64,000 nucleotides of DNA from an uncultured Actinomycetota bacterium (GTDB taxonomy: Bacteria > Actinomycetota > Actinomycetes > JACCUZ01). The notes under the pieces are model-generated. The model was not told the origin of the DNA. It worked only from the letters and a program-made list of their open reading frames with translations, and made no database searches. Each line of letters opens with the position of its first letter. The first letter of the stretch is position 1. This document shows, piece by piece, positions 1 to 64,000 of this stretch. The DNA lies in NCBI GenBank assembly GCA_963789855.1, contig CAWBMM010000002.1, positions 324,353 through 388,352 on the forward strand. The letters are read 5' to 3'. The position numbers and the translations under genes were made by a program.

Positions 1-43
1 GCCGTGCGCCCGGCCGCCTGGTCGGTCCTCGTCCCGGCCTGAG

Positions 44-1201
44 CTACATCCAGCGGCGGATCGGGGTGACCGCGGTCTCGAGGGCCCGCTGACCACGCGA
101 CCGGTTGCGCCACCGGGTGAGGTCGATCTCGACGCTGCGGCCGAAGTCGTCGTCGAGGTGCGCGTCGAGGGTCGCGGTGAGGTCGCGGTCGAGGGCGATC
201 AGCACGACCTCCTCGTCGTGGTCGAGGGAGCGTCGGTTGAAGTTCGAGGACCCCACGACCGCGGCGACGCCGTCCACCGTCATCACCTTCGCGTGCATCA
301 TCGACGGCTGGAAGGTCCAGACCTTGACGCCGCAGTCGACCAGCCGCTCGTAGGAGCCCTCGCTGGTGAGCTGCGAGACCCGCTTGTCGGCGTGCGGCCC
401 GGGCAGCAGCAGGTCGACCTGGACACCGCGGGCCGGTGCGGCGCACAGGGTGTCCAGGAAGTCGTCGTCGGGCGCGAAGTACGCCGTGGCGATGCGCAGC
501 CGCTCGCGGGCCGAGCCGAGCATCACGTGAAAGGCCGACTGCATGTCGTCCCAGCCGAGACTGGCCGAGCCGCGGACGATCTGCACCGTCGAGGTGCCCT
601 CCTGCGGCTGGTCGGGGAACTCGTCGTCCTCGCCGTAGAGCGGGCGGCCGCTCTCGGCCCAGTCCTGGATGAAGGCCGACTGCAGCCCGTCGACCGCCGG
701 CCCCTCGACCCGCAGGTGGGTGTCGCGCCACTCGTGCTCGTTGCGCGCGTCGCCGCACCACTCCTCGGCGATGCCGACGCCGCCGGTGAACGCGACCCGC
801 CCGTCGACCACGCAGATCTTGCGGTGCAGCCGGTGGTTGGACTTGAACGGCGACTTCATGAACGGCTTGCGGAACCACTCGACCTGCACCCCGGCCCGAT
901 CCATCTGGTCGACCAGGGTCTTCTCGATCAGCCGGCCGCCGAGGGCGTCGATGAGCAGCCGGACCCGGACGCCGGCCCGGGCCCGCTCCGACATCGCGTC
1001 GGCGAACTCGACCGCGATGTCGCCCTGCCAGTAGACGAACGTCATGAGGTCGACCGTCGCGGTCGCCCCCCGGATCGCCTCGAGCATCGCGGGGAAGATC
1101 CGGTCCCCGTTGCGCAGCACGTCGATCCGGTTGCCCTCGGTGAACGGGGTGCCGATCACCACCTCGAGGCGGCGTCGGAGCACATCGACCTGGTCGCTCA
1201 C
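44..1201 (-). CDS. Phospholipase D-family protein (cardiolipin synthase-like)
   Basis: Intact 385-aa ORF. Two HxKxxxxD (HKD) motifs read directly: HRKICVVDG and HAKVMTVDG. Confidence 0.85.
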   Translation of the reverse strand: MSDQVDVLRRRLEVVIGTPFTEGNRIDVLRNGDRIFPAMLEAIRGATATVDLMTFVYWQGDIAVEFADAMSERARAGVRVRLLIDALGGRLIEKTLVDQMDRAGVQVEWFRKPFMKSPFKSNHRLHRKICVVDGRVAFTGGVGIAEEWCGDARNEHEWRDTHLRVEGPAVDGLQSAFIQDWAESGRPLYGEDDEFPDQPQEGTSTVQIVRGSASLGWDDMQSAFHVMLGSARERLRIATAYFAPDDDFLDTLCAAPARGVQVDLLLPGPHADKRVSQLTSEGSYERLVDCGVKVWTFQPSMMHAKVMTVDGVAAVVGSSNFNRRSLDHDEEVVLIALDRDLTATLDAHLDDDFGRSVEIDLTRWRNRSRGQRALETAVTPIRRWM

Positions 1202-1209
1202 GCAGGGGT

Positions 1210-1301
1210 CCTCTCGTCGGTTCGCGGTGCGCCGGTTCGCGGTCCGCCGTCCCGATCAGGTCATCAGGCCGCGGCAGATCAGGTCAGATCAGGCCGCGGC
1301 G
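1210..1301. repeat. Cluster of short tandem direct repeats between the PLD-like and LuxR genes
   Basis: cggttcgcggt at 1218-1228 and 1233-1243. atcaggccgcggc at 1263-1275 and 1288-1300; the second copy encodes the last LuxR codons (stop tca at 1284-1286). gatcagg occurs three times. Confidence 0.8.
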
Positions 1302-2255
1302 CGCTGCCTCTCTACCCGCCTGGAAACGTGTCTGCGCACCCAGCTCGTCCATCAGCGTCGCGATCCGCCGCCGGACCGTGCGCAGCGAGACCCCCAGCTG
1401 CCGGGCGATGCTCTCGTCCTTGAGGCCCAGCTGCAGCAGCCGCAGCACCGCCGCCGTGTCGTCGCCGGCCGGCCCGGCGGGGTCGACCGCGGGCAGCGGG
1501 GTGCCCCGGCTCCAGTACTGCTCGAACAGGTCCCGGACCAGGGCGACCAGCGCGGGTGCCCGCACCAGCAGGGTGCCGTCGGAGCCGCCGCCCCAGGCGG
1601 AGGAGACGAAGGCGATCTCGGTGCCGAACACCGCGATCGACGGCAGCGCCTGCGACATCAGCCGCACCGTCTCGCCGGCGTCCGCCCAGTGCCGGACGTA
1701 GGCCAGCCGGGCGGGGTCGCCGAGGATGTCGCTGGGGTAGAGGCCGCGCATCGGGCGGCCGGCGGCGAGCTGGGTCTCGAGCAGCTCGACGTACGCCGGG
1801 GAGTCGACGTCGATGTCCACGGCGGGGTGGCTGGACAGCACCTCACCCGTCGTACCCCGCTGGACGTCCTCCGCGGCGGCGAACGACTCGTCCAGGCTCA
1901 GCAGCTCGAACGGCAGGCTGGACCACGCCCGGGACTGCCCCACCATGTGGTCGGCGGCGAAGCCGGCCAGGCTGGCGCGCACGGCGTCGATGCGGGCGCG
2001 CCGGTCCTCGACCTCGGAGAGCTCGACGTGGACCAGAGCCGCCAGCGTGGTCGCCGGGGAGGTGGGCGCGAGGTCGCCGCCGAGCCGGGCGACCAGGCCG
2101 ACCGCCAGCAGCCCGTCGACGGCGTGCTCGGCGGCGGCCCGGTCCAGGCTGAGGTGCCGGCAGAGCTCGTCGAGGTCGTAGGACGGGTTGCGCAGCATCG
2201 TCCGGTAGAGGGTCTCGGCCACGTCGTCCAGGCCCCAGACCTCGAGGGCGCTCAT
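1284..2255 (-). CDS. LuxR-family transcriptional regulator (C-terminal HTH)
   Basis: Intact 323-aa ORF. The C-terminus LGLKDESIARQLGVSLRTVRRRIATLMDELGAQTRFQA is a typical LuxR/GerE helix-turn-helix. The N-terminal domain was not recognised. Confidence 0.75.
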   Translation of the reverse strand: MSALEVWGLDDVAETLYRTMLRNPSYDLDELCRHLSLDRAAAEHAVDGLLAVGLVARLGGDLAPTSPATTLAALVHVELSEVEDRRARIDAVRASLAGFAADHMVGQSRAWSSLPFELLSLDESFAAAEDVQRGTTGEVLSSHPAVDIDVDSPAYVELLETQLAAGRPMRGLYPSDILGDPARLAYVRHWADAGETVRLMSQALPSIAVFGTEIAFVSSAWGGGSDGTLLVRAPALVALVRDLFEQYWSRGTPLPAVDPAGPAGDDTAAVLRLLQLGLKDESIARQLGVSLRTVRRRIATLMDELGAQTRFQAGREAARRGLI

Positions 2256-2369
2256 GCGGGGCGGACGGGCTGGCGGTCGGGCACGTCGTCACTGTAGGGC
2301 TGCTGGCAGGTTGCTGTCAGTGGCAGCGAACGGACAGCCGTCTGCGGGTCGGCGCGGCATAATGACCGT

Positions 2370-2415
2370 CGTCGAGGTGCGGAACCGCGGCAGGGGACGG
2401 TTCCGCGCCTCGACG
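2370..2415 (-). terminator. Stem-loop downstream of the DUF3151 gene (possible intrinsic terminator)
   Basis: 18-nt arms cgtcgaggtgcggaaccg / cggttccgcgcctcgacg (one G-T pair) with a 10-nt loop. It lies between two co-oriented minus-strand genes. No clear U-tract. Confidence 0.4.
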
Positions 2416-2465
2416 GCCGTCCGGGGCGGGGTGCTGCCGTGACCCGCGTCGGGCCGGCTCGGGGC

Positions 2466-2531
2466 GAGCTCAGGGCCGGCTCAGGGCCGGCCGGCTCAGG
2501 CCAGCTCGCGGCCGGCTCAGGCCAGCTCGCG
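2466..2531. repeat. Tandem duplication spanning the DUF3151 stop codon
   Basis: Exact 21-nt unit gccggctcaggccagctcgcg at 2490-2510 and 2511-2531. Shorter gctcagg-containing copies at 2468 and 2479. The gene's stop codon (tca 2517-2519) is inside the second unit. Confidence 0.9.
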
Positions 2532-2927
2532 GACCGCCGTCGGGCTGCTGTCGGCCAGGAACTGCGCGCAGCGGGCCGCCTCGTCGTCCTCGCCGATGGC
2601 GCCGGCCGCGCTCCCCAGCGCGTGCAGCGAGCGCAGGAACCCGCGGTTGGCCTCGTGCTCCCACGGCACCGGGCCGTGCCCCTTCCAGCCGTTGCGGCGC
2701 AGCACGTCCAGCCCGCGGTGGTAGCCGGTGCGGGCGTAGGCGTAGCCCTCGACGACGCGGCCGTCAGCCAGCGCCGCCTCGGCCAGCGTGGCCCACGCCA
2801 GGCAGGACGTCGGGTGTGCCGCGGCGACCTCGGCGGGCGGCGTGCCGCGCTCCAGCGCCTCGCGCGGCCCGGCCTCGTCGGGCAGCAAGGTCGGAGCCGG
2901 CTCGCCCAACAGGTTCTGGTGCGTCAT
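2517..2927 (-). CDS. DUF3151-like conserved actinobacterial protein
   Basis: ORF 2517..2978. The likely start is the internal ATG at 2927 (MTHQNLLGEP...). The sequence resembles the small conserved protein usually found near fba in actinobacteria; family assignment is from memory. Confidence 0.6.
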   Translation of the reverse strand: MTHQNLLGEPAPTLLPDEAGPREALERGTPPAEVAAAHPTSCLAWATLAEAALADGRVVEGYAYARTGYHRGLDVLRRNGWKGHGPVPWEHEANRGFLRSLHALGSAAGAIGEDDEAARCAQFLADSSPTAVRELA

Positions 2928-2969
2928 GCCCGCGATCCTGCCACCCGCTTCGCCGCCACAGCCCCGGAT

Positions 2970-3048
2970 GTCGACCACGTTGGGTAGGCGGTGGCAGGCG
3001 ACAACAGGCGCCGAGTCCTGTTGTGGCCTGCTCCCGCCTGTTGTCGCC
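2970..3048. repeat. Left inverted repeat of the DUF559 cassette
   Basis: The outer 39 nt (gtcgaccacgttgggtaggcggtggcaggcgacaacagg) match the reverse complement of 4240-4278 at 38/39. Inner part: hairpin ggcgacaacagg-N8-cctgttgtggcc plus a further cctgttgtcgcc. Confidence 0.9.
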
Positions 3049-3123
3049 GGTGCCGCGAGGTGCCGCCTGGCGAGCTGCTGCTGGCGGACGCCGAGGCGGG
3101 CTGCCGATGCCGCGTACGCCGCG

Positions 3124-4095
3124 TCAGGCGCTCGGCTGCTCGCGCTCGGCGGCGCGGCTCAGGGCCGCCCGTACCATCGCGGGAACCCTGCCGGGCACCA
3201 GCAGGTCGCTCCACGTCCAGCGCACGACCTCGAAGCCGAGCCCACGCAACCGGTCCTCGCGGCGCTTCTCTCGCCACAATGCCTCGGCCGGCGAGTCGGG
3301 AGCGAGACCGTACTTCGCCCGGCCGTCGAACTCGCCGAGGACCTTCCGCGGCAGCCAGCCGAGATCGGCGTACCCGACAAGACCACCGGCGTCGCGGACG
3401 GGGACCTGGAGGTCGGTGGGATCGAGCCGGGCTTCCAGCAGAACGGCCCTGGACAGGCTCTCGCCAGGGTTGGCCGCCCGGCCGTCGGCCCGGCTCACCG
3501 CACGGGAGGCGCCGAGGGCACCCGGCCACGACGCGCAGCAGAAGAGGACCTCGCGCACCTCGTCCTCGGTGGCGCCCGACCGCAGGGCCGAGTCGACGGC
3601 GGCCAGCCCGGTGGCGAAGTCGCGGGTCCGGGCGATGTCGATGGCGGTCCGCGCGGCTGAGGTCACCCGGACGCCGTCAACCTCCCGGACGTGCCCCGGT
3701 GGCAGCGACCCGGGATGGTGATGGACCCCGGCCTCGGTCCGCGACGCCGGCAGCTCGGGCCGGGTCAGGTGCAGCAGGTCGAGGGTCGGCTGCAGCAGCG
3801 GGAGGCCGACCCAGACACCGCCGGTCTCGTGGCTGAGGGCTGCCGGAGCCTTGATCGACAGCAGCAGCGCCTGGGTGTCGACCCGGTGCCGGCCCAGCGG
3901 GTCGAGCGCGTCGTACGTCGGGCGGACGGCGTACACACCTCGCCGTACCGAGTGGATGACCTGGTCCTTCCGCAGGCGTTGCAGCTCCTCGTGCTGGTGA
4001 CCGGCGGCGTACGCCTGGGCAGCCGTGAAGACACCGAGCTGGGCGGTCATGACCTGACGCAGCCCCGGCCCCGGGACGAAGTCGGCTGCTCGCAT
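3124..4095 (-). CDS. DUF559 domain protein with AbiEi-like N-terminal domain (restriction-endonuclease-like fold)
   Basis: ORF 3124..4227. The likely start is the ATG at 4095 (MRAADFVPGPGLRQVMTAQLGVFTAAQA...). The C-terminus GEFDGRAKYG...REKRREDRLRGLGFEVVRWTWSDL is typical of actinobacterial DUF559 proteins. Confidence 0.75.
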   Translation of the reverse strand: MRAADFVPGPGLRQVMTAQLGVFTAAQAYAAGHQHEELQRLRKDQVIHSVRRGVYAVRPTYDALDPLGRHRVDTQALLLSIKAPAALSHETGGVWVGLPLLQPTLDLLHLTRPELPASRTEAGVHHHPGSLPPGHVREVDGVRVTSAARTAIDIARTRDFATGLAAVDSALRSGATEDEVREVLFCCASWPGALGASRAVSRADGRAANPGESLSRAVLLEARLDPTDLQVPVRDAGGLVGYADLGWLPRKVLGEFDGRAKYGLAPDSPAEALWREKRREDRLRGLGFEVVRWTWSDLLVPGRVPAMVRAALSRAAEREQPSA

Positions 4096-4199
4096 GCCTC
4101 GAGGATCGACCGCCCCGGGCGTCGTCGCCGGCTCGGGGACCCAGACTGTGGACGACATCCGCCGGCGGAGCGACCTGTGGACAGCCGTCTGGCGCTCCG

Positions 4200-4278
4200 G
4201 GCAACAACAGGCGCTGGCCGGCGACAACAGGTCTCGGAGCCTGTTGTCGCCTGCCAGCGCCTACCCAACGTGGTCGAC
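4200..4278. repeat. Right inverted repeat of the DUF559 cassette
   Basis: ggcaacaacagg-N8-ggcgacaacagg-N8-cctgttgtcgcctgccagcgcctacccaacgtggtcgac. This mirrors 2970-3048. Confidence 0.9.
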
Positions 4279-4311
4279 TCCAGGGGGGTGGGGACTCGAC
4301 CGGTCAGGGGG

Positions 4312-4387
4312 CCAGCTGGTCGGGGCGGGGAACCTCGGGGCCAGCTGGTCGGGGGGCGGGGACGGGGTCAGCTGGTCGGGGCGGGGA
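4312..4387. repeat. Three tandem ~27-30-nt copies spanning the stop codon of the secreted-protein gene
   Basis: ccagctggtcggggcgggga (4312-4331), ccagctggtcggggggcgggga (4341-4362) and tcagctggtcggggcgggga (4368-4387). The third copy carries the stop codon (tca 4368-4370). Confidence 0.85.
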
Positions 4388-4942
4388 CCTCGCTCTCGGG
4401 GGTCGTGGCGGGGGTCGGCTCGGCGGTCGTCTCGGGCGGGGCGGCGGCGACGCGGTGCGCGACGGCCGTGACGGTGAAGGTGACCGGGTCGCCGGCAACC
4501 AGCGGGGCGACCGGGGTGACGTCGACCTGGTGCGACTTCACCACGACGTGGTCACCGGGCAGGACGGCGGTCAGGTCGACGACGCCGCCGCGGGTCACCT
4601 TGGCGTCGGGCGGCGACGGTGACCGTGACGGTGGCACCGCGCAGCACCTTCCAGCGGCCGCCGTGGACGACGAAGGTCAGCGTGCCTGGTGCGGCCGGCA
4701 CGACGTCGGTGGCCACCACCGGTGCCTGGACCGCGGTGACGGTGCCGCCGAGGACGAAGGACCGGTGCGAGCGGGCCTGCACCTCGAGCCGGTGGGCCGC
4801 GGCGCGGGCCTTGGCGGCCTGCGACCGGGAGTGGCCGGCCGCCACCATGGCTGCCTGGTCCGGTGTCGGCCACGGCGACGGCCGGTGCCGCGATCATGGC
4901 GACGGCGACGAGCAGCGAAGCAGAGACGGTACGAGCGCGCAC
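4368..4942 (-). pseudogene. Secreted protein of unknown function, split over three frames in this sequence
   Basis: Signal peptide MRARTVSASLLVAVAMIAAPAVAVA in the 4942 frame. The body continues in the 4848 frame (…TVTAVQAPVVATDVVPAAPGTLTFVVHGGRWKV…), then in the 4637 frame to a Pro/Thr-rich tail. Frame switches fall near 4850 and 4630. Confidence 0.5.
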
Positions 4943-5071
4943 GGGAGACTCCCCCGATCGATCACAAGGCCCCGAGTTACTCCCCGGTCATCGGCAGCGC
5001 CCCGCCACGCTCTTGAGCCCGGACCGGGCCGAGCCGGCTGCTGTCACCCGGCCGGGCTACCCGCGAGCGGG

Positions 5072-6109
5072 TCAGCCCGCCTTGCCCATCGACGTACCGG
5101 CGGAGCGCAGGTCCTCGCAGGCCACGACCACCCGAGCGGCCATGCCGCCCTCGGCCGCCTTGCCCCAGGCCCGCGGGTCGTACTGCTTCTTGTTGCCGAC
5201 CTCGCCGTCGACCTTGAGCACGCCGTCGTAGTTGGTGAACATGTGGCCGACGACCGGCCGGGTGTAGGCGTACTGGGTGTCGGTGTCGACGTTCATCTTC
5301 ACCACGCCGTAGTCCAGCGCCTCGCGGATCTCCTCGAGCAGCGAGCCCGAGCCGCCGTGGAAGACCAGGTCGAACGGCTTCTCGCCGCCGCCGACCTTGG
5401 TGGCCACGGCGTCCTGGATCTCCTTGAGCACCGACGGGCGCAGCTTGACGTTGCCCGGCTTGTAGACGCCGTGCACGTTGCCGAACGTCGCGGCCAGCAG
5501 GTAGCGGCCGACCTCGCCGGAGATGCCCAGCACCTCGACGGTGCGGATGGCGTCGCCGGGGGTCGTGTACAGCTTCTCGTTGATCTCGTTGTCGACGCCG
5601 TCCTCCTCGCCGCCGACCACGCCGATCTCGAGCTCCATCACGATCTTGGCCTTGGCGCACTCCTCGAGCAGCTCGCGGGCGATCGTCAGGTTCTCCTCGA
5701 GCTCGACGGCCGAGCCGTCCCACATGTGCGACTGGAACAGCGGCTCCCGCCCGGCCGCGACCCGCTCCTGCGAGATCGCGATGAGCGGCCGCATGTAGCC
5801 GTCCAGCTTGGGCTTCGGGCAGTGGTCGGTGTGCAGCGCGATCTGCACGTCGTAGGCCTTCGCGACGTGGTGCGCGTACTCGGCCAGCGCCTGCGCGCCC
5901 AGCACCATGTCCTTGACCGTCGAGCCGGACAGGTACTCCGCGCCGCCGGTCGAGACCTGCACGATGCCGTCGCTGCCGGCGTCCGCGAAGCCCTGCAGCG
6001 CGGCGTTCAACGTCGAGGACGAGGTGACGTTGATCGCGGGGTAGGCGAAGGCTCCGGCCTTGGCGCGGTCGAGCATCTCCGCGTAGACCTCGGGGGTGGC
6101 GATGGGCAT
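5072..6109 (-). CDS. fba: Class II fructose-1,6-bisphosphate aldolase
   Basis: 345 aa from MPIATPEVYAEMLDRAKAGAFAYPAINV..., with full-length similarity to class II FBA (…HTDHCPK…, …FHGGSGS…). The start ATG at 6109 lies inside the longer track ORF 5072..6607. Confidence 0.95.
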   Translation of the reverse strand: MPIATPEVYAEMLDRAKAGAFAYPAINVTSSSTLNAALQGFADAGSDGIVQVSTGGAEYLSGSTVKDMVLGAQALAEYAHHVAKAYDVQIALHTDHCPKPKLDGYMRPLIAISQERVAAGREPLFQSHMWDGSAVELEENLTIARELLEECAKAKIVMELEIGVVGGEEDGVDNEINEKLYTTPGDAIRTVEVLGISGEVGRYLLAATFGNVHGVYKPGNVKLRPSVLKEIQDAVATKVGGGEKPFDLVFHGGSGSLLEEIREALDYGVVKMNVDTDTQYAYTRPVVGHMFTNYDGVLKVDGEVGNKKQYDPRAWGKAAEGGMAARVVVACEDLRSAGTSMGKAG

Positions 6110-6220
6110 GGCGGTCTCCTCGGACGGATTCGGGTCTCCTCGCCATCCTCGCAGAGCAGCGGGTACGGCGGCAGGTGCCGGCCAGGGAGTGGGCAACGTC
6201 ACCGGTGGTAGGACTGTCGC

Positions 6221-6685
6221 ATGCGTCTGCCGACCCTGGTGGTCACGTCCCTGAGCGTCGCGGCGACCGCTGCCGTCGGCGCGAGCGCCACCGACCCCGG
6301 CAGCGAGTGGTACGCCGGCCTGGACAAGCCGCCGTGGCAGCCACCTCCCGCGGCGTACGGGCTGGTCTGGACCCCGCTCTACGCCGCCCTCGCGGTGGCC
6401 GCGGCGCGCGCCTACGACCGGCTGCCGACCGGGGAGAAGCGCCGCTTCGCGGCGGCCTTCGCCGCCAACCTGGCGCTCAACGCCGGGTGGAACTGGCTGT
6501 TCTTCCGGGCCCGCAGCCCCCGGCTGGCGCTCGCCGAGATCCTGCTGCTCGAGGCCAGCACCCTCGACCTCGCCCGGCGCGCCAACCGGGTCGACGCGAC
6601 GGCCCACAACCTGCTGGCCCCGTACGCCGGGTGGGTCGCCTTCGCCGCGGCGCTCAACGCCGAGCTGGCCCGCCGCAACCCGTGA
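6221..6685 (+). CDS. tspO: TspO/MBR family tryptophan-rich sensory protein
   Basis: 154-aa membrane ORF with KPPWQPPPAAYGLVWTPLYAAL…NLALNAGWNWLFF…APYAGWVAFAAALN, typical of TspO. Confidence 0.8.
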   Translation: MRLPTLVVTSLSVAATAAVGASATDPGSEWYAGLDKPPWQPPPAAYGLVWTPLYAALAVAAARAYDRLPTGEKRRFAAAFAANLALNAGWNWLFFRARSPRLALAEILLLEASTLDLARRANRVDATAHNLLAPYAGWVAFAAALNAELARRNP

Positions 6686-8066
6686 TCAGTCCGCGGCGGC
6701 GCGGACGGCGTCGGCGGCCTTGCGGGCGGCGATGAGCACCGGGTCCCACACCGGGGAGAACGGCGGCGCGTAGCCGAGGTCCAGCCCCGCGATCTCCTCG
6801 GCCGACATCTGGTTCCACAGCGCGACGGCCAGCACGTCGATCCGCTTGGCCGCCCCCTCGCGGCCGACGATCTGCGCGCCCAGCAGCCGTCCGGTGCGCT
6901 GCTCGGCGACCAGCTTCACCGTCACCTTCTCGGCTCCCGGGTAGTAGCCCGCCCGGGTGGTCGAGTCGACCGTCACCGTCAGGCACCGGAAGCCGACCAC
7001 GTCGCAGTCGACCTCCCGCAGCCCGGTGCGCGCGATCTCCAGGTCGCAGACCTTGCTCACCGCCGTGCCCACCACGCCCGGGAACGTCGCGTAGCCGCCG
7101 CCGAGGTTCGTGCCGAGCACCCGGCCCTGCTTGTTCGCATGGGTGCCGAGCGCGACATGCACCCGGTTGCCCGACACGAGGTCGATCGACTCGACGCAGT
7201 CACCGGCCGCCCACACGCCCTCCGCGTCGAACACCCGCATCTGCAGGTCGGTGACCAGCCCACCCCACCGGCCCAGCGGCAGCCCGGCCGCCTGCGCCAG
7301 CGACGTCTCCGGCTCGACGCCGGTGCCGAGCACCACGAGGTCGGCCTCGAACCGGCCGTCGTCGGTGTCGACCGCGCGCACCCGGCCGGCGCCGTCGGTG
7401 TCGAAGCCGTGCAGCCGCACGCCGGTGCGCACGTCGATGTCCATCGCCTCCATCGCGTGGTGCACCAGCCGGCCCATGTCCGGGTCGAGGGTCGCCATCG
7501 GCTCCGCCGACCGGGTCAGCACCGTGACCGACAGGCCGCGGTGCACCATCGCCTCGGCCATCTCGATGCCGATGTAGCCGCCGCCCACGACCACCGCACG
7601 CCGCGGCCCGTGCTCCAGCGAGTCGAGCAGCCGCTCGCCGTCGTCCAGCGTCTGCACCCCGTGGATGCCAGCCGCGTCGACGCCAGGCACGCTGGGGTCG
7701 GCGTGGCCGGGCGCCGGTCGCGAGCACCAGCTGGTCGAAGCCGAGCCGGTACGTCGACCCGCCGGCGTGGTCGCGCACCTCGACCTCCCGCCGGTCGAGG
7801 TCGAGCTCGGTCGCCTCGGCCCGCAGCCGGACGTCGATGCCGTTGGCCCGGTGCTGCTCCGGGGTCCGCGCGATCAGGGCCTCGACGGAGCCGACCTCGC
7901 CACCGACCCAGTAGGGGATGCCACAGGCGGAGTACGACGTGTGGGTGCCGCGCTCCAGCGCCACCACGTCGAGCTCACGATTGTGCTGCGCGGCGACTCG
8001 CAGCGCCTGCGACGCCGCGGACATGCCGGCCGCGTCGGCCCCGACCACCACCACCCGTTCCGCCAT
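6686..8066 (-). pseudogene. FAD-dependent pyridine nucleotide-disulfide oxidoreductase (CoA-disulfide reductase/NADH oxidase-like), one frameshift
   Basis: The N-terminal part (MAERVVVVGADAAGMSAA…SYSACGIPYW…LVLATGARP) is in the 8066 frame. The rest (PGVDAAGIHGVQTLDDG…VVGGGYIGIEMAEA…) is in the 7690 frame. The switch is at the G4 run 7694-7697 (C4 on the coding strand). Confidence 0.8.
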
Positions 8067-8075
8067 GGGGCGAGG

Positions 8076-8891
8076 CTACGGCCGCCACATCCACGGGGTC
8101 GTGGTGCTGAGCATCCGCAGGCCGAGCCGCTCCAGGATCGGGCGGCTGTCCGGCGACGCGTCGACCTGCAGGAACCGGAAGCCGCGCTCGGCCGCCTCGT
8201 CGGCCCGGCGCGACACGAGCGCCTTGTAGATGCCGCGGCCACGGTAGGCCTCCAGCGTGCTGCCGCCCCACAGCGAGGCGAACTCGGTGCCGTGGTGGAA
8301 GTTGACCCGGGCGGCGCAGACCACCGTGCCGTCGGCGGCCTCGGCGAGCCAGGTCGAGACACCGCCGGGGTCGGCCTTCGCTGCCGCGGCCAGCCCCTCG
8401 ACGTACTTCGTCGGGTCCTCGTCCCAGACCGCCCGGTGCAGGGCACCGATCCCGGCCCAGTCCGCGGCCCAGCCCTCGTCGTCCTCGCGCAGCCGCCGGA
8501 TCGTCACGCCCTCCGGAGCCCGCGCCGCGGCCAGCTGCTCGCGCACCGTCTCGACCGCACCGACGACGAGCGCCTCTTCGTCGTCCGGCGCGAAACCGGC
8601 GGCCCGCAAGCGGTCCGGGAGGTCGGCCGGGCGGTCGTAGCCGTACAGCTTCCACTCCCACTCCTGCCCGGTGCCCCGGAACACCTCGACGGTCGCGGCG
8701 ATCGCGGCATCCGCCGTCGCCTCGTCGAGGTCGCACCAGAAGACACCGCCGCCCCACGGCGCGCCCTCGGTGGGCACCAGCCGAAGCATCGGCGCCGGGT
8801 CGTCGACGCGGTCGACCCGGAAGCCGGGCAGGTCCTCGGGCCGTCGCCGGATCTGGGTGTCGAAGGCCTGCAGGAGGGCTGCGTCGTCCAT
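8076..8891 (-). CDS. GNAT family N-acetyltransferase
   Basis: 271 aa from the ATG at 8891 (MDDAALLQAFDTQIRR…). The C-terminal half (…LEAYRGRGIYKALVSRRADEAAERGFRFLQVDA…) is a GNAT acetyl-CoA-binding core. Confidence 0.8.
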   Translation of the reverse strand: MDDAALLQAFDTQIRRRPEDLPGFRVDRVDDPAPMLRLVPTEGAPWGGGVFWCDLDEATADAAIAATVEVFRGTGQEWEWKLYGYDRPADLPDRLRAAGFAPDDEEALVVGAVETVREQLAAARAPEGVTIRRLREDDEGWAADWAGIGALHRAVWDEDPTKYVEGLAAAAKADPGGVSTWLAEAADGTVVCAARVNFHHGTEFASLWGGSTLEAYRGRGIYKALVSRRADEAAERGFRFLQVDASPDSRPILERLGLRMLSTTTPWMWRP

Positions 8892-8988
8892 GCCGGCGAC
8901 CCTAGGGACCCGCGTGCCGCAGCCGCGACCGCTTTCCAGCCCGACAGCATCGCGGCGGAGCGAACGGGAGGGCCGTACCGAGGTCGCC

Positions 8989-9030
8989 ACCTGTAGCGCT
9001 GCCCACACGAAAGTGGGCAGCGCTACAGGT
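8989..9030 (-). terminator. Perfect 18-bp stem-loop downstream of the TrmH-like gene
   Basis: acctgtagcgctgcccac - acgaaa - gtgggcagcgctacaggt. It lies between two co-oriented minus-strand genes. No U-tract. Confidence 0.45.
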
Positions 9031-9074
9031 CGGGCGCACCTGGGGCTGGGTGCCCTGGCTGGGCGCGTGCCGAC

Positions 9075-9111
9075 GACCGAACCTGCCTCAGACCGAACCT
9101 GCCTCAGACCG
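9075..9111. repeat. 16-nt tandem repeat spanning the TrmH-like stop codon
   Basis: gaccgaacctgcctca at 9075-9090 and 9091-9106, then a partial gaccg. The stop codon (tca 9104-9106) is the last triplet of copy 2. Confidence 0.9.
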
Positions 9112-9730
9112 GGTGACCCGCCACGTGCTGACGGACCCAGGTGTGCATGGCGACCGCGGCAGCGGCACCCGCGTTGATCGACCGGGTCGAGCCGAACTGC
9201 GCCACCGACACCACCAGCGACACGGCCTCCCGGGCCGGCTCGGACAGCCCCGGCCCCTCCTGCCCGAGCAGCAGCACGCAGGCCCGGGGCAACCGGGTCG
9301 ACTCCAGCGGCACCGCGCCCGGCAGGTTGTCGACCCCGACCACCGGCAGGCCCTGCTCCGCCGCCCAGGCCGCCAGCGCGGCGACGTCGAGGTGGTGGCG
9401 CACGTGCTGGTAGCGATCGGTGACCATCGCGCCGCGCCGGTTCCACCGACGCCGGCCGACGACGTGCACCTCACGGGCCAGGAACGCGTTCGCGGTCCGG
9501 ACGACCGACCCGATGTTGAAGTCGTGCTGCCAGTTCTCGATCGCGACGTGGAAGTCGTGCCGGCGCAGGTCGAGGTCGGCGACGACGGCCTCCCGCCGCC
9601 AGTACCGGTACCGGTCGACGACGTTGCGCCGGTCCCCGTGCCGCAGCAGCTCGGGGTCGTAGCGCGGGTCGTCCGGCCACCCGCCCACCCACGGCCCGAC
9701 CCCGACCTCCTCGGCGCCGGGCTCCCGCAT
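9104..9730 (-). CDS. TrmH/SpoU-family RNA 2'-O-methyltransferase
   Basis: 208 aa from the ATG at 9730 (MREPGAEEV…). Carries the SpoU-type motifs …NIGSVVRTANAF…LLLGQEGPGLS…SINAGAAAAVAM. Confidence 0.8.
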   Translation of the reverse strand: MREPGAEEVGVGPWVGGWPDDPRYDPELLRHGDRRNVVDRYRYWRREAVVADLDLRRHDFHVAIENWQHDFNIGSVVRTANAFLAREVHVVGRRRWNRRGAMVTDRYQHVRHHLDVAALAAWAAEQGLPVVGVDNLPGAVPLESTRLPRACVLLLGQEGPGLSEPAREAVSLVVSVAQFGSTRSINAGAAAAVAMHTWVRQHVAGHPV

Positions 9731-9754
9731 GGCGGCAACCCTAGGCTTCGCCGG

Positions 9755-10390
9755 GTGCCCCCGGTCCTCGACGTCCTCCCGGACCTCTCGCCCGACCTCG
9801 GCGCCCTCACCGCGGCCGCGGTCTACGCCGTGGTCTTCGGGTTCGTCTTCGTCGAGTCGGGCCTGCTCATCGGGTTCCTGCTTCCCGGCGACACCATCCT
9901 GTTCGGCGCGGGGCTGGTGTCGGCCCGCGACGGGTCGGGTGTCTCGGTGGTCCTGCTGGCCGTCGGCGCCTTCGTCGCGGCCGTCGCCGGAGACTCGGTG
10001 GGCTACGCGTTCGGCGCCCGGCTCGGCCGGGGCTGGCTGGACGGGCGGGTCGCGCAGGGCCGGCTGGACGAGCGACACCTGGTCCGCGCCGAGGAGTTCT
10101 ACGCCCGGTGGGGCTGGTGGGCGGTGGTCGCGGCCCGGTGGATCCCCTGGGTCCGCACGTTCACCCCGATCCTCGCCGGGACCAGCCGGATGCCCTACGG
10201 CCGGTTCCTGTCCGCCAACGTCGTGGGCGCCCTGACCTGGGCCGTCGGGCTCACCGTGCTGGGCTACCTCGCGGCCTCGACCCCGGTGCTGAAGCAGGTG
10301 TCCTTCGCGGTGGCCGCGGTGTTCGTGCTCGGCTCGCTGGTCCTGGGTGTCGTGGGCTGGGTCCGCCGTCGGGGAGCGGCCAGGCAGTAG
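9755..10390 (+). CDS. DedA family membrane protein (copy 1)
   Basis: …FVESGLLIGFLLPGDTILFGAGL…WWAVVAARWIPWVRTFTPILAGTSRM… are DedA/SNARE-associated motifs. The GTG start at 9755 was chosen inside a longer track ORF, so the start is uncertain. Confidence 0.8.
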   Translation: MPPVLDVLPDLSPDLGALTAAAVYAVVFGFVFVESGLLIGFLLPGDTILFGAGLVSARDGSGVSVVLLAVGAFVAAVAGDSVGYAFGARLGRGWLDGRVAQGRLDERHLVRAEEFYARWGWWAVVAARWIPWVRTFTPILAGTSRMPYGRFLSANVVGALTWAVGLTVLGYLAASTPVLKQVSFAVAAVFVLGSLVLGVVGWVRRRGAARQ

Positions 10391-10399
10391 CGTCGAGAT

Positions 10400-10930
10400 G
10401 TGGGTCGACACACGGTGCCAGGCACCGGGACCCCCGAGCCGGACCGGGGCTTCTGGGTGCGGAGCGCTGTCGCGGCGGTCGTCGTGGTGCTGGTGGCCGG
10501 CTTCCTCGTCGTCCGGTTCGTCGGCAGCGGGGACGACGAGGTGGGTACGGCGGCGCCGCCGAGCCGCAGCCCGTCGGTGACCAGCCCGGCGCCCACCAGC
10601 TCGGCCTCCGGGACGGCCCCCGCCACCCCGGCGTCCTCGCCCGCCTCGTCCGCCGCGAGCGCCAGCCCGTCGGCGTCCCCCAGCCCGACCAGCCGGCCGC
10701 CGACGCTGGCCTTCACGGTGCGCTACCCGGCGTACATCACGGTGCGGGTGCCGGGCGGTCGCACGCTGGTGTCCAAGACGTTCAAGAGCGGCGCGAAGGC
10801 GTCCTTCGACCAGAAGGTCCTGCAGGTCGTCAACGGCCGACCGCAGGCCGTGACCTTCGTCGTCAACGGCAAGCCGCGCAAACCCGGGCCGGCCGGCCAG
10901 ACCGAGACGTTCACGGTGCGGCGGACCTGA
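10400..10930 (+). CDS. Membrane-anchored protein with Ser/Pro/Ala-rich linker and DUF4115-like C-terminal domain
   Basis: 176-aa ORF: one TM helix (AVAAVVVVLVAGFLVV), a low-complexity linker, and a C-terminal beta-rich domain (…YITVRVPGGRTLVSKTFKSGAKASF…VNGKPRKPG…). Domain call is from memory. Confidence 0.5.
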   Translation: MGRHTVPGTGTPEPDRGFWVRSAVAAVVVVLVAGFLVVRFVGSGDDEVGTAAPPSRSPSVTSPAPTSSASGTAPATPASSPASSAASASPSASPSPTSRPPTLAFTVRYPAYITVRVPGGRTLVSKTFKSGAKASFDQKVLQVVNGRPQAVTFVVNGKPRKPGPAGQTETFTVRRT

Positions 10931-10977
10931 CGCGACCGCCCCAGGATGTTCCCAGCAGCCGCCGGTAGCCTCGTCGG

Positions 10978-11652
10978 GTGCTGGTGACCGCGCTCGGCCC
11001 CTCGTGGCTGGACCCCAACGAGCTGGTGGCGACCTTCGGGCTGCTCGGCGCCACCTTCGTGATCTTCGCGGAGTGCGGCCTGCTGATCGGCTTCTTCCTG
11101 CCGGGTGACTCGTTGCTGTTCACCGTCGGCCTGCTGGTCGCCAACGACACCATCAAGCAACCGCTGTGGGTGGTCTGCCTGCTGATGGCCGCCGCGGCGA
11201 TCCTGGGGAACCAGACCGGCTACCTGATCGGGCGGCAGGCGGGCCCGGCGCTGTTCAACCGGCCCGACTCCCGGCTGTTCAAGCAGGAGTACGTCGACAA
11301 GACCTACGCGTTCTTCGACCGGCACGGCCCGCGGGCGATCGTGCTGGCGAGGTTCGTGCCCATCGTGCGCACCTTCATCACGGTGATCGCCGGCGTCGGC
11401 CGGATGAACTACCGCACCTACACGGTCTACTCGTTCATCGGCGGCGTGCTGTGGGCCGTCGGCGTCACGGTGCTCGGCTACCTGCTCGGCGGCGTGGCGT
11501 TCGTGAGCGACCACATCGAGCTGATCCTGATCGGGATCGTGGCGTTGTCGCTGCTGCCGGTCGGCTTCGAGGTGCTGCGGCACCGCTCGACCCGCGACTC
11601 GCGCTACGACGAGCCGGAGGAGCGGGCCCGGGTCATCGACCCGGACGCCTGA
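10978..11652 (+). CDS. DedA family membrane protein (copy 2)
   Basis: 224-aa ORF with FAECGLLIGFFLPGDSLLFTVGLL… and ARFVPIVRTFITVIAGVGRM. Confidence 0.8.
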   Translation: MLVTALGPSWLDPNELVATFGLLGATFVIFAECGLLIGFFLPGDSLLFTVGLLVANDTIKQPLWVVCLLMAAAAILGNQTGYLIGRQAGPALFNRPDSRLFKQEYVDKTYAFFDRHGPRAIVLARFVPIVRTFITVIAGVGRMNYRTYTVYSFIGGVLWAVGVTVLGYLLGGVAFVSDHIELILIGIVALSLLPVGFEVLRHRSTRDSRYDEPEERARVIDPDA

Positions 11653-11750
11653 CCGCCAGCCGGCCTAGGAGAAGTCGACGGTCGGGGCGGCGCGGACGGC
11701 CTACACCACGGCGGCGACCACCGCGCCGGCGGCGATCAGCAGGCCGGCGC

Positions 11751-12287
11751 TCACGACAGGCCGAGGTCCTCGAGCTGGAACGCCGCGAGGTAGGGCAGCC
11801 CCTCGGCCTCGACCTTGGGCGCCGCGCCCCGCTCGACGATCACCGCGACGCCGACGACCTCGGCGCCGGCCTCGCGCAGCGCCTGCACCGCGGTGAGCAC
11901 CGACCCGCCGGTCGTCGAGGTGTCCTCGACCGCGAGCACCCGGCGGCCGGCGACGTCCGGACCCTCGATGCGCCGCTGCAGGCCGTGCGCCTTGCCCTCC
12001 TTGCGGACCACGAAGGCGTCCAGCCGTCGGCCGCGGGCTGCAGCGGCGTGCAGCATGGCCGCGGCCACCGGGTCGGCGCCGAGCGTGAGGCCGCCGACTG
12101 CGTCGAAGTCGAGGTCGGCGGTGAGGTCGAGCATCACCTGCCCGACCAGCGGTGCGGCCACGGCGTCGAGCGTGATGCGGCGCAGGTCGACGTACCAGTC
12201 CGCCTCCCGCCCCGACGACAGCACGACCTTGCCGTGCACGACGGCCTTGTCGGTGATCTGCTGCCGGAGGTGGTCGCGGGTACTCAT
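11751..12287 (-). CDS. pyrE: Orotate phosphoribosyltransferase
   Basis: 178 aa from the ATG at 12287 (MSTRDHLRQQITDKAVVHGKVVLSSGREADWYVD…). The PRPP-binding loop VLAVEDTSTTGGS is present. Confidence 0.9.
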   Translation of the reverse strand: MSTRDHLRQQITDKAVVHGKVVLSSGREADWYVDLRRITLDAVAAPLVGQVMLDLTADLDFDAVGGLTLGADPVAAAMLHAAAARGRRLDAFVVRKEGKAHGLQRRIEGPDVAGRRVLAVEDTSTTGGSVLTAVQALREAGAEVVGVAVIVERGAAPKVEAEGLPYLAAFQLEDLGLS

Positions 12288-12317
12288 GGCTCGCGAGCCT
12301 AGGGCAGGCTGTCGCGG

Positions 12318-13044
12318 GTGACCGACGCCGCCACGACCGTCCTGGTGCACAGCCCGCTCACGACCTCGGCGGTCTGGGGCGGGCTGCCGGACGTGCTGCG
12401 TGGTCGCGGGCACGACGTGGCGGTCGTCGACGTCCGGGACGACGACTCACCGCCGTACGCCGCCGGGTTCGTGGCGCGGGCCGCGTTGCAGGTGCGCGCG
12501 GCCGCTGCGGACGGACCGGTGCTGCTGGTGGCGCACTCCGGTGCCGGCTACCTGCTGCCGCTGCTGGGCAGCGCCCGGCGCGCCGCCCGCGCGCGGGTCG
12601 TGGGCTACCTGTTCCTGGACGCCGGCCTCCCGCCGGCCCGCCCGGCCAGCCGGCTGGACCTGCTGCGCGCCGAGCTGTCGGACGCAGCCGGCAGACGAGT
12701 TCGCCGGGCTGCTGGCCGCGGGCGGCTCGTTCCCGGACTGGTCCGACGACGACCTGCGCGAGCTCGTCCCCGCGGACGGGCCGAGAGCCACCCTGGTCGG
12801 CTCGCTGCGCCCCCGCGGCGCGGGCTTCTTCGCCGAGCCGGTCCCCGTCGCGCCGGACTGGCCGGACGCGCCCTGCGGGCTGCTCCGCCTGTCGGACTCC
12901 TACGACGGCGCGGCCCGGCTCGCGGGGCTGCGCGGCTGGCCGGTGCTGCTCGGGCCGGACGACCGGCCGGGCGGTCACTTCGCGATGCTCGTCGACCCGG
13001 AGTCGGTCGCCGACGACCTCGAGACGCTGGTCAGCCGGCTGTAG
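12318..13044 (+). pseudogene. Alpha/beta-hydrolase-fold protein, one frameshift
   Basis: The N-terminal part (…VLLVAHSGAGYLLP…LRAELS) is in the 12318 frame. It continues (ADEFAGLLAAGGSFPDWSDDDL…GGHFAMLVDPESV…) in the 12400 frame. The switch is near 12675-12692. Confidence 0.6.
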
Positions 13045-13113
13045 AGGGATCGGTCGGCGGACCGACGCGGCGGCCGCGCCCCGAGCGGCGGCCGCCCCCA
13101 GCACAATGGGGTC

Positions 13114-13605
13114 ATGACCGACCTGCTGGAGTTCTGCACCGACCTGCCGGTGGCGTCGACCCGGACGGGGGAGGTGCTGATCGAGGAGGGCGCTCCCCCC
13201 GGCCGGATGCTCGTGCTGATGACCGGGTCGGTCACCGTGGAACGCGACGGCGTGCCGATCGCCCGCATCGACACCCCGGGAGCCGTGCTCGGCGAGATGT
13301 CCGTGGTGCTCGACCGGCCGGCCACCGCGACCCTGCGCGCCGACGGTGACGTCCGGGTCCGGGTGGTCGAGGACCCGCTGCGCTTCCTGGTCGAGAAGCC
13401 CGGAGCCGCGCTGGCTGTCCTGCGCACGACGGCGTCCCGGCTGGACGGTCTGACGCAGTACCTCGTCGACGTCAAGGAGCAGCTGGCGGGCACCGAGGGC
13501 CACCTCGGGATGATGGGCCAGATCCTGGACACCCTGGTGCACCACACCGGCGCCCCGGCGCGTCCCGGCTCGGCGCGCGACCCCGAGGGCACCCGGGCGC
13601 ACTGA
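13114..13605 (+). CDS. Cyclic-nucleotide-binding domain protein
   Basis: 163-aa ORF. GEVLIEEGAPPGRMLVLMTGSVTV…GAVLGEMSVVLDRPATATLRA fits the cNMP-binding beta-roll/phosphate-binding cassette pattern. Confidence 0.7.
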   Translation: MTDLLEFCTDLPVASTRTGEVLIEEGAPPGRMLVLMTGSVTVERDGVPIARIDTPGAVLGEMSVVLDRPATATLRADGDVRVRVVEDPLRFLVEKPGAALAVLRTTASRLDGLTQYLVDVKEQLAGTEGHLGMMGQILDTLVHHTGAPARPGSARDPEGTRAH

Positions 13606-13610
13606 CCGGC

Positions 13611-14339
13611 TCAGCCGAGCTGGATCGTCTCCGAGTCGTACACGCCGTACCACTCGGCGGTCCCCGCGACGGTGTCCAGCGTGATGTGCGGCGGGACCGG
13701 CCCGATCTGGCGGCCGGGGTTGAAGACCGCGGTCCGGCCGAGCCGCGCGTGCCAGGACCCGCCGTCGACCCAGGGCGCCTGGTGGATGTGGCCGCAGAGC
13801 ACGATCTCCGGCTGGTGCTGGTCGATCCAGGCCGCGAGGTCGTCGTCGGGGAACTCGCGCCGGCCGTCCTTGCAGAGCACGGTGCCGGCGGGAGGTGCGT
13901 GGTAGAGCCAGACCCAACGATCCGGGCGGTCCTCGGCCGCAGCAGCAAGCTGTGCGCCCACCGCCTCCCGGCCGGCCGGCCCGTCCCACCACGGGCAGAC
14001 GGTGAACCGGGTGCCGTCGAGGTCGACGCTGGCGCCGTCGGTGAACACCCCCTCGGCGCGTGGACGACGCAGCCAGGCCGCGACCTGCTCGCCGTGCTCG
14101 CCCGGCCCGTCCAGGTCGTGGTTGCCGGAGGCGGCGAGCACCACGGCGTGCTCGGACATCGTGTCCAGGTACTTCTCCAGCACCACGGCCTGTACGTCGA
14201 TCGGGACCAGGCTGGCGACGTCGGCGAGGTCACCCGCGAGGGCGACGACGTCGACATCGGCCGCGGCCTGCACCAGCCAGTCGTAGTGCTTGAGCTTGTA
14301 GTGCAGATCAGCGATCGCCAGTATCCGCACGGCCGCCAT
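13611..14339 (-). CDS. Metallophosphoesterase
   Basis: 242 aa from the ATG at 14339 (MAAVRILAIADLHYK…). Motifs DLH, GDL, GNHD and GHIH are visible. Confidence 0.8.
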   Translation of the reverse strand: MAAVRILAIADLHYKLKHYDWLVQAAADVDVVALAGDLADVASLVPIDVQAVVLEKYLDTMSEHAVVLAASGNHDLDGPGEHGEQVAAWLRRPRAEGVFTDGASVDLDGTRFTVCPWWDGPAGREAVGAQLAAAAEDRPDRWVWLYHAPPAGTVLCKDGRREFPDDDLAAWIDQHQPEIVLCGHIHQAPWVDGGSWHARLGRTAVFNPGRQIGPVPPHITLDTVAGTAEWYGVYDSETIQLG

Positions 14340-15342
14340 CCTGCCAGGCAGCAAGGATCGCCGACTCCTTGGCGGGGTCGATGCCGTGCGCGCCGACATG
14401 GGCGTGCGGCGGCTCGGTCGGCGTCCGGCCACCGGCCTGCAGCCAGGCCCAGGTGTCTGCGACCGTCTCGCGCACCGGCCGGTTGCGCATCCCCGCCGCG
14501 GCCGCCCACGACTGGTCGGCGTCCCACACGTGGTCGCCGTCCTGCCCGGCCGGCATCCACAACGGCAGCTCGGTCCAGGGCTCCACCTCGTGGGCCACCA
14601 GCACCTCGTCGGTCACCCAGGTGAGCCGGGCGTCCGAACCCGTCGCGTCGACGCAGTCCTGCAGCCAGCTGCCCATCGTGGCGTTGCCACGCGGCGCGGT
14701 GGCGTTGAAGGTGCCCGGCGTGCGCTGCTCGCCGCAGTCCAGCAGGAACGCGGCCAGGTCGCGGACGTCGACCAGCTGCATCGGCACGTCAGGGTCGCCC
14801 GGCGCGAGCACCTCGCCACCTCGGGCGATCCGGAGCAGCCAGGTCGGCAGCCGGCCGACGTTCTCGTGCGGGCCGGTGATCAGTCCGGCCCGGGCGATGG
14901 TGGCGCGGTCGCCGAACACCTCCGTGACCGCTCGCTCGCAGCCGGCCTTGAGCACGCCGTAGTCGCCGTCGTCCGGCCCGGCGTCCGACGCGCACGGCTG
15001 GCCGTCGAGGCCTTCCGGGGTGGGCCTGCTCGGCCAGGTCGGCGTCGCCGAGATGCTCGACACGAACACGTACTGCGCACCCGACGCGGCCAGGGCCCGC
15101 ACCGACCTGCCGACCACCCGGGGCACGAAGCCGCAGGTGTCGACCACGACGTCGAAGGAACGGTCCGCGAGCTGGGCCAAGGCCGCGTCGTCGTCCCGGT
15201 CGCCACGAAGGGCCTCGACTCCCTCGACGTCCGGCCCCGACTGCCCGCGGTTGAAGGTCGTGACGGTCCACCCTCGCGCCAACGCCTCGACGGCCGCCGC
15301 CCGGCCGAGGAACGCCGTGCCTCCGATGATGAGCAGCTTCAT
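14308..15342 (-). CDS. NAD-dependent epimerase/dehydratase (extended SDR)
   Basis: Intact 344-aa ORF with an N-terminal Rossmann motif MKLLIIGGTAFLGRA. Its 3' end overlaps the next gene's start by about 30 nt. Confidence 0.8.
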   Translation of the reverse strand: MKLLIIGGTAFLGRAAAVEALARGWTVTTFNRGQSGPDVEGVEALRGDRDDDAALAQLADRSFDVVVDTCGFVPRVVGRSVRALAASGAQYVFVSSISATPTWPSRPTPEGLDGQPCASDAGPDDGDYGVLKAGCERAVTEVFGDRATIARAGLITGPHENVGRLPTWLLRIARGGEVLAPGDPDVPMQLVDVRDLAAFLLDCGEQRTPGTFNATAPRGNATMGSWLQDCVDATGSDARLTWVTDEVLVAHEVEPWTELPLWMPAGQDGDHVWDADQSWAAAAGMRNRPVRETVADTWAWLQAGGRTPTEPPHAHVGAHGIDPAKESAILAAWQDGGRADTGDR

Positions 15343-15422
15343 GCGACGACCCTGGCGTGCTCGCCGTGGATGCGCCAGGGTCGTTCACCGTGGGCGGACA
15401 TCTACCGCCGTACGGCGGTAAG

Positions 15423-16229
15423 TCAGCCGCGGCGCCGGCGGGACAGCCGCCAGAGGACGAGCAGCAGGAACAGCCCGACGACCAGCGGCGCCACCCGCTT
15501 GAGCACCGGGAGGCCCGCCACCTCGAGCAGGTCGACCGCCTCGGGCTCGACCGGCCGGCGCAGCGGGGTGGGTGGCGGCGCCGGGGCAGCCTGCGGCTCC
15601 GGCGTGCCGGTGGTGGCCGCCGCGACGTCGGCCGCGGCGCCGGCCGTACCTCCCGCGGCGCCGCCCGCACCTGCTCCGTTGCCGGAGGCCGCCGGCGCGG
15701 CAGCCGGCTCCGGGGACGGCGCAGGCGTCGGCGACGGCGTCGGCTCCGCGGCGGCAGCCGGTGCCGCGGCGATGCCGGCCTCGCCCGCGGCCAGCTCGGT
15801 GGTCAGGCAGTCGGCGAACCGGCCGAGCAGCTTGTTGCCGACCTCCTCCATCACGCCGCGACCGAACTGGGCCGGCTTGCCCGTGATCGCGAGGTCGGTG
15901 GTGACCACCACCTTGGTCGCGGTGCCGCCGTCGTCGTGCATCTGCGCGGTGATGGTGGCGTTGGCGGTGCCGCTGCCGCGGGCCTCCTTGGCGTGCGCCT
16001 CGATCACGGCCCGGCGGGCCGCCTCGTCCTTCTCGGTGAACTTCGCGGTGCCGGCGTAGGTCACCTGGATCGGGCCGACCTTCACCTTGACCCGGCCGAC
16101 GATGGTCTCGCCGTCGAACGACTCGACCGAGGCACCGGGCATGCAGGGTGCGATCCGCTCGATGTCGAGCAGGACGTGCCATGCCTCGGCGACCGGCACC
16201 GGCACGCTGAACTGATGCTCGAGCTGCAA
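15423..16229 (-). CDS. coxG: CoxG-like SRPBCC protein with long Ala/Pro-rich linker and C-terminal TM helix
   Basis: The first ~150 aa (MQLEHQFSVPVPVAEAWHVLLDIERIAPCMPGA…) resemble CoxG. These are followed by ~90 aa of A/P/G/T-rich low complexity and VAPLVVGLFLLLVLW-RLSRRRRG. Confidence 0.8.
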   Translation of the reverse strand: MQLEHQFSVPVPVAEAWHVLLDIERIAPCMPGASVESFDGETIVGRVKVKVGPIQVTYAGTAKFTEKDEAARRAVIEAHAKEARGSGTANATITAQMHDDGGTATKVVVTTDLAITGKPAQFGRGVMEEVGNKLLGRFADCLTTELAAGEAGIAAAPAAAAEPTPSPTPAPSPEPAAAPAASGNGAGAGGAAGGTAGAAADVAAATTGTPEPQAAPAPPPTPLRRPVEPEAVDLLEVAGLPVLKRVAPLVVGLFLLLVLWRLSRRRRG

Positions 16230-16234
16230 GCCGA

Positions 16235-17086
16235 TCAGCCCCCCGCCGCTGCGGTGAGGGCGCGCCGGGTGAGCACCCGCGCGAGGTGCTGGCGGTAGTC
16301 GGCCCGGCCGTTGAGGTCGCTCGCCGGGCTGGTGCCCTCGGCGGCCCGGTCGGCGGCCGCTGCGACCGCGTCCGGCGCCGCACCCGCGACCGACTCCTCG
16401 ACCCCGCTGGCTCGCACCGGCGTCGACCCCATGTTCGTCAGCGCCACCCTGGCCTCGGCGATGGTCCCGTTGTCCCGGCGGACGGCGGCCGCGACGCCGA
16501 CGATCGCCCAGGACTGGGCGACCCGGTGGAACTTCTCGTACCGGTAGCCCCAGCCGGGCCCCAGCTTGGGCACCCGGACCTCGACCAGCAGCTCGTCCGG
16601 CTCGATCGCCGTCTGCAGGTAGTCGAGGAAGAACTCCGCGGCCGGCACGGTCCGGCGGCCACCGCTGCCCGCGATGACGAACTCGGCGCCGAGCGCAGAG
16701 GCGACCGCCGGCAGGTCGCTGGCCGGGTCGGCGTGGGCCAGCGCTCCGCCGAAGGTCCCGCGATGCCGGACCGCGGGGTCGGCCACCGTCGCGGTCGCCT
16801 CGGCGATCAGACCGGCGTGCTCACGGATCAGCGGGTCCTTGAGCACCTCGTAGTGCGTCGTCATGGCGCCGATGACCAGGTGGTCGCCGTCCTCGCGGAC
16901 GCCGCGCAGCTCGGCGACCCGCCCGACGTCGACGAGCACCTCGGGGTAGGCCAGCCGCAGCCGCAGCAGCGGGATCAGCGACTGGCCGCCGGCGATCACC
17001 TTGGCGTCGTCACCGTGCTGGCTCAGTGCGGACAGCGCCTCGTCGACCGAGCCGGCGCGGACGTAGTCGAAGGCGGCCGGGATCAC
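16235..17086 (-). CDS. coxM: CO dehydrogenase/xanthine dehydrogenase-family FAD-binding medium subunit
   Basis: Intact 283-aa ORF. FDYVRAGSVDEALSALSQHGDDAKVIAGGQSLIPLLRLRL is typical of CoxM/FAD_binding_5. Confidence 0.85.
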   Translation of the reverse strand: MIPAAFDYVRAGSVDEALSALSQHGDDAKVIAGGQSLIPLLRLRLAYPEVLVDVGRVAELRGVREDGDHLVIGAMTTHYEVLKDPLIREHAGLIAEATATVADPAVRHRGTFGGALAHADPASDLPAVASALGAEFVIAGSGGRRTVPAAEFFLDYLQTAIEPDELLVEVRVPKLGPGWGYRYEKFHRVAQSWAIVGVAAAVRRDNGTIAEARVALTNMGSTPVRASGVEESVAGAAPDAVAAAADRAAEGTSPASDLNGRADYRQHLARVLTRRALTAAAGG

Positions 17087-19574
17087 TGGGCACCTCCCGC
17101 GGTGGTCTCGGTGCTGGCCCCGCCGTAGGCGACGGTGCCCTCCGCGGCACGGTCACCGCCGTCCGAGCCGGCGTCCTGGATGGCCCGCCAGACGCGTTCG
17201 GGGGTCATCGCCATCCGGATGTCCTGGACGCCGAACTGCCGGACCGCGTCGATGACCGCGTTGGCCACCGCCGGTGTCGAGGCGATGGTGCCGGCCTCGC
17301 CGACGCCCTTGACGCCGAGGGGGTTGGTGGTCGACGGGGTCACGGTGCGGTCGGTGTCGAAGGACGGCAGGTCGGCGGCGCGACGGCACCAGGTAGTCGA
17401 CGAGGCTTCCGGTCACCAGGTTGCCCTCACCGTCGTAGACGGCCTCCTCGTAGAGCGCCTGCGCGATGCCCTGGGCGAGGCCGCCGTGGACCTGTCCCTC
17501 GACGATCATCGGGTTGACGACGTTGCCGATGTCGTCGACGCAGACGTACTTGCGGATCTTCGTCATGCCGGTCTCGGTGTCGACCTCGACGGCGCACAGG
17601 TGGGTGCCGTGCGGGTAGCGAGAAGGTCTGCGGGTCGACGGTGGAGACGCCCTGCAGCGTGGGCTCGACGCCGTCGGGCAGGTCGTGCGAGCTGAACGCC
17701 GCGAACGCGACCTCCTGGATCGTCTTGGTGGCACCCGGCGAGCCCTTGACGCCGGAAGGTCCCGTCGCGGAACTCGAGGTCGGCCGGCGTCCGCCTCGAG
17801 CAGGTGCGCCGCGATGCACCTTGGCCTTCTCCACGACCCGCTCGGCGGCCGCGACGCACGGCCATGCCGCCCACGGCGAGCGAGCGCGAGCCGTAGGTGT
17901 CCATGCCGCTACGGCGCGAGGTCAGGGTGTCGCCGTGGATCACCTCGATGTCGTCGACGGGTCGATGCCGAGCGGGTCGGCGGCGATCTGGCTCGCACGC
18001 CGTGACGTGTCCCTGGCCGTGCGGCGAGGTGCCGGTGACGACCTCGACCTTGCCGGTCGGGAGCACCCGGACGGTGGCGTGCTCCCAGCCGCCGGCGACG
18101 TACTTCAGCGCGGACAGGATCCGGGACGGCGCCAGGCCGCACATCTCGGTGAACGTCGAGATGCCGATGCCGAGCTGCACCGGGTCGTCGGGCGTCGCGG
18201 CGTCGCTTCTGCTCGGCCCGCAGCCCGTCGTAGTCGAACATCTCCGACGGCCTGGTCGGTCGCCGCCTCGTAGTTGCCGCTGTCGTAGGTCGAGCCCGCG
18301 AGATCGTGTGTGTAAGGGAACTCGTCGTGCTCGATCCAGTTCTTCCTGCGCAGCTCGATCGGGTCCATGCCCGAGGTCGGCGGCCAGGTCATCCATCAGC
18401 CGCTCGACCGCGTAGGTCGCCTCCGGCCGGCCGGCGCCACGGTAGGCGTCCGTGGGCGTCGTGGTCGTGAAGACGCCGGTGCAGGTGAAGTCGTAGTGCC
18501 TCCATCTTGTAGATGGAGTGGTACATCCAGGCGACCGAGCATCGGGATGCCCGGCGAGATGATCATGCATGTAGGCGCCCATGTTGGCGAGCAGGTCGAC
18601 CCGCATGCCCAGGATCGTCCCGTCGTTCTTGATCGCGACCTCGATCTCCTGCAGCTGGTCGCGGCCATGGTGGGTCGCCTGCGCGTTCTCGCTGCGCGTC
18701 TCGATCCACTTGACCGGCCGGCCCGAGCCGCTAGTGCCACGACCGCCGCGATCGTCTCCTCGCGGTAGACTGCAGCTTCGAGCCGAAGCCGCCGCCGACG
18801 TCGGGCGCGATCACCCGCAGCTTCTGCTCGGGGATGCCGGCACGTCAGGGCGAGCAGGACCCGAACGAAGTGCGGGATCTGGGTGGCGACCAGAGCGTGA
18901 GCTCGCCGTCGGCGCCGGTCGGCGTCGCCGACGACCGCCCGCGGCTCCATCGCCATCGGGATCAGCCGCTGGTTGACGTAGCGCCGGGTGAGGACGCCGT
19001 CGGCCTTGGCCTTCGACAGCCTCGTAGTCACCGCCGTTGGCTTCGCAAGGTGTAAGCAGGTGTTGGTGCCGAGCGTCGGCGTGCACGAGTCGGCGACCCG
19101 TCGGCCATCGCGCGCTCCATGTCGAGCACGCCGGCAGCGGCTCGTAGTCGACCTCGACGGCTTCCAGGGCGTCGGCCGCCGGGCGTGGCGGTCGGACGCG
19201 ACCACGACGGCGACGGCGTCGCCGACGTAGCGGACCTCGTCGCGTGGCGAGCGCCGGGAGGTGCGGCGGCGTCTTGATGTCCGTCGGTGACGGCCACACG
19301 CCGTCGGCAGCCCGCCCATGCTCGTCGCCGAGCTCGTCGGCCGAGAACGCAGCGACGACGCCCGGGCGGGTCAGCGCCGCGACGACGTCGATGCGGGTGA
19401 TCGCGGGCGTGCGCCATCGGCTGCGCAGCAGCGCCATGTGCAGCGTGCCGGGCAGCGTGACGTTGTCGGTCCAGCTGGTGCGTGCCGGTGACCAGCCGGG
19501 CGTCCTCCTTGCGCGGCATCGGCTGGCCGACCGACTTCGCCGTGCGGCGACGGCTCGGCCTCGGTGGCGGTCAT
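17083..19574 (-). pseudogene. coxL: Form-II CoxL-like molybdopterin large subunit, shattered by many frameshifts in this sequence
   Basis: Recognisable CoxL peptides are scattered over all three minus frames. Examples: [12 protein letters not shown]; DEVRYVGDAVAVVVA; AYRGAGRPEATYAVERLMD; GGWEHATVRVLPTGKVEVVTGTSPHGQGH; HLCAVEVDTETG…VNPMIVEGQVHGGLAQG; NPLGVKGVGEAGTIASTPAVANAV. The start ATG at 19574 overlaps the coxS stop (ATGA). The length is not a multiple of 3. Confidence 0.85.
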
Positions 19575-20038
19575 CGGGCACCGCCGGCTGCCGCTGCGTG
19601 CTGCACGGCCTTGACGATGTTCTGGTAGCCGGTGCACCGGCAGAGGTTGCCCTCGAGGCCGTCGCGGATCTCCTCCTCGGAGGGGTTCGGGTTCTCCTTG
19701 AGCAGGTCGACCGAGGCCATGATCATGCCCGGCGTGCAGTAGCCGCACTGCAGCCCGTGGCACTCCTTGAAGGACTTCTGCACCTGGTGCCACTCACCGT
19801 TGGCGAGCCCTTCGATGGTGACGATGTCGGCGCCGTCGGCCTGCACTGCCAGCACGCTGCAGCTCTTCACCGTCTGGCCGTCGAGCTGCACGGTGCACGA
19901 GCCGCAGTTGCTCGTGTCGCAGCCGACCGGCGTACCGACCTTGCCGACCCGCTCGCGCAGGTAGTGCACGAGGAGCAGCCGTGGCTCGACGTCGTCCTCG
20001 CGTCGCTCGCCGTCGACGGTTACCTGGATCATGACCAT
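19571..20038 (-). CDS. coxS: [2Fe-2S]-binding small subunit of CO dehydrogenase/xanthine dehydrogenase family
   Basis: [10 protein letters not shown]…[12 protein letters not shown]…CGYCTPGM…CRCTGY. Both Fe-S cluster cysteine motifs are present. The start was taken at 20038. Confidence 0.9.
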
Positions 20039-20157
20039 GCCTAAGACACTCCTCACTCGCCATTGAGCAGGGTGGATCAGCCGATGTTGCGCAGCCAACC
20101 ACGGCAGCGGCGTCTGCGGAAGGGGTGGTCCGCGCCGGTCCGTGCCAAGGTGTAGCG

Positions 20158-21322
20158 GTGCGCACCGAGCAGCTCGCCGGCCGGTTGGCCGGCCTCGGCA
20201 CGACGGTTTTCGCCGAGATGTCGGCCCTGGCGCTGGAGACGGGTGCGGTCAACCTCGGCCAGGGCTTCCCCGACACCGACGGCCCGATCGAGGTGGCCGA
20301 CGCGGCGGTCGCGGCGATCCGGGCCGGGCGTGAACCAGTACCCGCCCGGGCCGGGTCAGCCCGACCTGCGGCTCGCGATCGCCGAGCACCAGAAACGGTT
20401 CTACGGCCTCGACCTGGACCCCGCCACCGAGGTCGTGGTCACCACCGGCGCGACCGAGGCAGTGGCTGCAGCGCTGCTCGGACTCGTCGACCCGGGCGAG
20501 GAGGTGGTGGCGCTCGAGCCGTTCTACGACTCCTACAGCGCATGCATCCAGCTGGCCGGCGCCGTCCGGGTGCCGGTGACGCTGCGGGCGCCGGACTTCC
20601 GGCTCGACCTCGACCGGTTGCGCGCCGCGGTGACCGACCGCACCCGGCTCATCCTGCTCAACACCCCGCACAACCCGACCGGGACGGTGCTCACCGGCAC
20701 GGAGCTGGCCGCGGTGGCCGACCTCGCCGTCGAGCGCGACCTGCTCGTCGTCACCGACGAGGTCTACGAGCACATGGCGTACGACGGCGAGCACCGCCCG
20801 ATCGCCACGCTGCCCGGCATGCGCGACCGCACCCTGTCGATCAGCTCGGGCGGCAAGACGTTCTCGTTCACCGGCTGGAAGATCGGCTGGGCCACCGGAC
20901 CGGCGCCGCTGGTGCGCGCCGTGCTGATGGCCAAGCAGTTCCTCACCTTTGTCTCCGGTGCCCCGTTCCAGCCGGCGATCGCCGCCGGCCTGCGGCTGCC
21001 GGACTCCTACTTCGACGAGCTGCGCGACGCCCTGCGCGGGAAGCGCGACCGGCTGTGCGCGGGGTTGGCCGCGGCCGGCTTCGAGGTGTTCGTGCCGCAG
21101 GGCACCTACTTCGTCACCGCCGACGTCCGGCCGCTGGGGTGGGACGACGGCGTGGCGTTCTGCCGCGACCTGCCGCACCGGGCCGGCGTGGTGGCGATCC
21201 CGCACCAGGTGTTCTACGACGACGTCGAGGCCGGCCGGCCGCTGGTCCGGTTCGCCTTCTGCAAGCGCGACGAGGTGCTCGACGAGGCGCTCGGCCGGCT
21301 GCAGGCCCTCCGTCCGCGCTGA
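20158..21322 (+). pseudogene. Class I/II PLP-dependent aminotransferase, one frameshift near the 5' end
   Basis: The N-terminus ([25 protein letters not shown]…AVAAIRAG) is in the 20125 frame. The remainder (VNQYPPGPGQPDLR…SSGGKTFSFTGWKIGWA…) is in the 20243 frame. The switch is at 20321-20331 (gggccgggcg). Confidence 0.8.
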
Positions 21323-21343
21323 GCGCGCTCCGCCGGTCGGCGG

Positions 21344-22051
21344 TCAGGACGCGAGGCCGGCCTGCTGCGTCATCCGCTGCTGAGCGCGGCGCAGGCCCTC
21401 GGCGAAGAACGACGTGTCGAACCAGGACGGGAACGCCCGCGCCAGTCGGCTGGGGCCGAGGAAGGTCGCGTCGCCGGCCGCCACCAGCTCGCGGAAGGGC
21501 TGACGCCCGATCAGCCAGCGGTGCATCGACCGGGTGTCGGCGCGCAGCGCCAGGTCGACGTCGTACCCGGGATCGGTCGTGCAGACCGTGACGCCGCCGC
21601 GGTCGATGGCCAGCCAGCCCTGGGTGCCTCCGCGCCCGGTGAGCACGACGTGGACGCAGGTGCGGTCGGCCGGCAGCTTCGCGGCAACCGCGTGCTGGTG
21701 CATCCGCCAGAGCAGCGACTCGCCGTCCAGCTCGTCGTCGACGGGGTCGCCGAACATCCACTCCGCCGCCCAGTGCCCCAGCGCCCAGACGATGGGGGTC
21801 AGCCCCTCACCCGCGGGCGTCAGCGTGTAGCGCACCGCGCGGCCCTCGGCGCGCCGGTCCACCAGGCCCTGCCGCTCGAGCTGGCGCAGTCGCTGGGAGA
21901 GCAGGGTGCGGCTCATCCTCGGCACCCCACGGTGGATCTCGTTGAACCCGGTGCTGCCCACCATCAGCTCCCGGATGACCAACGGGGTCCACCGGTCCCC
22001 GAGCACCTCGACACCGGACGCGATGGGGCAGTAGTCGCCGTATCCGCTCAC
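21344..22051 (-). CDS. HxlR-family transcriptional regulator with C-terminal extension domain
   Basis: CPIASGVEVLGDRWTPLVIRELMVGSTGFNEIHRGVPRMSRTLLSQRLRQLERQGLV is a classic HxlR winged helix. The GTG start at 22051 is assumed. Confidence 0.75.
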   Translation of the reverse strand: MSGYGDYCPIASGVEVLGDRWTPLVIRELMVGSTGFNEIHRGVPRMSRTLLSQRLRQLERQGLVDRRAEGRAVRYTLTPAGEGLTPIVWALGHWAAEWMFGDPVDDELDGESLLWRMHQHAVAAKLPADRTCVHVVLTGRGGTQGWLAIDRGGVTVCTTDPGYDVDLALRADTRSMHRWLIGRQPFRELVAAGDATFLGPSRLARAFPSWFDTSFFAEGLRRAQQRMTQQAGLAS

Positions 22052-22263
22052 CGGCCCATGGTGCGACCAACTCGACCCGCCGGGTAGTCCAGATCCAGTA
22101 CCTGTTCCGGCTGCCGGCCCCTGGTCTGTTCCCGGTTCGTCGCCTTCTGCTCCGGTTTGCCGCCGGTACGACCTTCGCACTCGTCGGACGGCGCCGCGGG
22201 CCGCACCGTCGATGGGTGCGCGGCCGCGGACTCGCCCGGCCGCCCGAGCCCGCGGAGGACCGC

Positions 22264-23088
22264 ATGTCCGTCACCTCGACCCGACCCGATCTCGCCCTCG
22301 TCAAGTCGCGCCAGCAGAAGACCTGGGCCAGCGGCAACTTCGCGATGGTCGGCACCAAGATCCAGATCGTCAGCGAGGTGCTCGTCGACGCGGTCGACGT
22401 GCGGGCCGGCTGGCGGGTGCTCGACGTCGCCTGCGGCCACGGCAACGCCGCCATCGCCGCCGCCCGGGCCGGCGCTTCGGCGCTGGGCGTCGACTACGTG
22501 CCGGAGCTCATCGCCGACGGCCGGGTCCGGGTGGCCGCCGAGGGCGTCGACGTCGAGCTCGTCGAGGGCGACGCCGAGGACCTCCCGGTGGAGGACGCGT
22601 CCTTCGACGCAGCGGTGTCGGTCTACGGGACCATGTTCGCGCCGGACCACCAGCAGACCGCGAACGAGATGGTGCGTGCCACCCGGCCCGGCGGCACCCT
22701 CGGGCTGGCGTCCTGGACACCTGACGGCTTCATCGGCGAGATGTTCCGCACCATCGGCGCCCACGTGCCGCCGCCGCCCGGAGTCGCCTCGCCGCTGCTG
22801 TGGGGACGGGAGGACCACCTGCGCGACCTGTTCGGCGACGCGGTCGCGACGATGCGCTCGACGGAGGAGACCTTCACCTTCCGGTTCCGCTCGGCGGAGG
22901 AGTTCGTGACGTTCTTCCGCCGGTGGTACGGCCCGACGTACAAGGCGTTCGAGGCTCTCGACGACAGCGCCACCGAGGAGCTGCGGGCCGACCTGACGGC
23001 GCTGGCGGCCCGGTGGGACCGGCACGGCGACGGCGGGTCGGTCGCGATCCCGAGCAGCTACCTGCAGACGGTCATCGGGCTGCGCTGA
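22264..23088 (+). CDS. Class I SAM-dependent methyltransferase
   Basis: From the ATG at 22264 (MSVTSTRPDL…). SAM-binding motif VLDVACGHGNAA plus …VEGDAEDLP. Confidence 0.8.
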   Translation: MSVTSTRPDLALVKSRQQKTWASGNFAMVGTKIQIVSEVLVDAVDVRAGWRVLDVACGHGNAAIAAARAGASALGVDYVPELIADGRVRVAAEGVDVELVEGDAEDLPVEDASFDAAVSVYGTMFAPDHQQTANEMVRATRPGGTLGLASWTPDGFIGEMFRTIGAHVPPPPGVASPLLWGREDHLRDLFGDAVATMRSTEETFTFRFRSAEEFVTFFRRWYGPTYKAFEALDDSATEELRADLTALAARWDRHGDGGSVAIPSSYLQTVIGLR

Positions 23089-23099
23089 GGGCCGCCGGC

Positions 23100-23879
23100 T
23101 CAGCCGCTGCGGCTGCCGCGCCGGACGCGGGTCCGCCGGGCGAGGCTGCTCAGCACCCTGGTGGGCACGTGGCGGGCCAGCGCGACCGCGGTCTTGTACT
23201 GCATCCCGGGGACGCAGACGACGTGTCCGCGGTCCAGTGCCGAGAACGCGTCGGAGACCACGTCGTCGGCCTGCAGCCACATCCAGTCGGGGGTGCGTCG
23301 CATGTCGATGCCGGCGCGCTCGTGGAACTCGGTGTGGGTGAAGCCGGGGCACAGCGCGAGCACCTGCACGCCGGTGCCCGCGACGTCGCCCGCCAGCCCC
23401 TGGGTGAAGCTGGTGACCCACGCCTTCGCCGCGCTGTAGGTGCTCTGCGGCAGGAAGCCGGCCACCGACGAGACGTTGATGACCACGCCGTGCCGCCGCT
23501 CGAGCATGCCCGGCAGCGCGGCGCGGGTCAGGCGGAGGACGGCCCGCACCAGGACCCGCAGCATCCGCTCCTCGTCCTCGACGTCCCCGCTGACGAAGCG
23601 CGCCTTGACCGTGAAGCCGGCGTTGTTGACCAGCAGGTCGACCGGTCGGTCGGGATCGGAGAGCCGGGCCTCGACCGTGCGGCAGCCGGTGTCCTCGGCG
23701 AGGTCGGCGGCCAGCACCTCGACCTGCACGCCGTACGTCGTGCGCAGCTCGGCGGCCAGCACCTCGAGCCGCTCGGCGTCGCGGGAGACGAGGACGAGGT
23801 GGTATCGGTCGGCGGCGAGGCGGCGGACGAAGGCGTTGCCGATGCCGGCGGTGGCGCCGGTGACCAGTGCGGTGGACAT
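23100..23879 (-). CDS. Short-chain dehydrogenase/reductase (SDR)
   Basis: Intact 259-aa ORF with [11 protein letters not shown] (cofactor motif), NNAG and YSAAK (YxxxK). Confidence 0.85.
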
Positions 23880-24036
23880 GTCTCCACCCTGTCAGCCGGA
23901 GGGACCCGAACGCCTCCGGGGTCCGCAACCCCAGGCGCTGCCGCGTTCGCGACGTTTGCGGCCGACACGCCGCGCGTGTCGTGGCCGAACGTCGCGAACG
24001 ATCTTGCTCCGGCGGGTACGCCGGTCAGCCGGCCGG

Positions 24037-24110
24037 CTCAGGTACGGCGCGTGCTCCCGCCGCGTCCTCAGGTACGGCGCGTGGGCCCGACGCGTCCTCA
24101 GGTACGGCGC
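24037..24110. repeat. 30-nt tandem repeat (2.5 copies) spanning the stop codon of a small membrane-protein ORF
   Basis: ctcaggtacggcgcgtgctcccgccgcgtc (24037-24066), ctcaggtacggcgcgtgggcccgacgcgtc (24067-24096) and ctcaggtacggcgc (24097-24110). The ORF's stop codon (tca 24098-24100) is in the last copy. Confidence 0.9.
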
Positions 24111-24319
24111 TGGCGGCCGCGGAGCCCTCCGACGACCAGCACGACACCCACCAACGCGATCAGCGGCCCGAGGACCGCCCACGCGTTCTGGCCGCTCATC
24201 GCGCTGCCACCGAGGACGCCGAGTCCCTGCAGGCCGAACGTCACCCCGGCCAGGACGAGCACGACTCCGACGACGACGCTGAGCTGCTTCACGGTCCGCT
24301 CCGATCTCCGCCCAGCCAT
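24098..24319 (-). CDS. Small two-TM membrane protein (hypothetical)
   Basis: MAGRRSERTVKQLSVVVGVVLVLAGVTFGLQGLGVLGG…AVLGPLIALVGVVLVVGGLRGRQRRT. Two hydrophobic helices, GC3-rich. No family recognised. Confidence 0.4.
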   Translation of the reverse strand: MAGRRSERTVKQLSVVVGVVLVLAGVTFGLQGLGVLGGSAMSGQNAWAVLGPLIALVGVVLVVGGLRGRQRRT

Positions 24320-24470
24320 AGGCTGCACCACTCGATGGCACCGTCGCCACGCGTCAGTGCCGAGCACGGGCGACGACGCCGACGCGTTCAGCGCTCGACG
24401 GTGCCGCCTCGCCAGCCTTACGGACGCCTCGCCACGTGTGCACGCCTCGCGAAGTGTCCGGGCGCGTGCT

Positions 24471-27070
<2,600 letters not shown>

Positions 27071-27137
27071 CGTCGAACTCTCTTCTCGCCGATCTTGAGA
27101 CGGCGCACCGCAGTGGTCGCGGCCTGTCGTCTCATGA

Positions 27138-27525
27138 TCACCTTCTGGTGGGGTGGGTGGGGCGCCAGAGGGCCAGCGCGGTACGGCGGTCGCGCTCCCG
27201 GTAGGCGTCGAGCTCGGCCTCGAGCTCGCGGACCCGGGCCTGCAGCGCGGCCAGGTGGTTGGCCAGCTCCAGCACCTGCCGGACGCCCTGCAGGCCGAGA
27301 CCGAGGCCGGACAGCCGGACGACCTCGCGCAGCTGGGCGATGTCGCGCCGGGAGTAGCGCCGGCCGCCGCCCGGCGTGCGGCCCGGGGAGACCAGGCCGA
27401 GCCGGTCGTACTGCCGCAGCGTCTGCGCGTGCAGGCCGGTCAGCTGGGCGGCCACCGAGATGACGAACACCGGGGGGTGTCGTCGGCTGCTCCCAGGCAC
27501 CGTCGCGGCCGGCCGTGAACGGCAT
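27138..27525 (-). pseudogene. hspR: HspR (MerR-family heat-shock repressor), one frameshift near the 5' end
   Basis: …VFVISVAAQLTGLHAQTLRQYDRLGLVSPGRTPGGGRRYSRRDIAQLREVVRLS… is the HspR HTH. The first ~18 codons (MPFTAGRDGAWEQPTTPP) lie in another frame (switch ~27470). The position after dnaJ is canonical. Confidence 0.8.
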
Positions 27526-27526
27526 G

Positions 27527-28714
<1,188 letters not shown>

Positions 28715-28746
28715 CGGCGCCCTCCTTTCGGTCGTGCTCGTCGACG

Positions 28747-29411
28747 TCAGCGGTGGTTCACTCGCGGCTCGGCGACGGCGACCCGGGCCGGGCGCACGAC
28801 GCGGTCGCCGATGCGGTAGCCGGGCTGGAAGACCTCGACGCAGGTCGCCTCGGTGACGTCGGTCGGAGTACCTTGTGGGTCAGCGCCTCGTGCACCATCG
28901 GGTCGAACGGGTCGCCCGCCGTGCCGAACCGCTGCGAGGCCGAGCTTCGCGACGGTCTGCTCCAGCGCCTCGCCGACCGACTTGAACGCCGCCCTCGAGC
29001 TCGCCGTGGTCGCGGGCCCGGCCGATGTCGTCGAGCACCGGGAGCAGCTCGGTGAGCACGTTGGCGACCGCCGTGCTCGCGGACGACCTCGCGGTCGCGC
29101 TCGACCCGCGCGCCGGTAGTTGGCGTACTCGGCCTGCAGCCGCTGCAGGTCGGCGGTGCGCTCGGCGATCTGCCGGGTCAGCTCGGCGGCGACGTCGTCG
29201 GCGAGCTCGTCCATCGTGGCGTCGGGCTCGGCCGGAACGCCGTCGGCCGAGCCGGCACCCGCCCCCGCCGCCGGGGCCGCCGGGGCGGGCGCGGCGGCCT
29301 GCTCCCGGACGGCTCCGGTCTCCGGGTCGATCCGGCGCCGGTCGTGCACGACGGGTCCCTGGTGCTCGCGCTCCTGCTCCTCGTCACCCTCGGGTCGGTG
29401 GCCGGATTCGC

Positions 29412-29415
<4 letters not shown>
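28747..29415 (-). pseudogene. grpE: GrpE nucleotide-exchange factor, several frame switches
   Basis: …AELTRQIAERTADLQRLQAEYANYRR…, FKSVGEALEQTVAKLGL and DVTEATCVEVFQPGYRIGDRVVRPARVAV are in one frame. Intervening segments are out of frame. The GTG start at 29415 overlaps the dnaK stop. Confidence 0.8.
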
Positions 29416-35031
<5,616 letters not shown>

Positions 35032-35040
35032 GGGCGGAGC

Positions 35041-35328
35041 ATGGCGGCGAACTCATCGATGGGGTGGCGGCTGATGGGCGGCCTGGCGGCGATCCTGGCC
35101 GGCCTCGCCGCCCGCAAGGTCCTGGTCACGAGCTGGCGAGTCACCACCGGCGCCAACCCGCCGGCCAACCCGGCCCAGCCGGGCACCCGGTGGCGGGAGG
35201 CGATCCCGTTCGCCCTCGCCAGCGGAGCCGCGATGGGCCTGGCGCGGATGCTGGCGACCCGGAAGGCGGCCGGCTACTACCAGAAGTCGACGGGTCATCT
35301 GCCGCCCGGGATGGAAGAGGTCACCTAG
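35041..35328 (+). CDS. DUF4235-like small membrane-associated protein
   Basis: 95-aa ORF: [25 protein letters not shown]…[30 protein letters not shown]. Family call is from memory. Confidence 0.6.
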
Positions 35329-35362
35329 ACCGCAGGCCGCCGGCTCGTCGTACTCTCGTGGA

Positions 35363-35503
35363 GTGCTGCCCGCCCTGCGTGACGCCCGCGGCAAGCCCGC
35401 AGGCCCGCTGCGCGCGCTCGCGGTGCTCGTCGTGGTGGGGATGCTGGTGCTGGCCGCGCCGGTGCTGGTGCCGTTGATGACCTGGGCCGCCGGCCTGTTC
35501 TGA
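35363..35503 (+). CDS. Possible 46-aa hydrophobic peptide (not in the ORF track)
   Basis: GTG-start [49 protein letters not shown]. Third codon positions are strongly G/C-rich. No homology evidence. Confidence 0.25.
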
Positions 35504-35596
35504 GCCGGCCCGCCGGCCGACGGACGGCGCTAAGTTACCGGTGGGTAGCATTGGCTCACCCCTACGCTGACCCGGCATCCGAGCACTGGAGGATCC

Positions 35597-37834
35597 GTGC
35601 GCCTCGCCATCGGGCTGGCCATCACGCTGGCCGCGTTCCTCGTCGTCGGCCGCCGCGCCTGGTACCTGTACCGGCTGATCGGCTCCGGGCAGCCGGCGCC
35701 GGGGCGGATGGACGGCATCGGCGCCCGGTTCAAGAGCCAGGTCGCCGAGGTCTTCGGCCAGCGCAAGCTGCTGAAGTGGTCGGTGCCCGGGGTGGCGCAC
35801 TTCTTCACCTTCTGGGCGTTCATCGTGCTGGCCGCCACGATCCTGGAGGCCTACGGCGCGCTGTTCACCCCGGACTTCGCGATCCCGGTGATCGGGCACT
35901 GGACGGTGCTCGGGTTCCTCGAGGACTTCTTCGGGGTGGCGGTGCTGATCGCGATCACCTGCTTCGCGATCATCCGGATCCGGCAGGCGCCGTCGCGGCG
36001 CGAGCGAGCCTCCCGGTTCTACGGCTCGCACACCGGGGCGGCCTGGCTCGTGCTGTTCATGATCTTCAACGTGGTGTGGACGCTGTTCCTCTACCGCGGC
36101 GCGCAGATCAACACCGGCAACTTCCCCTACCAGGACGCCGGCTGGTGGACCTTCGCGTCCAAGGCGACCGCCACCGTGCTCGAGCCCCTGGGCGAGAGCG
36201 CCAACGAGACGCTGGAGACCATCGGCATCCTGCTGCAGATCGGCGTGATCCTCGGCTTCCTGGTGCTCGTCGTCTACTCCAAGCACCTGCACATCTTCCT
36301 GGCCCCGTTGAACGTGCTCACCAAGCGCGAGCCCAACGCGCTCGGCCCGCTGCTGCCGATCATGGTCGACGGCAAGGCGATCGACTTCGAGAACCTCGAC
36401 GAGCTGGACGAGGACACCACCTTCGGCCGCGGCACCATCGAGGACTTCACCTGGAAGGGCATGCTCGACTTCTCGACCTGCACCGAGTGCGGTCGCTGCC
36501 AGTCGCAGTGCCCGGCGTGGAACACCGGCAAGCCGCTGTCGCCGAAGCTGCTGATCATGGACCTGCGCGACCACCTGTTCGCCAAGGGCCCGGCGCTGCT
36601 GGGTGCGAACGGCGCGGCGGTCACCGGTGTCGAGGAGGCCGGCAACGAGTCGTCCCAGCCCGGCGCGGCTCACCACGGCGTACCGGAGTCCGGGTTCGGA
36701 CGGGTGCCCGACCAGGGGCAGCCACAGGTCGACCGGCCGCTCGTCGGCACCCTCGAGGAGGGCGGGGTCATCGACCCCGACGTGCTGTGGTCGTGCACGA
36801 CCTGCGGCGCCTGCGTCGAGCAGTGCCCCGTCGACATCGAGCACGTCGACCACATCCTCGACATGCGCCGCTTCCAGGTGCTCGTCGAGTCGTCGTTCCC
36901 CAGCGAGGCCGGGACGATGCTGAAGAACCTCGAGAACAAGGGCAACCCGTGGGGCATGTCGTCGCGGGCCCGGCTGGACTGGACCCAGGGCCTGGACTTC
37001 GAGGTGCCGGTGCTCGGCCAGGACGTCGAGGACCTCAGCGAGGTCGACTACCTCTACTGGGTCGGCTGCGCCGGGGCGCTGGAGGACCGCGCGAAGAAGA
37101 CGACCCGCGCGTTCGCCGAGCTGCTGCACATCGCCGGGGTCCGGTTCGCGGTGCTCGGCGACGCCGAGGCCTGCTCCGGTGACCCGGCCCGCCGGCTCGG
37201 CAACGAGTTCGTGTTCCAGATGCTGGCCCAGCAGAACATCGAGACGCTCAACGAGGCCGGCGCCGACAAGACCGTGATCGTCGCGACCTGCCCGCACTGC
37301 TTCAACTCCCTCGGCCGGGAGTACCCGCAGCTCGGCGGCAGCTACGAGGTCGTCCACCACACCCAGCTGCTGGGCCGCCTGGTCGAGGAGGGCCGGCTCA
37401 CGCCGGTCACGCCGATCGACCAGCTGGTCACCTACCACGACCCGTGCTACCTGGGCCGGCACAACAAGGTCTACACACCGCCGCGCGAGGTGCTCGCGTC
37501 GGTGCCGGGCCTGCGCACCGAGGAGATGCACCGGTGCAAGGAGCGCGGCTTCTGCTGCGGCGCCGGCGGTGCGCGGATGTGGATGGAGGAGAAGATCGGC
37601 AAGCGGGTCAACGTCGAGCGGGTCGACGAAGCCCTCTCGATCGACCCCGACGTCGTGTCGACGGCGTGCCCGTTCTGCCTGGTGATGCTCGGCGACGCCG
37701 TCACCGCGAAGAAGCAGGACGGCTCGGCGCGGGAGGACGTCGAGGTGCTCGACGTCAGCCAGCTGATGCTGCGCTCGGTGCGGCGCAACATCACCTCGAT
37801 CGCGGTCGAGGACGACCCGGAGCCGGGTAGCTAG
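35597..37834 (+). CDS. Membrane-anchored Fe-S/CCG-domain oxidoreductase (Rv0338c-like, heterodisulfide-reductase-related)
   Basis: Intact 745-aa ORF with N-terminal TM helices. Two ferredoxin motifs [12 protein letters not shown] and [12 protein letters not shown]. Cysteine-rich CCG motifs ([25 protein letters not shown]). Confidence 0.85.
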
Positions 37835-38407
37835 GTCGCGGTGCGGTGGAAGTTCTGGAACGACCGGGACGGCGTCGGGCCGCGCTGGTCCTGGTAGCGC
37901 GAGCCGGTGGCTCCTGAGCCGTACGGCGCCTCGGAGGGGCTGGACAGCCGGAAGAAGCAGAGCTGGCCGATCTTCATGCCGGGCCACAGCTTGATCGGCA
38001 GCGTCGCGACGTTGGACAGCTCCAGGGTCACGTGGCCCGGAGAAGCCGGCGTCGATGAAGCCGGCCGTCGAGTGGGTCAGCAGCCCCAGCCGGCCGAGAC
38101 TCGACTTGCCCTCGAGGCGGGCGCTGACGTCGTCCGGCAAGGACACGACCTCGTACGTCGAGCCGAGCACGAACTCGCCCGGGTGCAGGATGAACGGCTC
38201 GTCGCCGTCCGGTTCGACCAGCCGGGTCAGCTCGGCCTGCTCGACCGCCGGGTCGATGTGCGGGTAGCGGTGGTTCTCGAACACCCGGAAGTAGCGGTCG
38301 ATGCGGACGTCGACGCTGGAGGGCTGGACCATCGCCGGGTCGAAGGGGTCGAGACCGACCCGGCCGGACTCGATCGCGGCGCGGATGTCCCTGTCCGAGA
38401 GCAGCAC
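37831..38407 (-). pseudogene. dcd: dCTP deaminase, one frameshift
   Basis: [24 protein letters not shown]…[14 protein letters not shown] is in the 38407 frame. [33 protein letters not shown]… is in the 38031 frame. The switch is at the ccc run 38036-38038 (one extra base). Confidence 0.9.
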
Positions 38408-38473
38408 ACGAGGACCCTATCGGCGCTGCCCGGCCGCCCGCGGCGAGGCGCTAACATGTCCGAGTTCCACGCC

Positions 38474-38544
38474 GCGGGTGTAGTTCAATGGCAGAACATC
38501 AGCTTCCCAAGCTGACAGTGCGAGTTCGATTCTCGTCACCCGCT
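38474..38544 (+). tRNA. tRNA-Gly (anticodon CCC)
   Basis: Hand-folded cloverleaf: acceptor GCGGGTG/CACCCGC, D arm GTTC/GAAC, anticodon arm TCAGC-TTCCCAA-GCTGA, T arm GCGAG-TTCGATT-CTCGT, discriminator T. CCA is not encoded. Confidence 0.9.
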
Positions 38545-38546
38545 CC
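38500..38546 (+). repeat. attL core (3' part of tRNA-Gly)
   Basis: cagcttcccaagctgacagtgcgagttcgattctcgtcacccgctcc is identical to 55385-55431. The bases on both sides of the repeat differ between the two copies. Confidence 0.9.
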
Positions 38547-38551
38547 CTCGA

Positions 38552-38574
38552 AAACCCTTATGGAATAAGGGTTT
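38552..38574. other. AT-rich 10-bp hairpin immediately inside attL
   Basis: aaacccttat-gga-ataagggttt. It is conspicuously AT-rich for this genome. It could be a tRNA terminator supplied by the element, or part of attP. Confidence 0.5.
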
Positions 38575-38611
38575 CTGGCCACTCTCGGACCAAGCGCAAG
38601 AACTCTCGATT

Positions 38612-38672
38612 GGCCCACGTGGGCCGTAACGCGCCCCTGTTGACCGGCTTATAGCCCACGTTTGGCCCACGA
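38612..38672. repeat. GGCCCAC-containing motifs near attL (candidate integrase arm-type sites)
   Basis: Palindrome ggcccacgtgggcc (38612-38625), and the 21-mer tagcccacgtttggcccacga (38652-38672). The 21-mer recurs exactly at 55295-55315 in the same orientation. Confidence 0.6.
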
Positions 38673-38752
38673 TCATCTTCTCGCCGGCACCCCGGCCGGT
38701 CCCGAAACGGAGCCGGAGCGCAGCACACCGGCCGGGTCGGGCGAGATGTTGG

Positions 38753-39004
38753 TCAGGGCTGACCGGCAGCATCGCGCAGCACCCGAGCCACCGGGGTCGT
38801 CCCGTCCCGGCTCTCGGGCAGGGCCACGCCTCTGGCCGGTGCGACACGTCCGGCGGCGACGAAGGCGTCGAGGTCCGTGGAGTCGATGCGCACGTGCTTG
38901 CCGAGCTTGGCGAAGGCGATCCGTCGCTCGGCGACGAGCCGACGGATGAATCGCGGCGACGTACCTAGACGCTCGGCCGCCTGGTCGACAGTGAGCAGAG
39001 GCAT
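38753..39004 (-). CDS. xis: Excisionase-family / HTH_17 DNA-binding protein
   Basis: MPLLTVDQAAERLGTSPRFIRRLVAERRIAFAKLGKHVRIDSTDLDAFV is the typical excisionase-type HTH. A GGAGGA Shine-Dalgarno sits 7 nt upstream of the ATG at 39004. Confidence 0.7.
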   Translation of the reverse strand: MPLLTVDQAAERLGTSPRFIRRLVAERRIAFAKLGKHVRIDSTDLDAFVAAGRVAPARGVALPESRDGTTPVARVLRDAAGQP

Positions 39005-39199
39005 CGGAGGGTCCTCCTGTCCCGACGACGGGGCTGTGGGTAGCGCGCGGGTGCCCGCACCTGACCGTCAGGATGAACCCGAATCGCCAGTGCTGCTCGG
39101 CGCTGATCGCGACGCCCGCGCGCGGGTCGTGCCGTCTCGTGACCCGGCGCACGCCCCCGTACCACCACGGACGTCCCCGTCCTGACCGGTCCTTCGAAA

Positions 39200-40102
39200 G
39201 AATCTTGAAAGCTAGGGCCGGGCTCGGGCGTGTCCCGCCCCTGCTGGGCCGGACACTCCACGATCAGGCTTCGAGCCAGCTGCTCTGTGTTGAGCTGGTG
39301 GATTGCCTCAACGACCGCAGTCCGATCTGTGAGGTCGATGCCCCGCTTCGCAAGCTCCGCGACCACGACCTTGGCAGGCCCCAGGACGACTCGTCGTCGA
39401 AGGCCTCCTCGAACGCGGGCAGGGACGCGTCGACCTCGGCGGCGGCCACGGGTCGATCCACGGCGTCGGCACACCTGGGCGGTCGAGGGCCAAACGAAGC
39501 CACCGGCGCCGCGCCTCGGGCAGCCCGGCGCGCTGCTAGGCGTCGAGGCCACCTTGCGAGGCGGCCAGCCCGCGAACACAGAACGACTGCACCCGGGCTC
39601 CAGCCCAGCGGGCGGACCCGGTGATCCCCGTCGCCGTACTCGGGAAGAGGTCGGCCAGCGACCGGGTGGCGTCGTCGTCAGAAAGTCCGGCGGCCGCGAC
39701 GAAGTCCTCGATCAGCGTGGCCTGCTGCTCGTCCGGCCGCGGCTCCCAGTCGGGCCAGTCCCCGAGGTGGGCACGCCAACGCGCCCCGGCGAGAGCCCGC
39801 GCCGGGACGAAGTCCTCGTCGTCATGTCGGCGCCACAGTCGGTCTCGCGCAGCGCGGAAGCCAGCTCGGCCAGCATCTCCTGCGCCGCTGCCCGGACAGC
39901 GGCATCGGAACCTCGCCGTCCCGCAGGTCGCCCCACGTCGCGGCCGCGCTGGCCGCAGGACCGCCAGCTTGTTGACCACCACGCCGCCCACGTCCAGCGC
40001 CGAGGCCATCAACGTGTGCGAGGTCGGGTCGTCGACGTCGATCCAAAGGCACCTGCATGCCGTCTCGGCAATCGACGGCACGGGCTGGTCTTCATCCACC
40101 AC
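39200..40102 (-). pseudogene. Hypothetical island gene, apparently split over several frames
   Basis: Protein-like segments appear in different minus frames: MVDEDQPVPSIAETA…LMASALDVGGVVVNKLAV; AAVRAAAQEMLAELASALRETD; DDEDFVPARALAGARWRAHLGDWPDWEPRPDEQQATLIEDFVAAAGLSDDDATRSLADLF; AKVVVAELAKRGIDLTDRTAVVEAIHQLNTEQLARSLIV. No family recognised and the ends are uncertain. Confidence 0.3.
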
Positions 40103-40159
40103 CCGTTGGTCGCAGGGCGCCAGTGCTCGGACCCCACCGGCGTGGTCGTCGAGGCCGGT

Positions 40160-40583
40160 CTAGTGCGGGGAGGGGCCAGACTTGCTCAGTGAGCGGTCCG
40201 CGCTGCCCACGACACTGCGTAGGAAGTGGTACTGCGTCGTGACCAGCTTGTCGGCCATGTCCAGCGCGGCGTCGATGACCGTTTCGCGGCGCGACGGGCG
40301 TTTGCCGAGCGCGGGGATCACCTCATCGACGGTGTCGACGAACTTGCGGACCGCCTCGATCGCGGCCCGCTGTCCGGCTGCGACCGCCGCGAGTACCTCG
40401 TCAGACAATTCCGCCGTCGTATCAACTGCGGACATCTGCGGGGCGGTCGTGCTCTTCTTAGCCGGCGTGGTCCGGGGTCTTCTTGGCCGGCGTGCGCTTC
40501 CTGGCCGGTGTGCTCTTCTTGGCTGTCGCACGGGTGCGAGAACCCGGTGCCTTCGTCGTCTTAGCGGTGGTGGTCTTGGCCAT
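40160..40583 (-). pseudogene. Protein with Lys/Ala/Thr-rich basic N-terminal tail and conserved helical C-terminal domain; one frameshift
   Basis: MAKTTTAKTTKAPGSRTRATAKKSTPARKRTPAKKTP (ATG at 40583) is in one frame. KKSTTAPQMSAVDTTAELSDEVLAAVAAGQRAAIEAVRKFVDTVDEVIPALG…DMADKLVTTQYHFLRSVV is in the next (switch ~40460). Confidence 0.45.
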
Positions 40584-40858
40584 GATCGCGCTCCTCGGCG
40601 TTCGATGCGAAGCCGTGCTGCCCTGGCGGCGCATCCCCCCGCCGTGCCGCCGACCGGGTGGGCACGCCGCTGCATTCCCTGTCATAGCAGCACGCCCCGT
40701 CCTCGACCGGCAGAGCACAACGTCCCGGAGACCCGGCCGGAGCGAAGAGACGACGTTGGTCAGGTTCGGAGGAGTACGGACTTCGGGCGGTTGGGCGCCG
40801 TTGCGGCTCGACCGGCGCCGCGGGAGGCTGGAAGCCAACGTAGCCGGGAGGGTCTGCG

Positions 40859-41350
40859 ATGCCGGAGCCTGAGATCATCATCGTGCCCGTCGACGTTCCG
40901 GACGGAGTCAATCTGATCTTCGGACAGTCGCATTTCATCAAGACCGTAGAGGACCTGTATGAAGCCCTGGTGGGCTCGTCGCCGCACCTGCGCTTCGGGC
41001 TGGCCTTCTGCGAGGCCTCTGGGCCACGGCTCGTGCGACGGGCCGGTAACGACCCGGCGCTCGTCGACCTGGCGGTCCGACACGCGCTGGCTGTAGGGGC
41101 AGGGCACTCGTTCATCGTGTTCTTGCGCGAGGGGTTCCCCGTGAACGTGCTCAACCAGGTCAAGGCCGTCCCGGAGGTCTGCGGCATCTACTGTGCGACA
41201 GCCAACCCGGTGCAGGTCCTCGTTGCCGAGACTGGGCAGGGTCGAGGCGTCTTGGGCGTCGTCGATGGCGCAGCGCCGCTCGGCGTGGAAGACGAAGGCG
41301 ACGAGGCAGATCGCCGAGCGCTGCTACGGGATATCGGCTACAAGCTGTGA
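40859..41350 (+). CDS. Adenosine-specific-kinase family protein (PF04008-like)
   Basis: Intact 163-aa ORF. GQSHFIKTVEDLYEAL…FGLAFCEASGPRLVR…VPEVCGIYCATANPVQVLVAETGQGRGVLGVVDG…LLRDIGYKL closely matches my recollection of this archaeal/bacterial family. Confidence 0.75.
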   Translation: MPEPEIIIVPVDVPDGVNLIFGQSHFIKTVEDLYEALVGSSPHLRFGLAFCEASGPRLVRRAGNDPALVDLAVRHALAVGAGHSFIVFLREGFPVNVLNQVKAVPEVCGIYCATANPVQVLVAETGQGRGVLGVVDGAAPLGVEDEGDEADRRALLRDIGYKL

Positions 41351-41697
41351 CCGCGCGCCGAGACCGTGCGGGAAGCCACCGACGCGGTCGAGAAGATCCA
41401 CGGCCACGGCGGGAAGACGAGCATCGTGTGGCTCTCGACCCCCACCAACGAGGTATGGCCACATCCGCGGGCCGACTGCAGTCCGCACTGGTCGGGGGCA
41501 TGGACCCCTGCGGTCGGATAGCGCATGGCATGCCCATCGCGGGCGCAACGTCACTGCCTCGCGTGCAGGGCGCCGCGGTCGGCGGTGGGGGGCTGCCGGT
41601 CGATGCACTTTGCCAATCCTTGACGTTCGGGTCGCCCGGAGGACCTTGCAGATGACGCCGGGTGCGACCCGGATCTGCGGCCCCTGGAGGCGCTCCG

Positions 41698-42046
41698 GTG
41701 AGCGGTTTCGTTCAGGTCATCGAGTGGAGAACGTCCAGAATCGATGACGTCGGCAAGTTCATTGAAGACTGGCGCGAAGCGATACCCCGAGATGGGGCCA
41801 AGCCGCGTCCTGGAGTGCGCTGACCGCGACCACCCGGGCCGGTACATGACCGTCGTCGAGTTCCCGTCATATGAAGCCGCGATGACCAACAACCAAGACC
41901 CTGCAACGCATGAGTTCGCCGAGGGGATGCTGGCACTCTGCGATAGCCCGCCCATCTTCCACAACCTCGACGTGATCAATCTGGAGCAGCGAGAAGCGGG
42001 CGTGCTGATCTTGCCGTCCGAGGACGCCAAGAACCGGCACCGCTGA
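41698..42046 (+). pseudogene. Small alpha+beta-barrel-like (ABM-like) conserved actinobacterial protein, one frameshift
   Basis: GTG at 41698 with GGAGG 8 nt upstream: VSGFVQVIEWRTSRIDDVGKFIEDWREA… The protein continues in the 41744 frame: …RVLECADRDHPGRYMTVVEFPSYEAAMTNNQDPATHEFAEGMLALCDSPPIFHNLDVI. The switch is near 41785-41800. Confidence 0.5.
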
Positions 42047-42313
42047 CCTTCCAAGCGCGAGCAACGCCCCAGACCGGCCGCGCGTCGGGGGCGTCGTTCG
42101 TCCGCCCACCCCTCCGCGGCGGCAGTCCCGAGGACGCCAGCGGCGCCCGGAAGGTTCGGTCCAGGGCTGGACATTGCGGCGGGCAAACCCTGCAGCGGAG
42201 TCGGTCGGTCCTCCATTTGGCGCCCACACCGGGCCACGAGTTGCGACACCCGGGGGCTCACCAGCTCCGACCGGGGGCCCTCCGCCGACGCATGGGGCCC
42301 GGGGCGTCGTCGT

Positions 42314-42877
42314 TTGGGCCTGCGACTCCCCTCGGGACGTTCGCCGCTGACAAGGCCGCAGGATGCCGCGGCGCGAACTCTTCCCTTCGAAGATCAGCCA
42401 CCCCTCGATGTCGGCCCACAGAGCGCTTCGACGCCGGGCAAGGCCAACACGCCATTCCTCGGCGCCGGCTCAGGCGACGCCGGTCCTCGGGTGTTGAGCC
42501 GCCGATTCGCTCAGACGGGCAGCGCCATCGGGCTTTCCGTCCCGGACGCGGGGCATCCGCCGGTCGATGGTGGGAGGTGGTCGGCGCCGCTCAACCCCCG
42601 AGCGTCGGGTCGGCATCGCCCCGGCATCGTCGGGTTTACCGTTGGGGCAGCTCACTTCCCAGACCCTGGAGGGAGCGTGGTGGCGTTCGGTTACAGCGGT
42701 CCGACGGTGCACATCGCCGTCGGCGTCCTGATGGAGCAGCACGATCTCGACGAAGCGCGGGCGACAGCCCTGATCATCGCATCCGCCTCTCGCTCCGCTC
42801 GAACCGTCAGCGACCTGGCGGTTGAGATCGTCGCGAACCCCCGCCGCATGGTCGTCGACGGCCAGCTGCCCGGTTAA
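42314..42877 (+). CDS. ANTAR-domain protein (RNA-binding antiterminator-type regulator); N-terminal part unclear
   Basis: The C-terminus …HIAVGVLMEQHDLDEARATALIIASASRSARTVSDLAVEIV fits the ANTAR helix pattern. The N-terminal 120 aa are low-confidence and may be frameshifted. Confidence 0.5.
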   Translation: MGLRLPSGRSPLTRPQDAAARTLPFEDQPPLDVGPQSASTPGKANTPFLGAGSGDAGPRVLSRRFAQTGSAIGLSVPDAGHPPVDGGRWSAPLNPRASGRHRPGIVGFTVGAAHFPDPGGSVVAFGYSGPTVHIAVGVLMEQHDLDEARATALIIASASRSARTVSDLAVEIVANPRRMVVDGQLPG

Positions 42878-43043
42878 GGACCCAGCGGCTGCCCTCGCTG
42901 GCTCAGTCGGCGCGGGGGTTGTGGGTTCAGAAGGCGGCATCAGGTGCACGCCGCCGCATAGATTTGCCAGGCGCCCGGTGGCGCCGCCGCTTCGGTTCCG
43001 GCGAGACCGTCAGACGTCGCTTCGACCGTGTGGGGTCGACCTC

Positions 43044-43610
43044 TCAGGAGGGCCTGCAGTCCTCGAACGCGACCAGCCGCAGGACGGCGGGGTATTGCCG
43101 GGCGTTCTCGACGTAGGCCTCGACTCCGTGGCTGATCCGTCGGGCGTGCTCGGTGCCTTCGAGGGGCATGACGTGTCCCGGCACGCCGCGGACCATCGAG
43201 TGGGGCGGTACCCGGCGGCCCTCGGTGACGAGGGTGCCGGCGGCGATGACGCTGTGCGCACCGACCACCGCACGGTTGAGCACAGTGGACATCGAGCCGA
43301 CGAGACAGTGATCCTCGATGATGCAGCTTTCGAGGTGGGCGTTGTGTCCCACCACACATTCCGCGCCGATCCGTGTCGGGTTGGCGCGGGTGGTGTGGAG
43401 AACCGTCCCGTCCTGCACCGAGGTTCGCGCCCCGACCACGATCGACCCGTAGTCGCCCCTCAGGACGGCGGTCGGCCAGACCGACGCGTCCTCGCCCAAC
43501 ACGACGTCCCCGATGACCACCGCGTCCGGATGGACATACACGCCGCGGGCGATTCTCGGCTTGACTCCGTCGAAAGCGTAGATCGGCACCCAGTCCTCCA
43601 AGGTCGGCAT
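43044..43610 (-). CDS. Gamma-carbonic-anhydrase-like / hexapeptide-repeat (LbH) protein
   Basis: 188 aa from the ATG at 43610 (MPTLEDWVPIYAFDGVKPRIARGVYVHPDAVVIGDVVLGEDASVWPTAVLRGDYG…), the typical YrdA/PaaY-type left-handed beta-helix. Confidence 0.8.
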   Translation of the reverse strand: MPTLEDWVPIYAFDGVKPRIARGVYVHPDAVVIGDVVLGEDASVWPTAVLRGDYGSIVVGARTSVQDGTVLHTTRANPTRIGAECVVGHNAHLESCIIEDHCLVGSMSTVLNRAVVGAHSVIAAGTLVTEGRRVPPHSMVRGVPGHVMPLEGTEHARRISHGVEAYVENARQYPAVLRLVAFEDCRPS

Positions 43611-44063
43611 CTGGCGCACAACAAGCGTGTCAGGTCGGCTCGCGCCTACGTACTCCGGTGGGAGCCCAGAGCGACCCGAGAATCGCCGCGTTAGACCGGG
43701 CGGCTCTGCCAGGAACATGACGGGCTCGCGCGCCCATCAAGCGGGCCTGGCCAGCCGCTACGACAAACACGCCCTCGTCTGCCGAGGAGGCGTTGTCCTC
43801 GCCGCCATCCTCCTGGCTCACCTGCTTGGTGAGACGGGGCCCAACTAGGCGCCGCCGGCCGTGCTTGTGACCGCAGTAGTGACCCACAGTCCAGTCCGCA
43901 GACGGGCCGCGATGCTATGGACCTGGCTCGTCTCCTGTTTCGAGACGGTCTGAACGATTGTCGGCGCGGCCACAGGATCAAGGTGGGGGACATAGAGTGA
44001 GCGGCAAGCGGCCCCGGGCCGCTTGCCGGGCCAGCGGCGACGCGGCCAGTTCGAGGTCGGAAG

Positions 44064-44426
44064 ATGTCCAGACGCGATGACGTCGGTGAGCTCCTCGAGG
44101 ATGACGGCGCCGAGGACACGATGCTCGACGCGGACGGCGACAACACCGGGGACGCCGGTGATCGATACCGGGGCTCCCTCGGGTTCGGCACCACCGCGGC
44201 GGAAGAGTCACGTGGTGAGTCTTTGGATCAGCTGCTGGCCGAGGAAGAGCCCGATGCGGTCGAGGACGACGCAGGAGATCCCGACTGGGACGACCGCGGT
44301 CCCCGCCGGGAGATCGCCCAATTGCTGACCGGCGGGGAGGGCTCGCACTCGCGCACCGATCCAGACCTCCTGGGAAAGGACCGGGGCGATGCGGGTCTCT
44401 CGGCCGAAGAGGCCGCCATGCACTGA
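44064..44426 (+). CDS. Acidic DUF5709-like protein
   Basis: Highly acidic 120-aa ORF with …ESLDQLLAEEEPD… and C-terminal …GLSAEEAAMH, as recalled for DUF5709. Confidence 0.6.
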   Translation: MSRRDDVGELLEDDGAEDTMLDADGDNTGDAGDRYRGSLGFGTTAAEESRGESLDQLLAEEEPDAVEDDAGDPDWDDRGPRREIAQLLTGGEGSHSRTDPDLLGKDRGDAGLSAEEAAMH

Positions 44427-45742
44427 GCCGACGCCGGCCTGCGTCTGTCATGCGCGCCAAGGACCGACCGTCGGGCGCTGCTGCCGCGCGTGGACGGCGA
44501 CGCGGTCGTGTTCTGCGACCACGTCGACGCGAGCTCGCTCAAGCAGGGTGGCCGATGCGAGTCGAACGACGCGCCAACGGTCCGTCACCGGTTGTAGTGG
44601 GCTGTCACGCAACTGAACCTTGACGGCGATCTCGATCCGGTCGCATCGTCAGAACTGGCGACCCGCTCGCTCTCTGGGAGGCCAGGGAACCCGCGTCGCC
44701 ACCAGCGTGGGGGGGTCTCATGCGGCGAGAAGCGGTAGAGGTCGACCACGGCGGCTTGTGGCCTGGAACCGTGTGGCGGCGGACCGACCGCGCCCGCGGT
44801 CGGTCGGCAGCTCGCGGCTGCGATCTGGGCGGCGCGGCGTCATGACGCGCGAGCAGCTGGTGACGGCAGAGGCGATCGCGATGGCCGACGCGCGAAGGAT
44901 GGCGGCCGCCTTGGGTACTCAAGCCCACGACGAGGGCCACGCGCGCGTCAGGACAGCTGTGCAGGCACGTTCGCAACCGGCTGAGAGGACGGCGGCCCGA
45001 GCCGCCAGGGGCTGGGTCCCAACATCTGCCGGCGGCCCGACGTCGCAGAGCCACACTGGTCACACAGGAATCGGCCTTCCGCTGCAGGCTCCGCCCCTTA
45101 GCACTCCCGCGTTGCCGGGCCCGTCCCCCAGTGGTTCGGCGGCGCGGGTTGGACTCGTGCTGTGTGCTCTCCGCGTGCACCGCTGGGATCGCCAACAGGG
45201 TGAGCCCCCACGGCAATTCAACCGCTGTCGTCGGTGCGGTGCGCGGCGGCCGTGAGACTGGTCGGTCGACTGCGAGCCGGCGGATGAACCTGGTGGGACG
45301 GACTTCGGTAATGCTCCGAAGGACGGCGAAGTGGGCACGCCGGCCGCAAAGAGCATGATCCAGAGGAGCGTCCGACGAGCTGAGGCTCGATCTGAATGGG
45401 ATCGCCTCCCGGCGTCAGGCCGAGTGTCGGCAGACTGCACTCACCTCGTCCGACGTGCTGTCGCGGGCTTGCGGCCACCGCACGGGATGCCCTCACGGGG
45501 CGTCGCAGCGCCCTCGACGAGGTGATGGCAGGGGCGCTGCCGCGTGCGGCCTTGCCGGAGTTGAGGGCCGATGTCGCCTGGAGTGGGTGGGGTACCGGCG
45601 CCCGGCGGGAGGGTGGTGATCGCCGACTGGCTGGCCCCAGGCCGGAGTCGCGCGCAGAGCGCAAGGAGCTGGCAGCCTGTGCTCTCAGGTGCCGTTCGGC
45701 GGTCGGTCGCGTGCGGGCTCACGGCTCGGGTGTGGAAGGCCA

Positions 45743-46225
45743 TCACCTGGTGATCCAGCCGGTGGCTATGTCGGAGAGCTCCCCGGTTCCCAGGTTGGCG
45801 ACGCCGTCCCAGGTGAGTTGCCCTTGGGCTCCCTGGAAGCGTCCGGTCCCACCGGTGACCGGGCCGGTGACGTGGTAGGTGATGACGAGCGGATCGCTGG
45901 TGCCTGCGGCTGTGCCGGCGTAGGTCCCGACGATGCTGTCGCCGTTGGCTGCGGTGATGGTGAAGGAACCATCGCTGACCTGCAGGGTGGCCAGGTTGAT
46001 GACCTCTGAGCCCTGCAGCGAGTAGTGCCCGAGATGGGTCGCGATGCCCGTGCCCTGGTCCTGGGTGAGGACCAGTGGAGGACTCAGCGGGGAGGTGACG
46101 AAGGTTCCGTGGTCGCGCGCCGTGATGTGCGTGACCTTTGCATCAGCAGCGTGGGCGGGCAGCATGGCCGCTGCGCTGAAGGCGATGGTCGCGGACACTA
46201 GGGCGAGGGTCGGGACGCGGCGCAT
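45743..46225 (-). CDS. Secreted protein of unknown function
   Basis: From the ATG at 46225: signal peptide MRRVPTLALVSATIAFSAAAMLPAHA-AD followed by a beta-rich ~135-aa domain (…GGTGRFQGAQGQLTWDG…). Confidence 0.55.
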   Translation of the reverse strand: MRRVPTLALVSATIAFSAAAMLPAHAADAKVTHITARDHGTFVTSPLSPPLVLTQDQGTGIATHLGHYSLQGSEVINLATLQVSDGSFTITAANGDSIVGTYAGTAAGTSDPLVITYHVTGPVTGGTGRFQGAQGQLTWDGVANLGTGELSDIATGWITR

Positions 46226-46299
46226 GGTGGCTCCTTTGACTGGTCTGGGGCTGTGACCCATTGACGCGCGGGCCGGTCGAGCGTTGGTAGAGCGACGTC

Positions 46300-49286
46300 C
46301 TAGCGGGCCAGCTCGGTTGTGGCCAGCGCCAGGGCTTCCTCGACGGAGAGGGCGCGGCCGCGAGCTCGGTGACTCTGCAGCACGTCGTTTCCCACCGCGC
46401 TGGCGAACGTGCCCGCTGCGAGCAAGGCGACTCCGTCGACCTCGGAGGTCCAGGCGTGACGGACGTTCGGGTAGACCACGCTGGCGGCGCCAAGGAGCGT
46501 GGCCGCCAGGTGGTCTTGTCCGTCGTGATGAGCGATGGTGGCGATGATGCGCATGGCTGCTGCGGTTGCCGGGCGGTTGTGAACGTCTCGGGCCGGTCCG
46601 ACGCTGTCAACTGCTGCGGTGAAAGCGGCTGAGACATCCCCCTCCGCTAGTGCTGTGCTGGCAAGCCCTTGCAGGGCCCAGGCTTGGCTCCACGCGTCGC
46701 CCAGGCGACGTTCCAGCGTCAGCGCCTCCTCGAACCGGCGCCGAGCCAGAGCGGCGTCGCCCGCGGCCAACGCGGTTCGGCCCAGACCTATCAGGAACCA
46801 CCCGACAAGCCGCGCATCGGCGAGCTCCCGGACCGCGCGGAGCCCTTCCTCGAGCGCCGAACGGGCGGCCTGGTGCTGCCGTTGGGCGCTCAACACCATG
46901 CCCAGATAGCCCAGGCAGGTGGCTTGCAGCCAGTCGTCGCCACTGGAGCGCGCCACGTCCAGCGCCTCGCGGAGGATCACACCGCCGGCACCGGCGTCTC
47001 CTGCCCGGCCGGTAGCGGCACCAAGGAGGATCGAGGCGAATGAGGCGGAGTAGAGGTCCCCCTCCCGCTGGTGGTACGGCAGGCAGACACCGACGTGCAG
47101 CCTCACCGCGTCGAGATCGCCCTGGTGGAAGGCGCAGCGCGCCGCCCCCAGGTGGCCAGCGGCGCGCGCCCCGTCGGACATCTGGGAAGTCGTGAGCAAG
47201 TGCTCAAGGTGCGCCCGAGCCTCGTGAGTAAGTCCCCGGACCTGCCAGAAGCGCCACAGCGCCGCAACGGTGAAGACGGCCTGTTCCGGATCGTCGTGAT
47301 CATTGCCCCACTGCACGGCGTCGCGAAGGTTGGGCAGCTCGGCATACAGAAGGTCGACCCAACGCAGCTGGTCCGGTCCCCGAAGCTGTGGCTCGGCTTC
47401 CTCCGCCATCGCCCGGTATGCCTGTGCGTGCGCGGCGCGGATCGAGTCGGAACGTCCCGTCTCGGCCAGCCGCATGACGGCGTACTCGCGGATCGTCTCC
47501 AACATCGTGAAGCGGGGCTCGTCCCCGGGGGCGCCGGCCGGCCTGACCAAGCTGGCGTTCACGAGAGTCTTCACCGTGTCCACGATGAGCCTGCGCGGGT
47601 GGCTGAGTACAGCCTCGGCGGTGTCCACGGTGAACCCGCCGGAGAACACAGCGAGCTCGGCGAAAGCACGTCGGCTTTCGGCGTCGAGCAGGTGGTAGCT
47701 CCAGTCGACTGCCGCGCGGAGAGAACGGTGGCGCTGCGGCGTGTCGGCGCGATCGGTGGCCAGCAGGTCCAGCCGCTGGTCCAACCGAGCCAAGACCCCC
47801 CGGGGTGAGAGCAGATCGACCCGGGCAGCGGCCAGCTCGATGGCCAGGGGAAGCCCATCAAGGTGCCCGCACAGCTGGGCAACCTGCTTGGCGTTGCTGT
47901 CGGTCACGGTGAAGTCGGGTCGAACGGCGCGTGCTCTGTCCACGAAGAGCGCCACCGCGTCGGCCTCAGCGACCGAGTCCCACCGAGCATCCGCCGGCGG
48001 CAGGAGAAGAGTGCCGACAGGGTACTCCCGCTCTCCCGGGTTCCCGAGAGCCGCACGGCTGGTGAGCATCACCGCCAGGTCGGGTGCCCGGTCGAGGAGA
48101 AACGTGATCAGCGGTGCAGCCGCGATGACGTGCTCGAAGTTGTCGATCAACAGCAGCTGCTCCCTGGGACGGAGCACGTCGCCCAGTGCCGTCTGTGCGT
48201 CGTCAGGATCGTCGAGCTGGATCCCGAGCGCGGCAGAAACCTCCGACGCGACCTGTTCCGCACGATCGATTCGGGTGAGGTCGACGAACGCCCAGCCGTC
48301 TCGATAGTCAGGCCCGACCTGCCTGGCCACCTCAACCGCCAGTCGGGTCTTCCCACTCCCAGCAGGCCCGGTGAGCGTGACCCAACGAGCCCGAGCGGCG
48401 GTCAGCAGGCCACGGAGACGGTCCACCTCGCCCGCGCGGCCGATGAACGCCTTGCGGGACGCGGACTGCCGACCTATCGGAGCATCGACGTGCCGAGGAC
48501 TCCCGCGGGCGGCTGCCCTAGTGACCTGTCCGGTGGCCACCTCGCTCAGCGCATTCGATGGCAGGTGAAGATCGGAGTCGTGGCGCAGGATGGCCTCTTC
48601 AAGCCCGCGCAGAGCAGGCGTGGGCTCCACGCCCAGCTGCTCGATGAGAACGCGGCGACCCTCCCGGAAGACGCGCAGGGCGTGATCCTGCCGGCCTGAC
48701 CGGTACAGGGCGAGCATCAGCTGTCCGCGCATTCGTTCGTTGAGCGGGTTGGCCTGCACGAGCGGCGCCAGCTCGGCGAGCAAGGAGTCGTGTCGACCTT
48801 GGGCCAGGTCGAGATCGAGGCGGCGTTCCAAGGCTGCCATCCGTATCGCCTCCAGCCGAGCGATCTCTGCCTGGGCGAAGGGCTCGTCCACAAAGTCCTC
48901 GAGCGCCCCACCCCGCCACAGACCAAGGGCCTCGCGGAGCAGCGCCACCTCTTGGTCAAGAGGAGCCGACTCGGCGGCACGGAGCAGGTCCTCGAACCGG
49001 GCGGAGTCCAACTCCTCACGCCCGAGGTTGAGCCGGTACCCGTCTGAGTGGTGACCAGCGTCCCAGCCGGAAGGATGTGTCGAAGCTTGGAGACGTAGGT
49101 CTGGACCACCTTCCGGGCGCTGACCGGAGGGTCCTGCCAGAGGTCCTCGATCAGGCGCCACCCCGGCACCGGGGAACCGTGGTGCACCAGCAGGATGGTC
49201 AGCAGAGCGCGCTGCTTCGCGGCGGGGATGGCCAGGTTGCCTGCCTCGGCGCGTACCTCGAGCGGGCCCAAGATCAGGTACTGCAT
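46300..49286 (-). pseudogene. SARP/AfsR-type regulator: OmpR-like wHTH + BTAD + NB-ARC (STAND ATPase) + TPR; one frameshift after the wHTH
   Basis: MQYLILGPLEVRAEAGNLAIPAAKQRALLTILLV…VVQTYVSKLRHIL (ATG at 49286) is in one frame. DGYRLNLGREELDSARFEDLL…(BTAD)…LTGPAGSGKTRLA (Walker A)…LLLIDNFEH (Walker B)… plus TPR-like repeats are in the 1005-aa ORF frame. The switch is near 49045. Confidence 0.8.
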
Positions 49287-49409
49287 ACGCCGGCCCCCGA
49301 TTCCGGGACGGAACCAACCCCGTGCCCCCAACTTCCCACGGACTGCGCTCTACCGCGACTCAACCGCGCCCTGCCACGGTGGTAGCACACCCCAGGACGG
49401 AGGGACGAC

Positions 49410-50196
49410 ATGGCGACCATCCAGCACCCCGCGTGCGGTGACCTCAGCTACAGCACGAGCGGCGAAGGATCCACCGCCTTGCTGCTGCTGCACGGATGGG
49501 CGGGTCTGCGGCCTACTTCGAGAAGCTGGTCGGCCATCTGGACCCCGAACTCCTCTATTGCGTGTGCCTGGACCTTCCGGGGCATGGATCCTCCGGCGAG
49601 CCGGTCGGCGACTACACCCTGGACGGCATCGCCGATGTCACTGTCGCGGTGGCTGACGCCGCCGGCGCCGACACTTTCATCCTGCTCGGCTACAGCATGA
49701 GCGCGAAGTTCGCGCAGTACATCGCCAACCGCCACTACGACCGGGTAGTGGGACAGATTCTGGTGTCCGGCGCCCCGGCAGGGCCGCTCCCCTTGCCGGC
49801 GGAGCTGGTCGACGACTGGTGTGACCGCGCCGGAGCCGCCGACCGGTTGATCGACGTCGTGCTGAGCTGCGCGACCAGGCCGCTCGACGCGCTGGTGCTC
49901 AAGGACGTCGGACACGGGGCCGCACGCGTCCTGCCCGACGTGCTGAGGGGGACCGTCGAGCTTTGCGTCGAGAGTGACTTCCTCGACGCGGTCAGGAACT
50001 CGAGCCTGCCGACCCTCGTTGTCGGTGGAACTGAAGACTGGATGTTTCCACCCGAGGTGTTGCGCGAAGCTTGGCGGCTCCTCTTGAACGCGCCCGGCTC
50101 GAGTTCATCAACTGCGGGCACGAGATACCCCTCGAAGCCCCCTCCGAGCTGGCCGACCTAATCTCGCAATTCGTCACACAGCTAGGAGGGACCTAG
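49410..50196 (+). pseudogene. Alpha/beta hydrolase, two frameshifts
   Basis: Three segments lie in three frames. First: MATIQHPACGDLSYSTSGEGSTALLLLHGWAG. Second: SAAYFEKLVGHL…LLGYSMSAKFAQ…LVVGGTEDWMFPPEVLREA. Third: ARLEFINCGHEIPLEAPSELADLISQFVTQLGGT. Switches fall near 49505 and 50070-50095. Confidence 0.65.
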
Positions 50197-50214
50197 CCTC
50201 CGGATCTCACGTGG

Positions 50215-50463
50215 CTAGGTCCTGCGCGGCTCAGCGCGACCGGTTGCATCGGACAGGGGCGCAGGGACTCCGCCGGCTGCCATCGACGGGTCGCGGCACA
50301 GCACGGGGATGGTGGCGCGGACGTGCCCGCAGGCGCGGCAGGTGATGACGAGCCCGTCGTTGAGGCGGCGCGCGCGCAACGCCCACGGCGTGTGGCATTG
50401 AGTGCAGAACCGGCTGACGATCCGCCGGCGTCGGGCGGTCTCGAGGTCGCTGACGTTCCCCAT
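50215..50463 (-). CDS. Small zinc-ribbon-like protein (hypothetical)
   Basis: MGNVSDLETARRRRIVSRFCTQCHTPWALRARRLNDGLVITCRACGH… has two CxxC pairs. No family recognised. Confidence 0.3.
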   Translation of the reverse strand: MGNVSDLETARRRRIVSRFCTQCHTPWALRARRLNDGLVITCRACGHVRATIPVLCRDPSMAAGGVPAPLSDATGRAEPRRT

Positions 50464-50670
50464 GAGGGGTCCCCGTTCGCGTTGTCGCCCAGTTGCGACG
50501 ACGCCGAGGATGCGCCTCAATCATGGCCAAGCGCAAGCGAATCGCCGCACCCAGTGAAGGGGGTCTCCGCCCGAACCACCACGTCTGCGTGAGCCGAGCC
50601 GCGACCTCGAACGGGCAGCATCAGCTTTGAGGACACCTCGGCTTGCACCTCAAGGCTTGGACTACGGTTG

Positions 50671-53394
50671 CTACCTGTCGATGGATCGGGCGGTGCTGGA
50701 GGGAGCGGCTGGCTGTGCCCATCCGGATCTGCCGGTCGGTGATTCCCATCGTCCTGGGCGCGGGGCCATGTGGCGCCCGGGTGCCTCGGCGTCGCGAAGC
50801 CGACGCGGCCTGATCGCGATGGCCTGCTCGCGGGCTTGGTCGAGCAGGGTGTGGGCGGCTTGTTGGCGGCGGTCGTGCGGTCTGTAGGGGCGGATGGCGT
50901 CGCCAGGGTGGCACGACCCCGGGTGCTGGTGCTTGTGCTGGTCGATGTCGGCGGGTTCGATGGTGAGATGCACGTGGTTGTCGTGCTGGCTGCGGGTCAT
51001 CCCGACGTAGAGGTGTTCGCGGTCGAGGCCGGGTCGGGCGAGCAGGATGCCGATGTTGGCGGTGGCGCCTTGGGCGCCGTCGATGGTGGTCGCCCAGCCG
51101 TAGCTGGCGTTCTCGGCGAGATACGTCGCGGGTAGCGAGGTCCGGCCGCGGCCGGCGAGATCTGGACGTCGAGGCCGCCGCCGGGGGCGGGGCCGAGGAC
51201 AGTGAACCGGTCACCGTTGCGGACGTGGGTGGCGCCGAGGTTCAGCCGGCGGTCGTTGCGCCGGGCTCGGAGCAGGTCGCCGGAGTGCCAGGTCACGGCC
51301 GCCCGCGACGGCGAGGACCGGGCCGTGCACGGTGCCGTCGGCTTGAGGCGGCGGTGCGGGCCCGCTGGTTGAGGGCGTCGACGTCGGTGCGGGCGCGGGC
51401 CATCATCAACGCGTCCATGCCGTGGGTGGTGGCGGTCTGCCACTGGCGGTGGACGGCGTCCAGGGCGGCGTCGGGGTCGGGGGCCGGGTGGATCCGGTCG
51501 TCGGCGTAGCGGGCCCACACCGCGGGGTTGCCGGACCGGAGGGCCCGGGTGGCGGCGGCTTCCCAGGGGTGGCTGAACCGGCGGATCCCGGTCAGCTCGA
51601 CCGCCCCGACCCGCGCGGCCAGGGCCGGCAGGAGGCCGCCGGCGCGTTCGACCGGCCCGATCTGGGCCGGGTCACCGACCAGGACCAGCTTGGCCCGGCC
51701 GGCCCGGGTAGCCACGGTGAGGGCGGCCAGGTCTTCGGTGGCGAGCATCGCGGCCTCGTCCACGATCAGCACGGTGCGGGGTCCGACCCGCCACCGGCTT
51801 GCCCGTTCGGACGGCTGGCTCGGGAGGCGGGGTTGTTCGTGGGCCCATTTGGCGACGGTGTCCGCCGGGGCGCCGGTGGCGGCGGAGAGTTCGGCGGCGG
51901 CCCGGGCGGAGGGGGCCAGGCCGTGGACCTGGTAGCCGGCGTCGGTCCAGGCGGCGGCGGCCGCCCCGAGGGTGGTGGTCTTCCCGGCGCCGGCCGGGGC
52001 GATCAGCACCGCCAGCATCTCCCCGCCCGACGACGCAGCCGTTGCAGGACGCCGGTCTGTTCGGGGTCGAGCTGGGCCGCCGCCGCGTGGGCGGCGGCCA
52101 GGGCGCCGGGCACCACCGCGCGGCCGGCGGCCACACCAGCCTGGGCGGTGGACAGGATCCGGGCCTCGAGGGCGAGCAGGTCGGCGGCGGCCCACCGGGT
52201 GTCGCTGTCTCGGGGGGTGACCCCGTCCTGGACCCGCCCGACCGGGACGGCCTGCGCGGTGGACAGCGCCTCGGTGGTGACCTGCTCGACCAGTGGCCCG
52301 GACCTGCGCGGCGGTGCCCGGCTGGGTGGGCAGCGCGGCCGCGGCCTGGACCACCAGATCGGCGCGGGAAGATGTCGCGCTCCGGGTGCCGGCCACGGCC
52401 ACCGCGCGGGCGGTGACTCGCCGGCTCACCGCCGCATCGAGGTCGCCGGCTGGCGGCCTGCCGGGTGCCGGTGGCGCGGCTGCGTCGGACGCGCGGATCA
52501 GCTGGTTCGCCGCTCCAGCCCACCGGAGGCCTCAGCGGCCACCGGGCCTGCAGCACGCCCGCGCCGAGTGGGCGGCTCGCGGGGCGAGACTTGAGCACGA
52601 GGTCTCGATCACCGTGGCGCGTTCGGCCGAGGTGAGGTCCCGACCGAGCGCGTCGGCGAACTAAGCTCCAGGGTGGGCGCGGCGTCGGCGTCGATCTGCC
52701 GGGTTCGTTTGGACCAGTGCCGATCAGCGCGGAGGGGACGACCGGGGAACGCGACCTGGCCGAGCGCGTGACCGGACCGAACCCGACCCCGAGGCGTGGC
52801 AGCTCGCCGCGTAGCGCGGCCTGGTAGAGCGCGCCGGCGGCTCTTGTGCTGGTAGATCTCGCGCCCGTCGATGCTCCGCCACCCCCTGGCGCAGCGCAGC
52901 TTTGACCACCAGAGCGTGGAGTGCAGCTGGGGGTCCCCGTGGGAGCGGCGGTGGTCGAGACCGCGCTGCGTACCCGGAGAGCGATTAGGGGTCACCGTCG
53001 ACCGCTTTGCGCGAATGGCGGCTGTCGTCGAGATAGGACAGCGCGGCTGCACCGCGGCGCGGTGCGCTCGGCGATCTGGTGAACAGATTGTGGGTCGCCG
53101 ATGCCCACGGCGCGGACACCGATTTGGGCGCGGAGAACGTAGGTGATACCGGTGACCCCGTCGAGAGGCCGGCCAGCGGCGCCGCTCGAGGGTACAGGCG
53201 GCGAGCCAGCAGCGCTCAGCTGCGCTCGGTGACCATGGCGCCCGGGCCAGGTCAGCTCGCCCAGGCCCGCGTACAGCGACGGCGCCTCACGCGGGCCAGG
53301 AAGTACTCCGACGGGTCGGCGGCCACTCGCGCTGGTAGTACCGCCACGGCTGGTTCCGATCTTCGCCGAGGCGAGATGCCGCGGAACCTAGCAT
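50671..53394 (-). pseudogene. MOBF-type (TrwC/TraA-like) conjugative relaxase-helicase, heavily frameshifted
   Basis: Relaxase motifs seen in various minus frames: LASAKIG…YYQRE-VAADPSEYFLAR (N-terminus, ATG ~53394); TFSAPKSVS (~53111-53140); GDPQLH (~52905-52945); IDGREIYQH…ALYQAALRGELPRLGV. Helicase motifs: LIAPAGAGKTTTL (Walker A), LIVDEAAML, VLVGDPAQIGPV, GMTRSQHDNHV. Confidence 0.8.
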
Positions 53395-53409
53395 TCCGGG
53401 AATGCACAT

Positions 53410-53965
53410 GTCTGCGCTATCTGGGGCCAAGATCGAAAGGCCCGGGCAATACCCGTCGTGGTTGGACGATAACGCGGTGAGTGACGGATAGTGAAGGTGT
53501 CTGACGGTCAATTACGGTATGCCGAGAGGGCAATACGGGGGAAGATTGGCTGGGGAGAAAGGATCTTGAGCGGGAACGGCGTGTCGGGACGCGGCGCGAG
53601 GGCCTTTCGGCCTGCCGCAGCAACTGCCTTCGCGTGCCCGTGGCTGGGCCACGCGGAAGGTACGGGGTCCCTGGATCGCTCGTCCGAGCATCGACTGAGA
53701 CCCCGTAGGCGGCGATCGACAAGCCACGGGTAGCGGTTGGCCACTGAGACAAGAGCAGCCCAAAATAGCCGCGAAGGAGCGGCGAACAGCTGGCAGCAAG
53801 TGACCCGCGAAGGACTTCAGGCCCGCGAGCGGATATGCCCCGAGAATCGGCCGTGCTCAGAGCCGCCGCGGGTACATGGTGAACCTCCAATTGGGAGCAC
53901 CTGCGCGTAGAATTCGAGAAATCTGTCGGGTTTCTGGGTCAGAAGGCCAGGCGCGCCGACGCCGG
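53410..53965 (+). ncRNA. Probable 5' fragment (domains I-III) of a group II intron, lacking IEP ORF and domains V/VI
   Basis: About 550 nt that is visibly less GC-rich than its surroundings, with no credible ORF on either strand. Many local and long-range helices (for example tacggggtc 53661-53669 pairs with gaccccgta 53699-53707; aggcc-tttc-ggcct). Motifs recalled from bacterial group II intron domains I-III occur in the right order: cgggaac, actgag, gccccgagaatc, gggtac, cagaagg. Confidence 0.45.
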
Positions 53966-54010
53966 CGCCGCGATCGCCACTGCGGAGCGCGTCGAGCCAG
54001 TGCCGCTTCG

Positions 54011-55237
54011 CTAGCCCAAACGCCCGCGCGACATCGGCACGACGTTCTTCGCGGCGAGCACCTCGGCTGCCGTGGCGTCCATCGCCGCTGCGACCCGCCG
54101 CGAATGCTCCGCCGTCGCGTGCTGGTAGCGCTGCGCAGCCGCCGGGGTCGAGTGACCGGCCATCTGCATGAGGGTGGCCAGGGTCGCCCCGTGCTCAGCG
54201 GCCGCGGTCATCGCCGAGTGCCGCAAGTCGTGCCCGCGACAGTCGGTGCGGCCGATCTTGTCCAGCCCGCGACGCAGGATCTGGGAGTAGGTGTCGAGTA
54301 CCTCGCGGCCGCCGGCCGTGAGGAACACCAGATCGTCTGGGCCGGCACCCGGTCGATGCTCGTCCAGGTGCCGGCGAAGCTCGGCGGCGAGAAAGGCCGG
54401 CAGCGCGACGGTGCGTCCACCGGCCTCTGACTTGGGGGCGTCCAGCGTCAGGCGTCCCGCCACGCGGTACAGCCGGCGGGTGACGCGGACCTCCGGTTGC
54501 CGGCCGTCCAGCCCTAGGTCGAGGATCCGCAGTGCTGCCAGCTCGCCGGCGCGAAGCCCGGAGAACCCCGCCATCAGCACCACGGCGCGGTACCTGGCAG
54601 GCACCACGTCTGCGAGCTCCGCCAGCTCGGTCACGCTCAATGTCGGGCGCTCAGAGGACCGGGGCTCGCCGGCCCCTGTTATGCGGCACGGGTTGCGCAG
54701 CAACAGCTCGTCGTCGACGGCGGTCTGCAGGATCGCCCGCAGCAGCCGGTAGGACGCGCGCCACGGTCGCCGAGCGGTCCCGGCTCCCGGCCCGGCTGCG
54801 TCTCGCCCCCCGACGGTCGGATCAGCCTGGTCCGCAGGTCCGCCGACAGCAGCGGCGTGCCAGGCGCGGACCCGGTCCGGCTCGATCTGGTCGAGCAGCA
54901 GCGGACCGAGGTAGGGCTCGAGGTGCCGGCGGAAGTCGATCGCGTACTGGTGTCGGGTCGAGTCTTTGAGCCCGGGCCGAAGTTCGACCCAGCGGGCCCC
55001 GTAGTCCGCGAGGGTCTCCGACACCCGCCGGGGTGCCCGATAGGTCCGCCGCAGGATGTCCGCCTCGACGGTGGCGAGGAACGCGCGGGCATCGGCAGTA
55101 GTGGCGAACGTCTGGTCCGCAGTCGCGCGTCGGCCGCTGGGGTCCCGCCACCTGGCCCGGAACCGACCCGATGGGAGCCGCTCCACGGTGCCGAAGCCAC
55201 CCCGGCGACGGCGCCGGGCCGGTTGCGGAGTGGTCAT
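54011..55237 (-). CDS. int: Tyrosine recombinase (phage-type integrase)
   Basis: Intact 408-aa ORF. N-terminal SAM-like/arm-binding region (GTVERLPSGRFRARWRDPSG…) and a catalytic domain with …GLRAGELAAL…, HDLRHSAMT and …AGHSTPAAAQRYQH (R…HxxR…Y pattern). It lies 148 nt from attR. Confidence 0.9.
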   Translation of the reverse strand: MTTPQPARRRRRGGFGTVERLPSGRFRARWRDPSGRRATADQTFATTADARAFLATVEADILRRTYRAPRRVSETLADYGARWVELRPGLKDSTRHQYAIDFRRHLEPYLGPLLLDQIEPDRVRAWHAAAVGGPADQADPTVGGRDAAGPGAGTARRPWRASYRLLRAILQTAVDDELLLRNPCRITGAGEPRSSERPTLSVTELAELADVVPARYRAVVLMAGFSGLRAGELAALRILDLGLDGRQPEVRVTRRLYRVAGRLTLDAPKSEAGGRTVALPAFLAAELRRHLDEHRPGAGPDDLVFLTAGGREVLDTYSQILRRGLDKIGRTDCRGHDLRHSAMTAAAEHGATLATLMQMAGHSTPAAAQRYQHATAEHSRRVAAAMDATAAEVLAAKNVVPMSRGRLG

Positions 55238-55294
55238 GGGTACTGCCTCCTGGTGACCGGCGACCGCCGTTGAGAGCCGCCAGAGGCCCTACGT

Positions 55295-55315
55295 TAGCCC
55301 ACGTTTGGCCCACGA
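55295..55315. repeat. Second copy of the 21-mer tagcccacgtttggcccacga (candidate arm-type site next to attR)
   Basis: Exact direct repeat of 38652-38672. It lies between the int start (55237) and attR (55385). Confidence 0.6.
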
Positions 55316-55380
55316 CGCTGGTCCGAAGATCCCAAAATTGCGCTATCGTCGCAGGTCAGAGCGTTATCCACAGGACATCG

Positions 55381-56592
55381 TCAACAGCTTCCCAAGCTGA
55401 CAGTGCGAGTTCGATTCTCGTCACCCGCTCCATGCGTCCTCCCATGCGGGCGGCGCACTCCGGCATAGATGTCGAGGTGTCGTCGCGCGCTCTGCTCCCA
55501 GGTGAAGCGCGCTGCGACGGCGCGGCCCGCGCGGACGAGCGACCTCCGAAGGTCGTCGTCCTCCAGGGTGGCCAGCAGGCCGGTCGCCAGGCCGCCGACG
55601 TCACCCGGCACCACCATGATCGCGTCGCGTCCGGGCACGAGGTACTCCCGGAACACGGGCAGGTCACTGGTGACCACCGGGATGCCGGCGCTCATCGCCT
55701 CGAGCACGGCCAGCCCGAAGCCCTCCTTCACCGACGGGAAGGCCAGCACGTCGGCGGCGGCGTACCAGGCGGGGATGTCGGCGTCGGGGACGGTGCCGAC
55801 GAGGACGACGTCGTCGTCCATCGTCAGACCCAGCTCTGGAAGCAGGCCGAGCACCCGCTCGCGGTAAGGCCGGTGGTCCTGGAACGAGTGGCCGCCGACG
55901 ACCGCGAGCACCGGTGCCACCTCCCGGTTGGCTTTGATCTCGGCCAATGCGCGCACGAGTGTGTCGCTGCCCTTGCGGGGCTCGATGCCGCCGACGGCAA
56001 GGACGAGCGGCCGACGGTTCGCGCCCACGTCGTCGCGTAGCTGCGCGGCTCGGTCACGGTCCGCCGCGGCGAAGCGACCGATGTCGACACCGTTGGGCAC
56101 CACGCCGGCGTGGACGCCGTAGTCCTGCTCGAGGATCTGCTGCCACGCCTGGCTGACCGTCAGCACGACGTCGGGCTCGAGGATCGCCGCGCGCTGGCAG
56201 TCCATCAGGACCTGGCTGGAGAAGTCGTCGACGTGGTGCACGGTCCGCACGACGGTCACCGATGCGCCTCCGTCACGAACCCGCGCCGCGGCGCGGGCCG
56301 CGATGCAGTCCTGCGCATGCAGCAGCGGGGCGTCGGTCTCGGCCAGCGCTGCGGCGAGCCGGTCGATGCTGGCGGCGACCTTGTCCTCGAGCGCGAGACC
56401 ACCGGACGGCCCCGGCACGACCGTCACCGGCGCGGCGACCGGGCGGAAGAATCCCGTCGCCGGCTCGCCGAGGGCCAGCACCCGCACCGACACGCCAGCC
56501 GCGTGCAGCGCCTCGGCGAGAGCCAGCGTGTGCACGACCCCCCCGCGCGGCTTGGTGGAGTACGTGAGCAGCAGCACCTCGGACTCGCTCAC
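55381..56592 (-). CDS. GT4-family glycosyltransferase (MSMEG_0565-family-like)
   Basis: GTG start at 56592 (VSESEVLLLTYSTKPRGGVVHTLALAEAL…) overlaps the fdrA stop (GTGA). The C-terminal GT-B motif …FPSVKEGFGLAVLEAMSAGIPVV… is present. The ORF runs through attR and stops at 55381. Confidence 0.8.
   Translation of the reverse strand: MSESEVLLLTYSTKPRGGVVHTLALAEALHAAGVSVRVLALGEPATGFFRPVAAPVTVVPGPSGGLALEDKVAASIDRLAAALAETDAPLLHAQDCIAARAAARVRDGGASVTVVRTVHHVDDFSSQVLMDCQRAAILEPDVVLTVSQAWQQILEQDYGVHAGVVPNGVDIGRFAAADRDRAAQLRDDVGANRRPLVLAVGGIEPRKGSDTLVRALAEIKANREVAPVLAVVGGHSFQDHRPYRERVLGLLPELGLTMDDDVVLVGTVPDADIPAWYAAADVLAFPSVKEGFGLAVLEAMSAGIPVVTSDLPVFREYLVPGRDAIMVVPGDVGGLATGLLATLEDDDLRRSLVRAGRAVAARFTWEQSARRHLDIYAGVRRPHGRTHGAGDENRTRTVSLGSC
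55385..55431 (+). repeat. attR core (displaced 3' part of tRNA-Gly)
   Basis: 47/47 identity to 38500-38546. No tRNA 5' half lies upstream of it. Confidence 0.9.
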
Positions 56593-58154
56593 AGCCCTCC
56601 TTCCGCCAGCGCCGGTTTGCGCAGAGCCAGCGCGCAGGCGGCGTACGCCGCACGGGCGTTGGTCTCCGGAACGATGCAGCCCACCGCCTCCAGCGCAGCC
56701 CGCTGCACGGAGTAGACCTGCGGGTCGCCCTCGGTGCCGAGGACGTAGGCAACGACCTGGGGGCCGGAGCCGGCCATCAGCTCCTGACACACCGGCGCCA
56801 GCAGGCTGGCCGGGTCGGGATGACTGCCGTGGCCCAGCACGACGTCGAGCAGCACGACGGCGACATCGGGGTCGTCGCCCAGCTCGCGCAGCATCGCGAG
56901 CCGGCCGCTCGGCTCGATCATCGGATGAGGCACGCCGCGCGTGTACTCCTCCGCACCGAGGTCGAGCAGCACGTGCGCGCGGTCGGGTGCGGGCAGACCG
57001 TGCCGCGCGCGTAACGGCTCGTTGGAGTAGACGTCACCGAGCAGCTCCTCGACGATCAGCTGCGCCTCGAAGCACAGGGTGCCGCCGGAGAACAGGCCGC
57101 GCACCGTGCGCCGACCGGGAGCCACGCGGGTACTCGCCGCCTCGACCCTGTCGACGAGTCCTCCTGCGGGCGCCGGCGCGGACCCGCCGACGAGCCGCAA
57201 CGCCTCGCGCGCGCCGCGCTCCAGCGTGCTCACCTGCTGCACGACCGCGTCGTCGCCGGTGCCGGGCAGGCCGAGAAACACCGCGACGCCGGGTGTCTGC
57301 CTGCACTGCTGCAGCACGTGGCCGGCCGCCCCCGGGCTGGGCGGCTTGGAGACCACGAGCACCGCGCCGGTACCCGGATCGTCATCCAGCGTCCGCACTG
57401 CGAGGCCCGCCATCAGCCCACCGACCTGCTCGGACAGGTCGCGACCACCGACACCGATCACCGAGGTGACCTCGGCGCCCCAGCGGTCGAGCAGGGCCGA
57501 AACCTCCTGCGCACCCGTCCCGGCCGCCGCCACGACACCGACCCGTGGCGCCGCGTCGCCCGACGATGAGCCGAGGACGTTGGCGAACCCCAGCCCGATG
57601 CCGGCCAGCACGGCCGTGCCCGCCCCGGGCCCCATCACCAGGAGCCCCAGTCCAGCCGCGCGCTCCTTGAGCTCGATCTCCTCCTCGAGGGTCACACCGT
57701 CGCTGAACAGCAGCACGTGCAGGCCGGACGTCAAGGCATGATGGGCCTCGAGCGCGGCGTACTCGCCGGGCACGGAGACGACGGCGACGTTGAGGTCGCG
57801 GTGGAGGCGCACGGCCTCCGCGATGCTCGCCGGGTTGCCTTCTGCGGTGCCGGTCGGCTGCCGCTCGCGCTCCGCGAAGGCCGCGCGCCACCCGGCGTCC
57901 AGCGCTGCCTGCACGGCCTCGTCATCGCGGGCGCGGACGGCGAGCACCACGTCGTTCGCGGTCGTCGAGCTCAGCTCGCCTCCGACGAAGCCGCCGCCCG
58001 CCAGCTCCTCGAGACCGCGGGGGGTCGCCATCGCCGCGCCGGCCCACTCCACGCCGGCGGACTGCTCCATCGTGACCGTCGCCGACATCAGCAGCAGTGA
58101 GTCGAGGTAGGCGCCGGGGTGGACGCGCAGCCCGGAGGCGGTCATGTCGCGCAC
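56589..58154 (-). CDS. fdrA: FdrA-family protein (succinyl-CoA-synthetase-alpha-like acyl-CoA ligase fold)
   Basis: Intact 521-aa ORF: …GAYLDSLLLMS…VVSVPGEYAALEAHHALTSGLHVLLFSDGV…LVMGPGAGTAVL…. An alternative ATG at 58145 overlaps the carbamate kinase stop (ATGA). Confidence 0.8.
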   Translation of the reverse strand: MRDMTASGLRVHPGAYLDSLLLMSATVTMEQSAGVEWAGAAMATPRGLEELAGGGFVGGELSSTTANDVVLAVRARDDEAVQAALDAGWRAAFAERERQPTGTAEGNPASIAEAVRLHRDLNVAVVSVPGEYAALEAHHALTSGLHVLLFSDGVTLEEEIELKERAAGLGLLVMGPGAGTAVLAGIGLGFANVLGSSSGDAAPRVGVVAAAGTGAQEVSALLDRWGAEVTSVIGVGGRDLSEQVGGLMAGLAVRTLDDDPGTGAVLVVSKPPSPGAAGHVLQQCRQTPGVAVFLGLPGTGDDAVVQQVSTLERGAREALRLVGGSAPAPAGGLVDRVEAASTRVAPGRRTVRGLFSGGTLCFEAQLIVEELLGDVYSNEPLRARHGLPAPDRAHVLLDLGAEEYTRGVPHPMIEPSGRLAMLRELGDDPDVAVVLLDVVLGHGSHPDPASLLAPVCQELMAGSGPQVVAYVLGTEGDPQVYSVQRAALEAVGCIVPETNARAAYAACALALRKPALAEGGL

Positions 58155-59164
58155 CCGACAGGCGCCGCGGCCCGCTCGATGCGTGTGCCGGCAGCGGGGT
58201 CGCCGGCGACGACATCGGCGAGTCGCTCGGCGCAGGTGATGACCGCCCGCTGGCCCCCCTCGCGCACGAACTGCACAGCGGCAGCGACCTTGGGACCCAT
58301 GCTCCCTGCCGGGAACTGCCCTTGCTCCGCAAGCCGTTCGGCCTCGTCAGCGGAGAGCATGTGCACCGGTCGCTGCTGCGGCGTCCCGTGGTCGAGCATC
58401 ACCGCATCGACGCCGGTCAGCAGGATCAGCTCGCGGGCGCCCAGCGACGAGGCCAGCACAGCGGCCGAGCGGTCCTTGTCGATGACCGCGTCGACGCCGG
58501 CGACCTCGCCGTCGCCGGTGATGCGTACGGCGACGCCGCCTCCCCCCGCGGCCAGCACGACGTGCCCGGCGTCGAGCAGCGTGCGGATCGCCGAGATCTC
58601 GACGATGCCGATCGGCGACGGCGAGGCGACCACCCGCCGGTAGCCGCGCCCGGCGTCCTCGACGACGCACCAGCCGCGTTGGCGGGCGAGCGCGGCGGCG
58701 CGCTCGGCGGTGAAGAACGGCCCGACCGGCTTGGTGGGGAGGCGGAACGCCGGGTCCTTGAGGTCCACCCGCACGTGCGTCACGAGCGCGACGGCGGTGC
58801 CGGTGCCGCACACGCGGTCGACCTCGCGGGCGAGCACGCCACCAAGCTGACCCTGCGTCATCGCGACCAGCTGGTGCAGCGGCTGGGCCGGCACCAGGTG
58901 GGTGCCCTCCTCCTGCTGGATCGCCAGGTTCCCCACCTGAGGGCCGTTGCCGTGCACGACCGCGACGCCCCACCCGGCAGCGACCAGCAGGGCCAGGCTG
59001 CCCGCCATCTGCCGCGCGTTCGCCGCGATCTCGCTCGCGGTGCCCGCCTCGCCGGCGGCCGTCATGGCGTTGCCACCGACCGCGACCACCGCGAGTGGTC
59101 TGATGGGCTCCGCGGGCTCCGACGGCGGCGCCGCGCGTCGGATAGCAGATGCCATGTGCACCAT
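58142..59164 (-). CDS. arcC: Carbamate kinase
   Basis: Intact 340-aa ORF: …AVVAVGGNAM…VVHGNGPQVGNL…GGGGVAV…AVIDKDRSAAVLA…FPAGSMGPKV…. Confidence 0.85.
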   Translation of the reverse strand: MVHMASAIRRAAPPSEPAEPIRPLAVVAVGGNAMTAAGEAGTASEIAANARQMAGSLALLVAAGWGVAVVHGNGPQVGNLAIQQEEGTHLVPAQPLHQLVAMTQGQLGGVLAREVDRVCGTGTAVALVTHVRVDLKDPAFRLPTKPVGPFFTAERAAALARQRGWCVVEDAGRGYRRVVASPSPIGIVEISAIRTLLDAGHVVLAAGGGGVAVRITGDGEVAGVDAVIDKDRSAAVLASSLGARELILLTGVDAVMLDHGTPQQRPVHMLSADEAERLAEQGQFPAGSMGPKVAAAVQFVREGGQRAVITCAERLADVVAGDPAAGTRIERAAAPVGCAT

Positions 59165-59190
59165 AGTGAACTAGCGTTGCGAGGAGCGCA

Positions 59191-59847
59191 ATGTCTCGAA
59201 CGGAGGGTGCGGACCGCCCCGTCGATGCGCCTCTCGTCGCGTCCTGGCAGGCCGCCGAGGCCGACCTGTTCACCCTGGTGCTCAGCTCGCCGGCGCTCTA
59301 CGAGGACGTCGTCACGGCGCTCGGCGCGACGGTAGACGATCTGCGCGCACTCGGGTCGTCCACTGCCGACCTGCTGGGGGCATCCGGCACCGCCGAGGCG
59401 CTGGCCCGTGACCGGCTGGCGGCTACCGCGACCGCGCGGTTCCTGAAGCCGGACCTGGTCGCTCGGGCCGCGCTGGCGGTGCGGCACCGCGAGATGGTCG
59501 CCGAGCAGGCCTCCGCTCGCCGGCACGCGCTGCTGACCGCAGCGCGCAACGAGGGCAGGACGTGGGCCGTGCTCGAGGAGCGGGGCGCACCGGCGGGCGA
59601 CGTCTACGCGCCGTACCGGCGGCTCGAGGCGCACTCCGGCACCGGCGACGCCGTCCTCGTCACTGCAGGCCCCGACGAGGAGTTCCGCACCTGCGAGCAC
59701 CGTGTCGAGGTCCTGCGCGTCGAGCTGGCGACCGGCCGGCTGGACGAGCCGCCCGCACCGGTGCCCACGCCGTTCGCCTGCCGGTCCGAGGCAGAGCGCG
59801 AGGCCTGGGTCGAGGCGTGGCGTGCGGCGCTGAGCAGTCCCGACTGA
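59191..59847 (+). CDS. Hypothetical protein (218 aa), first gene of the radical-SAM transcription unit
   Basis: Intact GC3-rich ORF. No family recognised. It diverges from arcC with only 26 nt between the start codons. Confidence 0.5.
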   Translation: MSRTEGADRPVDAPLVASWQAAEADLFTLVLSSPALYEDVVTALGATVDDLRALGSSTADLLGASGTAEALARDRLAATATARFLKPDLVARAALAVRHREMVAEQASARRHALLTAARNEGRTWAVLEERGAPAGDVYAPYRRLEAHSGTGDAVLVTAGPDEEFRTCEHRVEVLRVELATGRLDEPPAPVPTPFACRSEAEREAWVEAWRAALSSPD

Positions 59848-59916
59848 ACCTCTTGCCTCCCACCAGGTTGTGTCGGATAGTGAACGTCAGTCGGTCACTC
59901 CTAGCGAGGGCAGCAC

Positions 59917-61104
59917 ATGACGGAGCAGAGCGCCGCAGGTCACGATCGTCCGGCCGCCGCCCACGTGGTGGCAGAGCTGATCACCGCGCTGCAGAGCACC
60001 GGGCTGCGGGTCGAGGTCCCGATCGGCGCGCGGGCCGGCGGGGCCGGCCCGGCCGATGCCGGGATGCTCTACATCGAGGGCGTGCAGACCACGGTGCCGA
60101 CCAGCGCGGGGTACGTCGCGAGCTCGCCCTACGTCCTGCGTGGCGAGGACGACGGCGGCTGGGGCGTCTACCGCGACGACGACCGGTTGGCCACCGCCGC
60201 GCTCGCCCCACGCCCCGCCTACTACGACCTGACCACCGACGAGGGCATCCCCTACTGGCAGATCGCCCTGCTGCACCTCGACTCCGTCGCCAGCACCGTC
60301 CTGCAGACGTGCGCCTACTGGGGCAACGCCGACCAGTGCACGTTCTGCGGGATCGGTGTCACGCTGGCCAACGGGCGCACGATCGCGAAGAAGACGCCGC
60401 AGATGCTCGCCGAGGTCGCCGTCGCGGCACGCGACCTCGACGGTGCGGTGGACGCGACGCTGACCACCGGCAGCACCGCGACCCCGGACCGGGGAGCGCT
60501 GTACGTCGGCCGCTGCGGTGAGGCGGTCAAGGCCGCCGCCGGTCTTCCGGTGCAGGTGCAGTTCGAGCCCCCGTCGGACCTCGACGTGATCGACCAGGTG
60601 GCCGACATGGGCGTCGACTCGGTCGGCATCCACGTCGAGACCTTCGACCCCGACGTGCTCGCGCGGGTCGCCCCTGGCAAGGCCCGCTGGGGCATCGAGG
60701 CCTACTTCACCGCATGGGAGCGCGCAGTGCGCGCGTTCGGAGCCGGGCAGGTGTCGACCTACGTCATCCTCGGCATGGGCGAGGACGAGAAGCTCATCGT
60801 CGAGGGCTGCAAACGGGCGATCGACCTCGGCGTCTACCCGTTCGTGGTCCCGCTCCGGCCGACGCCGGGCAGCCTGATGCAGGACCTGCTGCCGCCGCCG
60901 AAGGAGGCCGTCGAGGCGGTCTACCGGCAGATCGTCCCGTACCTCGCGCGCAAGGGCATGTCGGCGTCCGGTGTCGCGGCCGGCTGCGCCCGCTGCCAGG
61001 CGTGCTCGGGGCTTGGTGCGTTCGAGAGATCTGGTGCTGTCGACAAGGCGGACGGAGGCATCCTCGATGGACGTCGTACGCTCCCGCTGGCCGTCAACGC
61101 CTGA
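59917..61104 (+). CDS. Radical-SAM-like protein with non-canonical CX8CX2C motif (MSMEG_0568-family-like)
   Basis: Intact 395-aa ORF. Cys132/141/144 (CAYWGNADQCTFC, nt 60310-60348), a TIM-barrel-like body (…VGIHVETFDPDVL…YVILGMGE…), and a C-terminal CARCQAC motif. Confidence 0.75.
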   Translation: MTEQSAAGHDRPAAAHVVAELITALQSTGLRVEVPIGARAGGAGPADAGMLYIEGVQTTVPTSAGYVASSPYVLRGEDDGGWGVYRDDDRLATAALAPRPAYYDLTTDEGIPYWQIALLHLDSVASTVLQTCAYWGNADQCTFCGIGVTLANGRTIAKKTPQMLAEVAVAARDLDGAVDATLTTGSTATPDRGALYVGRCGEAVKAAAGLPVQVQFEPPSDLDVIDQVADMGVDSVGIHVETFDPDVLARVAPGKARWGIEAYFTAWERAVRAFGAGQVSTYVILGMGEDEKLIVEGCKRAIDLGVYPFVVPLRPTPGSLMQDLLPPPKEAVEAVYRQIVPYLARKGMSASGVAAGCARCQACSGLGAFERSGAVDKADGGILDGRRTLPLAVNA

Positions 61105-61552
61105 CACCGCCGGCCTCGGCGCCCGCCCGGTCGACGGTCCGGTCGAGCTGGCCACACACCTGCGCATCCGGCACGCCGTCTTCGTCGACGAGCAGCGCAT
61201 GTTCAGGGGCTCCGACACCGACGCGCACGATGACGACGCAGCGACCGTGCACGTGCTTGGCGTCGACGACGGCGTTGCCGCAGGCACGGTGCGCCTCTAC
61301 CCGCTCGGCGACGGCGTCTGGAAGGGCGACCGGCTGGCCGTGCTGCCCGAGCACCGGCACAGCGGCGGGCTCGGCGCCGTCCTGGTGCGGTACGCCGTCG
61401 CGACCGCGGGCGCGCTGGGTGGCGAGCGCATGGTGGCGCAGATCCAGCTCGGCAATGTGCGGTTCTTCCGGGCGCTCGGCTGGAGCGCGGTCGGCGAGCC
61501 GGCCGACTACCTCGGCCTGCCGCACCAGCAGATGTCGATCCCGCTGCAGTGA
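61067..61552 (+). CDS. GNAT N-acetyltransferase (MSMEG_0567 N-terminal-domain-like)
   Basis: From the ATG at 61067 (MDVVRSRW…), overlapping the radical-SAM gene's 3' end by 38 nt. …IRHAVFVDEQRMF…GTVRLYP…GDRLAVLPEHRHSGGLGAVLVRYAV… is a GNAT core. Confidence 0.75.
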   Translation: MDVVRSRWPSTPDTAGLGARPVDGPVELATHLRIRHAVFVDEQRMFRGSDTDAHDDDAATVHVLGVDDGVAAGTVRLYPLGDGVWKGDRLAVLPEHRHSGGLGAVLVRYAVATAGALGGERMVAQIQLGNVRFFRALGWSAVGEPADYLGLPHQQMSIPLQ

Positions 61553-61596
61553 CGCGGACTGCGGTGACCAGGACTGCGATGACCCGCACCGTGGCC

Positions 61597-62568
61597 TCAC
61601 GGTCGGAGGTTGGTGACACCTTCCCGGTCCAGGGCGAAGACGTCGACCACCTCGGCACCGCGGCGCAGCCGCACCCGGCCGGTGTCGTCCAGCACGCCGA
61701 CCGACGTCGCGGTGAGGCCGCGCTCGGCGAACGCCGCCTGGCATGCGCCCACCCGCGCCGGCGGGCAGCACAGCAGGAAGGCGAAGCACGGGAAGCAGCC
61801 GAGCCAGTCGGCGAGGGCGACGCCGTCGGGCACCGGCACCAGGTCGAGGTCGACGGTCACACCGAGCCGGCCCGGCTCGAGCAGCATGGCCAAGGATCCC
61901 ACCAGCCCGGCCATGCTCACGTCCTTGGCGGCGACCGCGACCTCGTCGGCGGCAAGCTCGGCGAGCAGCCGCACGTCGCCCGCCAGCCGGGAGCCACGCT
62001 CGTCGAACGACGGGAAGAACGGGAAGTCGGCGCGCATCGCCCCCTCGATGCAGCAGCCGACCACCAGCTCCTGGCCGGGCGCGGCGTTCTGCGCCGACAG
62101 CACCCGGTCGGCGCGACCGACCCCGAAGGCCGACAGCGCCGGCGGGCCGTCGGTGCGGGTGAGGTGACCACCGACGATCGGCACGTCGTACAGGTCGCCT
62201 GCCCACCGCAGCCCGCGCAGCACCTCGCGGGACACCGCCTCGCTGCCGACGATCGTGTCGAGCACGGCGACCGGACGAGCGCCCATCGCGGCCAGGTCGT
62301 TGACGTTGGTCAGCACCGCGGCCACGCCCGCGCCGTACGGATCGGCGGCAACGAAGGCCGGCAGGATCGCCTCGCCGCCGACGACGACCTGGCCCGCGCC
62401 GTCGGGCAGGACCGCACCGTCGTCGCCCGGGCCGGCGTACCAGTCGCCCGGCCCCAGCACGTCGGCGACCAGCCCGATGTCGGCCTTCGCCAGCACTCCG
62501 GGCAACTGGCGCAGGTGCTGGGCGAGACCGTCCAGCTCCGTCACCGCAGCCTCCGGTCTCCTGTCCAT
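61597..62568 (-). CDS. AIR-synthase-related (PurM/ThiL/SelD-fold) protein (sll0787-family-like)
   Basis: Intact 323-aa ORF: …GPGDDGAVL…AAVLTNVNDLAAMGARPVAVLDTI…VGGHLT…AAKDVSMAGLVGSLAMLLE…. Confidence 0.8.
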   Translation of the reverse strand: MDRRPEAAVTELDGLAQHLRQLPGVLAKADIGLVADVLGPGDWYAGPGDDGAVLPDGAGQVVVGGEAILPAFVAADPYGAGVAAVLTNVNDLAAMGARPVAVLDTIVGSEAVSREVLRGLRWAGDLYDVPIVGGHLTRTDGPPALSAFGVGRADRVLSAQNAAPGQELVVGCCIEGAMRADFPFFPSFDERGSRLAGDVRLLAELAADEVAVAAKDVSMAGLVGSLAMLLEPGRLGVTVDLDLVPVPDGVALADWLGCFPCFAFLLCCPPARVGACQAAFAERGLTATSVGVLDDTGRVRLRRGAEVVDVFALDREGVTNLRP

Positions 62569-62588
62569 GTCGGCCTACGATTTCTATC

Positions 62589-63371
62589 ATGGTGAACGTG
62601 CCGCCGAGGTTCCTGGCCGTGCCCGAGCGTGCCGGGAAGCCGCGCCGGCGGGGCATCACGCACGTGCTCGACAAGGGCCTGCCGGTCGGCGAGGCCGAGG
62701 CGCTGCTCGAGGTCTGCGGGGCCTACCTCGACGTGTGGAAGCTCGGTTGGGGCACGGCCTATCTCGATCCGGGCGTCCCCGCCAAGATCGCGCTGCTCGA
62801 GGCGCACGGGGTGCTCGCGTGCACCGGAGGCACGCTGCTCGAGGTGGCCTGGCAGCAGGGGGTCGTGGACGACTTTCTCGAATGGGCCGGGCAGACGGGC
62901 TTCCCGTGCGTCGAGGTGTCCTGCGGCGCGGTCAGCATGACCACCGCTGAGAAGCACGAGCTGGTCGCGGCCGCCGCGGGCCGGTTCCTCGTGCTCGGTG
63001 AGATCGGCGCCAAGGACCCGCGGGTCGAGGTGTCGCCGAAGGCCTGGGCGCTGGCGGCTGCGGCCGACCTCGAGGCAGGCGCAACCTGGGTGGTCACCGA
63101 GGGCCGGGAGAGCGGCACCGTCGGGCTCTACACCCCCGACGGTCAGGTCCGCAGCGACGTCGTGGAGGCGGTGGTCGACATGGTCGGCGTCGACGCCGTC
63201 GTCTTCGAGGCGCCGCGCAAGGACCAGCAGGCGTGGCTCATCCGCCGGTTCGGCGCGGACGTCAACCTCGGAAACGTCGTGCCGGCCGAGGTCCTCGGGC
63301 TCGAGGCCCTGCGGCTCGGGCTGCGCGCCGACACCATCGCCACCGCCGACCGCAGCGCCGTCGCGCGGTAG
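62589..63371 (+). CDS. Phosphosulfolactate synthase (ComA)-family protein
   Basis: Intact 260-aa ORF: …KPRRRGITHVLDKGL…YLDVWKLGWGTAYL…FPCVEVSCGAV…VVTEGRESGTVGLY…VVFEAPRKDQQAWLIRRFG… matches my recollection of PF02679. Confidence 0.75.
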   Translation: MVNVPPRFLAVPERAGKPRRRGITHVLDKGLPVGEAEALLEVCGAYLDVWKLGWGTAYLDPGVPAKIALLEAHGVLACTGGTLLEVAWQQGVVDDFLEWAGQTGFPCVEVSCGAVSMTTAEKHELVAAAAGRFLVLGEIGAKDPRVEVSPKAWALAAAADLEAGATWVVTEGRESGTVGLYTPDGQVRSDVVEAVVDMVGVDAVVFEAPRKDQQAWLIRRFGADVNLGNVVPAEVLGLEALRLGLRADTIATADRSAVAR

Positions 63372-63381
63372 AGGCGGCGCG

Positions 63382-64000
63382 ATGAGCACCATCCCGGGCC
63401 GCTACCGCGAGGTCTCCGTCGCCACCGTCGACGTACCCCTGGCGGCCGAGACGCTGCGCGCGCTGCTCACCTCGCGGCCCGTCTACCGACGCACGAGGTA
63501 CGTCGTCGTGCGCCTCGGCGACGACACTGCGCTGGTCGAGGTGCACCCGACCCCGACGGGGGCGCTCTTCCATGGGGTCGCCGACATCACCCTGCTGGCG
63601 ACACCCGAGGAGACGGCCTACCTGCGCCGCCCGGACGTCGACACCGGCGTCCCCAGCGAGCTGGTCCGGGCGGCCCAGGACGCGCCGGGTGCGCGCTGCG
63701 TCGTCGTCGAGGGCAGGCACGGTCACGTCAACTTCGTGCTCGACCCCGACCCCGTCCGGCTGCACGTCGTCGACGTCGCTCCGCCGCGGCCGGCGAAGCT
63801 CGTCGACCAGGTCCATCGGGTGCTGCAGACCGCGGACGACCTGCCCGCGATACTCCCGGTGCCGCACGTCATCGAGCTGTCCGACCTGCTGCCGGCAGAG
63901 CCGATCGAGCACGTCCTGCTGCAGTGCCGCGGCGGCGGCATGGAGGTCGCGGGTGCGACGGTTTCCTACCTCGACGAGGTCCCCCCGCACGCGGACTGGA
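63382..64000 (+). CDS. Hypothetical protein, 5' partial view (runs off the window)
   Basis: ATG at 63382, then 206 codons without a stop to the window end. Strongly GC3-rich. It is absent from the ORF track because no stop is reached. MSTIPGRYREVSVATVDVPLAAETLRALL… No family recognised. Confidence 0.45.
   Translation, partial: MSTIPGRYREVSVATVDVPLAAETLRALLTSRPVYRRTRYVVVRLGDDTALVEVHPTPTGALFHGVADITLLATPEETAYLRRPDVDTGVPSELVRAAQDAPGARCVVVEGRHGHVNFVLDPDPVRLHVVDVAPPRPAKLVDQVHRVLQTADDLPAILPVPHVIELSDLLPAEPIEHVLLQCRGGGMEVAGATVSYLDEVPPHADW

What the first reader, a model, noticed from the sequence alone, without database searches (positions are those of the whole stretch)
2970..4278. DUF559 endonuclease-fold gene boxed in by 79-bp inverted repeats with nested hairpins: candidate novel selfish cassette
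2970-3048 and 4200-4278 are inverted copies. The outer 39 nt match 38/39. The inner 40 nt carry further copies of the 12-mer ggcgacaacagg / cctgttgtcgcc, six copies in total. Each end can therefore fold into its own 12-bp hairpin. The only gene inside is a DUF559 protein with an AbiEi-like N-terminal domain and a Vsr/restriction-endonuclease-like C-terminal domain. No transposase or integrase is present. The cassette sits between the DUF3151 gene and the fba neighbourhood, which is syntenic in other actinobacteria, so it looks inserted. DUF559 genes are notoriously multi-copy in actinobacterial genomes, but I know of no defined mobile unit for them. Hairpin-ended inverted repeats recall IS200/IS605 or REP/RAYT logic. 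Alternatively, the gene may have homed into the loop of a long pre-existing palindrome.
Basis: partly seen in the sequence, partly recalled or inferred. Interest (0 to 1): 0.65.

Follow-up and report, generated by a model that had tools for sequence, protein, structure and literature searches.

The report
Nuclease gene cassette with mirror-image ends
A single gene for a DNA-binding nuclease sits between two mirror-image arrays of its probable binding sites, and the same gene-plus-ends unit recurs at many different places in actinobacterial genomes, so it looks like an undescribed, slowly moving genetic cassette.

Summary
Window 2962-3059 and 4189-4286 are 98-nt inverted copies (83%) around one gene (3124-4095, minus strand).

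The gene matches AbiEi models, not Pfam DUF559. Its model is an AbiEi-type winged-helix protein with a weakly Vsr-like C-terminal nuclease domain.

Each arm is an array of four 12-bp half-sites exactly 20 bp apart. A terminal motif, GTCGACCACGTT, caps the outer end.

The architecture is family-wide. Flanking inverted repeats occur in 62 of 75 homologous loci (35-75% identity, many genera), against 1 of 287 shifted controls.

Close relatives have an empty site in which fba and DUF3151 overlap (ATGA). A host 92% identical in the flank carries a different lineage at the same site. Five loci have extra arm copies nearby.

No strand bias, Rfam match, target-site duplication, transposase or phage link was found.

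Best reading: a self-contained, rarely relocating cassette whose protein binds its own ends. Binding and the means of movement are inferred. The searched literature does not describe it.

The parts
2962..3059 (.). Arm downstream of the gene (left in the window): the mirror image of the other arm and itself an imperfect palindrome.
   Evidence: DNA fold z -3.7.
2970..2981 (+). Terminal motif GTCGACCACGTT, an instance of the family consensus GTYGAYCACGTW, at the outer end of the left arm.
   Evidence: Unique to the two ends in the window. Conserved at the outer end of 40 arms in 20 or more loci.
2977..3048 (.). Four 12-bp half-sites starting at 2977 (degenerate, ACGTTGGGTAGG), 2997, 3017 and 3037, exactly 20 bp apart, oriented > > < <.
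   Evidence: The position of the degenerate site was read from the sequence. The 20-bp phasing is family-wide: 36 of 42 extra copies lie at exactly +20.
3124..4095 (-). Gene of 323 aa: AbiEi-type winged-helix and AbiEi C-terminal domain (about residues 1-215), then a Vsr-like PD-(D/E)xK domain (about 225-323). D235 and D244 are invariant; E255, D257 and K261 are conserved in at least 90% of 33 homologues.
   Evidence: PADLOC AbiEi 1.7e-20. Homologues carry PF13338 and PF09407. AF2 pLDDT 93. Foldseek 6y8q E 2.8e-5, 1cw0 probability 0.90, 3r3p target TM 0.71. Conserved columns. GC3 0.89.
4102..4107 (-). -10-like hexamer GATCCT, 6 nt before the ATG. It suggests a leaderless transcript starting at 4095, which would place the upstream arm ahead of the core promoter. 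Inferred.
   Evidence: GATCCT-N6-ATG is conserved in L001 and L003, and CAGGCT-N6-ATG in L004 (alignment). The consensus promoter scan found nothing.
4189..4286 (.). Arm upstream of the gene (right in the window), with a 23-bp/8-nt/23-bp palindrome at 4209-4262.
   Evidence: DNA fold z -5.4.
4200..4271 (.). Four 12-bp half-sites starting at 4200, 4220, 4240 and 4260 (degenerate), exactly 20 bp apart, oriented > > < <.
   Evidence: The degenerate site at 4260 was read from the sequence.
4267..4278 (-). Terminal motif GTCGACCACGTT at the outer end of the right arm.
2517..2927 (-). Flanking host gene DUF3151. Its Shine-Dalgarno leader (2928-2950) begins about 12 nt outside the left arm. Not part of the cassette.
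   Evidence: Pfam 2e-56. The leader is shared by hosts that carry a different cassette lineage.

Best explanation
Window 2962-4286 is one copy of a discrete cassette type that is widespread in Actinomycetota.

Anatomy:
- One gene encodes an AbiEi-type winged-helix DNA-binding protein with an added C-terminal Vsr-like (PD-(D/E)xK) nuclease domain.
- Two mirror-image arms bracket the gene.
- Each arm is a double-stranded array of four half-sites phased exactly 20 bp apart. Its core is a pair of 23-bp inverted repeats, the kind of operator that AbiEi proteins are known to bind.
- A family-conserved terminal motif, GTYGAYCACGTW, caps each arm on the outside.

Shown:
- The unit (arm, gene, arm) is what recurs at many unrelated chromosomal sites.
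- Its boundaries coincide with the terminal motifs.
- It is absent from the same site in close relatives, and a different lineage replaces it in another close relative.
- It sits almost flush against the stop codons of its neighbours.
- Both arms are kept by purifying selection.

Inferred:
- The encoded protein binds its own arms, which both controls the gene and marks the two ends.
- The nuclease domain makes the DNA breaks that let the unit relocate or spread into empty sites, through host recombination or repair and without target-site duplication.
- Relocation is rare and inheritance is otherwise vertical.
- The GC-rich palindromic arms also act as terminators that insulate the cassette.
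For: Family-wide unit
- Flanking inverted repeats (E < 1e-6) occur at 62 of 75 testable homologous loci, against 1 of 287 when the coordinates are shifted by 2.2-3 kb (loci).
- Of the 18 loci without a two-arm match, 11 still have one palindrome stronger than any of 101 background windows.

Anatomy conserved while sequence changes
- The order is terminal motif, then hairpin, then a further half-site.
- The extra half-site lies at exactly +20 bp in 36 of 42 cases.
- Half-sites anchored on the dyad are homologous across 41 loci.

Double-stranded DNA feature, not RNA
- Hairpin mismatches: 46 of G:T type against 48 of A:C type.
- Between arms: 298 against 269, with 717 transversions.
- No Rfam family reaches its threshold.

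Protein
- AbiEi by PADLOC, Pfam and fold; a PD-(D/E)xK fold at the C-terminus with conserved acidic residues.
- AbiEi and Rv2827c bind pairs of 23-bp inverted repeats (PMC7319586).
- I-Bth0305I is a Vsr-fold homing endonuclease with a separate DNA-binding part and a footprint of about 60 bp (PMC3239194).

Insertion and mobility
- Empty sites L085 and L133 have the flanking genes most similar to the window (fba 90%, DUF3151 85-88%) and an ATGA overlap. L085 nests inside the occupied clade.
- Proteins at the fba|DUF3151 site are polyphyletic in a distance tree.
- The L101 flank is 92% identical in nucleotides to L003, yet it carries another lineage with a different terminal motif. Homology resumes just outside the terminus.
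- Pairs 60-71% identical in protein sit at unrelated sites.

Placement
- The upstream neighbour is co-directional in 47 loci against 15. The downstream neighbour is convergent in 48 against 14. The median distance to the neighbouring ORF end is about 27 nt.

Selection on the arms
- Arm identity between orthologous loci exceeds identity at 4-fold sites and in the spacer. For L040/L052 it is 0.94-0.96 against 0.51 and 0.55.

Extra arm copies
- Five loci have an arm-like copy of the same specificity 1-4 kb away. One is a complete palindrome with terminal motifs on both sides (L004 2227-2320).
Against: - No binding or cleavage has been tested.
- The nuclease assignment rests on weak fold matches (Foldseek E 0.25-1.7) plus conserved residues. 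Pfam DUF559 does not match.
- No transposase-like strand-transfer enzyme is present, no target-site duplication is seen, and no near-identical copies lie at different sites. Every pair at 72% identity or more shares its flanks. Paralogues within a genome are only 48-60% identical. Active transposition is therefore not demonstrated.
- Occupancy of one site persists down to 50% protein identity, and the arms are under purifying selection. That also fits a host-beneficial resident gene.
- The upstream arm lies about 94-190 nt before the start codon. That is further than a classical AbiEi operator, which overlaps the promoter.
- Half-site divergence does not track the winged-helix region better than other domains.
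- The trees are neighbour-joining trees on short proteins.
Confidence: 0.55

Rival explanations
1. A resident, non-mobile regulator or defence gene. The protein would be an AbiEi-type repressor fused to a toxic nuclease, in effect a one-protein toxin-antitoxin or abortive-infection module. Operator arrays on both sides would loop the DNA, or act as roadblocks and terminators, to keep expression tightly off. Its patchy distribution would come from ordinary horizontal transfer and loss.
For: - AbiEi family membership, and the known autoregulation of AbiEi through pairs of 23-bp inverted repeats.
- Long vertical residence, with both arms and the catalytic residues under purifying selection.
- Low copy number.
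- Placement between convergent genes, where insulation from read-through matters.
Against: - The transferred unit ends at the terminal motifs and carries nothing else. Random transfer would not give that.
- Different lineages occupy the same 10-20-nt gap in different hosts.
- In most loci the downstream arm lies at the 3' end of a convergent gene and so cannot be a promoter operator.
- There is no AbiEii partner and no defence-island context.
- The family is absent from phage and viral collections and nearly absent from plasmids.
Confidence: 0.25
2. A REP/RAYT-like system. The palindromes would be the replicating entities, dispersed through the genome, and the gene would be their single-copy, vertically inherited nuclease, flanked by two of them as RAYT genes are flanked by REPs.
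For: - The gene is flanked by cognate palindromes in inverted orientation, is single-copy, and is mostly inherited vertically.
- Extra arm copies of the same specificity occur in five loci, one gene away or further.
- These properties parallel those of RAYT and REPIN given in the abstracts of PMC3337134 and bioRxiv 10.1101/2022.05.22.493013.
Against: - There is no extra copy of the 12-mer or of the terminal 21-mer in the 64-kb window.
- Long palindromes are rare: 16 in about 1 Mb of loci, nearly all of them cassette arms.
- The protein is unrelated to HUH/Y1 transposases.
- The arms look like double-stranded binding arrays, not single-strand hairpins.
- Complete solo palindromes can be explained as deletion relics, because the arms are also direct repeats of each other (family D1).
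Confidence: 0.12
3. An RNA-level feature. The two arms would pair in the mRNA, 5' with 3', or would act only as terminator or stabiliser hairpins, with no role for protein binding.
For: - The hairpins are strong.
- The downstream arm starts within a few nucleotides of the stop codon in many loci.
- The arms abut the 3' ends of the neighbouring genes.
Against: - Mismatches show no excess of G:U-compatible types on either strand.
- The rigid 20-bp phasing and the further half-site outside the hairpin are not needed for a stem.
- A conserved -10-like hexamer 6 nt before the ATG suggests a leaderless mRNA that would exclude the upstream arm.
- No Rfam family matches.
Confidence: 0.04
4. An invertible DNA switch: recombination between the inverted arms would flip the gene.
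For: Inverted repeats of 98 nt flank a single gene.
Against: - No recombinase is present.
- The gene has the same orientation relative to fba and DUF3151 in every occupied site examined.
- The promoter appears to lie inside the unit.
Confidence: 0.02

Closest known systems
AbiEi antitoxins of type IV toxin-antitoxin (AbiE) systems and their operators (S. agalactiae AbiEi, M. tuberculosis Rv2827c)
   Same: - N-terminal winged-helix plus AbiEi C-terminal domain (PADLOC 1.7e-20; Foldseek 6y8q E 2.8e-5).
- Cognate DNA consists of pairs of 23-bp inverted repeats, sometimes two pairs, near the gene (PMC7319586). Here the 23-nt arms are separated by 8 nt.
   Different: - No AbiEii (DUF1814) toxin gene is adjacent.
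- There is an extra Vsr-like nuclease domain.
- The repeat array is duplicated in mirror image downstream of the gene.
- The upstream array lies about 94-190 nt before the start codon and does not overlap the promoter.
- The whole unit behaves as an insertion.
REP / RAYT (REPIN) systems
   Same: - A single-copy, mostly vertically inherited gene flanked by cognate palindromes in inverted orientation.
- Occasional solo palindromes elsewhere.
- Long persistence in a lineage.
   Different: - The protein is a winged-helix plus PD-(D/E)xK nuclease, not an HUH tyrosine transposase.
- The palindromes are 80-100-bp arrays of phased double-stranded sites, not 20-40-nt single-strand hairpins.
- No dispersed population is seen in the 64-kb window.
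Free-standing and EDxHD (Vsr-fold) homing endonuclease genes, e.g. I-Bth0305I
   Same: - Multidomain protein with a Vsr-fold catalytic domain and a separate DNA-binding part that covers a long, pseudo-palindromic site (PMC3239194).
- Patchy occupancy of a short gap between conserved genes, with empty sites in close relatives and different lineages at one site.
- No target-site duplication.
   Different: - Chromosomal in Actinomycetota, not in phages or introns.
- Carries long mirror-image binding arrays at both ends, which homing does not require.
- Cleavage of the empty site is untested.
- The fold match is weak.
Insertion sequences with terminal inverted repeats
   Same: - A single-gene unit bounded by inverted ends with a conserved terminal motif and multiple internal protein-binding sites.
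- Intergenic insertion.
   Different: - No DDE, HUH, serine or tyrosine transposase.
- No target-site duplication.
- No multi-copy near-identical family within a genome.
- Relocation is very slow.

Membership tests
AbiEi family (type IV TA antitoxin) | N-terminal winged-helix (AbiEi_4 / AbiEi_3_N) plus AbiEi C-terminal domain | tested here: met
   PADLOC AbiEi 1.7e-20 over residues 56-243 of the long ORF. Pfam AbiEi_4 in 30 of 33 and AbiEi_1 in 8 of 33 homologues; the window protein itself reaches only E 0.13. Foldseek 6y8q E 2.8e-5, probability 1.0.
AbiEi family (type IV TA antitoxin) | Bicistronic operon with an AbiEii (DUF1814) nucleotidyltransferase toxin | tested here: not met
   The only gene between the arms is the AbiEi-like gene. 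The neighbours are DUF3151, a small secreted protein and fba. The orthologous loci show the same.
AbiEi family (type IV TA antitoxin) | Autoregulatory pairs of 23-bp inverted repeats overlapping the promoter | tested here: inconclusive
   Pairs of 23-nt inverted repeats exist (I2), but they lie 94-190 nt upstream of the start codon and are repeated downstream. Binding was not tested.
DUF559 / Vsr-like endonucleases (PF04480) | Match to the Pfam DUF559 model | tested here: not met
   No hit even at E <= 10 for the window protein, or at E <= 1 for 33 homologues. Two weak REase_MTES_1575 hits only.
DUF559 / Vsr-like endonucleases (PF04480) | Vsr-type PD-(D/E)xK fold with conserved acidic catalytic residues | tested here: inconclusive
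   Foldseek 1cw0 probability 0.90 (E 0.25), 1vsr probability 0.60, 3r3p target TM 0.71 (E 1.7). D235 and D244 are invariant, and E255, D257 and K261 are conserved in at least 90%. The motif E-x-D-G-x-x-K resembles the E-x-D-G-x-x-H that I recall for DUF559; that recollection is from memory.
Insertion sequence with terminal inverted repeats | Terminal inverted repeats that define the ends | tested here: met
   Arms end in a conserved terminal motif. Host homology resumes just outside it.
Insertion sequence with terminal inverted repeats | A transposase of a known class (DDE, HUH, serine, tyrosine, DEDD) | tested here: not met
   Single ORF with AbiEi and nuclease-like domains only.
Insertion sequence with terminal inverted repeats | Target-site duplication | tested here: not met
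   None seen at 18 loci with well-defined ends.
Insertion sequence with terminal inverted repeats | Several near-identical copies per genome | tested here: not met
   One copy in 64 kb. Paralogues within a genome are 48-60% identical. Whole genomes could not be scanned.
IS200/IS605 | HUH TnpA acting on subterminal single-strand hairpins, with ends that are not inverted copies of each other | tested here: not met
   No HUH protein. The ends are mirror images. No strand asymmetry.
REP / RAYT | RAYT (HUH Y1) protein | tested here: not met
   The protein is AbiEi-like plus a PD-(D/E)xK domain.
REP / RAYT | Gene flanked by REPs in inverted orientation | tested here: met
   Analogous arrangement in 62 of 75 loci.
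REP / RAYT | Dispersed population of tens to hundreds of cognate palindromes per genome | tested here: inconclusive
   None in the 64-kb window. Five extra copies of matching specificity in roughly 0.5 Mb of flanks (flank total is my estimate).
Homing endonuclease gene (free-standing) | Patchy presence in a fixed site between conserved genes, with intact empty sites in close relatives | tested here: met
Homing endonuclease gene (free-standing) | The enzyme cleaves the empty allele | not testable with these tools
   Needs purified protein and the L085-type fba|DUF3151 junction as substrate.
Invertible promoter or gene switch | Both orientations occur, and a site-specific recombinase is present | tested here: not met
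   Same orientation in all occupied fba|DUF3151 sites, and no recombinase.
Known structured RNA (Rfam 15) | Match at the gathering threshold | tested here: not met
   The best hits are generic hairpin matches at 32-34 bits against a gathering score of 80.

The most novel reading that the evidence does not exclude
These cassettes are a new class of prokaryotic mobile element. Their only protein is a winged-helix plus PD-(D/E)xK nuclease in place of any known transposase.

The protein would recognise four phased sites in each mirror-image end and cut at the GTYGAYCACGT termini or at empty target sites. Host recombination or end-joining would complete the move, leaving no target-site duplication.

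Lineages with different half-site specificities would coexist as orthogonal systems in one genome and persist for very long times. Complete solo palindromes would be deletion relics or non-autonomous derivatives.
Probability: 0.35. Interest if true: 0.9.

Novelty: new variant of a known kind. Interest (0 to 1): 0.78.

Why it matters
**Scale and annotation.** The family is large. A search of one representative per 50%-identity cluster found 9,259 representative proteins at E <= 1e-3 and 4,453 at E <= 1e-10. Members are annotated as hypothetical proteins or as 'AbiEi family antitoxin domain-containing protein'. Such proteins get counted as toxin-antitoxin components. One Rhodococcus genome paper lists five AbiEi-domain proteins against three AbiEii toxins (PMC12915292), though I did not check whether those five belong to this family.

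**What changes.** Showing that these genes come as a self-contained unit with two cognate binding-site arrays changes how they should be annotated. It also gives an explicit DNA ligand for a protein of unknown function.

**If the unit moves by its own nuclease.** It would add a new enzyme class to bacterial mobile DNA and give a chromosomal, non-phage example of homing-like spread.

**If it does not.** It would be an unusual two-sided operator architecture for a potentially toxic nuclease.

Either outcome can be tested directly with the sequences defined here.

Tried and rejected
1. **Rfam, both strands.** Only sub-threshold generic hairpin matches (miRNA models; Chloroflexi-1 at 31.8 bits against 80). 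Rejected.
2. **RNA structure test by wobble asymmetry.** No bias, so RNA-level explanations were marked down.
3. **Target-site duplications at 18 loci.** None found.
4. **Insertion into a pre-existing hairpin.** I compared left and right flanks within a locus and between loci. The scores were 8.2 and 7.95 of 16, so only a shared C-rich composition remains and there is no locus-specific complementarity. Rejected as unsupported.
5. **Co-variation of half-site with protein domain.** Spearman rho was 0.15-0.22 for every domain, with no preference for the winged helix. Uninformative.
6. **Phage records, IMG/VR contigs and plasmids.** No phage or viral hit. Four weak plasmid hits, three in Tsukamurella records and one in Collinsella.
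7. **PDB sequence searches, single sequence and profile.** Nothing meaningful. The RNA polymerase beta' hits at E about 0.006 are compositional.
8. **Pfam, NCBIfam and the DUF559 label.** Not matched.
9. **Consensus sigma-70 promoter and intrinsic-terminator scan.** Nothing found. The tool is not tuned to actinobacteria.
10. **Inversion switch.** Rejected, because the orientation is constant.
11. **DnaA-box-like GTCCACAG repeats in the spacer 4096-4188.** They are present in some orthologues but are not phased with the arrays. Left unexplained.
12. **Neighbours of the extra arm copies.** They are unrelated housekeeping genes (GH3, ABC transporter, Ku, GNAT), so there is no common regulon or cargo.
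13. **Literature.** No description of this architecture in the searched library.
Full report

Yes. The arms are 2962-3059 and 4189-4286: 98 nt, 83% complementary, 1129 nt apart. The outer 39 nt differ at one position.

The 12-mer GGCGACAACAGG occurs six times with at most one mismatch, at 2997, 3017, 3037, 4200, 4220 and 4240, and nowhere else in the 64 kb. Shuffles give a mean of 0.67, and none of 100 reached six. The terminal 21-mer is found only at the two ends.

Each arm is itself a palindrome with a 23-nt stem and an 8-nt loop. As single-stranded DNA the arms fold with z-scores of -3.7 and -5.4.

Only one frame inside looks coding: the minus strand, with GC3 0.89. It gives a 323-aa protein from the ATG at 4095 to the stop at 3124, the same length as its closest homologues.

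**2. What is the gene?**

Pfam and NCBIfam give no significant hit, and DUF559 is not matched even at permissive thresholds. PADLOC AbiEi models match at 1.7e-20. Among 33 homologues, 30 carry AbiEi_4 and 8 carry AbiEi_1.

An AlphaFold model built on the 33-sequence alignment is confident (pLDDT 93, pTM 0.88). Its first ~210 residues match the S. agalactiae AbiEi structure (6y8q, E 2.8e-5).

The last ~100 residues give only weak matches, all to PD-(D/E)xK nucleases:
- Vsr 1cw0, probability 0.90;
- the Vsr-fold homing endonuclease I-Bth0305I, 3r3p, target TM 0.71;
- R2 retrotransposon protein and XisH-family matches.

D235 and D244 are invariant across the 33 homologues. E255, D257 and K261 are conserved in at least 90%.

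The protein is therefore an AbiEi-type DNA binder with an added, probably active, Vsr-like nuclease domain. The DUF559 family label is not confirmed.

**3. The arms are a family-wide feature.**

Orthologues at 73%, 75% and 63% identity sit in the same place (fba, X, DUF3151, PLD, diacylglycerol kinase, purA). They carry their own flanking inverted repeats.

A scan of one genome per species with the homologue alignment returned 80 loci at 35-63% identity. They come from Nocardioides, Rhodococcus, Cellulomonas, Geodermatophilus, Microlunatus, Pseudonocardia, Gordonia, Tomitella, Angustibacter and many metagenome-assembled genomes.

I compared the 450 nt upstream of each gene with the 450 nt downstream:
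- A significant inverted repeat occurs at 62 of 75 testable loci.
- It occurs at 1 of 287 when the same test is applied 2.2-3 kb away.
- Of the 18 loci with no two-arm match, 11 still have one palindrome stronger than any of 101 background windows.

Long palindromes are otherwise rare in these sequences. There are 16 in about 1 Mb, and nearly all are arms of this family.

**4. Anatomy of an arm.**

Across loci the sequence changes but the plan is constant. From the outside inward:
- a terminal motif (consensus GTYGAYCACGTW; sometimes palindromic, as in CACGTAAACGTG; a Nocardioidaceae subfamily has TTACCAAGGTATGCAGG);
- a hairpin of locus-specific sequence;
- a further copy of the half-site on the gene-proximal side.

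That extra copy lies at exactly +20 bp in 36 of 42 cases, and at 19-21 bp in 41.

In the window the four sites start at 2977, 2997, 3017 and 3037, and at 4200, 4220, 4240 and 4260. The outermost site of each arm is degenerate and overlaps the terminal motif.

Half-sites aligned on the dyad axis are recognisably homologous across 41 loci.

**5. DNA or RNA?**

Mismatches in the hairpins are as often A:C as G:T (48 against 46). Differences between the arms show no bias towards G:U-compatible changes (298 against 269), and 717 are transversions. No Rfam family matches.

In the window and its orthologues a -10-like hexamer sits 6 nt before the ATG: GATCCT in the window, L001 and L003, and CAGGCT in L004. 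That suggests a leaderless mRNA which would not contain the upstream arm.

The rigid two-turn phasing and the half-site outside the stem are what a protein array on one face of duplex DNA would need. A stem-loop would not need them.

AbiEi and Rv2827c are known to bind pairs of 23-bp inverted repeats, one monomer per repeat, with one or two pairs per promoter (PMC7319586). The hairpin core here is exactly such a pair.

I therefore read each arm as an array of cognate sites for the encoded protein. This is inferred, not tested. A test for co-variation between half-site and winged helix was uninformative.

**6. Is the unit inserted and mobile?**

*Empty sites.* A metagenome scan with the DUF3151 protein gave 80 loci. 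The ones most similar to the window in their flanking genes are L085 and L133 (fba 90%, DUF3151 85-88%). They have no cassette. Their fba and DUF3151 overlap by ATGA, with no palindrome or relic. Many other genomes have a gap of 9-36 nt. In a DUF3151 tree, L085 nests inside the occupied clade.

*Several lineages at one site.* The site is occupied in at least 13 loci, counting L092 and L101, by proteins 32-100% identical to the window's. In a distance tree these fall into at least four separate lineages, interleaved with members from other sites.

*Replacement between close relatives.* This is the most telling case.
- The flank of L101 is 92% identical in nucleotides to that of L003 over 1128 nt.
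- Yet L101 carries a different lineage. Its nearest relative is L016-like, and its terminus is GAATGATCACG.
- Homology between the two resumes at the DUF3151 leader, just outside the terminal motif.

*Placement.*
- In L004 the arms fill the whole space from the fba stop codon to 13 nt before the DUF3151 start.
- Across loci, both ends abut the 3' ends of neighbouring genes. The upstream neighbour is co-directional in 47 loci against 15, the downstream neighbour is convergent in 48 against 14, and the median distance is about 27 nt.
- No target-site duplication is visible.
- The flanks are C-rich reading inward, but they are not complementary in a locus-specific way.

*Rate of relocation.*
- Every pair of cassettes with at least 72% identical proteins shares its flanks.
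- The first pair at unrelated sites is 71% identical.
- Occupancy of one site persists down to 50% identity.
- Two genomes represented twice hold paralogues that are only 60% and 48% identical, with different arms.
- Relocation is therefore real but rare.

*Where the family is not found.* It is absent from phage records and viral contigs, and almost absent from plasmids.

**7. The arms are under selection.**

Between orthologous loci whose 4-fold sites are near saturation (0.37-0.55 identity), both arms stay more alike than the spacer or the silent sites:

| Pair | Arm identity | 4-fold sites | Spacer |
|---|---|---|---|
| L040/L052 | 0.94-0.96 | 0.51 | 0.55 |
| L040/L077 | 0.69-0.70 | 0.38 | 0.50 |

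The upstream and downstream arms are conserved equally.

**8. Extra arm copies.**

Five loci hold a further arm-like copy of the same specificity 1-4 kb away.
- The copy in L004 (2227-2320) is a complete palindrome with terminal motifs on both sides (z -7.6).
- In L022, L024 and L034 the extra copy lies one gene away.
- The genes next to the copies are unrelated: GH3, an ABC transporter, Ku and, beside the L004 copy, a GNAT acetyltransferase.

The two arms are direct as well as inverted repeats of each other (family D1). Recombination between them in direct register would delete the gene and leave exactly such a solo palindrome. So the complete solo palindromes may be relics. They could also be non-autonomous copies or extra operators. 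The 64-kb window has none.

**9. Mechanism.**

*Shown:* the unit and its ends; its insertion; the double-stranded, phased nature of the arms; selection on both arms; AbiEi ancestry; and conserved nuclease-like residues.

*Inferred:*
- The protein binds four sites per arm.
- This binding regulates the gene and defines the ends.
- The nuclease domain provides the break that allows rare relocation or spread into empty sites through host recombination or repair.
- The palindromes also serve as terminators.

The Vsr-fold homing endonuclease I-Bth0305I has a separate DNA-binding part and a ~60-bp footprint (PMC3239194). It shows that this fold can drive homing.

The main rival is a non-mobile, tightly insulated AbiEi-nuclease regulator or defence gene. 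It explains the long residence and the selection. It does not explain the exact end points, the recurrent occupation of one 10-20-nt gap by different lineages, or a conserved arm at the 3' end of convergent genes.

**10. Novelty.**

Full-text searches for DUF559, AbiEi, Vsr-like, inverted repeats, RAYT/REPIN and related terms found no description of this architecture.

The family is large: 9,259 representative proteins (one per 50%-identity cluster) at E <= 1e-3.

I file it as a new variant of known kinds. It combines an AbiEi protein and operator with an IS-like, homing-like or REP/RAYT-like unit, and it fails defining tests for membership of each mobile-element family. A more radical reading, a new class of mobile element with a nuclease in place of a transposase, is not excluded.

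Noticed in passing
window 4304-4400 (repeats at 4308-4330, 4337-4359, 4364-4386): Three direct copies of about 23 nt (GGGGCCAGCTGGTCGGGGCGGGG), spaced 27-29 nt apart, lie in a very G-run-rich stretch just outside the upstream arm. On the minus strand the stretch would encode a Pro/Arg-rich tail. The signal-peptide ORF 4595-4942 and the ORF 4368-4637 are in different frames, so the small secreted-protein gene between fba and the cassette may carry a frameshift or be mis-read.
   Followed up: no
L003 1-60: The 5' end of this public ENA contig is a poly-T run followed by Illumina adapter sequence (CAAGCAGAAGACGGCATACGAGAT). The upstream arm of that cassette is therefore cut off by an assembly artefact.
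   Followed up: partly
window 1284-2255; L004 7713-8702; L085 2103-2963: The HTH (LuxR/TrmB-like) gene between DUF3151 and the PLD gene is present in the window, L004, L085, L086, L092 and L122. It is absent in L001, L003, L006 and L101, where PLD directly follows DUF3151. This is a second presence/absence polymorphism in the same neighbourhood.
   Followed up: no
L004 2227-2320: A complete solo palindrome with the cassette's terminal motif on both sides and the same half-sites. It fills the spacer between a SpoU methylase gene and a GNAT acetyltransferase gene, 3.5 kb from the cassette. A CCCCG-rich run lies on its left.
   Followed up: partly
L034 4995-6108: A Ku (non-homologous end-joining) gene is bracketed by the cassette's downstream arm at its 3' end and by a third arm-like palindrome 75 nt upstream of its start. 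L022 (GH3 glycosidase) and L024 (ABC transporter) show the same bracketing of a single convergent gene.
   Followed up: partly
L044 3353-3621 and 4897-5279; L067 3400-3598 and 5000-5459; L068 3767-3844 and 5032-5134: Some loci carry several tandem arm-like repeats on one or both sides of the gene, not a single arm per side.
   Followed up: no
L102 2736-3000: The 266-nt fba-DUF3151 spacer of this genome has no cassette gene but contains nested palindromes (GGCTGAAACGG...CCGGTTTCAGCC; GGTTGGCC repeats; CTTCACCCG...CGGGTGAAG about 230 nt apart). It may be a relic of another lineage.
   Followed up: no
window 4108-4188 (spacer between the upstream arm and the start codon): Two copies of GTCCACAG (CTGTCCACAGG and TCGTCCACAGT), 29 nt apart, resemble the actinobacterial DnaA-box core TTGTCCACA as I recall it. 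Similar CACAGG motifs follow the arm in L001, L003 and L019. They are not in phase with the half-site array.
   Followed up: partly
L085 1440-1470; L133 1905-1935: In the empty sites the fba stop and the DUF3151 start overlap (ATGA), which implies translational coupling. Occupied sites instead have a separate Shine-Dalgarno leader (GGGTGGGAGGATCGSGGG), and hosts carrying different cassette lineages share that leader.
   Followed up: partly

What the first reader, a model, noticed from the sequence alone, without database searches (positions are those of the whole stretch)
38474..55431. 16.9-kb integrative element in tRNA-Gly(CCC) bounded by a perfect 47-bp direct repeat
The intact tRNA-Gly (38474-38544) shares its last 45 nt plus 2 downstream nt exactly with 55385-55431, and identity stops on both sides. 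Between the repeats lie an excisionase-type HTH gene (next to attL), a tyrosine integrase (next to attR), a MOBF relaxase/helicase, and cargo unrelated to the flanking core genes (dcd, Fe-S reductase). No capsid, terminase or tail genes are present, so this is an integrative mobilisable/conjugative-type island rather than a prophage. No FtsK/TraB-like translocase or replication gene is evident and several genes are disrupted, so it may be a decaying remnant.
Basis: partly seen in the sequence, partly recalled or inferred. Interest (0 to 1): 0.7.

Follow-up and report, generated by a model that had tools for sequence, protein, structure and literature searches.

The report
Mobilisable island inserted in tRNA-Gly
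A 16.9-kb piece of foreign DNA sits in the end of a glycine tRNA gene of an uncultured soil actinomycete; a close relative has the same site empty, so it is a real but ordinary and partly decayed mobile island.

Summary
tRNA-Gly(CCC) lies at 38474-38546. Its last 47 nt (38500-38546) recur exactly at 55385-55431, where about 1e-16 such repeats are expected by chance.

A contig from the same species (L097) carries carbamate kinase, CoA ligase, GT4, an intact tRNA-Gly, dcd and the Fe-S reductase with one 47-mer and none of the 16,885 bp. Its flanks are 98-99% identical to the window.

Both ends carry the same exact 21-mer, TAGCCCACGTTTGGCCCACGA. I read these copies as integrase arm sites, so the two ends belong to one attP.

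The element encodes:
- an excisionase-family protein next to attL;
- a tyrosine integrase next to attR;
- a MobF (TrwC plus helicase) relaxase.

It has no T4SS, coupling protein, FtsK/TraB translocase, replication gene or phage structural gene. It is therefore an integrative mobilisable element (IME).

- The 1005-aa ORF is a SARP/AfsR-type regulator, not the relaxase.
- The relaxase lies at about 50674-53400 and is broken. One frameshift is shared with an independent assembly.
- Frameshifts also hit core genes such as dcd, so part of the "decay" may be assembly noise.
- Other strains carry the island with the relaxase and integrase deleted.

It is a new member of a known kind, of modest interest.

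The parts
38474..38546 (+). tRNA-Gly(CCC), intact. This is the target gene; its 3' part is rebuilt by the element.
   Evidence: ARAGORN. The same tRNA sits next to dcd in many Actinomycetes.
38500..38546 (+). attL core: left copy of the 47-bp direct repeat.
   Evidence: A single copy is present in the empty site L097.
38551..38575 (.). 10-bp hairpin AAACCCTTAT-GGA-ATAAGGGTTT, just inside the element.
   Evidence: Read from the sequence. A related hairpin sits at the same place in L001. Its function as a terminator is inferred.
38609..38672 (+). Putative arm-type integrase sites of the P' arm: the palindrome TTGGCCCACGTGGGCC (38609-38628) and the tandem 21-mer TAGCCCACGTTTGGCCCACGA (38652-38672).
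   Evidence: The exact 21-mer occurs only here and at 55295-55315; 0 are expected by chance. It is also present in L001, L083, L086, L087 and L091.
38753..39004 (-). Excisionase-family DNA-binding protein (Xis/RDF candidate), 83 aa.
   Evidence: Pfam HTH_17, 3.8e-14. NCBIfam TIGR01764, 59.3 bits against a cut-off of 28.8. PHROG excisionase.
39256..39727 (-). Remnant of the C-terminus of a PAS-domain protein, spread over several reading frames.
   Evidence: tblastn with the intact 576-aa L001 protein. PAS domains found.
40160..40675 (-). Hypothetical protein (137 aa in the cleaner assembly L086).
   Evidence: Gene call in L086. No Pfam, NCBIfam or PHROG hit.
40859..41350 (+). Cargo: protein of the adenosine-specific kinase family.
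   Evidence: PF04008, 1.5e-73, full length.
42047..42874 (+). Cargo: protein with an ANTAR domain.
   Evidence: PF03861.
43044..43718 (-). Cargo: hexapeptide-repeat protein, similar to gamma-carbonic anhydrase and PaaY.
   Evidence: Pfam Hexapep. NCBIfam NF050158/PaaY, below the cut-off.
44064..44426 (+). Cargo: DUF5709 protein.
   Evidence: PF18970.
45743..46261 (-). Cargo: hypothetical protein whose N-terminus looks like a signal peptide. This is the first gene of the variable module that is replaced in other strains.
   Evidence: ORF and translation. The strain-to-strain breakpoint lies at about 45724.
46300..49286 (-). Cargo: SARP/AfsR-type regulator (winged HTH + BTAD + NB-ARC + TPR). The winged-HTH part (49038-49286) is in a different frame from the rest.
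   Evidence: BTAD 1.6e-40, NB-ARC and TPR. L081 residues 1-83 (Trans_reg_C) map at 100% identity to frame -3, while the ORF is in frame -2.
49410..50193 (+). Cargo: alpha/beta hydrolase, split over 3 frames in the window. It is an intact 262 aa in L081.
50278..50463 (-). Small protein with a zinc-ribbon-like CxxC...CxxC pattern (64 aa), just downstream of the relaxase.
   Evidence: tblastn from L081. Weak Zn_ribbon hits. It is retained in strains that have deleted the relaxase and integrase.
50674..53400 (-). MobF-family relaxase-helicase (TrwC domain + AAA_30/UvrD_C_2), disrupted by several frameshifts; probable pseudogene.
   Evidence: AAA_30 4e-47 and UvrD_C_2 in another frame. TrwC/NF041492 in the ortholog L081. 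Frame map against the 1051-aa homolog P0381. A +1 frameshift is shared with L081.
53400..54010 (.). Non-coding region between integrase and relaxase, with lower G+C; candidate oriT. It holds an imperfect hairpin with a GAAA loop at about 53591-53618 and GTATTGCCC twice (53528-53536 and 53444-53452).
   Evidence: Sequence and alignment with L081, 93% conserved. The oriT role is inferred and not tested.
54011..55237 (-). Tyrosine integrase, 408 aa. Codons of about 128-160 are out of frame compared with 7 homologs.
   Evidence: Pfam Phage_integrase and SAM-like domain. 3075 homologs, the best 90% identical. The alignment shows the catalytic R, HxxR, H and Y conserved. Three 1-nt insertions lie in 54757-54856.
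55295..55357 (+). P arm: the second copy of the 21-mer arm site (55295-55315) and the DnaA-box-like motif TTATCCACA (55349-55357).
   Evidence: The motif is also upstream of the related integrase in L082, there inverted.
55385..55431 (+). attR core: right copy of the 47-bp repeat. It lies inside the last 17 codons of the host GT4 ORF on the opposite strand.
   Evidence: In the empty site the GT4 ORF overlaps the tRNA by 49 nt.

Best explanation
Positions 38547-55431 (16,885 bp) are one genomic island of the integrative mobilisable element (IME) kind.

**How it arrived.** Its tyrosine integrase recombined an attP carrying a 47-bp copy of the 3' end of tRNA-Gly(CCC) with the chromosomal tRNA gene. 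This rebuilt the tRNA at attL and left the second 47-mer at attR.

**Layout of the circular form.** The order would be xis - P' arm - core - P arm - int, all on one strand. Integration therefore places the excisionase gene at the left end and the integrase at the right end. The integrase then lies directly downstream of the host GT4 operon and in the same direction.

**How it would move between cells.** The element carries a MobF (TrwC-type) relaxase-helicase and presumably an oriT. It has no mating-pore, coupling-protein, TraB-type translocase or replication genes. Transfer would therefore need a helper conjugative element.

**Present state.** In this genome the mobilisation module is probably dead, because the relaxase is frameshifted. 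In sister strains the relaxase and most of the integrase are deleted. The island is thus a decaying IME that still has intact att sites and carries regulatory and metabolic cargo.

**Shown:** the insertion, the repeat, the empty site, the arm repeats and the gene families. **Inferred:** the recombination mechanism, the oriT, the need for a helper, and present-day inactivity.
For: **1. Repeat and tRNA.** Searches confirm them; the chance expectation is about 1e-16.

**2. Empty site in a conspecific.**
- L097 positions 1-6169 match window 61553-55382 at 98.3%.
- L097 positions 6120-8405 match window 38546-36257 at 98.9%.
- The two matches overlap by exactly the repeat.
- The tRNA is intact at L097 6119-6192.

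**3. Both arms belong to one attP.** The exact 21-mer TAGCCCACGTTTGGCCCACGA lies about 105 bp inside attL and about 70 bp inside attR, with 0 expected by chance. The same motif follows the tRNA-Gly of another species, L001. Related GCCCACG repeats and a tRNA-Gly 3' fragment lie upstream of a 66%-identical integrase in L082.

**4. Gene families.**
- Integrase.
- Excisionase: TIGR01764, above its cut-off.
- Relaxase helicase part: AAA_30 and UvrD_C_2 in the window.
- Relaxase N-terminal part: TrwC/NF041492, above its cut-off in the orthologous copy.

**5. What is absent.** Nothing resembling T4SS, VirD4, FtsK/SpoIIIE, Rep or phage structural proteins appears in six-frame Pfam scans of the unassigned stretches of the island or in Pfam scans of the called ORFs elsewhere. 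PHROGs also finds none.

**6. Composition.** Island G+C is 0.69-0.71 against 0.73 in the flanks, with lower tetranucleotide correlation and lower GC3.

**7. Decay.**
- The relaxase is spread over at least 3 frames.
- One +1 frameshift is identical in the window and in L081.
- Strain type B has a clean 4,527-bp deletion of window 50533-55059, covering the relaxase and most of the integrase. It also has a swapped cargo module, yet it is still bounded by both repeats.
Against: - No circular form or attP junction was found in the JGI metagenome or IMG/VR scans. This is weak evidence, because the relatives of this genome come from ENA data that those scans do not cover.
- The oriT is only guessed, and no helper element was identified.
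- The window's integrase has a 33-codon out-of-frame stretch, and the relaxase is broken. The copy may not be able to move at all.
- Frameshifts also occur in core genes. The state of each island gene therefore cannot be read safely from this assembly.
- The left 1.2 kb is also found, at 78% identity, after the tRNA-Gly of a different species. That could mean part of the island is older than the perfect repeat suggests.
Confidence: 0.85

Rival explanations
1. The element is a fully functional IME. On this view the frameshifts in the relaxase, integrase, hydrolase and SARP genes are errors of a noisy long-read assembly.
For: - The window's integrase has three +1 insertions within 125 nt that sum to +3.
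- In an Hsp70-like core gene nearly all indels are +1 insertions in the window.
- The dcd frameshift is specific to the window.
- The hydrolase is intact in L081 but broken in the window, and the SARP gene is broken at different places in the two assemblies.
- The att cores and arm sites are perfect.
Against: - One relaxase frameshift (an extra C between GGRD and W..GDLLRARRNDRRL) is identical in two independent assemblies that differ by about 4% nearby.
- The TrwC region is the most diverged and most gap-rich part of the island between them, at 86-89% identity against 92-98% elsewhere.
- Window versus the clean assembly L086 shows only 4 indels in 7.2 kb of core DNA. The window is therefore not uniformly noisy.
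Confidence: 0.2
2. The island is a composite of two elements stacked at the same tRNA. An old remnant (38547 to about 45724, with xis) would lie next to a newer int-relaxase element (about 45725-55384).
For: - The left 1.2 kb is shared with another species, L001, at 78% identity.
- Strains share 38547-45724 but differ completely to the right of about 45724.
- A related element (L082) has its xis right next to int.
Against: - The empty site lacks both parts at once, and the junctions are exactly at the repeat.
- There is no internal third copy of the core, not even a degenerate one.
- The same exact 21-mer arm site is present on both outer arms.
- Strain type B keeps the int start, the P arm and attR. 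It therefore derives from the same complete island by deletion and module swap.
Confidence: 0.08
3. The island is a prophage remnant or phage satellite rather than a conjugation-related island.
For: The integrase and excisionase hit phage families (PHROG 1 and 1840). Integration into a tRNA is also typical of phages.
Against: - No capsid, portal, terminase, tail, lysis or phage replication gene was found in Pfam scans of the island: six-frame for the unassigned stretches, called ORFs elsewhere. PHROGs finds none either.
- There is no similarity to 50,697 phage records beyond the tRNA itself.
- A MobF relaxase is present.
Confidence: 0.03

Closest known systems
Canonical integrative and mobilisable elements (IMEs): own integrase/excisionase and own relaxase, no T4SS or coupling protein (review PMC5704250; class definition in PMC10484663)
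   Same: - Tyrosine integrase at one extremity.
- Excisionase gene.
- Relaxase gene.
- No mating-pore or coupling-protein genes.
- Integration into the 3' end of a tRNA gene, with a direct repeat.
- Small size (17 kb) with unrelated cargo.
   Different: - The 2017 review states that the known canonical IMEs use MobP, MobQ, MobV or MobC relaxases and none uses MobF or MobH. It also lists only one IME from Actinobacteria, ATE-1, with a MobV relaxase. Here the relaxase is MobF and the host is an uncultured actinomycete.
- Mobility has not been shown, and the relaxase looks inactivated.
Actinomycete integrative and conjugative elements (AICEs) such as pSAM2 and SLP1 (named from my own knowledge; class described in PMC3218068 and PMC3429521, which I did not read in detail)
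   Same: - High-G+C actinomycete host.
- Tyrosine integrase plus Xis.
- Integration into the 3' end of a tRNA gene, rebuilding it.
- Size of 10-25 kb.
   Different: - No FtsK/SpoIIIE-type TraB translocase and no Rep gene were found.
- A single-strand-transfer relaxase is present instead.
- attP lies between xis and int. In pSAM2 it lies downstream of an xis-int pair; that comparison is from memory.
MobF relaxases: TrwC of R388, TraI of F, and TraA-type relaxases of actinobacterial plasmids
   Same: - The domain order is an N-terminal TrwC relaxase followed by an SF1B helicase (AAA_30, UvrD_C_2).
- In L081 the histidine motif reads DHRTSRAGDPQLHSH.
- Full-length homologs are 1000-1150 aa.
   Different: - The gene sits on a chromosomal island without any T4SS.
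- The reading frame is broken in the window and in L081.
- In the window the stretch after ...DPQLHS is locally out of frame.
Related islands at tRNA-Gly(CCC) in other Actinomycetes (loci L001, L061, L082, L048, L074)
   Same: - Same target tRNA next to dcd.
- L001 has the same 21-mer arm site and a 76%-identical xis.
- L061 has a 77%-identical integrase at the far end from the tRNA.
- L082 has a tRNA-Gly 3' fragment 120 nt upstream of a 66%-identical integrase.
   Different: - The cargo is entirely different.
- L082 has xis adjacent to int.
- L048 and L074 use a distant integrase (about 33% identity) placed next to the tRNA.

Membership tests
Integrative mobilisable element (IME) | Site-specific recombinase gene at one extremity of the element | tested here: met
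   A tyrosine integrase lies at 54011-55237, 148 bp from attR. The catalytic R, HxxR, H and Y columns are invariant in the alignment with 7 homologs.
Integrative mobilisable element (IME) | Discrete insertion bounded by att repeats, with an unoccupied site elsewhere | tested here: met
   A 47-bp perfect direct repeat bounds the island. The empty site L097 in a conspecific has one copy of it.
Integrative mobilisable element (IME) | Own relaxase (DNA-processing module) and an oriT | tested here: inconclusive
   The relaxase gene is present but frameshifted. The ortholog in L081 reaches the NCBIfam MobF cut-off, at 120.8 bits against 100. The oriT is only guessed, at 53400-53620.
Integrative mobilisable element (IME) | No T4SS (VirB4 etc.) and no coupling protein | tested here: met
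   The island was covered by Pfam scans: six-frame for the unassigned stretches, called ORFs elsewhere. None of these families appeared at E<0.01.
Integrative mobilisable element (IME) | Excision to a circle and transfer with the aid of a helper element | not testable with these tools
   Exact-match scans for the attP-left arm plus core found nothing in JGI metagenomes or IMG/VR. These collections do not hold the ENA samples in which relatives were found.
AICE (actinomycete ICE, pSAM2/SLP1 type) | FtsK/SpoIIIE-domain TraB translocase | tested here: not met
   No FtsK_SpoIIIE hit in the six-frame scans. No unassigned stretch is long enough to hold such a gene.
AICE (actinomycete ICE, pSAM2/SLP1 type) | Replication initiator (RepSA, RepAM or prim-pol) | tested here: not met
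   No such Pfam family was found.
T4SS-type ICE | VirB4 ATPase, VirD4 coupling protein and mating-pair-formation genes | tested here: not met
   None was found.
Prophage or phage satellite | Capsid, portal, terminase, tail or lysis genes | tested here: not met
   Pfam and PHROGs give only integrase and excisionase hits. Megablast against phage records hits only the tRNA.
MobF relaxase family | N-terminal TrwC relaxase domain with the histidine triad | tested here: inconclusive
   Pfam does not detect it in the window. tblastn finds its remains at 52416-52995 in three frames, at 42-60% identity. It is clear in the ortholog L081: PF08751 at 3e-34 and NF041492 above its cut-off.
MobF relaxase family | C-terminal SF1B helicase (AAA_30 + UvrD_C_2) | tested here: met
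   AAA_30 at 4.2e-47, and UvrD_C_2 in a neighbouring frame. TraA_Ti at 3e-41. There are 4277 library relatives at E<1e-10.
MobF relaxase family | One uninterrupted reading frame | tested here: not met
   Against the homologs P0381 and P0375, the window uses frames -1, -3 and -2, and L081 uses +3, +1, +2, +1 and +2. One shift is shared.
Excisionase family (TIGR01764 / HTH_17) | Match to the family model above its curated cut-off | tested here: met
   59.3 bits against a cut-off of 28.8. Pfam HTH_17 gives 53.1 bits against 27. Its role as the island's directionality factor is inferred.

The most novel reading that the evidence does not exclude
This would be a family of MobF-relaxase IMEs in uncultured soil Actinomycetes. 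A 2017 review listed no IME with a MobF relaxase.

In this family attP would lie between xis and int. Integration would then split the recombination module and put int directly behind a host operon (GT4). Integrase expression would be wired to host transcription, and the xis-attP-int unit would be rebuilt only in the excised circle.
Probability: 0.2. Interest if true: 0.45.

Novelty: new member of a known kind. Interest (0 to 1): 0.3.

Why it matters
The case is unusually complete for one island seen in metagenome data alone. One species shows the empty site, the full element and a derivative that has lost integrase and relaxase, so the steps from mobile element to fixed chromosomal DNA can be read directly.

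It also adds a MobF-type relaxase and an actinomycete host to the known range of mobilisable islands. It marks tRNA-Gly(CCC) next to dcd as an insertion hotspot in Actinomycetes.

It does not reveal a new mechanism. The cargo (a SARP regulator, a hydrolase, a kinase-like protein, ANTAR proteins) has no obvious special importance.

Tried and rejected
- **The 1005-aa ORF as relaxase.** Rejected: it is BTAD/NB-ARC/TPR.
- **Megablast of the island against plasmid and phage records.** It matched only the tRNA and the adenosine-kinase gene.
- **Genome-collection scan with the flanking Fe-S reductase.** The best relative was only 85% identical, and none had the right flank. It gave no empty site. It did show the hotspot and the related island in L001.
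- **'Island younger than the host split'.** I inferred this from 92-98% island identity against 82-92% right-flank identity with L081. I withdrew it when the left flank proved 94-99% identical. It is the right flank that is unusually divergent.
- **JGI contigs L093-L095 as the empty site.** They are only empty-like. A 371-bp spacer lies between the tRNA and GT4, and their dcd is 79% identical, so they come from another species. L097 superseded them.
- **Exact-match scans of JGI metagenomes.** Scans for a flush attB and for the attP-left arm plus core gave 0 hits. IMG/VR also gave 0 hits.
- **L061 as a minimal version of the element.** It has no relaxase and unrelated content.
- **Look-up of the window's own adenosine-kinase protein.** It is not on record.
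- **An internal third att copy near 45.7 kb.** None was found.

Full report
**1. The observation**

ARAGORN places tRNA-Gly(CCC) at 38474-38546. Its last 47 nt (38500-38546) are repeated exactly at 55385-55431, 16,885 bp downstream. Identity stops on both sides. About 1e-16 such repeats are expected by chance in this window.

The attR copy is followed by A. That gives the encoded CCA end seen in native tRNA-Gly genes of relatives. The copy inside the tRNA is followed by C, contributed by the inserted DNA. This is the pattern expected from a crossover inside the 47 bp.

**2. Gene content**

G+C is about 70%, so ORF lists are useless on their own. I combined GC3 filters, Pfam on chosen ORFs and Pfam on six-frame translations of the unassigned stretches.

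From left to right the island holds:

| Coordinates | Strand | Content |
|---|---|---|
| 38753-39004 | - | Excisionase-family protein (HTH_17; TIGR01764 above cut-off) |
| about 39256-39727 | - | Remains of a PAS protein |
| 40160-40675 | - | Hypothetical protein |
| 40859-41350 | + | Adenosine-kinase-family protein |
| 42047-42874 | + | ANTAR-domain protein |
| 43044-43718 | - | Hexapeptide protein, similar to gamma-carbonic anhydrase |
| 44064-44426 | + | DUF5709 protein |
| 45743-46261 | - | Hypothetical protein, probably secreted |
| 46300-49286 | - | SARP/AfsR-type regulator |
| 49410-50193 | + | Alpha/beta hydrolase |
| 50278-50463 | - | Small zinc-ribbon-like protein |
| about 50674-53400 | - | MobF relaxase-helicase |
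| 53400-54010 | . | Non-coding stretch of about 600 bp |
| 54011-55237 | - | Tyrosine integrase |

The 1005-aa ORF, the obvious candidate for a 'relaxase/helicase', is BTAD + NB-ARC + TPR.

For the real relaxase, only the helicase part is recognisable by Pfam in the window: AAA_30 at 4e-47, with UvrD_C_2 in a neighbouring frame.

No T4SS, VirD4, FtsK/SpoIIIE, replication or phage structural family appears anywhere. The flanks are dcd and an Fe-S/CCG reductase on the left, and GT4, a CoA-ligase-like gene and carbamate kinase on the right.

**3. Relatives: the decisive evidence**

Integrase homologs are numerous: 3075 hits, the best 90% identical. Walking through public contigs with exact-protein look-ups gave four states of this locus.

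- **(a) Full island.** ENA ERZ25039492 contig_5347 (loci L081 and L083) has the same island between the same flanks, with both 47-mers perfect. Its gene calls include TrwC (PF08751) fragments upstream of the helicase. NCBIfam names them MobF, at 120.8 bits against a cut-off of 100.
- **(b) Deleted island.** ERZ25039490 contig_566 (L086 and L092), and also L087 and L091, keep 38547-45724, the zinc-ribbon ORF, the first 59 codons of int, the P arm and attR (one mismatch).
  - They have a clean 4,527-bp deletion of window 50533-55059, which covers the relaxase and most of int.
  - They carry a different cargo module: a Pyridox_ox_2 protein, another SARP regulator in the opposite orientation, and a BBE oxidase.
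- **(c) Empty site.** ERZ23877684 NODE_1174 (L097) reads carbamate kinase - CoA ligase - GT4 - tRNA-Gly - dcd - Fe-S reductase.
  - L097 1-6169 equals window 61553-55382 at 98.3%.
  - L097 6120-8405 equals window 38546-36257 at 98.9%.
  - The two alignments overlap by just the repeat, and ARAGORN finds the intact tRNA.
- **(d) Empty-like site in another species.** JGI contigs L093-L095 have the GT4 cluster at 97% identity, a 371-bp spacer, an intact tRNA-Gly, and then a dcd only 79% identical.

A further short-read contig, L098, ends in an attR-type junction.

**4. One element or two?**

The left 1.2 kb (xis plus the PAS remnant) also follows the tRNA-Gly of a different species, L001, at 78% identity. 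Strains differ completely to the right of about 45724. I therefore considered a stack of two elements. Four observations argue against it:

- The empty site lacks everything at once.
- There is no internal att copy.
- The deleted strains still carry the int start, the P arm and attR.
- An exact 21-mer, TAGCCCACGTTTGGCCCACGA (two 11-bp units), occurs only at 38652-38672 and 55295-55315, that is, on both arms, with 0 expected by chance. A palindromic copy of the unit lies at 38609-38628.

These have the layout of arm-type integrase sites. L001 carries the same 21-mer after its tRNA. L082, whose integrase is 66% identical, has GCCCACG repeats and a tRNA-Gly 3' fragment about 120 nt upstream of int. 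I conclude that this is one attP and one element family.

**5. How it most likely works**

- *Shown:* an insertion at the tRNA 3' end with duplication of the core.
- *Inferred from what is known of tyrosine integrases:* integrase-mediated attP x attB recombination, with the HTH_17 protein as directionality factor.

In the circle the order on one strand would be xis, P' arm, core, P arm, int. Integration therefore separates xis (left end) from int (right end). It also leaves int 144 nt downstream of the co-directional host GT4 gene. Read-through expression of int is possible but untested.

The GT4 ORF overlaps the tRNA 3' end on the opposite strand by 49 nt in the empty site. The duplication preserves both genes and adds only one codon to GT4.

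Transfer would require nicking at an oriT by the MobF relaxase and a helper's mating machinery. My oriT candidate is the conserved non-coding stretch 53400-53620, which holds a GAAA-loop hairpin and two copies of GTATTGCCC. The resemblance to the R388 nic region is from memory and is only a lead.

**6. Is it decaying?**

The evidence is mixed and needs care.

Against reading too much into the frameshifts:
- dcd is split by a 1-nt insertion found in no relative.
- An Hsp70-like core gene at 29.4-31.3 kb is in five frame segments, nearly all from +1 insertions.
- The window's integrase has three 1-nt insertions within 125 nt that restore the frame. They put 33 codons out of register with seven homologs.
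- The hydrolase is intact in L081 but broken in the window, and the SARP gene is broken at different places in the two assemblies.

All of these look like assembly errors.

For real decay:
- The window differs from the clean assembly L086 by only 4 indels in 7.2 kb of core DNA.
- The relaxase uses at least three frames in the window and five segments in L081 when mapped onto full-length homologs.
- One +1 shift, an extra C after GGRD, is identical in both assemblies.
- The TrwC region is the most diverged part of the island between them.
- The type-B strains have lost the relaxase and integrase outright.

I therefore rate 'relaxase dead, island decaying' as likely but not proven for this copy.

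**7. Comparison with what is known**

The element meets the working definition of an IME: an integrase at one extremity, a relaxase, and no T4SS (PMC10484663). It fails the defining features of AICEs (TraB, Rep), of T4SS-type ICEs and of prophages.

The 2017 IME review states that the known canonical IMEs carry MobP, MobQ, MobV or MobC relaxases and none carries MobF or MobH. It lists only one IME from Actinobacteria (PMC5704250). The relaxase type and the host are therefore a modest extension of the known range.

I found no later paper that settles whether MobF IMEs have been catalogued since.

**8. Verdict**

The thing itself is an ordinary kind of genomic island. It is a new member of a known kind, and I score its interest at about 0.3.

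Noticed in passing
window 29418-31316 (-), 27539-28293 (-), 38039: Core genes carry clusters of 1-nt insertions. An Hsp70-like gene is split into 5 frame segments relative to the intact 659-aa ORF of L001. dcd is split by one extra base that three conspecific assemblies lack. Either the assembly has patches of insertion errors or this genome holds real pseudogenes.
   Followed up: partly
window 55432-64000; loci L093-L095: The right-flank cluster runs from GT4 through a CoA-ligase-like gene, carbamate kinase, a radical SAM gene and further genes.
- It is 97% identical to a cluster that sits 371 bp downstream of tRNA-Gly(CCC) in a different species, whose dcd is only 79% identical.
- It is only 82-92% identical to the same cluster in the otherwise closer strain L081.

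The cluster itself looks horizontally exchanged. It may be a second island at the same tRNA.
   Followed up: partly
window 55349-55357; L082 about 9893-9904: A perfect DnaA-box-like motif, TTATCCACA, lies between the arm sites and the att core. The same 12-mer, GTTATCCACAGG, is present upstream of a 66%-identical integrase in L082, but inverted.
   Followed up: no
L097 4959-6192; window 55381-55431: In the unoccupied site the GT4 ORF overlaps the tRNA-Gly gene on the opposite strand by 49 nt and stops at a TGA inside the tRNA. After integration the ORF reads through the attR copy and gains one codon.
   Followed up: partly
loci L048, L074, L032, L016: tRNA-Gly(CCC) next to dcd is an insertion hotspot across Actinomycetes. 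L048 and L074 have a distant integrase (about 33% identity) plus xis directly after the tRNA. L032 shows only an integrase hit (38% identity) after a 23-nt tRNA fragment. L016 has a second tRNA fragment 2.5 kb downstream.
   Followed up: partly
window 45724 and 50165; L086 14281, L092 14471: Strains swap the cargo module between two fixed breakpoints that fall at gene ends. Both versions carry a large SARP/NB-ARC/TPR regulator (1005 aa and 1067 aa), in opposite orientations and without nucleotide similarity.
   Followed up: partly
plasmid hits H10-H15 (Streptomyces canus and S. anulatus plasmids): Several Streptomyces plasmids carry a 48-58-nt match to the attR copy of the tRNA-Gly 3' end plus a few bases of the arm. 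These may be attP sites of integrating plasmids that target the same tRNA.
   Followed up: no
window 39279-39804 and 42182-42576: Two segments of the island's left half, 525 bp and 394 bp, are absent from the type-B strains. These strains are otherwise 97-99% identical to the window there. The first segment removes more of the PAS remnant.
   Followed up: no

Follow-up and report, generated by a model that had tools for sequence, protein, structure and literature searches.

Positions 55381-64000 of the window, the whole stretch of 64,000 nucleotides that was analysed, hold nine tightly packed genes in three transcription units, and our preferred explanation, tentative as a whole, is that they are the left two-thirds of a single functional unit of about 15 genes conserved in Actinomycetota. 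A coenzyme M (CoM) operon, a carbamoyl-phosphate set and a Nit1C-like core could, in this joint reading, act as a single pathway unit, which we regard as possible, somewhat short of probable. The three units, with eight or nine genes, had been described in the initial annotation and are borne out by open reading frame calls with GC3 support, which give nine genes. Its interpretation survived in part (the Nit1C-type quartet and the conserved gene association) and gave way in part (the roles of ComA, FdrA and carbamate kinase).

The minus-strand unit runs from a carbamate kinase-like (CK) gene (58142-59164, 340 aa) through an FdrA/AllF-like gene (56589-58145, 518 aa) to a GT4 glycosyltransferase of the MSMEG_0565 family (55381-56592, 403 aa). 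Both junctions are 4-nt stop/start overlaps: ATGA couples CK to AllF, and GTGA joins the AllF stop to the GTG start of GT4. On the plus strand lie hyp218 (59191-59847, an open reading frame call of 218 aa with no known family), an MSMEG_0568-family radical SAM protein (rSAM; 59917-61104, 395 aa) and an MSMEG_0567/Sll0786-family GNAT (61067-61552, 161 aa). A start-codon scan placed the GNAT start at the ATG at 61067, with GGAGG upstream and a 38-nt overlap with the 3' end of the rSAM gene. The sll0787-like AIR-synthase-related gene (AIRS-like, PurM superfamily; 61597-62568, minus strand, 323 aa) is separate from GNAT and convergent with it, as first described, and is divergent from ComA across a gap of 20 nt. 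ComA/XcbB, a phosphosulfolactate synthase (62589-63371, plus strand, 260 aa), opens the CoM operon; next comes an XcbA-family/DUF7714 gene (63382-64000, plus strand), of which the first 206 of 295 codons are inside the window. The cluster extends about 7 kb past the window end, where a contig of 99.4% identity shows how the ComA-XcbA-XcbD-XcbE-XcbC operon continues. XcbC is followed by an AllG homologue; the remaining genes encode OsmC, a CoADR-like reductase and a protein of the MSMEG_0572 family.

Orthology shows that these five genes encode a predicted bacterial coenzyme M pathway. ComA (PF02679, 265 bits; TIGR03849, 246.9, below 280) is 50% identical to ComA of Nocardioides JS614 and 41% to XcbB of Xanthobacter autotrophicus Py2. 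The next gene, originally annotated as hypothetical, belongs to the XcbA family: the window fragment scores 184 bits with PF24830, and the full-length copy in locus L001 reaches 284.5 bits with NF052538 (cut-off 150). Of 43 sequences, 41 keep the five Cys and two His, putative cluster ligands, that are also found in Py2 XcbA. A tblastn search of 72,556 plasmids for DUF7714 returned six records only, from Xanthobacter autotrophicus Py2, Nocardioides JS614, Mycolicibacterium chubuense NBB4 and Methylocystis iwaonis. Each of the five proteins has a single, full-length, orthologue-like match in the Py2 xcbABCDE set (37-44% identity) and in the CoM operon of JS614 plasmid pNOCA01 (39-52% identity, same gene order), when the CoM proteins of JS614 and Py2 share a mere 36-45% with each other; the xcb operon is also known from Mycolicibacterium plasmids. 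Unlike in the characterised systems, XcbC (424 vs 575), XcbD (569 vs 600) and XcbE (237 vs 450) all fall below the strict NCBIfam 'exception' cut-offs, so an altered product is possible. In the Xcb pathway PEP and sulfite give phosphosulfolactate and then sulfoacrylate, and cysteine addition, PLP-dependent cleavage and [2Fe-2S] reduction lead to 2-mercaptoethanesulfonate, XcbA of Py2 being the [2Fe-2S] reductase of the final step (PMC9457059). The ComA-like protein, first regarded as a lone sulfonate-tailoring enzyme, instead heads a full five-gene set equivalent to XcbB/A/D/E/C (PMC9457059).

Related loci were searched for in 185,579 species genomes, and 73 were found, nearly all labelled Actinomycetota, with one MAG (L068) labelled Alphaproteobacteria. 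A core set of 12 genes (GT4, AllF, CK, rSAM, GNAT, AIRS, ComA, XcbA, XcbD, XcbE, XcbC and AllG) is complete in 26 of the 40 loci of at least 20 kb, with hosts among Geodermatophilaceae, Streptosporangiaceae, Nocardioides, Microbacteriaceae, Acidimicrobiia and others; all five xcb genes occur in 36 loci. Inversions and transpositions among the loci leave gene content unchanged. The suggested association of fdrA, arcC and comA with the rSAM quartet is conserved across Actinomycetota, and its recurrence in related loci shows that the neighbourhood is not a chance juxtaposition. The initial annotation knew the combination as no described pathway; this stands for the whole, since no paper describing a CoM operon with a Nit1C-like core and a carbamoyl-phosphate set was found in the literature, and not for the xcb part, which is already assigned to the characterised CoM pathway.

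The same loci bear on the idea that three independent units were brought together by chance or as an island, with the CoM operon serving conventional epoxide or alkene detoxification, which we judge highly improbable. In every published bacterial case, the genes for CoM go together with the metabolism of alkenes or epoxides (PMC11507031), and eight long loci, Nanopelagicales among them, have no xcb genes within 10 kb, so CoM may not be needed there or may be encoded elsewhere. An integrated element also abuts the cluster: positions 55385-55431 (plus strand) are identical (blastn, 47/47) to the 3' end of tRNA-Gly(CCC) at 38500-38546, and a tyrosine integrase is encoded at 54011-55237. This 47-nt repeat, through which the last 16 or so codons of GT4 run, is the right att site of the element, a boundary marker and not itself a functional part of the cluster. 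Independence is contradicted, however, by the recurrence of the same combination in the 26 long loci across many families despite rearrangements, and by base composition, the G+C content of the cluster (0.73-0.74) matching the genome and not the neighbouring island (0.67-0.70 across 38-50 kb, lower than the rest). Neither the window nor any of the 74 loci has a homologue of epoxyalkane:CoM transferase (EaCoMT); close 2-KPCC relatives were likewise absent, and no CoM-using enzyme was identified. In contrast to the xcb operons of Py2 and JS614, the present operon is chromosomal, is unlinked to alkene monooxygenase, EaCoMT, SDRs or 2-KPCC, has the AIRS-like gene, which accompanies the xcb operon in relatives, divergently ahead of it, and is always followed after XcbC by AllG (or AllH), a gene that the Py2 and JS614 operons lack.

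The CK, AllF-like and AllG-like genes are, as orthology shows, homologues of the E. coli AllK/AllF/AllG system. Over 502 aa the FdrA/AllF-like protein shares 37% identity with E. coli AllF; it scores 363.2 with NF004760 (below 433) and matches FdrA of PDB 3DMY (E 1e-63). All 54 sequences compared have a His at the position of E. coli H389. The protein is homologous to an oxamic transcarbamylase subunit with a fold like that of succinyl-CoA synthetase alpha. The CK-like protein (NF009007, 276.8 vs 266; TIGR00746 arcC, 322.5, below 358.3) is 43% identical to E. coli AllK/YbcF, and the AllG homologue 37% to E. coli AllG (PF06545, 206 bits). FdrA and carbamate kinase, first read as acyl-CoA-type tailoring enzymes, are instead homologues of AllF, an oxamic transcarbamylase defined only recently, and of its carbamate kinase AllK, with AllG next to XcbC (PMC11326118). 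Likeness to E. coli AllFGH and AllK extends to full-length matches for all three proteins, with AllF and CK translationally coupled here; unlike in E. coli, AllG sits in another operon, no allantoin genes (allB/C/D/E) are nearby, and AllH, which occurs in seven loci only, is absent from the window's lineage. E. coli OXTCase requires AllH, and AllF/AllG/AllK form carbamoyl phosphate reversibly from phosphate and a carbamoylated acceptor, and ATP, CO2 and NH3 reversibly from carbamoyl phosphate and ADP (PMC11326118). Oxamate is unlikely to be the carbamoyl acceptor in the present cluster.

AllFGH/AllK is catabolic in E. coli, and CK with AllF/AllG is so far known only from catabolism (PMC11326118), which suits purely catabolic nitrogen scavenging, in which AllF/AllG and carbamate kinase would break a ureido, carbamoyl or nitrile compound down to NH3 and ATP. 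The substrate might be a sulfonate (a taurine or cysteate derivative), with the Xcb-like lyases and PLP enzyme degrading an organosulfonate and making no CoM. The XcbE-like protein does resemble D-cysteate sulfo-lyase CuyA (185 bits) and D-cysteine desulfhydrase, and nitrogen starvation induces Nit1C and gpr (gpr: PMC6039565). Relatives encode a Co-type nitrile hydratase (NHase) near the cluster (alpha subunit with motif VCTLCSC in about 16 loci, beta subunit in 13) or an Amidohydro_2 protein adjoining OsmC/MSMEG_0572 (about 15 loci); neither lies inside the cluster in the window's own lineage. We nevertheless consider such scavenging improbable: the set of five Xcb homologues is complete, and its XcbA retains the conserved Cys/His ligands; gene order is that of a bona fide biosynthetic operon, to which the proteins are 39-52% identical; the ComA reaction, addition of sulfite to PEP, is no known degradative step; and no sulfonate transporter accompanies the cluster with any consistency.

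The third component was identified through NCBIfam scores, which support assignment of the rSAM/GNAT/AIRS-like/GT4 quartet to the Nit1C / MSMEG_0565-0572 type. Three members exceed their cut-offs, namely GT4 (TIGR04047, 380.6 bits vs 259.9; Pfam Glycos_transf_1 and Glyco_transf_4), rSAM (TIGR04043, 375.8 vs 303.7) and GNAT (TIGR04045, 110.8 vs 68.45), as does CK with NF009007; the AIRS-like protein (Pfam AIRS and AIRS_C) has TIGR04049 sll0787 as its top match, under the cut-off (253.5 vs 321.3), and is among the proteins, with FdrA, arcC and ComA, that fell short of the cut-off of an NCBIfam/TIGRFAM model. It scores 169 with the methanogenesis marker 2 model. The CX8CX2C motif of rSAM (C132, C141, C144) is invariant in 67 of 67 sequences, and a C-terminal CX2CX2C (C357, C360, C363) is found in 65 of 67, including the canonical Klebsiella Nit1C protein, to which rSAM is 40% identical. 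Of 74 loci, 66 have GNAT beside the rSAM gene, and 65 have a hyp218 homologue (jackhmmer) upstream of the rSAM gene. Hyp218, for which there is no NCBIfam match and none in Pfam above the gathering cut-off, has 422 family representatives at E of at most 1e-3 among 1.84 billion proteins; its AlphaFold2 model is confident (pLDDT 90.3, pTM 0.80) and matches no PDB fold (best E 0.26). Kinship of hyp218 to AllH was rejected (hhalign probability 0.2%). The MSMEG_0572-family protein scores 218 against a cut-off of 110, with a weak DsrE match.

Orthology shows hyp218-rSAM-GNAT, the AIRS-like protein, GT4 and the MSMEG_0572-family protein to be the conserved core of Nit1C/gpr clusters. Both rSAM motifs, the GNAT, the AIRS-related protein, GT4 and the MSMEG_0572/Sll0783 protein are common to it and to the M. 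smegmatis gpr operon (MSMEG_0565-0572) and Synechocystis sll0783-sll0787, and identity to the canonical Klebsiella plasmid cluster is 34-58%. Unlike those clusters, the present one lacks the Nit6803 nitrilase, the MSMEG_0569 flavoprotein and MSMEG_0570, has GNAT and AIRS as separate genes on opposite strands, places a conserved new 218-aa protein ahead of rSAM, and carries extra modules (CoM operon, AllF/AllG/CK, CoADR-like reductase, OsmC and a PuuR-like regulator), to which relatives add NHase or Amidohydro_2. Nitrilase and flavoprotein, already reported as not visible, are absent from the window, from the sequence past 64 kb and from each of the 73 related loci.

The second-best NCBIfam matches of GT4 are MshA (92.7 bits) and BshA (78 bits), which suits another reading, in which the cluster makes a low-molecular-weight thiol or glycoconjugate of a new kind; this reading stays closest to the tailoring idea of the initial annotation and refines it. 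Xcb-made CoM or a sulfonate intermediate would be glycosylated by GT4 and acylated by GNAT, as with MshA/MshD and BshA for mycothiol and bacillithiol, and possibly carbamoylated by carbamoyl phosphate, with the CoADR-like protein as dedicated disulfide reductase and OsmC as peroxidase. Mycothiol synthesis likewise involves a GNAT, the single-Cys CoADR-like reductase (TIGR03385, 243 bits; invariant YSPCGIPY motif) and OsmC are conserved with the cluster, and gpr, induced by GlnR, confers peroxide resistance and raises NADPH/NADP (PMC6039565). Such a product is nonetheless unlikely. Classical Nit1C clusters free of xcb genes have the GT4/GNAT/rSAM/AIRS core too, so the substrate of this core need not be CoM; the catabolic record of CK with AllF/AllG does not fit; and the radical SAM protein, the PurM-like enzyme and the NHase or amidohydrolase of relatives are left without a role. 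Glycoconjugate tailoring is kept as a rival; the thiol-redox genes and the relatives' nitrile hydratase point elsewhere.

For the joint reading, we infer the following chemistry for the cluster core. CoM would be made as a dedicated thiol-sulfonate carrier of the cluster pathway, not for alkene metabolism, and the CoADR-like single-Cys flavoprotein, the DsrE-like MSMEG_0572 protein and OsmC may keep it reduced or use it. The substrate would be a one-carbon C-N unit (carbamoyl, amide or nitrile) that AllF/AllG/CK may exchange with carbamoyl phosphate and that the PurM-type AIRS-like enzyme may activate at the amide oxygen. In relatives the Co-type nitrile hydratase or amidohydrolase would hydrate or hydrolyse this unit, replacing the nitrilase and flavoprotein of classical Nit1C. 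The closest solved structures of the AIRS-like protein are PurL (3e-9), HypE (6.7e-9) and PurM, all of which phosphorylate an amide oxygen. HypF/HypE synthesis of the cyanide ligand of [NiFe]-hydrogenase, a mechanistic analogy only, likewise combines a carbamoyl-phosphate source, an ATP-dependent PurM-superfamily enzyme and chemistry on a thiol; in contrast, there is no HypF homologue here, and the AIRS-like protein is no nearer to HypE than it is to PurL; this is a working analogy, not family membership. The scheme assigns no function to rSAM, GNAT, GT4 or hyp218, and several observations count against it: the low scores of XcbC, XcbD and XcbE, the lack of an identified CoM-using enzyme, the absence from the window's lineage of AllH and, inside the cluster, of NHase and amidohydrolase, and the eight long loci that show no xcb genes within 10 kb.

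If Nit1C in pseudomonads and cyanobacteria and gpr in M. smegmatis are a guide, the cluster would serve to scavenge nitrogen and to protect against redox stress when nitrogen is limiting; cyanide assimilation requires Nit1C. The locus brings together a complete predicted CoM operon, a nitrilase-less version of Nit1C and carbamoyl-phosphate enzymes, in organisms not thought to make coenzyme M.

Nine genes occupy 55381-64000 of the window and, because its G+C content is 73%, they were chosen by third-position G+C together with homology. The minus strand carries a GT4 glycosyltransferase (55381-56592; TIGR04047, 380.6 bits against a cut-off of 259.85), an FdrA/AllF-like protein (56589-58145; NF004760, 363 against a cut-off of 433) and a carbamate kinase-like protein (CK; 58142-59164; NF009007, 276.8 against 266; TIGR00746, 322.5 against 358), and the GTGA and ATGA stop/start overlaps that the initial annotation described within this unit are present. 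The plus strand encodes a 218-aa hypothetical protein of no known family (hyp218; 59191-59847), a radical SAM protein of the MSMEG_0568 family (rSAM; 59917-61104; TIGR04043, 375.8 bits against 303.7) and a GNAT protein of the MSMEG_0567/Sll0786 type (61067-61552; TIGR04045, 110.8 against 68.45). An AIR-synthase-like protein (AIRS; 61597-62568) follows on the minus strand, and ComA (62589-63371; PF02679, 265 bits; the archaeal equivalog TIGR03849, 247 against 280) and a DUF7714 protein of the XcbA family (from 63382, truncated by the window end; NF052538, 284.5 against 150 for the full-length copy on the contig L001 described below) lie on the plus strand. The nine-gene arrangement originally proposed was thereby recovered, with rSAM, GNAT and GT4 above the NCBIfam trusted cut-offs, and AIRS is a candidate member of the sll0787 type: TIGR04049 was its best match, at 253.5 bits, below the cut-off of 321.3. 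The divergent intergenic regions are very short, with 20 nt at 62569-62588 and 26 nt at 59165-59190. A TACGAT hexamer is located 7 nt upstream of the ComA ATG (positions -13 to -8), a position that would fit a leaderless ComA transcript. In the other short region a GAGGAG Shine-Dalgarno sequence precedes hyp218, and therefore, judging from the sequence, the hyp218 promoter must be located inside the CK coding region.

An identical rSAM protein is encoded on a 374-kb metagenome contig (L001), which is 99.4% identical to window positions 55060-64000, reaches 11 kb past the window end and adds 7 kb more of the cluster. After DUF7714, L001 encodes an XcbD-type Lyase_1 protein, an XcbE-type PLP enzyme and an XcbC-type argininosuccinate-lyase-like protein, whose best NCBIfam matches were XcbD (569.1), XcbE (237.2) and XcbC (423.9), against 'exception' cut-offs of 600, 450 and 575 respectively, and an AllG/DUF1116 protein (PF06545, 205.7 bits). 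OsmC comes next on the opposite strand to the xcb genes, and the same strand carries, just outside the window, an MSMEG_0572/Sll0783-family protein (TIGR04044, 218.4 against 109.85) and a pyridine-nucleotide disulfide oxidoreductase resembling CoADR (TIGR03385, 243 bits). The initial annotation had listed a ComA-like gene and a hypothetical one; ComA is indeed present, the hypothetical protein belongs to the XcbA family, and the pair is the head of a ComA-XcbA-XcbD-XcbE-XcbC series. Half of the evidence on this coenzyme M (CoM) operon derives from L001 and related loci, outside the window. On L001 the gene caller predicted a 970-aa XcbC::AllG fusion (16648-19560) and a truncated AIRS gene (11682-12653). 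Since XcbC and AllG are adjacent, overlapping ORFs in different frames in all other loci, closest relatives and isolates included, and since the AIRS break is a second one on L001 in a gene that is intact in the window, the fusion is a probable assembly artefact; it was set aside as a 'Rosetta-stone' clue, and indel errors are likely on L001. AllG has an N-terminal extension, residues 506-553 of the 'fusion', that is similar to the tail at the C-terminus of E. coli AllF (33% over 48 aa, E 7e-4).

The XcbA-E set has been shown biochemically to make CoM in Xanthobacter autotrophicus Py2 (PMC9457059). Each of the five Xcb proteins had a single full-length match in the Py2 set (pXAUT01) at 37-44% identity, including ComA (41%, to XcbB), XcbC (37%), XcbD (44%) and XcbE (44%), and five Cys and two His are shared with Py2 XcbA, a [2Fe-2S] protein, and conserved in 41 of 43 sequences. 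The gene order is the same as in the CoM operon of Nocardioides JS614, an ethene/vinyl-chloride degrader, with identities of 50% for ComA, 39% for XcbA, 52% for XcbD, 43% for XcbE and 50% for XcbC; the JS614 and Py2 proteins are only 36-45% identical to each other. At the level of sequence, the ComA-XcbA-XcbD-XcbE-XcbC operon matches the bacterial CoM pathway, with XcbE and the aspartase/fumarase-superfamily proteins XcbC and XcbD as probable orthologues. These three score under the strict NCBIfam cut-offs, so a modified product instead of CoM would be possible. A CoM-derived low-molecular-weight thiol that is glycosylated or acylated, by analogy with mycothiol or bacillithiol, was also considered as the putative product of the cluster.

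The cofactor CoM is usually attributed to methanogens, alkane-oxidising archaea and a few alkene-oxidising bacteria, and a 2024 paper described its biosynthesis genes as known solely from methanogens and alkene-utilising bacteria (PMC11507031). Among 72,556 plasmids, DUF7714 was found in six records only (Xanthobacter autotrophicus Py2, JS614, Mycolicibacterium chubuense NBB4 and Methylocystis iwaonis). All published bacterial CoM operons are linked to epoxyalkane:CoM transferase (EaCoMT) or alkene metabolism, whereas the operon described here has no such linkage within the loci: tblastn gave no EaCoMT match in the window or in 74 loci, and for 2-KPCC only distant DSOR matches (22-29% identity) over the same range. 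The operons of Py2 and JS614 also have no AllG or AllH gene, whereas one of the two follows XcbC in nearly all loci here. Two candidate links to CoM redox chemistry were rejected. The CoADR-like gene is only 33% identical to the CoADR of the JS614 etn cluster, so that the two belong to the same family and the link is not specific. A 761-aa HdrD/GlpC-like protein that combines a pair of CCG cysteine-rich domains with 4Fe-4S dicluster domains is encoded at 35549-37834 (plus strand), just upstream of a tRNA-Gly gene; CCG domains reduce CoM-S-S-CoB in methanogens. Among the 74 related loci, tblastn did not recover this gene, which is therefore probably a coincidental neighbour rather than the CoM-heterodisulfide reductase of the cluster.

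The rest of the gene set corresponds, by sequence, to the core of the Nit1C/gpr cluster (the MSMEG_0565-0572 type) minus its nitrilase half. rSAM, GNAT, the MSMEG_0565-type GT4 and the MSMEG_0572/Sll0783 protein are common to both, whereas the Nit6803 nitrilase, the MSMEG_0569 flavoprotein and MSMEG_0570 of Nit1C are all missing here, and the flavoprotein is CoADR-like instead of MSMEG_0569-type. With Klebsiella queries, tblastn gave no match at E<=1e-6 to the Nit6803/sll0784-family nitrilase in the window, L001 and 73 related loci, and no match to the MSMEG_0569-family flavoprotein or the MSMEG_0570-family protein in the window and all loci. The nitrilase had already been noted as not visible in the sequence, and a check beyond 64 kb was proposed; none is encoded on L001 over the 11 kb past the window end. 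rSAM has in common with the canonical Klebsiella Nit1C protein both its invariant CX8CX2C motif and, at the C-terminal end, a CX2CX2C motif, and no PDB sequence relative of rSAM was found at E<=0.01. AIRS is 34% identical to the Klebsiella sll0787-family protein, and among solved structures it is closest to PurL, HypE and PurM, which all activate an amide oxygen with ATP (PurM superfamily). The CoADR-like flavoprotein has one invariant Cys in the motif YSPCGIPY, and the MSMEG_0572-family protein gave a borderline DsrE match.

A further module appears, from sequence comparison, to be homologous to the carbamoyl-phosphate-linked AllF/AllG/AllK system. FdrA is now known as AllF, a subunit of the oxamic transcarbamylase (OXTCase) AllFGH, and the carbamate kinase encoded in the same operon, AllK, is catabolic (PMC11326118). 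Identities to the E. coli proteins are 37% for AllF, 37% for AllG (full length) and 43% for AllK, and all 54 sequences compared retain the His that aligns with H389 of E. coli AllF. AllG was found in 38 loci and, for the lineage of the window, was seen in L001. AllH is required for E. coli OXTCase activity (PMC11326118), and with E. coli AllH as query (jackhmmer/hmmsearch) this protein (DUF2877) was not found in L001 or the window and occurred in only seven related loci (L030, L032, L036, L041, L045, L054 and L062). The idea that hyp218 is a hidden AllH was rejected (hhalign probability 0.2%). A variant architecture around the xcb operon was observed in L041 (Pseudonocardia aurantiaca), L062 and L072 (Kribbellaceae and an unclassified Actinomycetota MAG), in which AllF, CK and AIRS were not found within 10 kb; an AllH-like gene follows the xcb operon and replaces AllG in L041 and L062, and AllH was not detected in L072. 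From this variant architecture, the OXTCase-like subunits appear to be reshuffled among lineages. A purely catabolic ureido/sulfonate route was considered as another possible role for the cluster.

The hyp218 gene lies upstream of the rSAM gene in 65 of 74 loci. A word-based search recovered 8 homologues and an exhaustive profile search 422, none with a Pfam domain. Its AlphaFold2 model (pLDDT 90) shows a bundle of five helices at the N-terminus, then a sheet of four to five strands and one helix, and the best Foldseek hit in the PDB reached only E 0.26 and TM 0.27. According to this model, hyp218 may represent a new fold or a family specific to its rSAM subfamily.

To survey related loci, the rSAM protein was searched against one genome per species (185,579 species), and gene maps were made by tblastn/blastp with our own reference set within +/-10 kb, absence meaning not within this range. 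The 73 loci recovered at 59-88% rSAM identity are nearly all labelled Actinomycetota, with one MAG (L068) labelled Alphaproteobacteria, and include Geodermatophilus, Blastococcus, Modestobacter, Microbispora, Sphaerisporangium, Nocardioides, Asanoa, Pseudonocardia, Microbacteriaceae, Nanopelagicales, Euzebyaceae and Acidimicrobiia. The complete set of GT4, AllF, CK, rSAM, GNAT, AIRS, ComA, XcbA, XcbD, XcbE, XcbC and AllG was found in 26 of the 40 loci that are 20 kb or longer; all five xcb genes are present in 36 loci overall, a PuuR-like XRE-cupin regulator in 26 and the CoADR-like gene in 27-35. Eight long loci showed no xcb genes within 10 kb. By sequence, the cluster is thus a single conserved gene set, and since several loci (L036, L037, L041, L045, L054, L059, L062, L064 and L072) are rearranged with their gene content kept, selection would seem to act on the set and not on its order. 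An ordinary epoxide-detoxifying CoM operon lying beside the other genes by accident is strongly disfavoured, because the cluster is conserved and EaCoMT is absent from the window and the 74 loci. A reduced cluster was observed in freshwater Nanopelagicales-like MAGs (L046, L047, L051, L052, L055 and L061), several of which bear an implausible taxonomic label (some Bifidobacterium breve). It comprises OsmC, the regulator, the CoADR-like gene, MSMEG_0572, nitrile hydratase, GT4, AllF, CK, hyp218, rSAM and GNAT; AIRS, AllG and the xcb genes are absent downstream. In one Nanopelagicales genome the cluster stops at GNAT, and the genes downstream in L047 are unrelated.

A Co-type nitrile hydratase (NHase) alpha gene adjoins OsmC/MSMEG_0572 in about 16 loci, 13 of which also carry beta (TIGR03888, 180 against 152; PF02979, 297 bits; motif VCTLCSC; loci L010, L012, L017, L032, L040, L047, L050-L053, L055, L059 and L066). 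An Amidohydro_2 (PF04909) gene is found at the same place in about 15 other loci (L018-L021, L033, L037, L041, L043, L045, L048, L054, L060, L062, L070 and L072). The two almost never occur in the same locus, and for this reason they look like alternative solutions to the step performed by the nitrilase in classical Nit1C. Neither was found within the cluster in the lineage of the window.

The left flank of the cluster is strain-variable, because L001 lacks about 4.5 kb of an integrated element and carries different DNA further left. This element of about 16.9 kb (38474-55431) includes a tRNA-Gly(CCC) gene (38474-38546), of which a perfect 47-nt copy of the 3' end lies at 55385-55431, and encodes a TraI-like AAA_30 helicase (51293-52531) and a tyrosine integrase (54011-55237); its G+C content, 0.67-0.70 over about 38-50 kb, is below the 0.73 of the flanking DNA. 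Reverse-complementing the tRNA fragment gives the final ~16 codons of GT4 (…ENRTRTVSLGSC), and before integration the tRNA would have lain directly against the 3' end of GT4. Window positions 50165-55060 correspond to L001 4778-5144, the missing part being 50532-55060, and the DNA further left on L001 is entirely different, with a BBE/FAD oxidase and a BTAD-NACHT-TPR regulator.

Taken together, the thiol-sulfonate cofactor, the carbamoyl-phosphate node and the nitrile/amide-hydrolysing step suggest one pathway, in which CoM would be produced to serve as a dedicated thiol-sulfonate carrier, and the CoADR-like, DsrE-like and OsmC trio would use it or keep it reduced. The pathway would process a one-carbon C-N unit, a reading based on the carbamoyl-phosphate enzymes, the amide-activating PurM-type enzyme and the nitrile/amide-hydrolysing enzyme that recurs at the place of the Nit1C nitrilase. 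In pseudomonads Nit1C is required for cyanide assimilation, and the gpr cluster is GlnR-induced and peroxide-protective (PMC6039565); on these grounds, nitrogen scavenging and redox stress would be the most economical guess for its role. A specific scheme modelled on HypF/HypE, with CoM as carrier for a cyano or carbamoyl group (S-carbamoyl-CoM/thiocyanato-CoM chemistry), fits the parts list and is considered rather improbable. Carbamoyl phosphate would be made or consumed by CK, AllF/AllG would shuttle the carbamoyl moiety between phosphate and the thiol of CoM to give S-carbamoyl-CoM, and AIRS with ATP would dehydrate this to 2-thiocyanatoethanesulfonate; in reverse, cyanide and CoM disulfide would give the cyano-thioether, to be rehydrated by the Co-type NHase of the relatives. 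If true, this would be CoM-dependent cyanide assimilation into carbamoyl phosphate, or delivery of a CN unit to the rSAM/GNAT/GT4 core, and it would provide a third biological role for CoM and the first chemical rationale for the tie of Nit1C-type clusters to cyanide and nitrogen starvation.

Each module is of an already known kind, whereas neither the combination nor a CoM operon in such organisms was found in the papers searched. Reading the modules as one pathway would narrow the unexplained genes down to a few substrates that can be tested, and direct tests could use the cultured carriers Geodermatophilus ruber, Blastococcus jejuensis, Microbispora hainanensis, Nocardioides daejeonensis and Asanoa hainanensis. 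The variant also offers a handle on the Nit1C/gpr cluster, the chemistry of which has been open since 2005 (PMC1199592). The known biology of CoM would be broadened by a complete operon for it that many soil and freshwater Actinomycetota carry within a chromosomal cluster lacking neighbouring epoxide genes.
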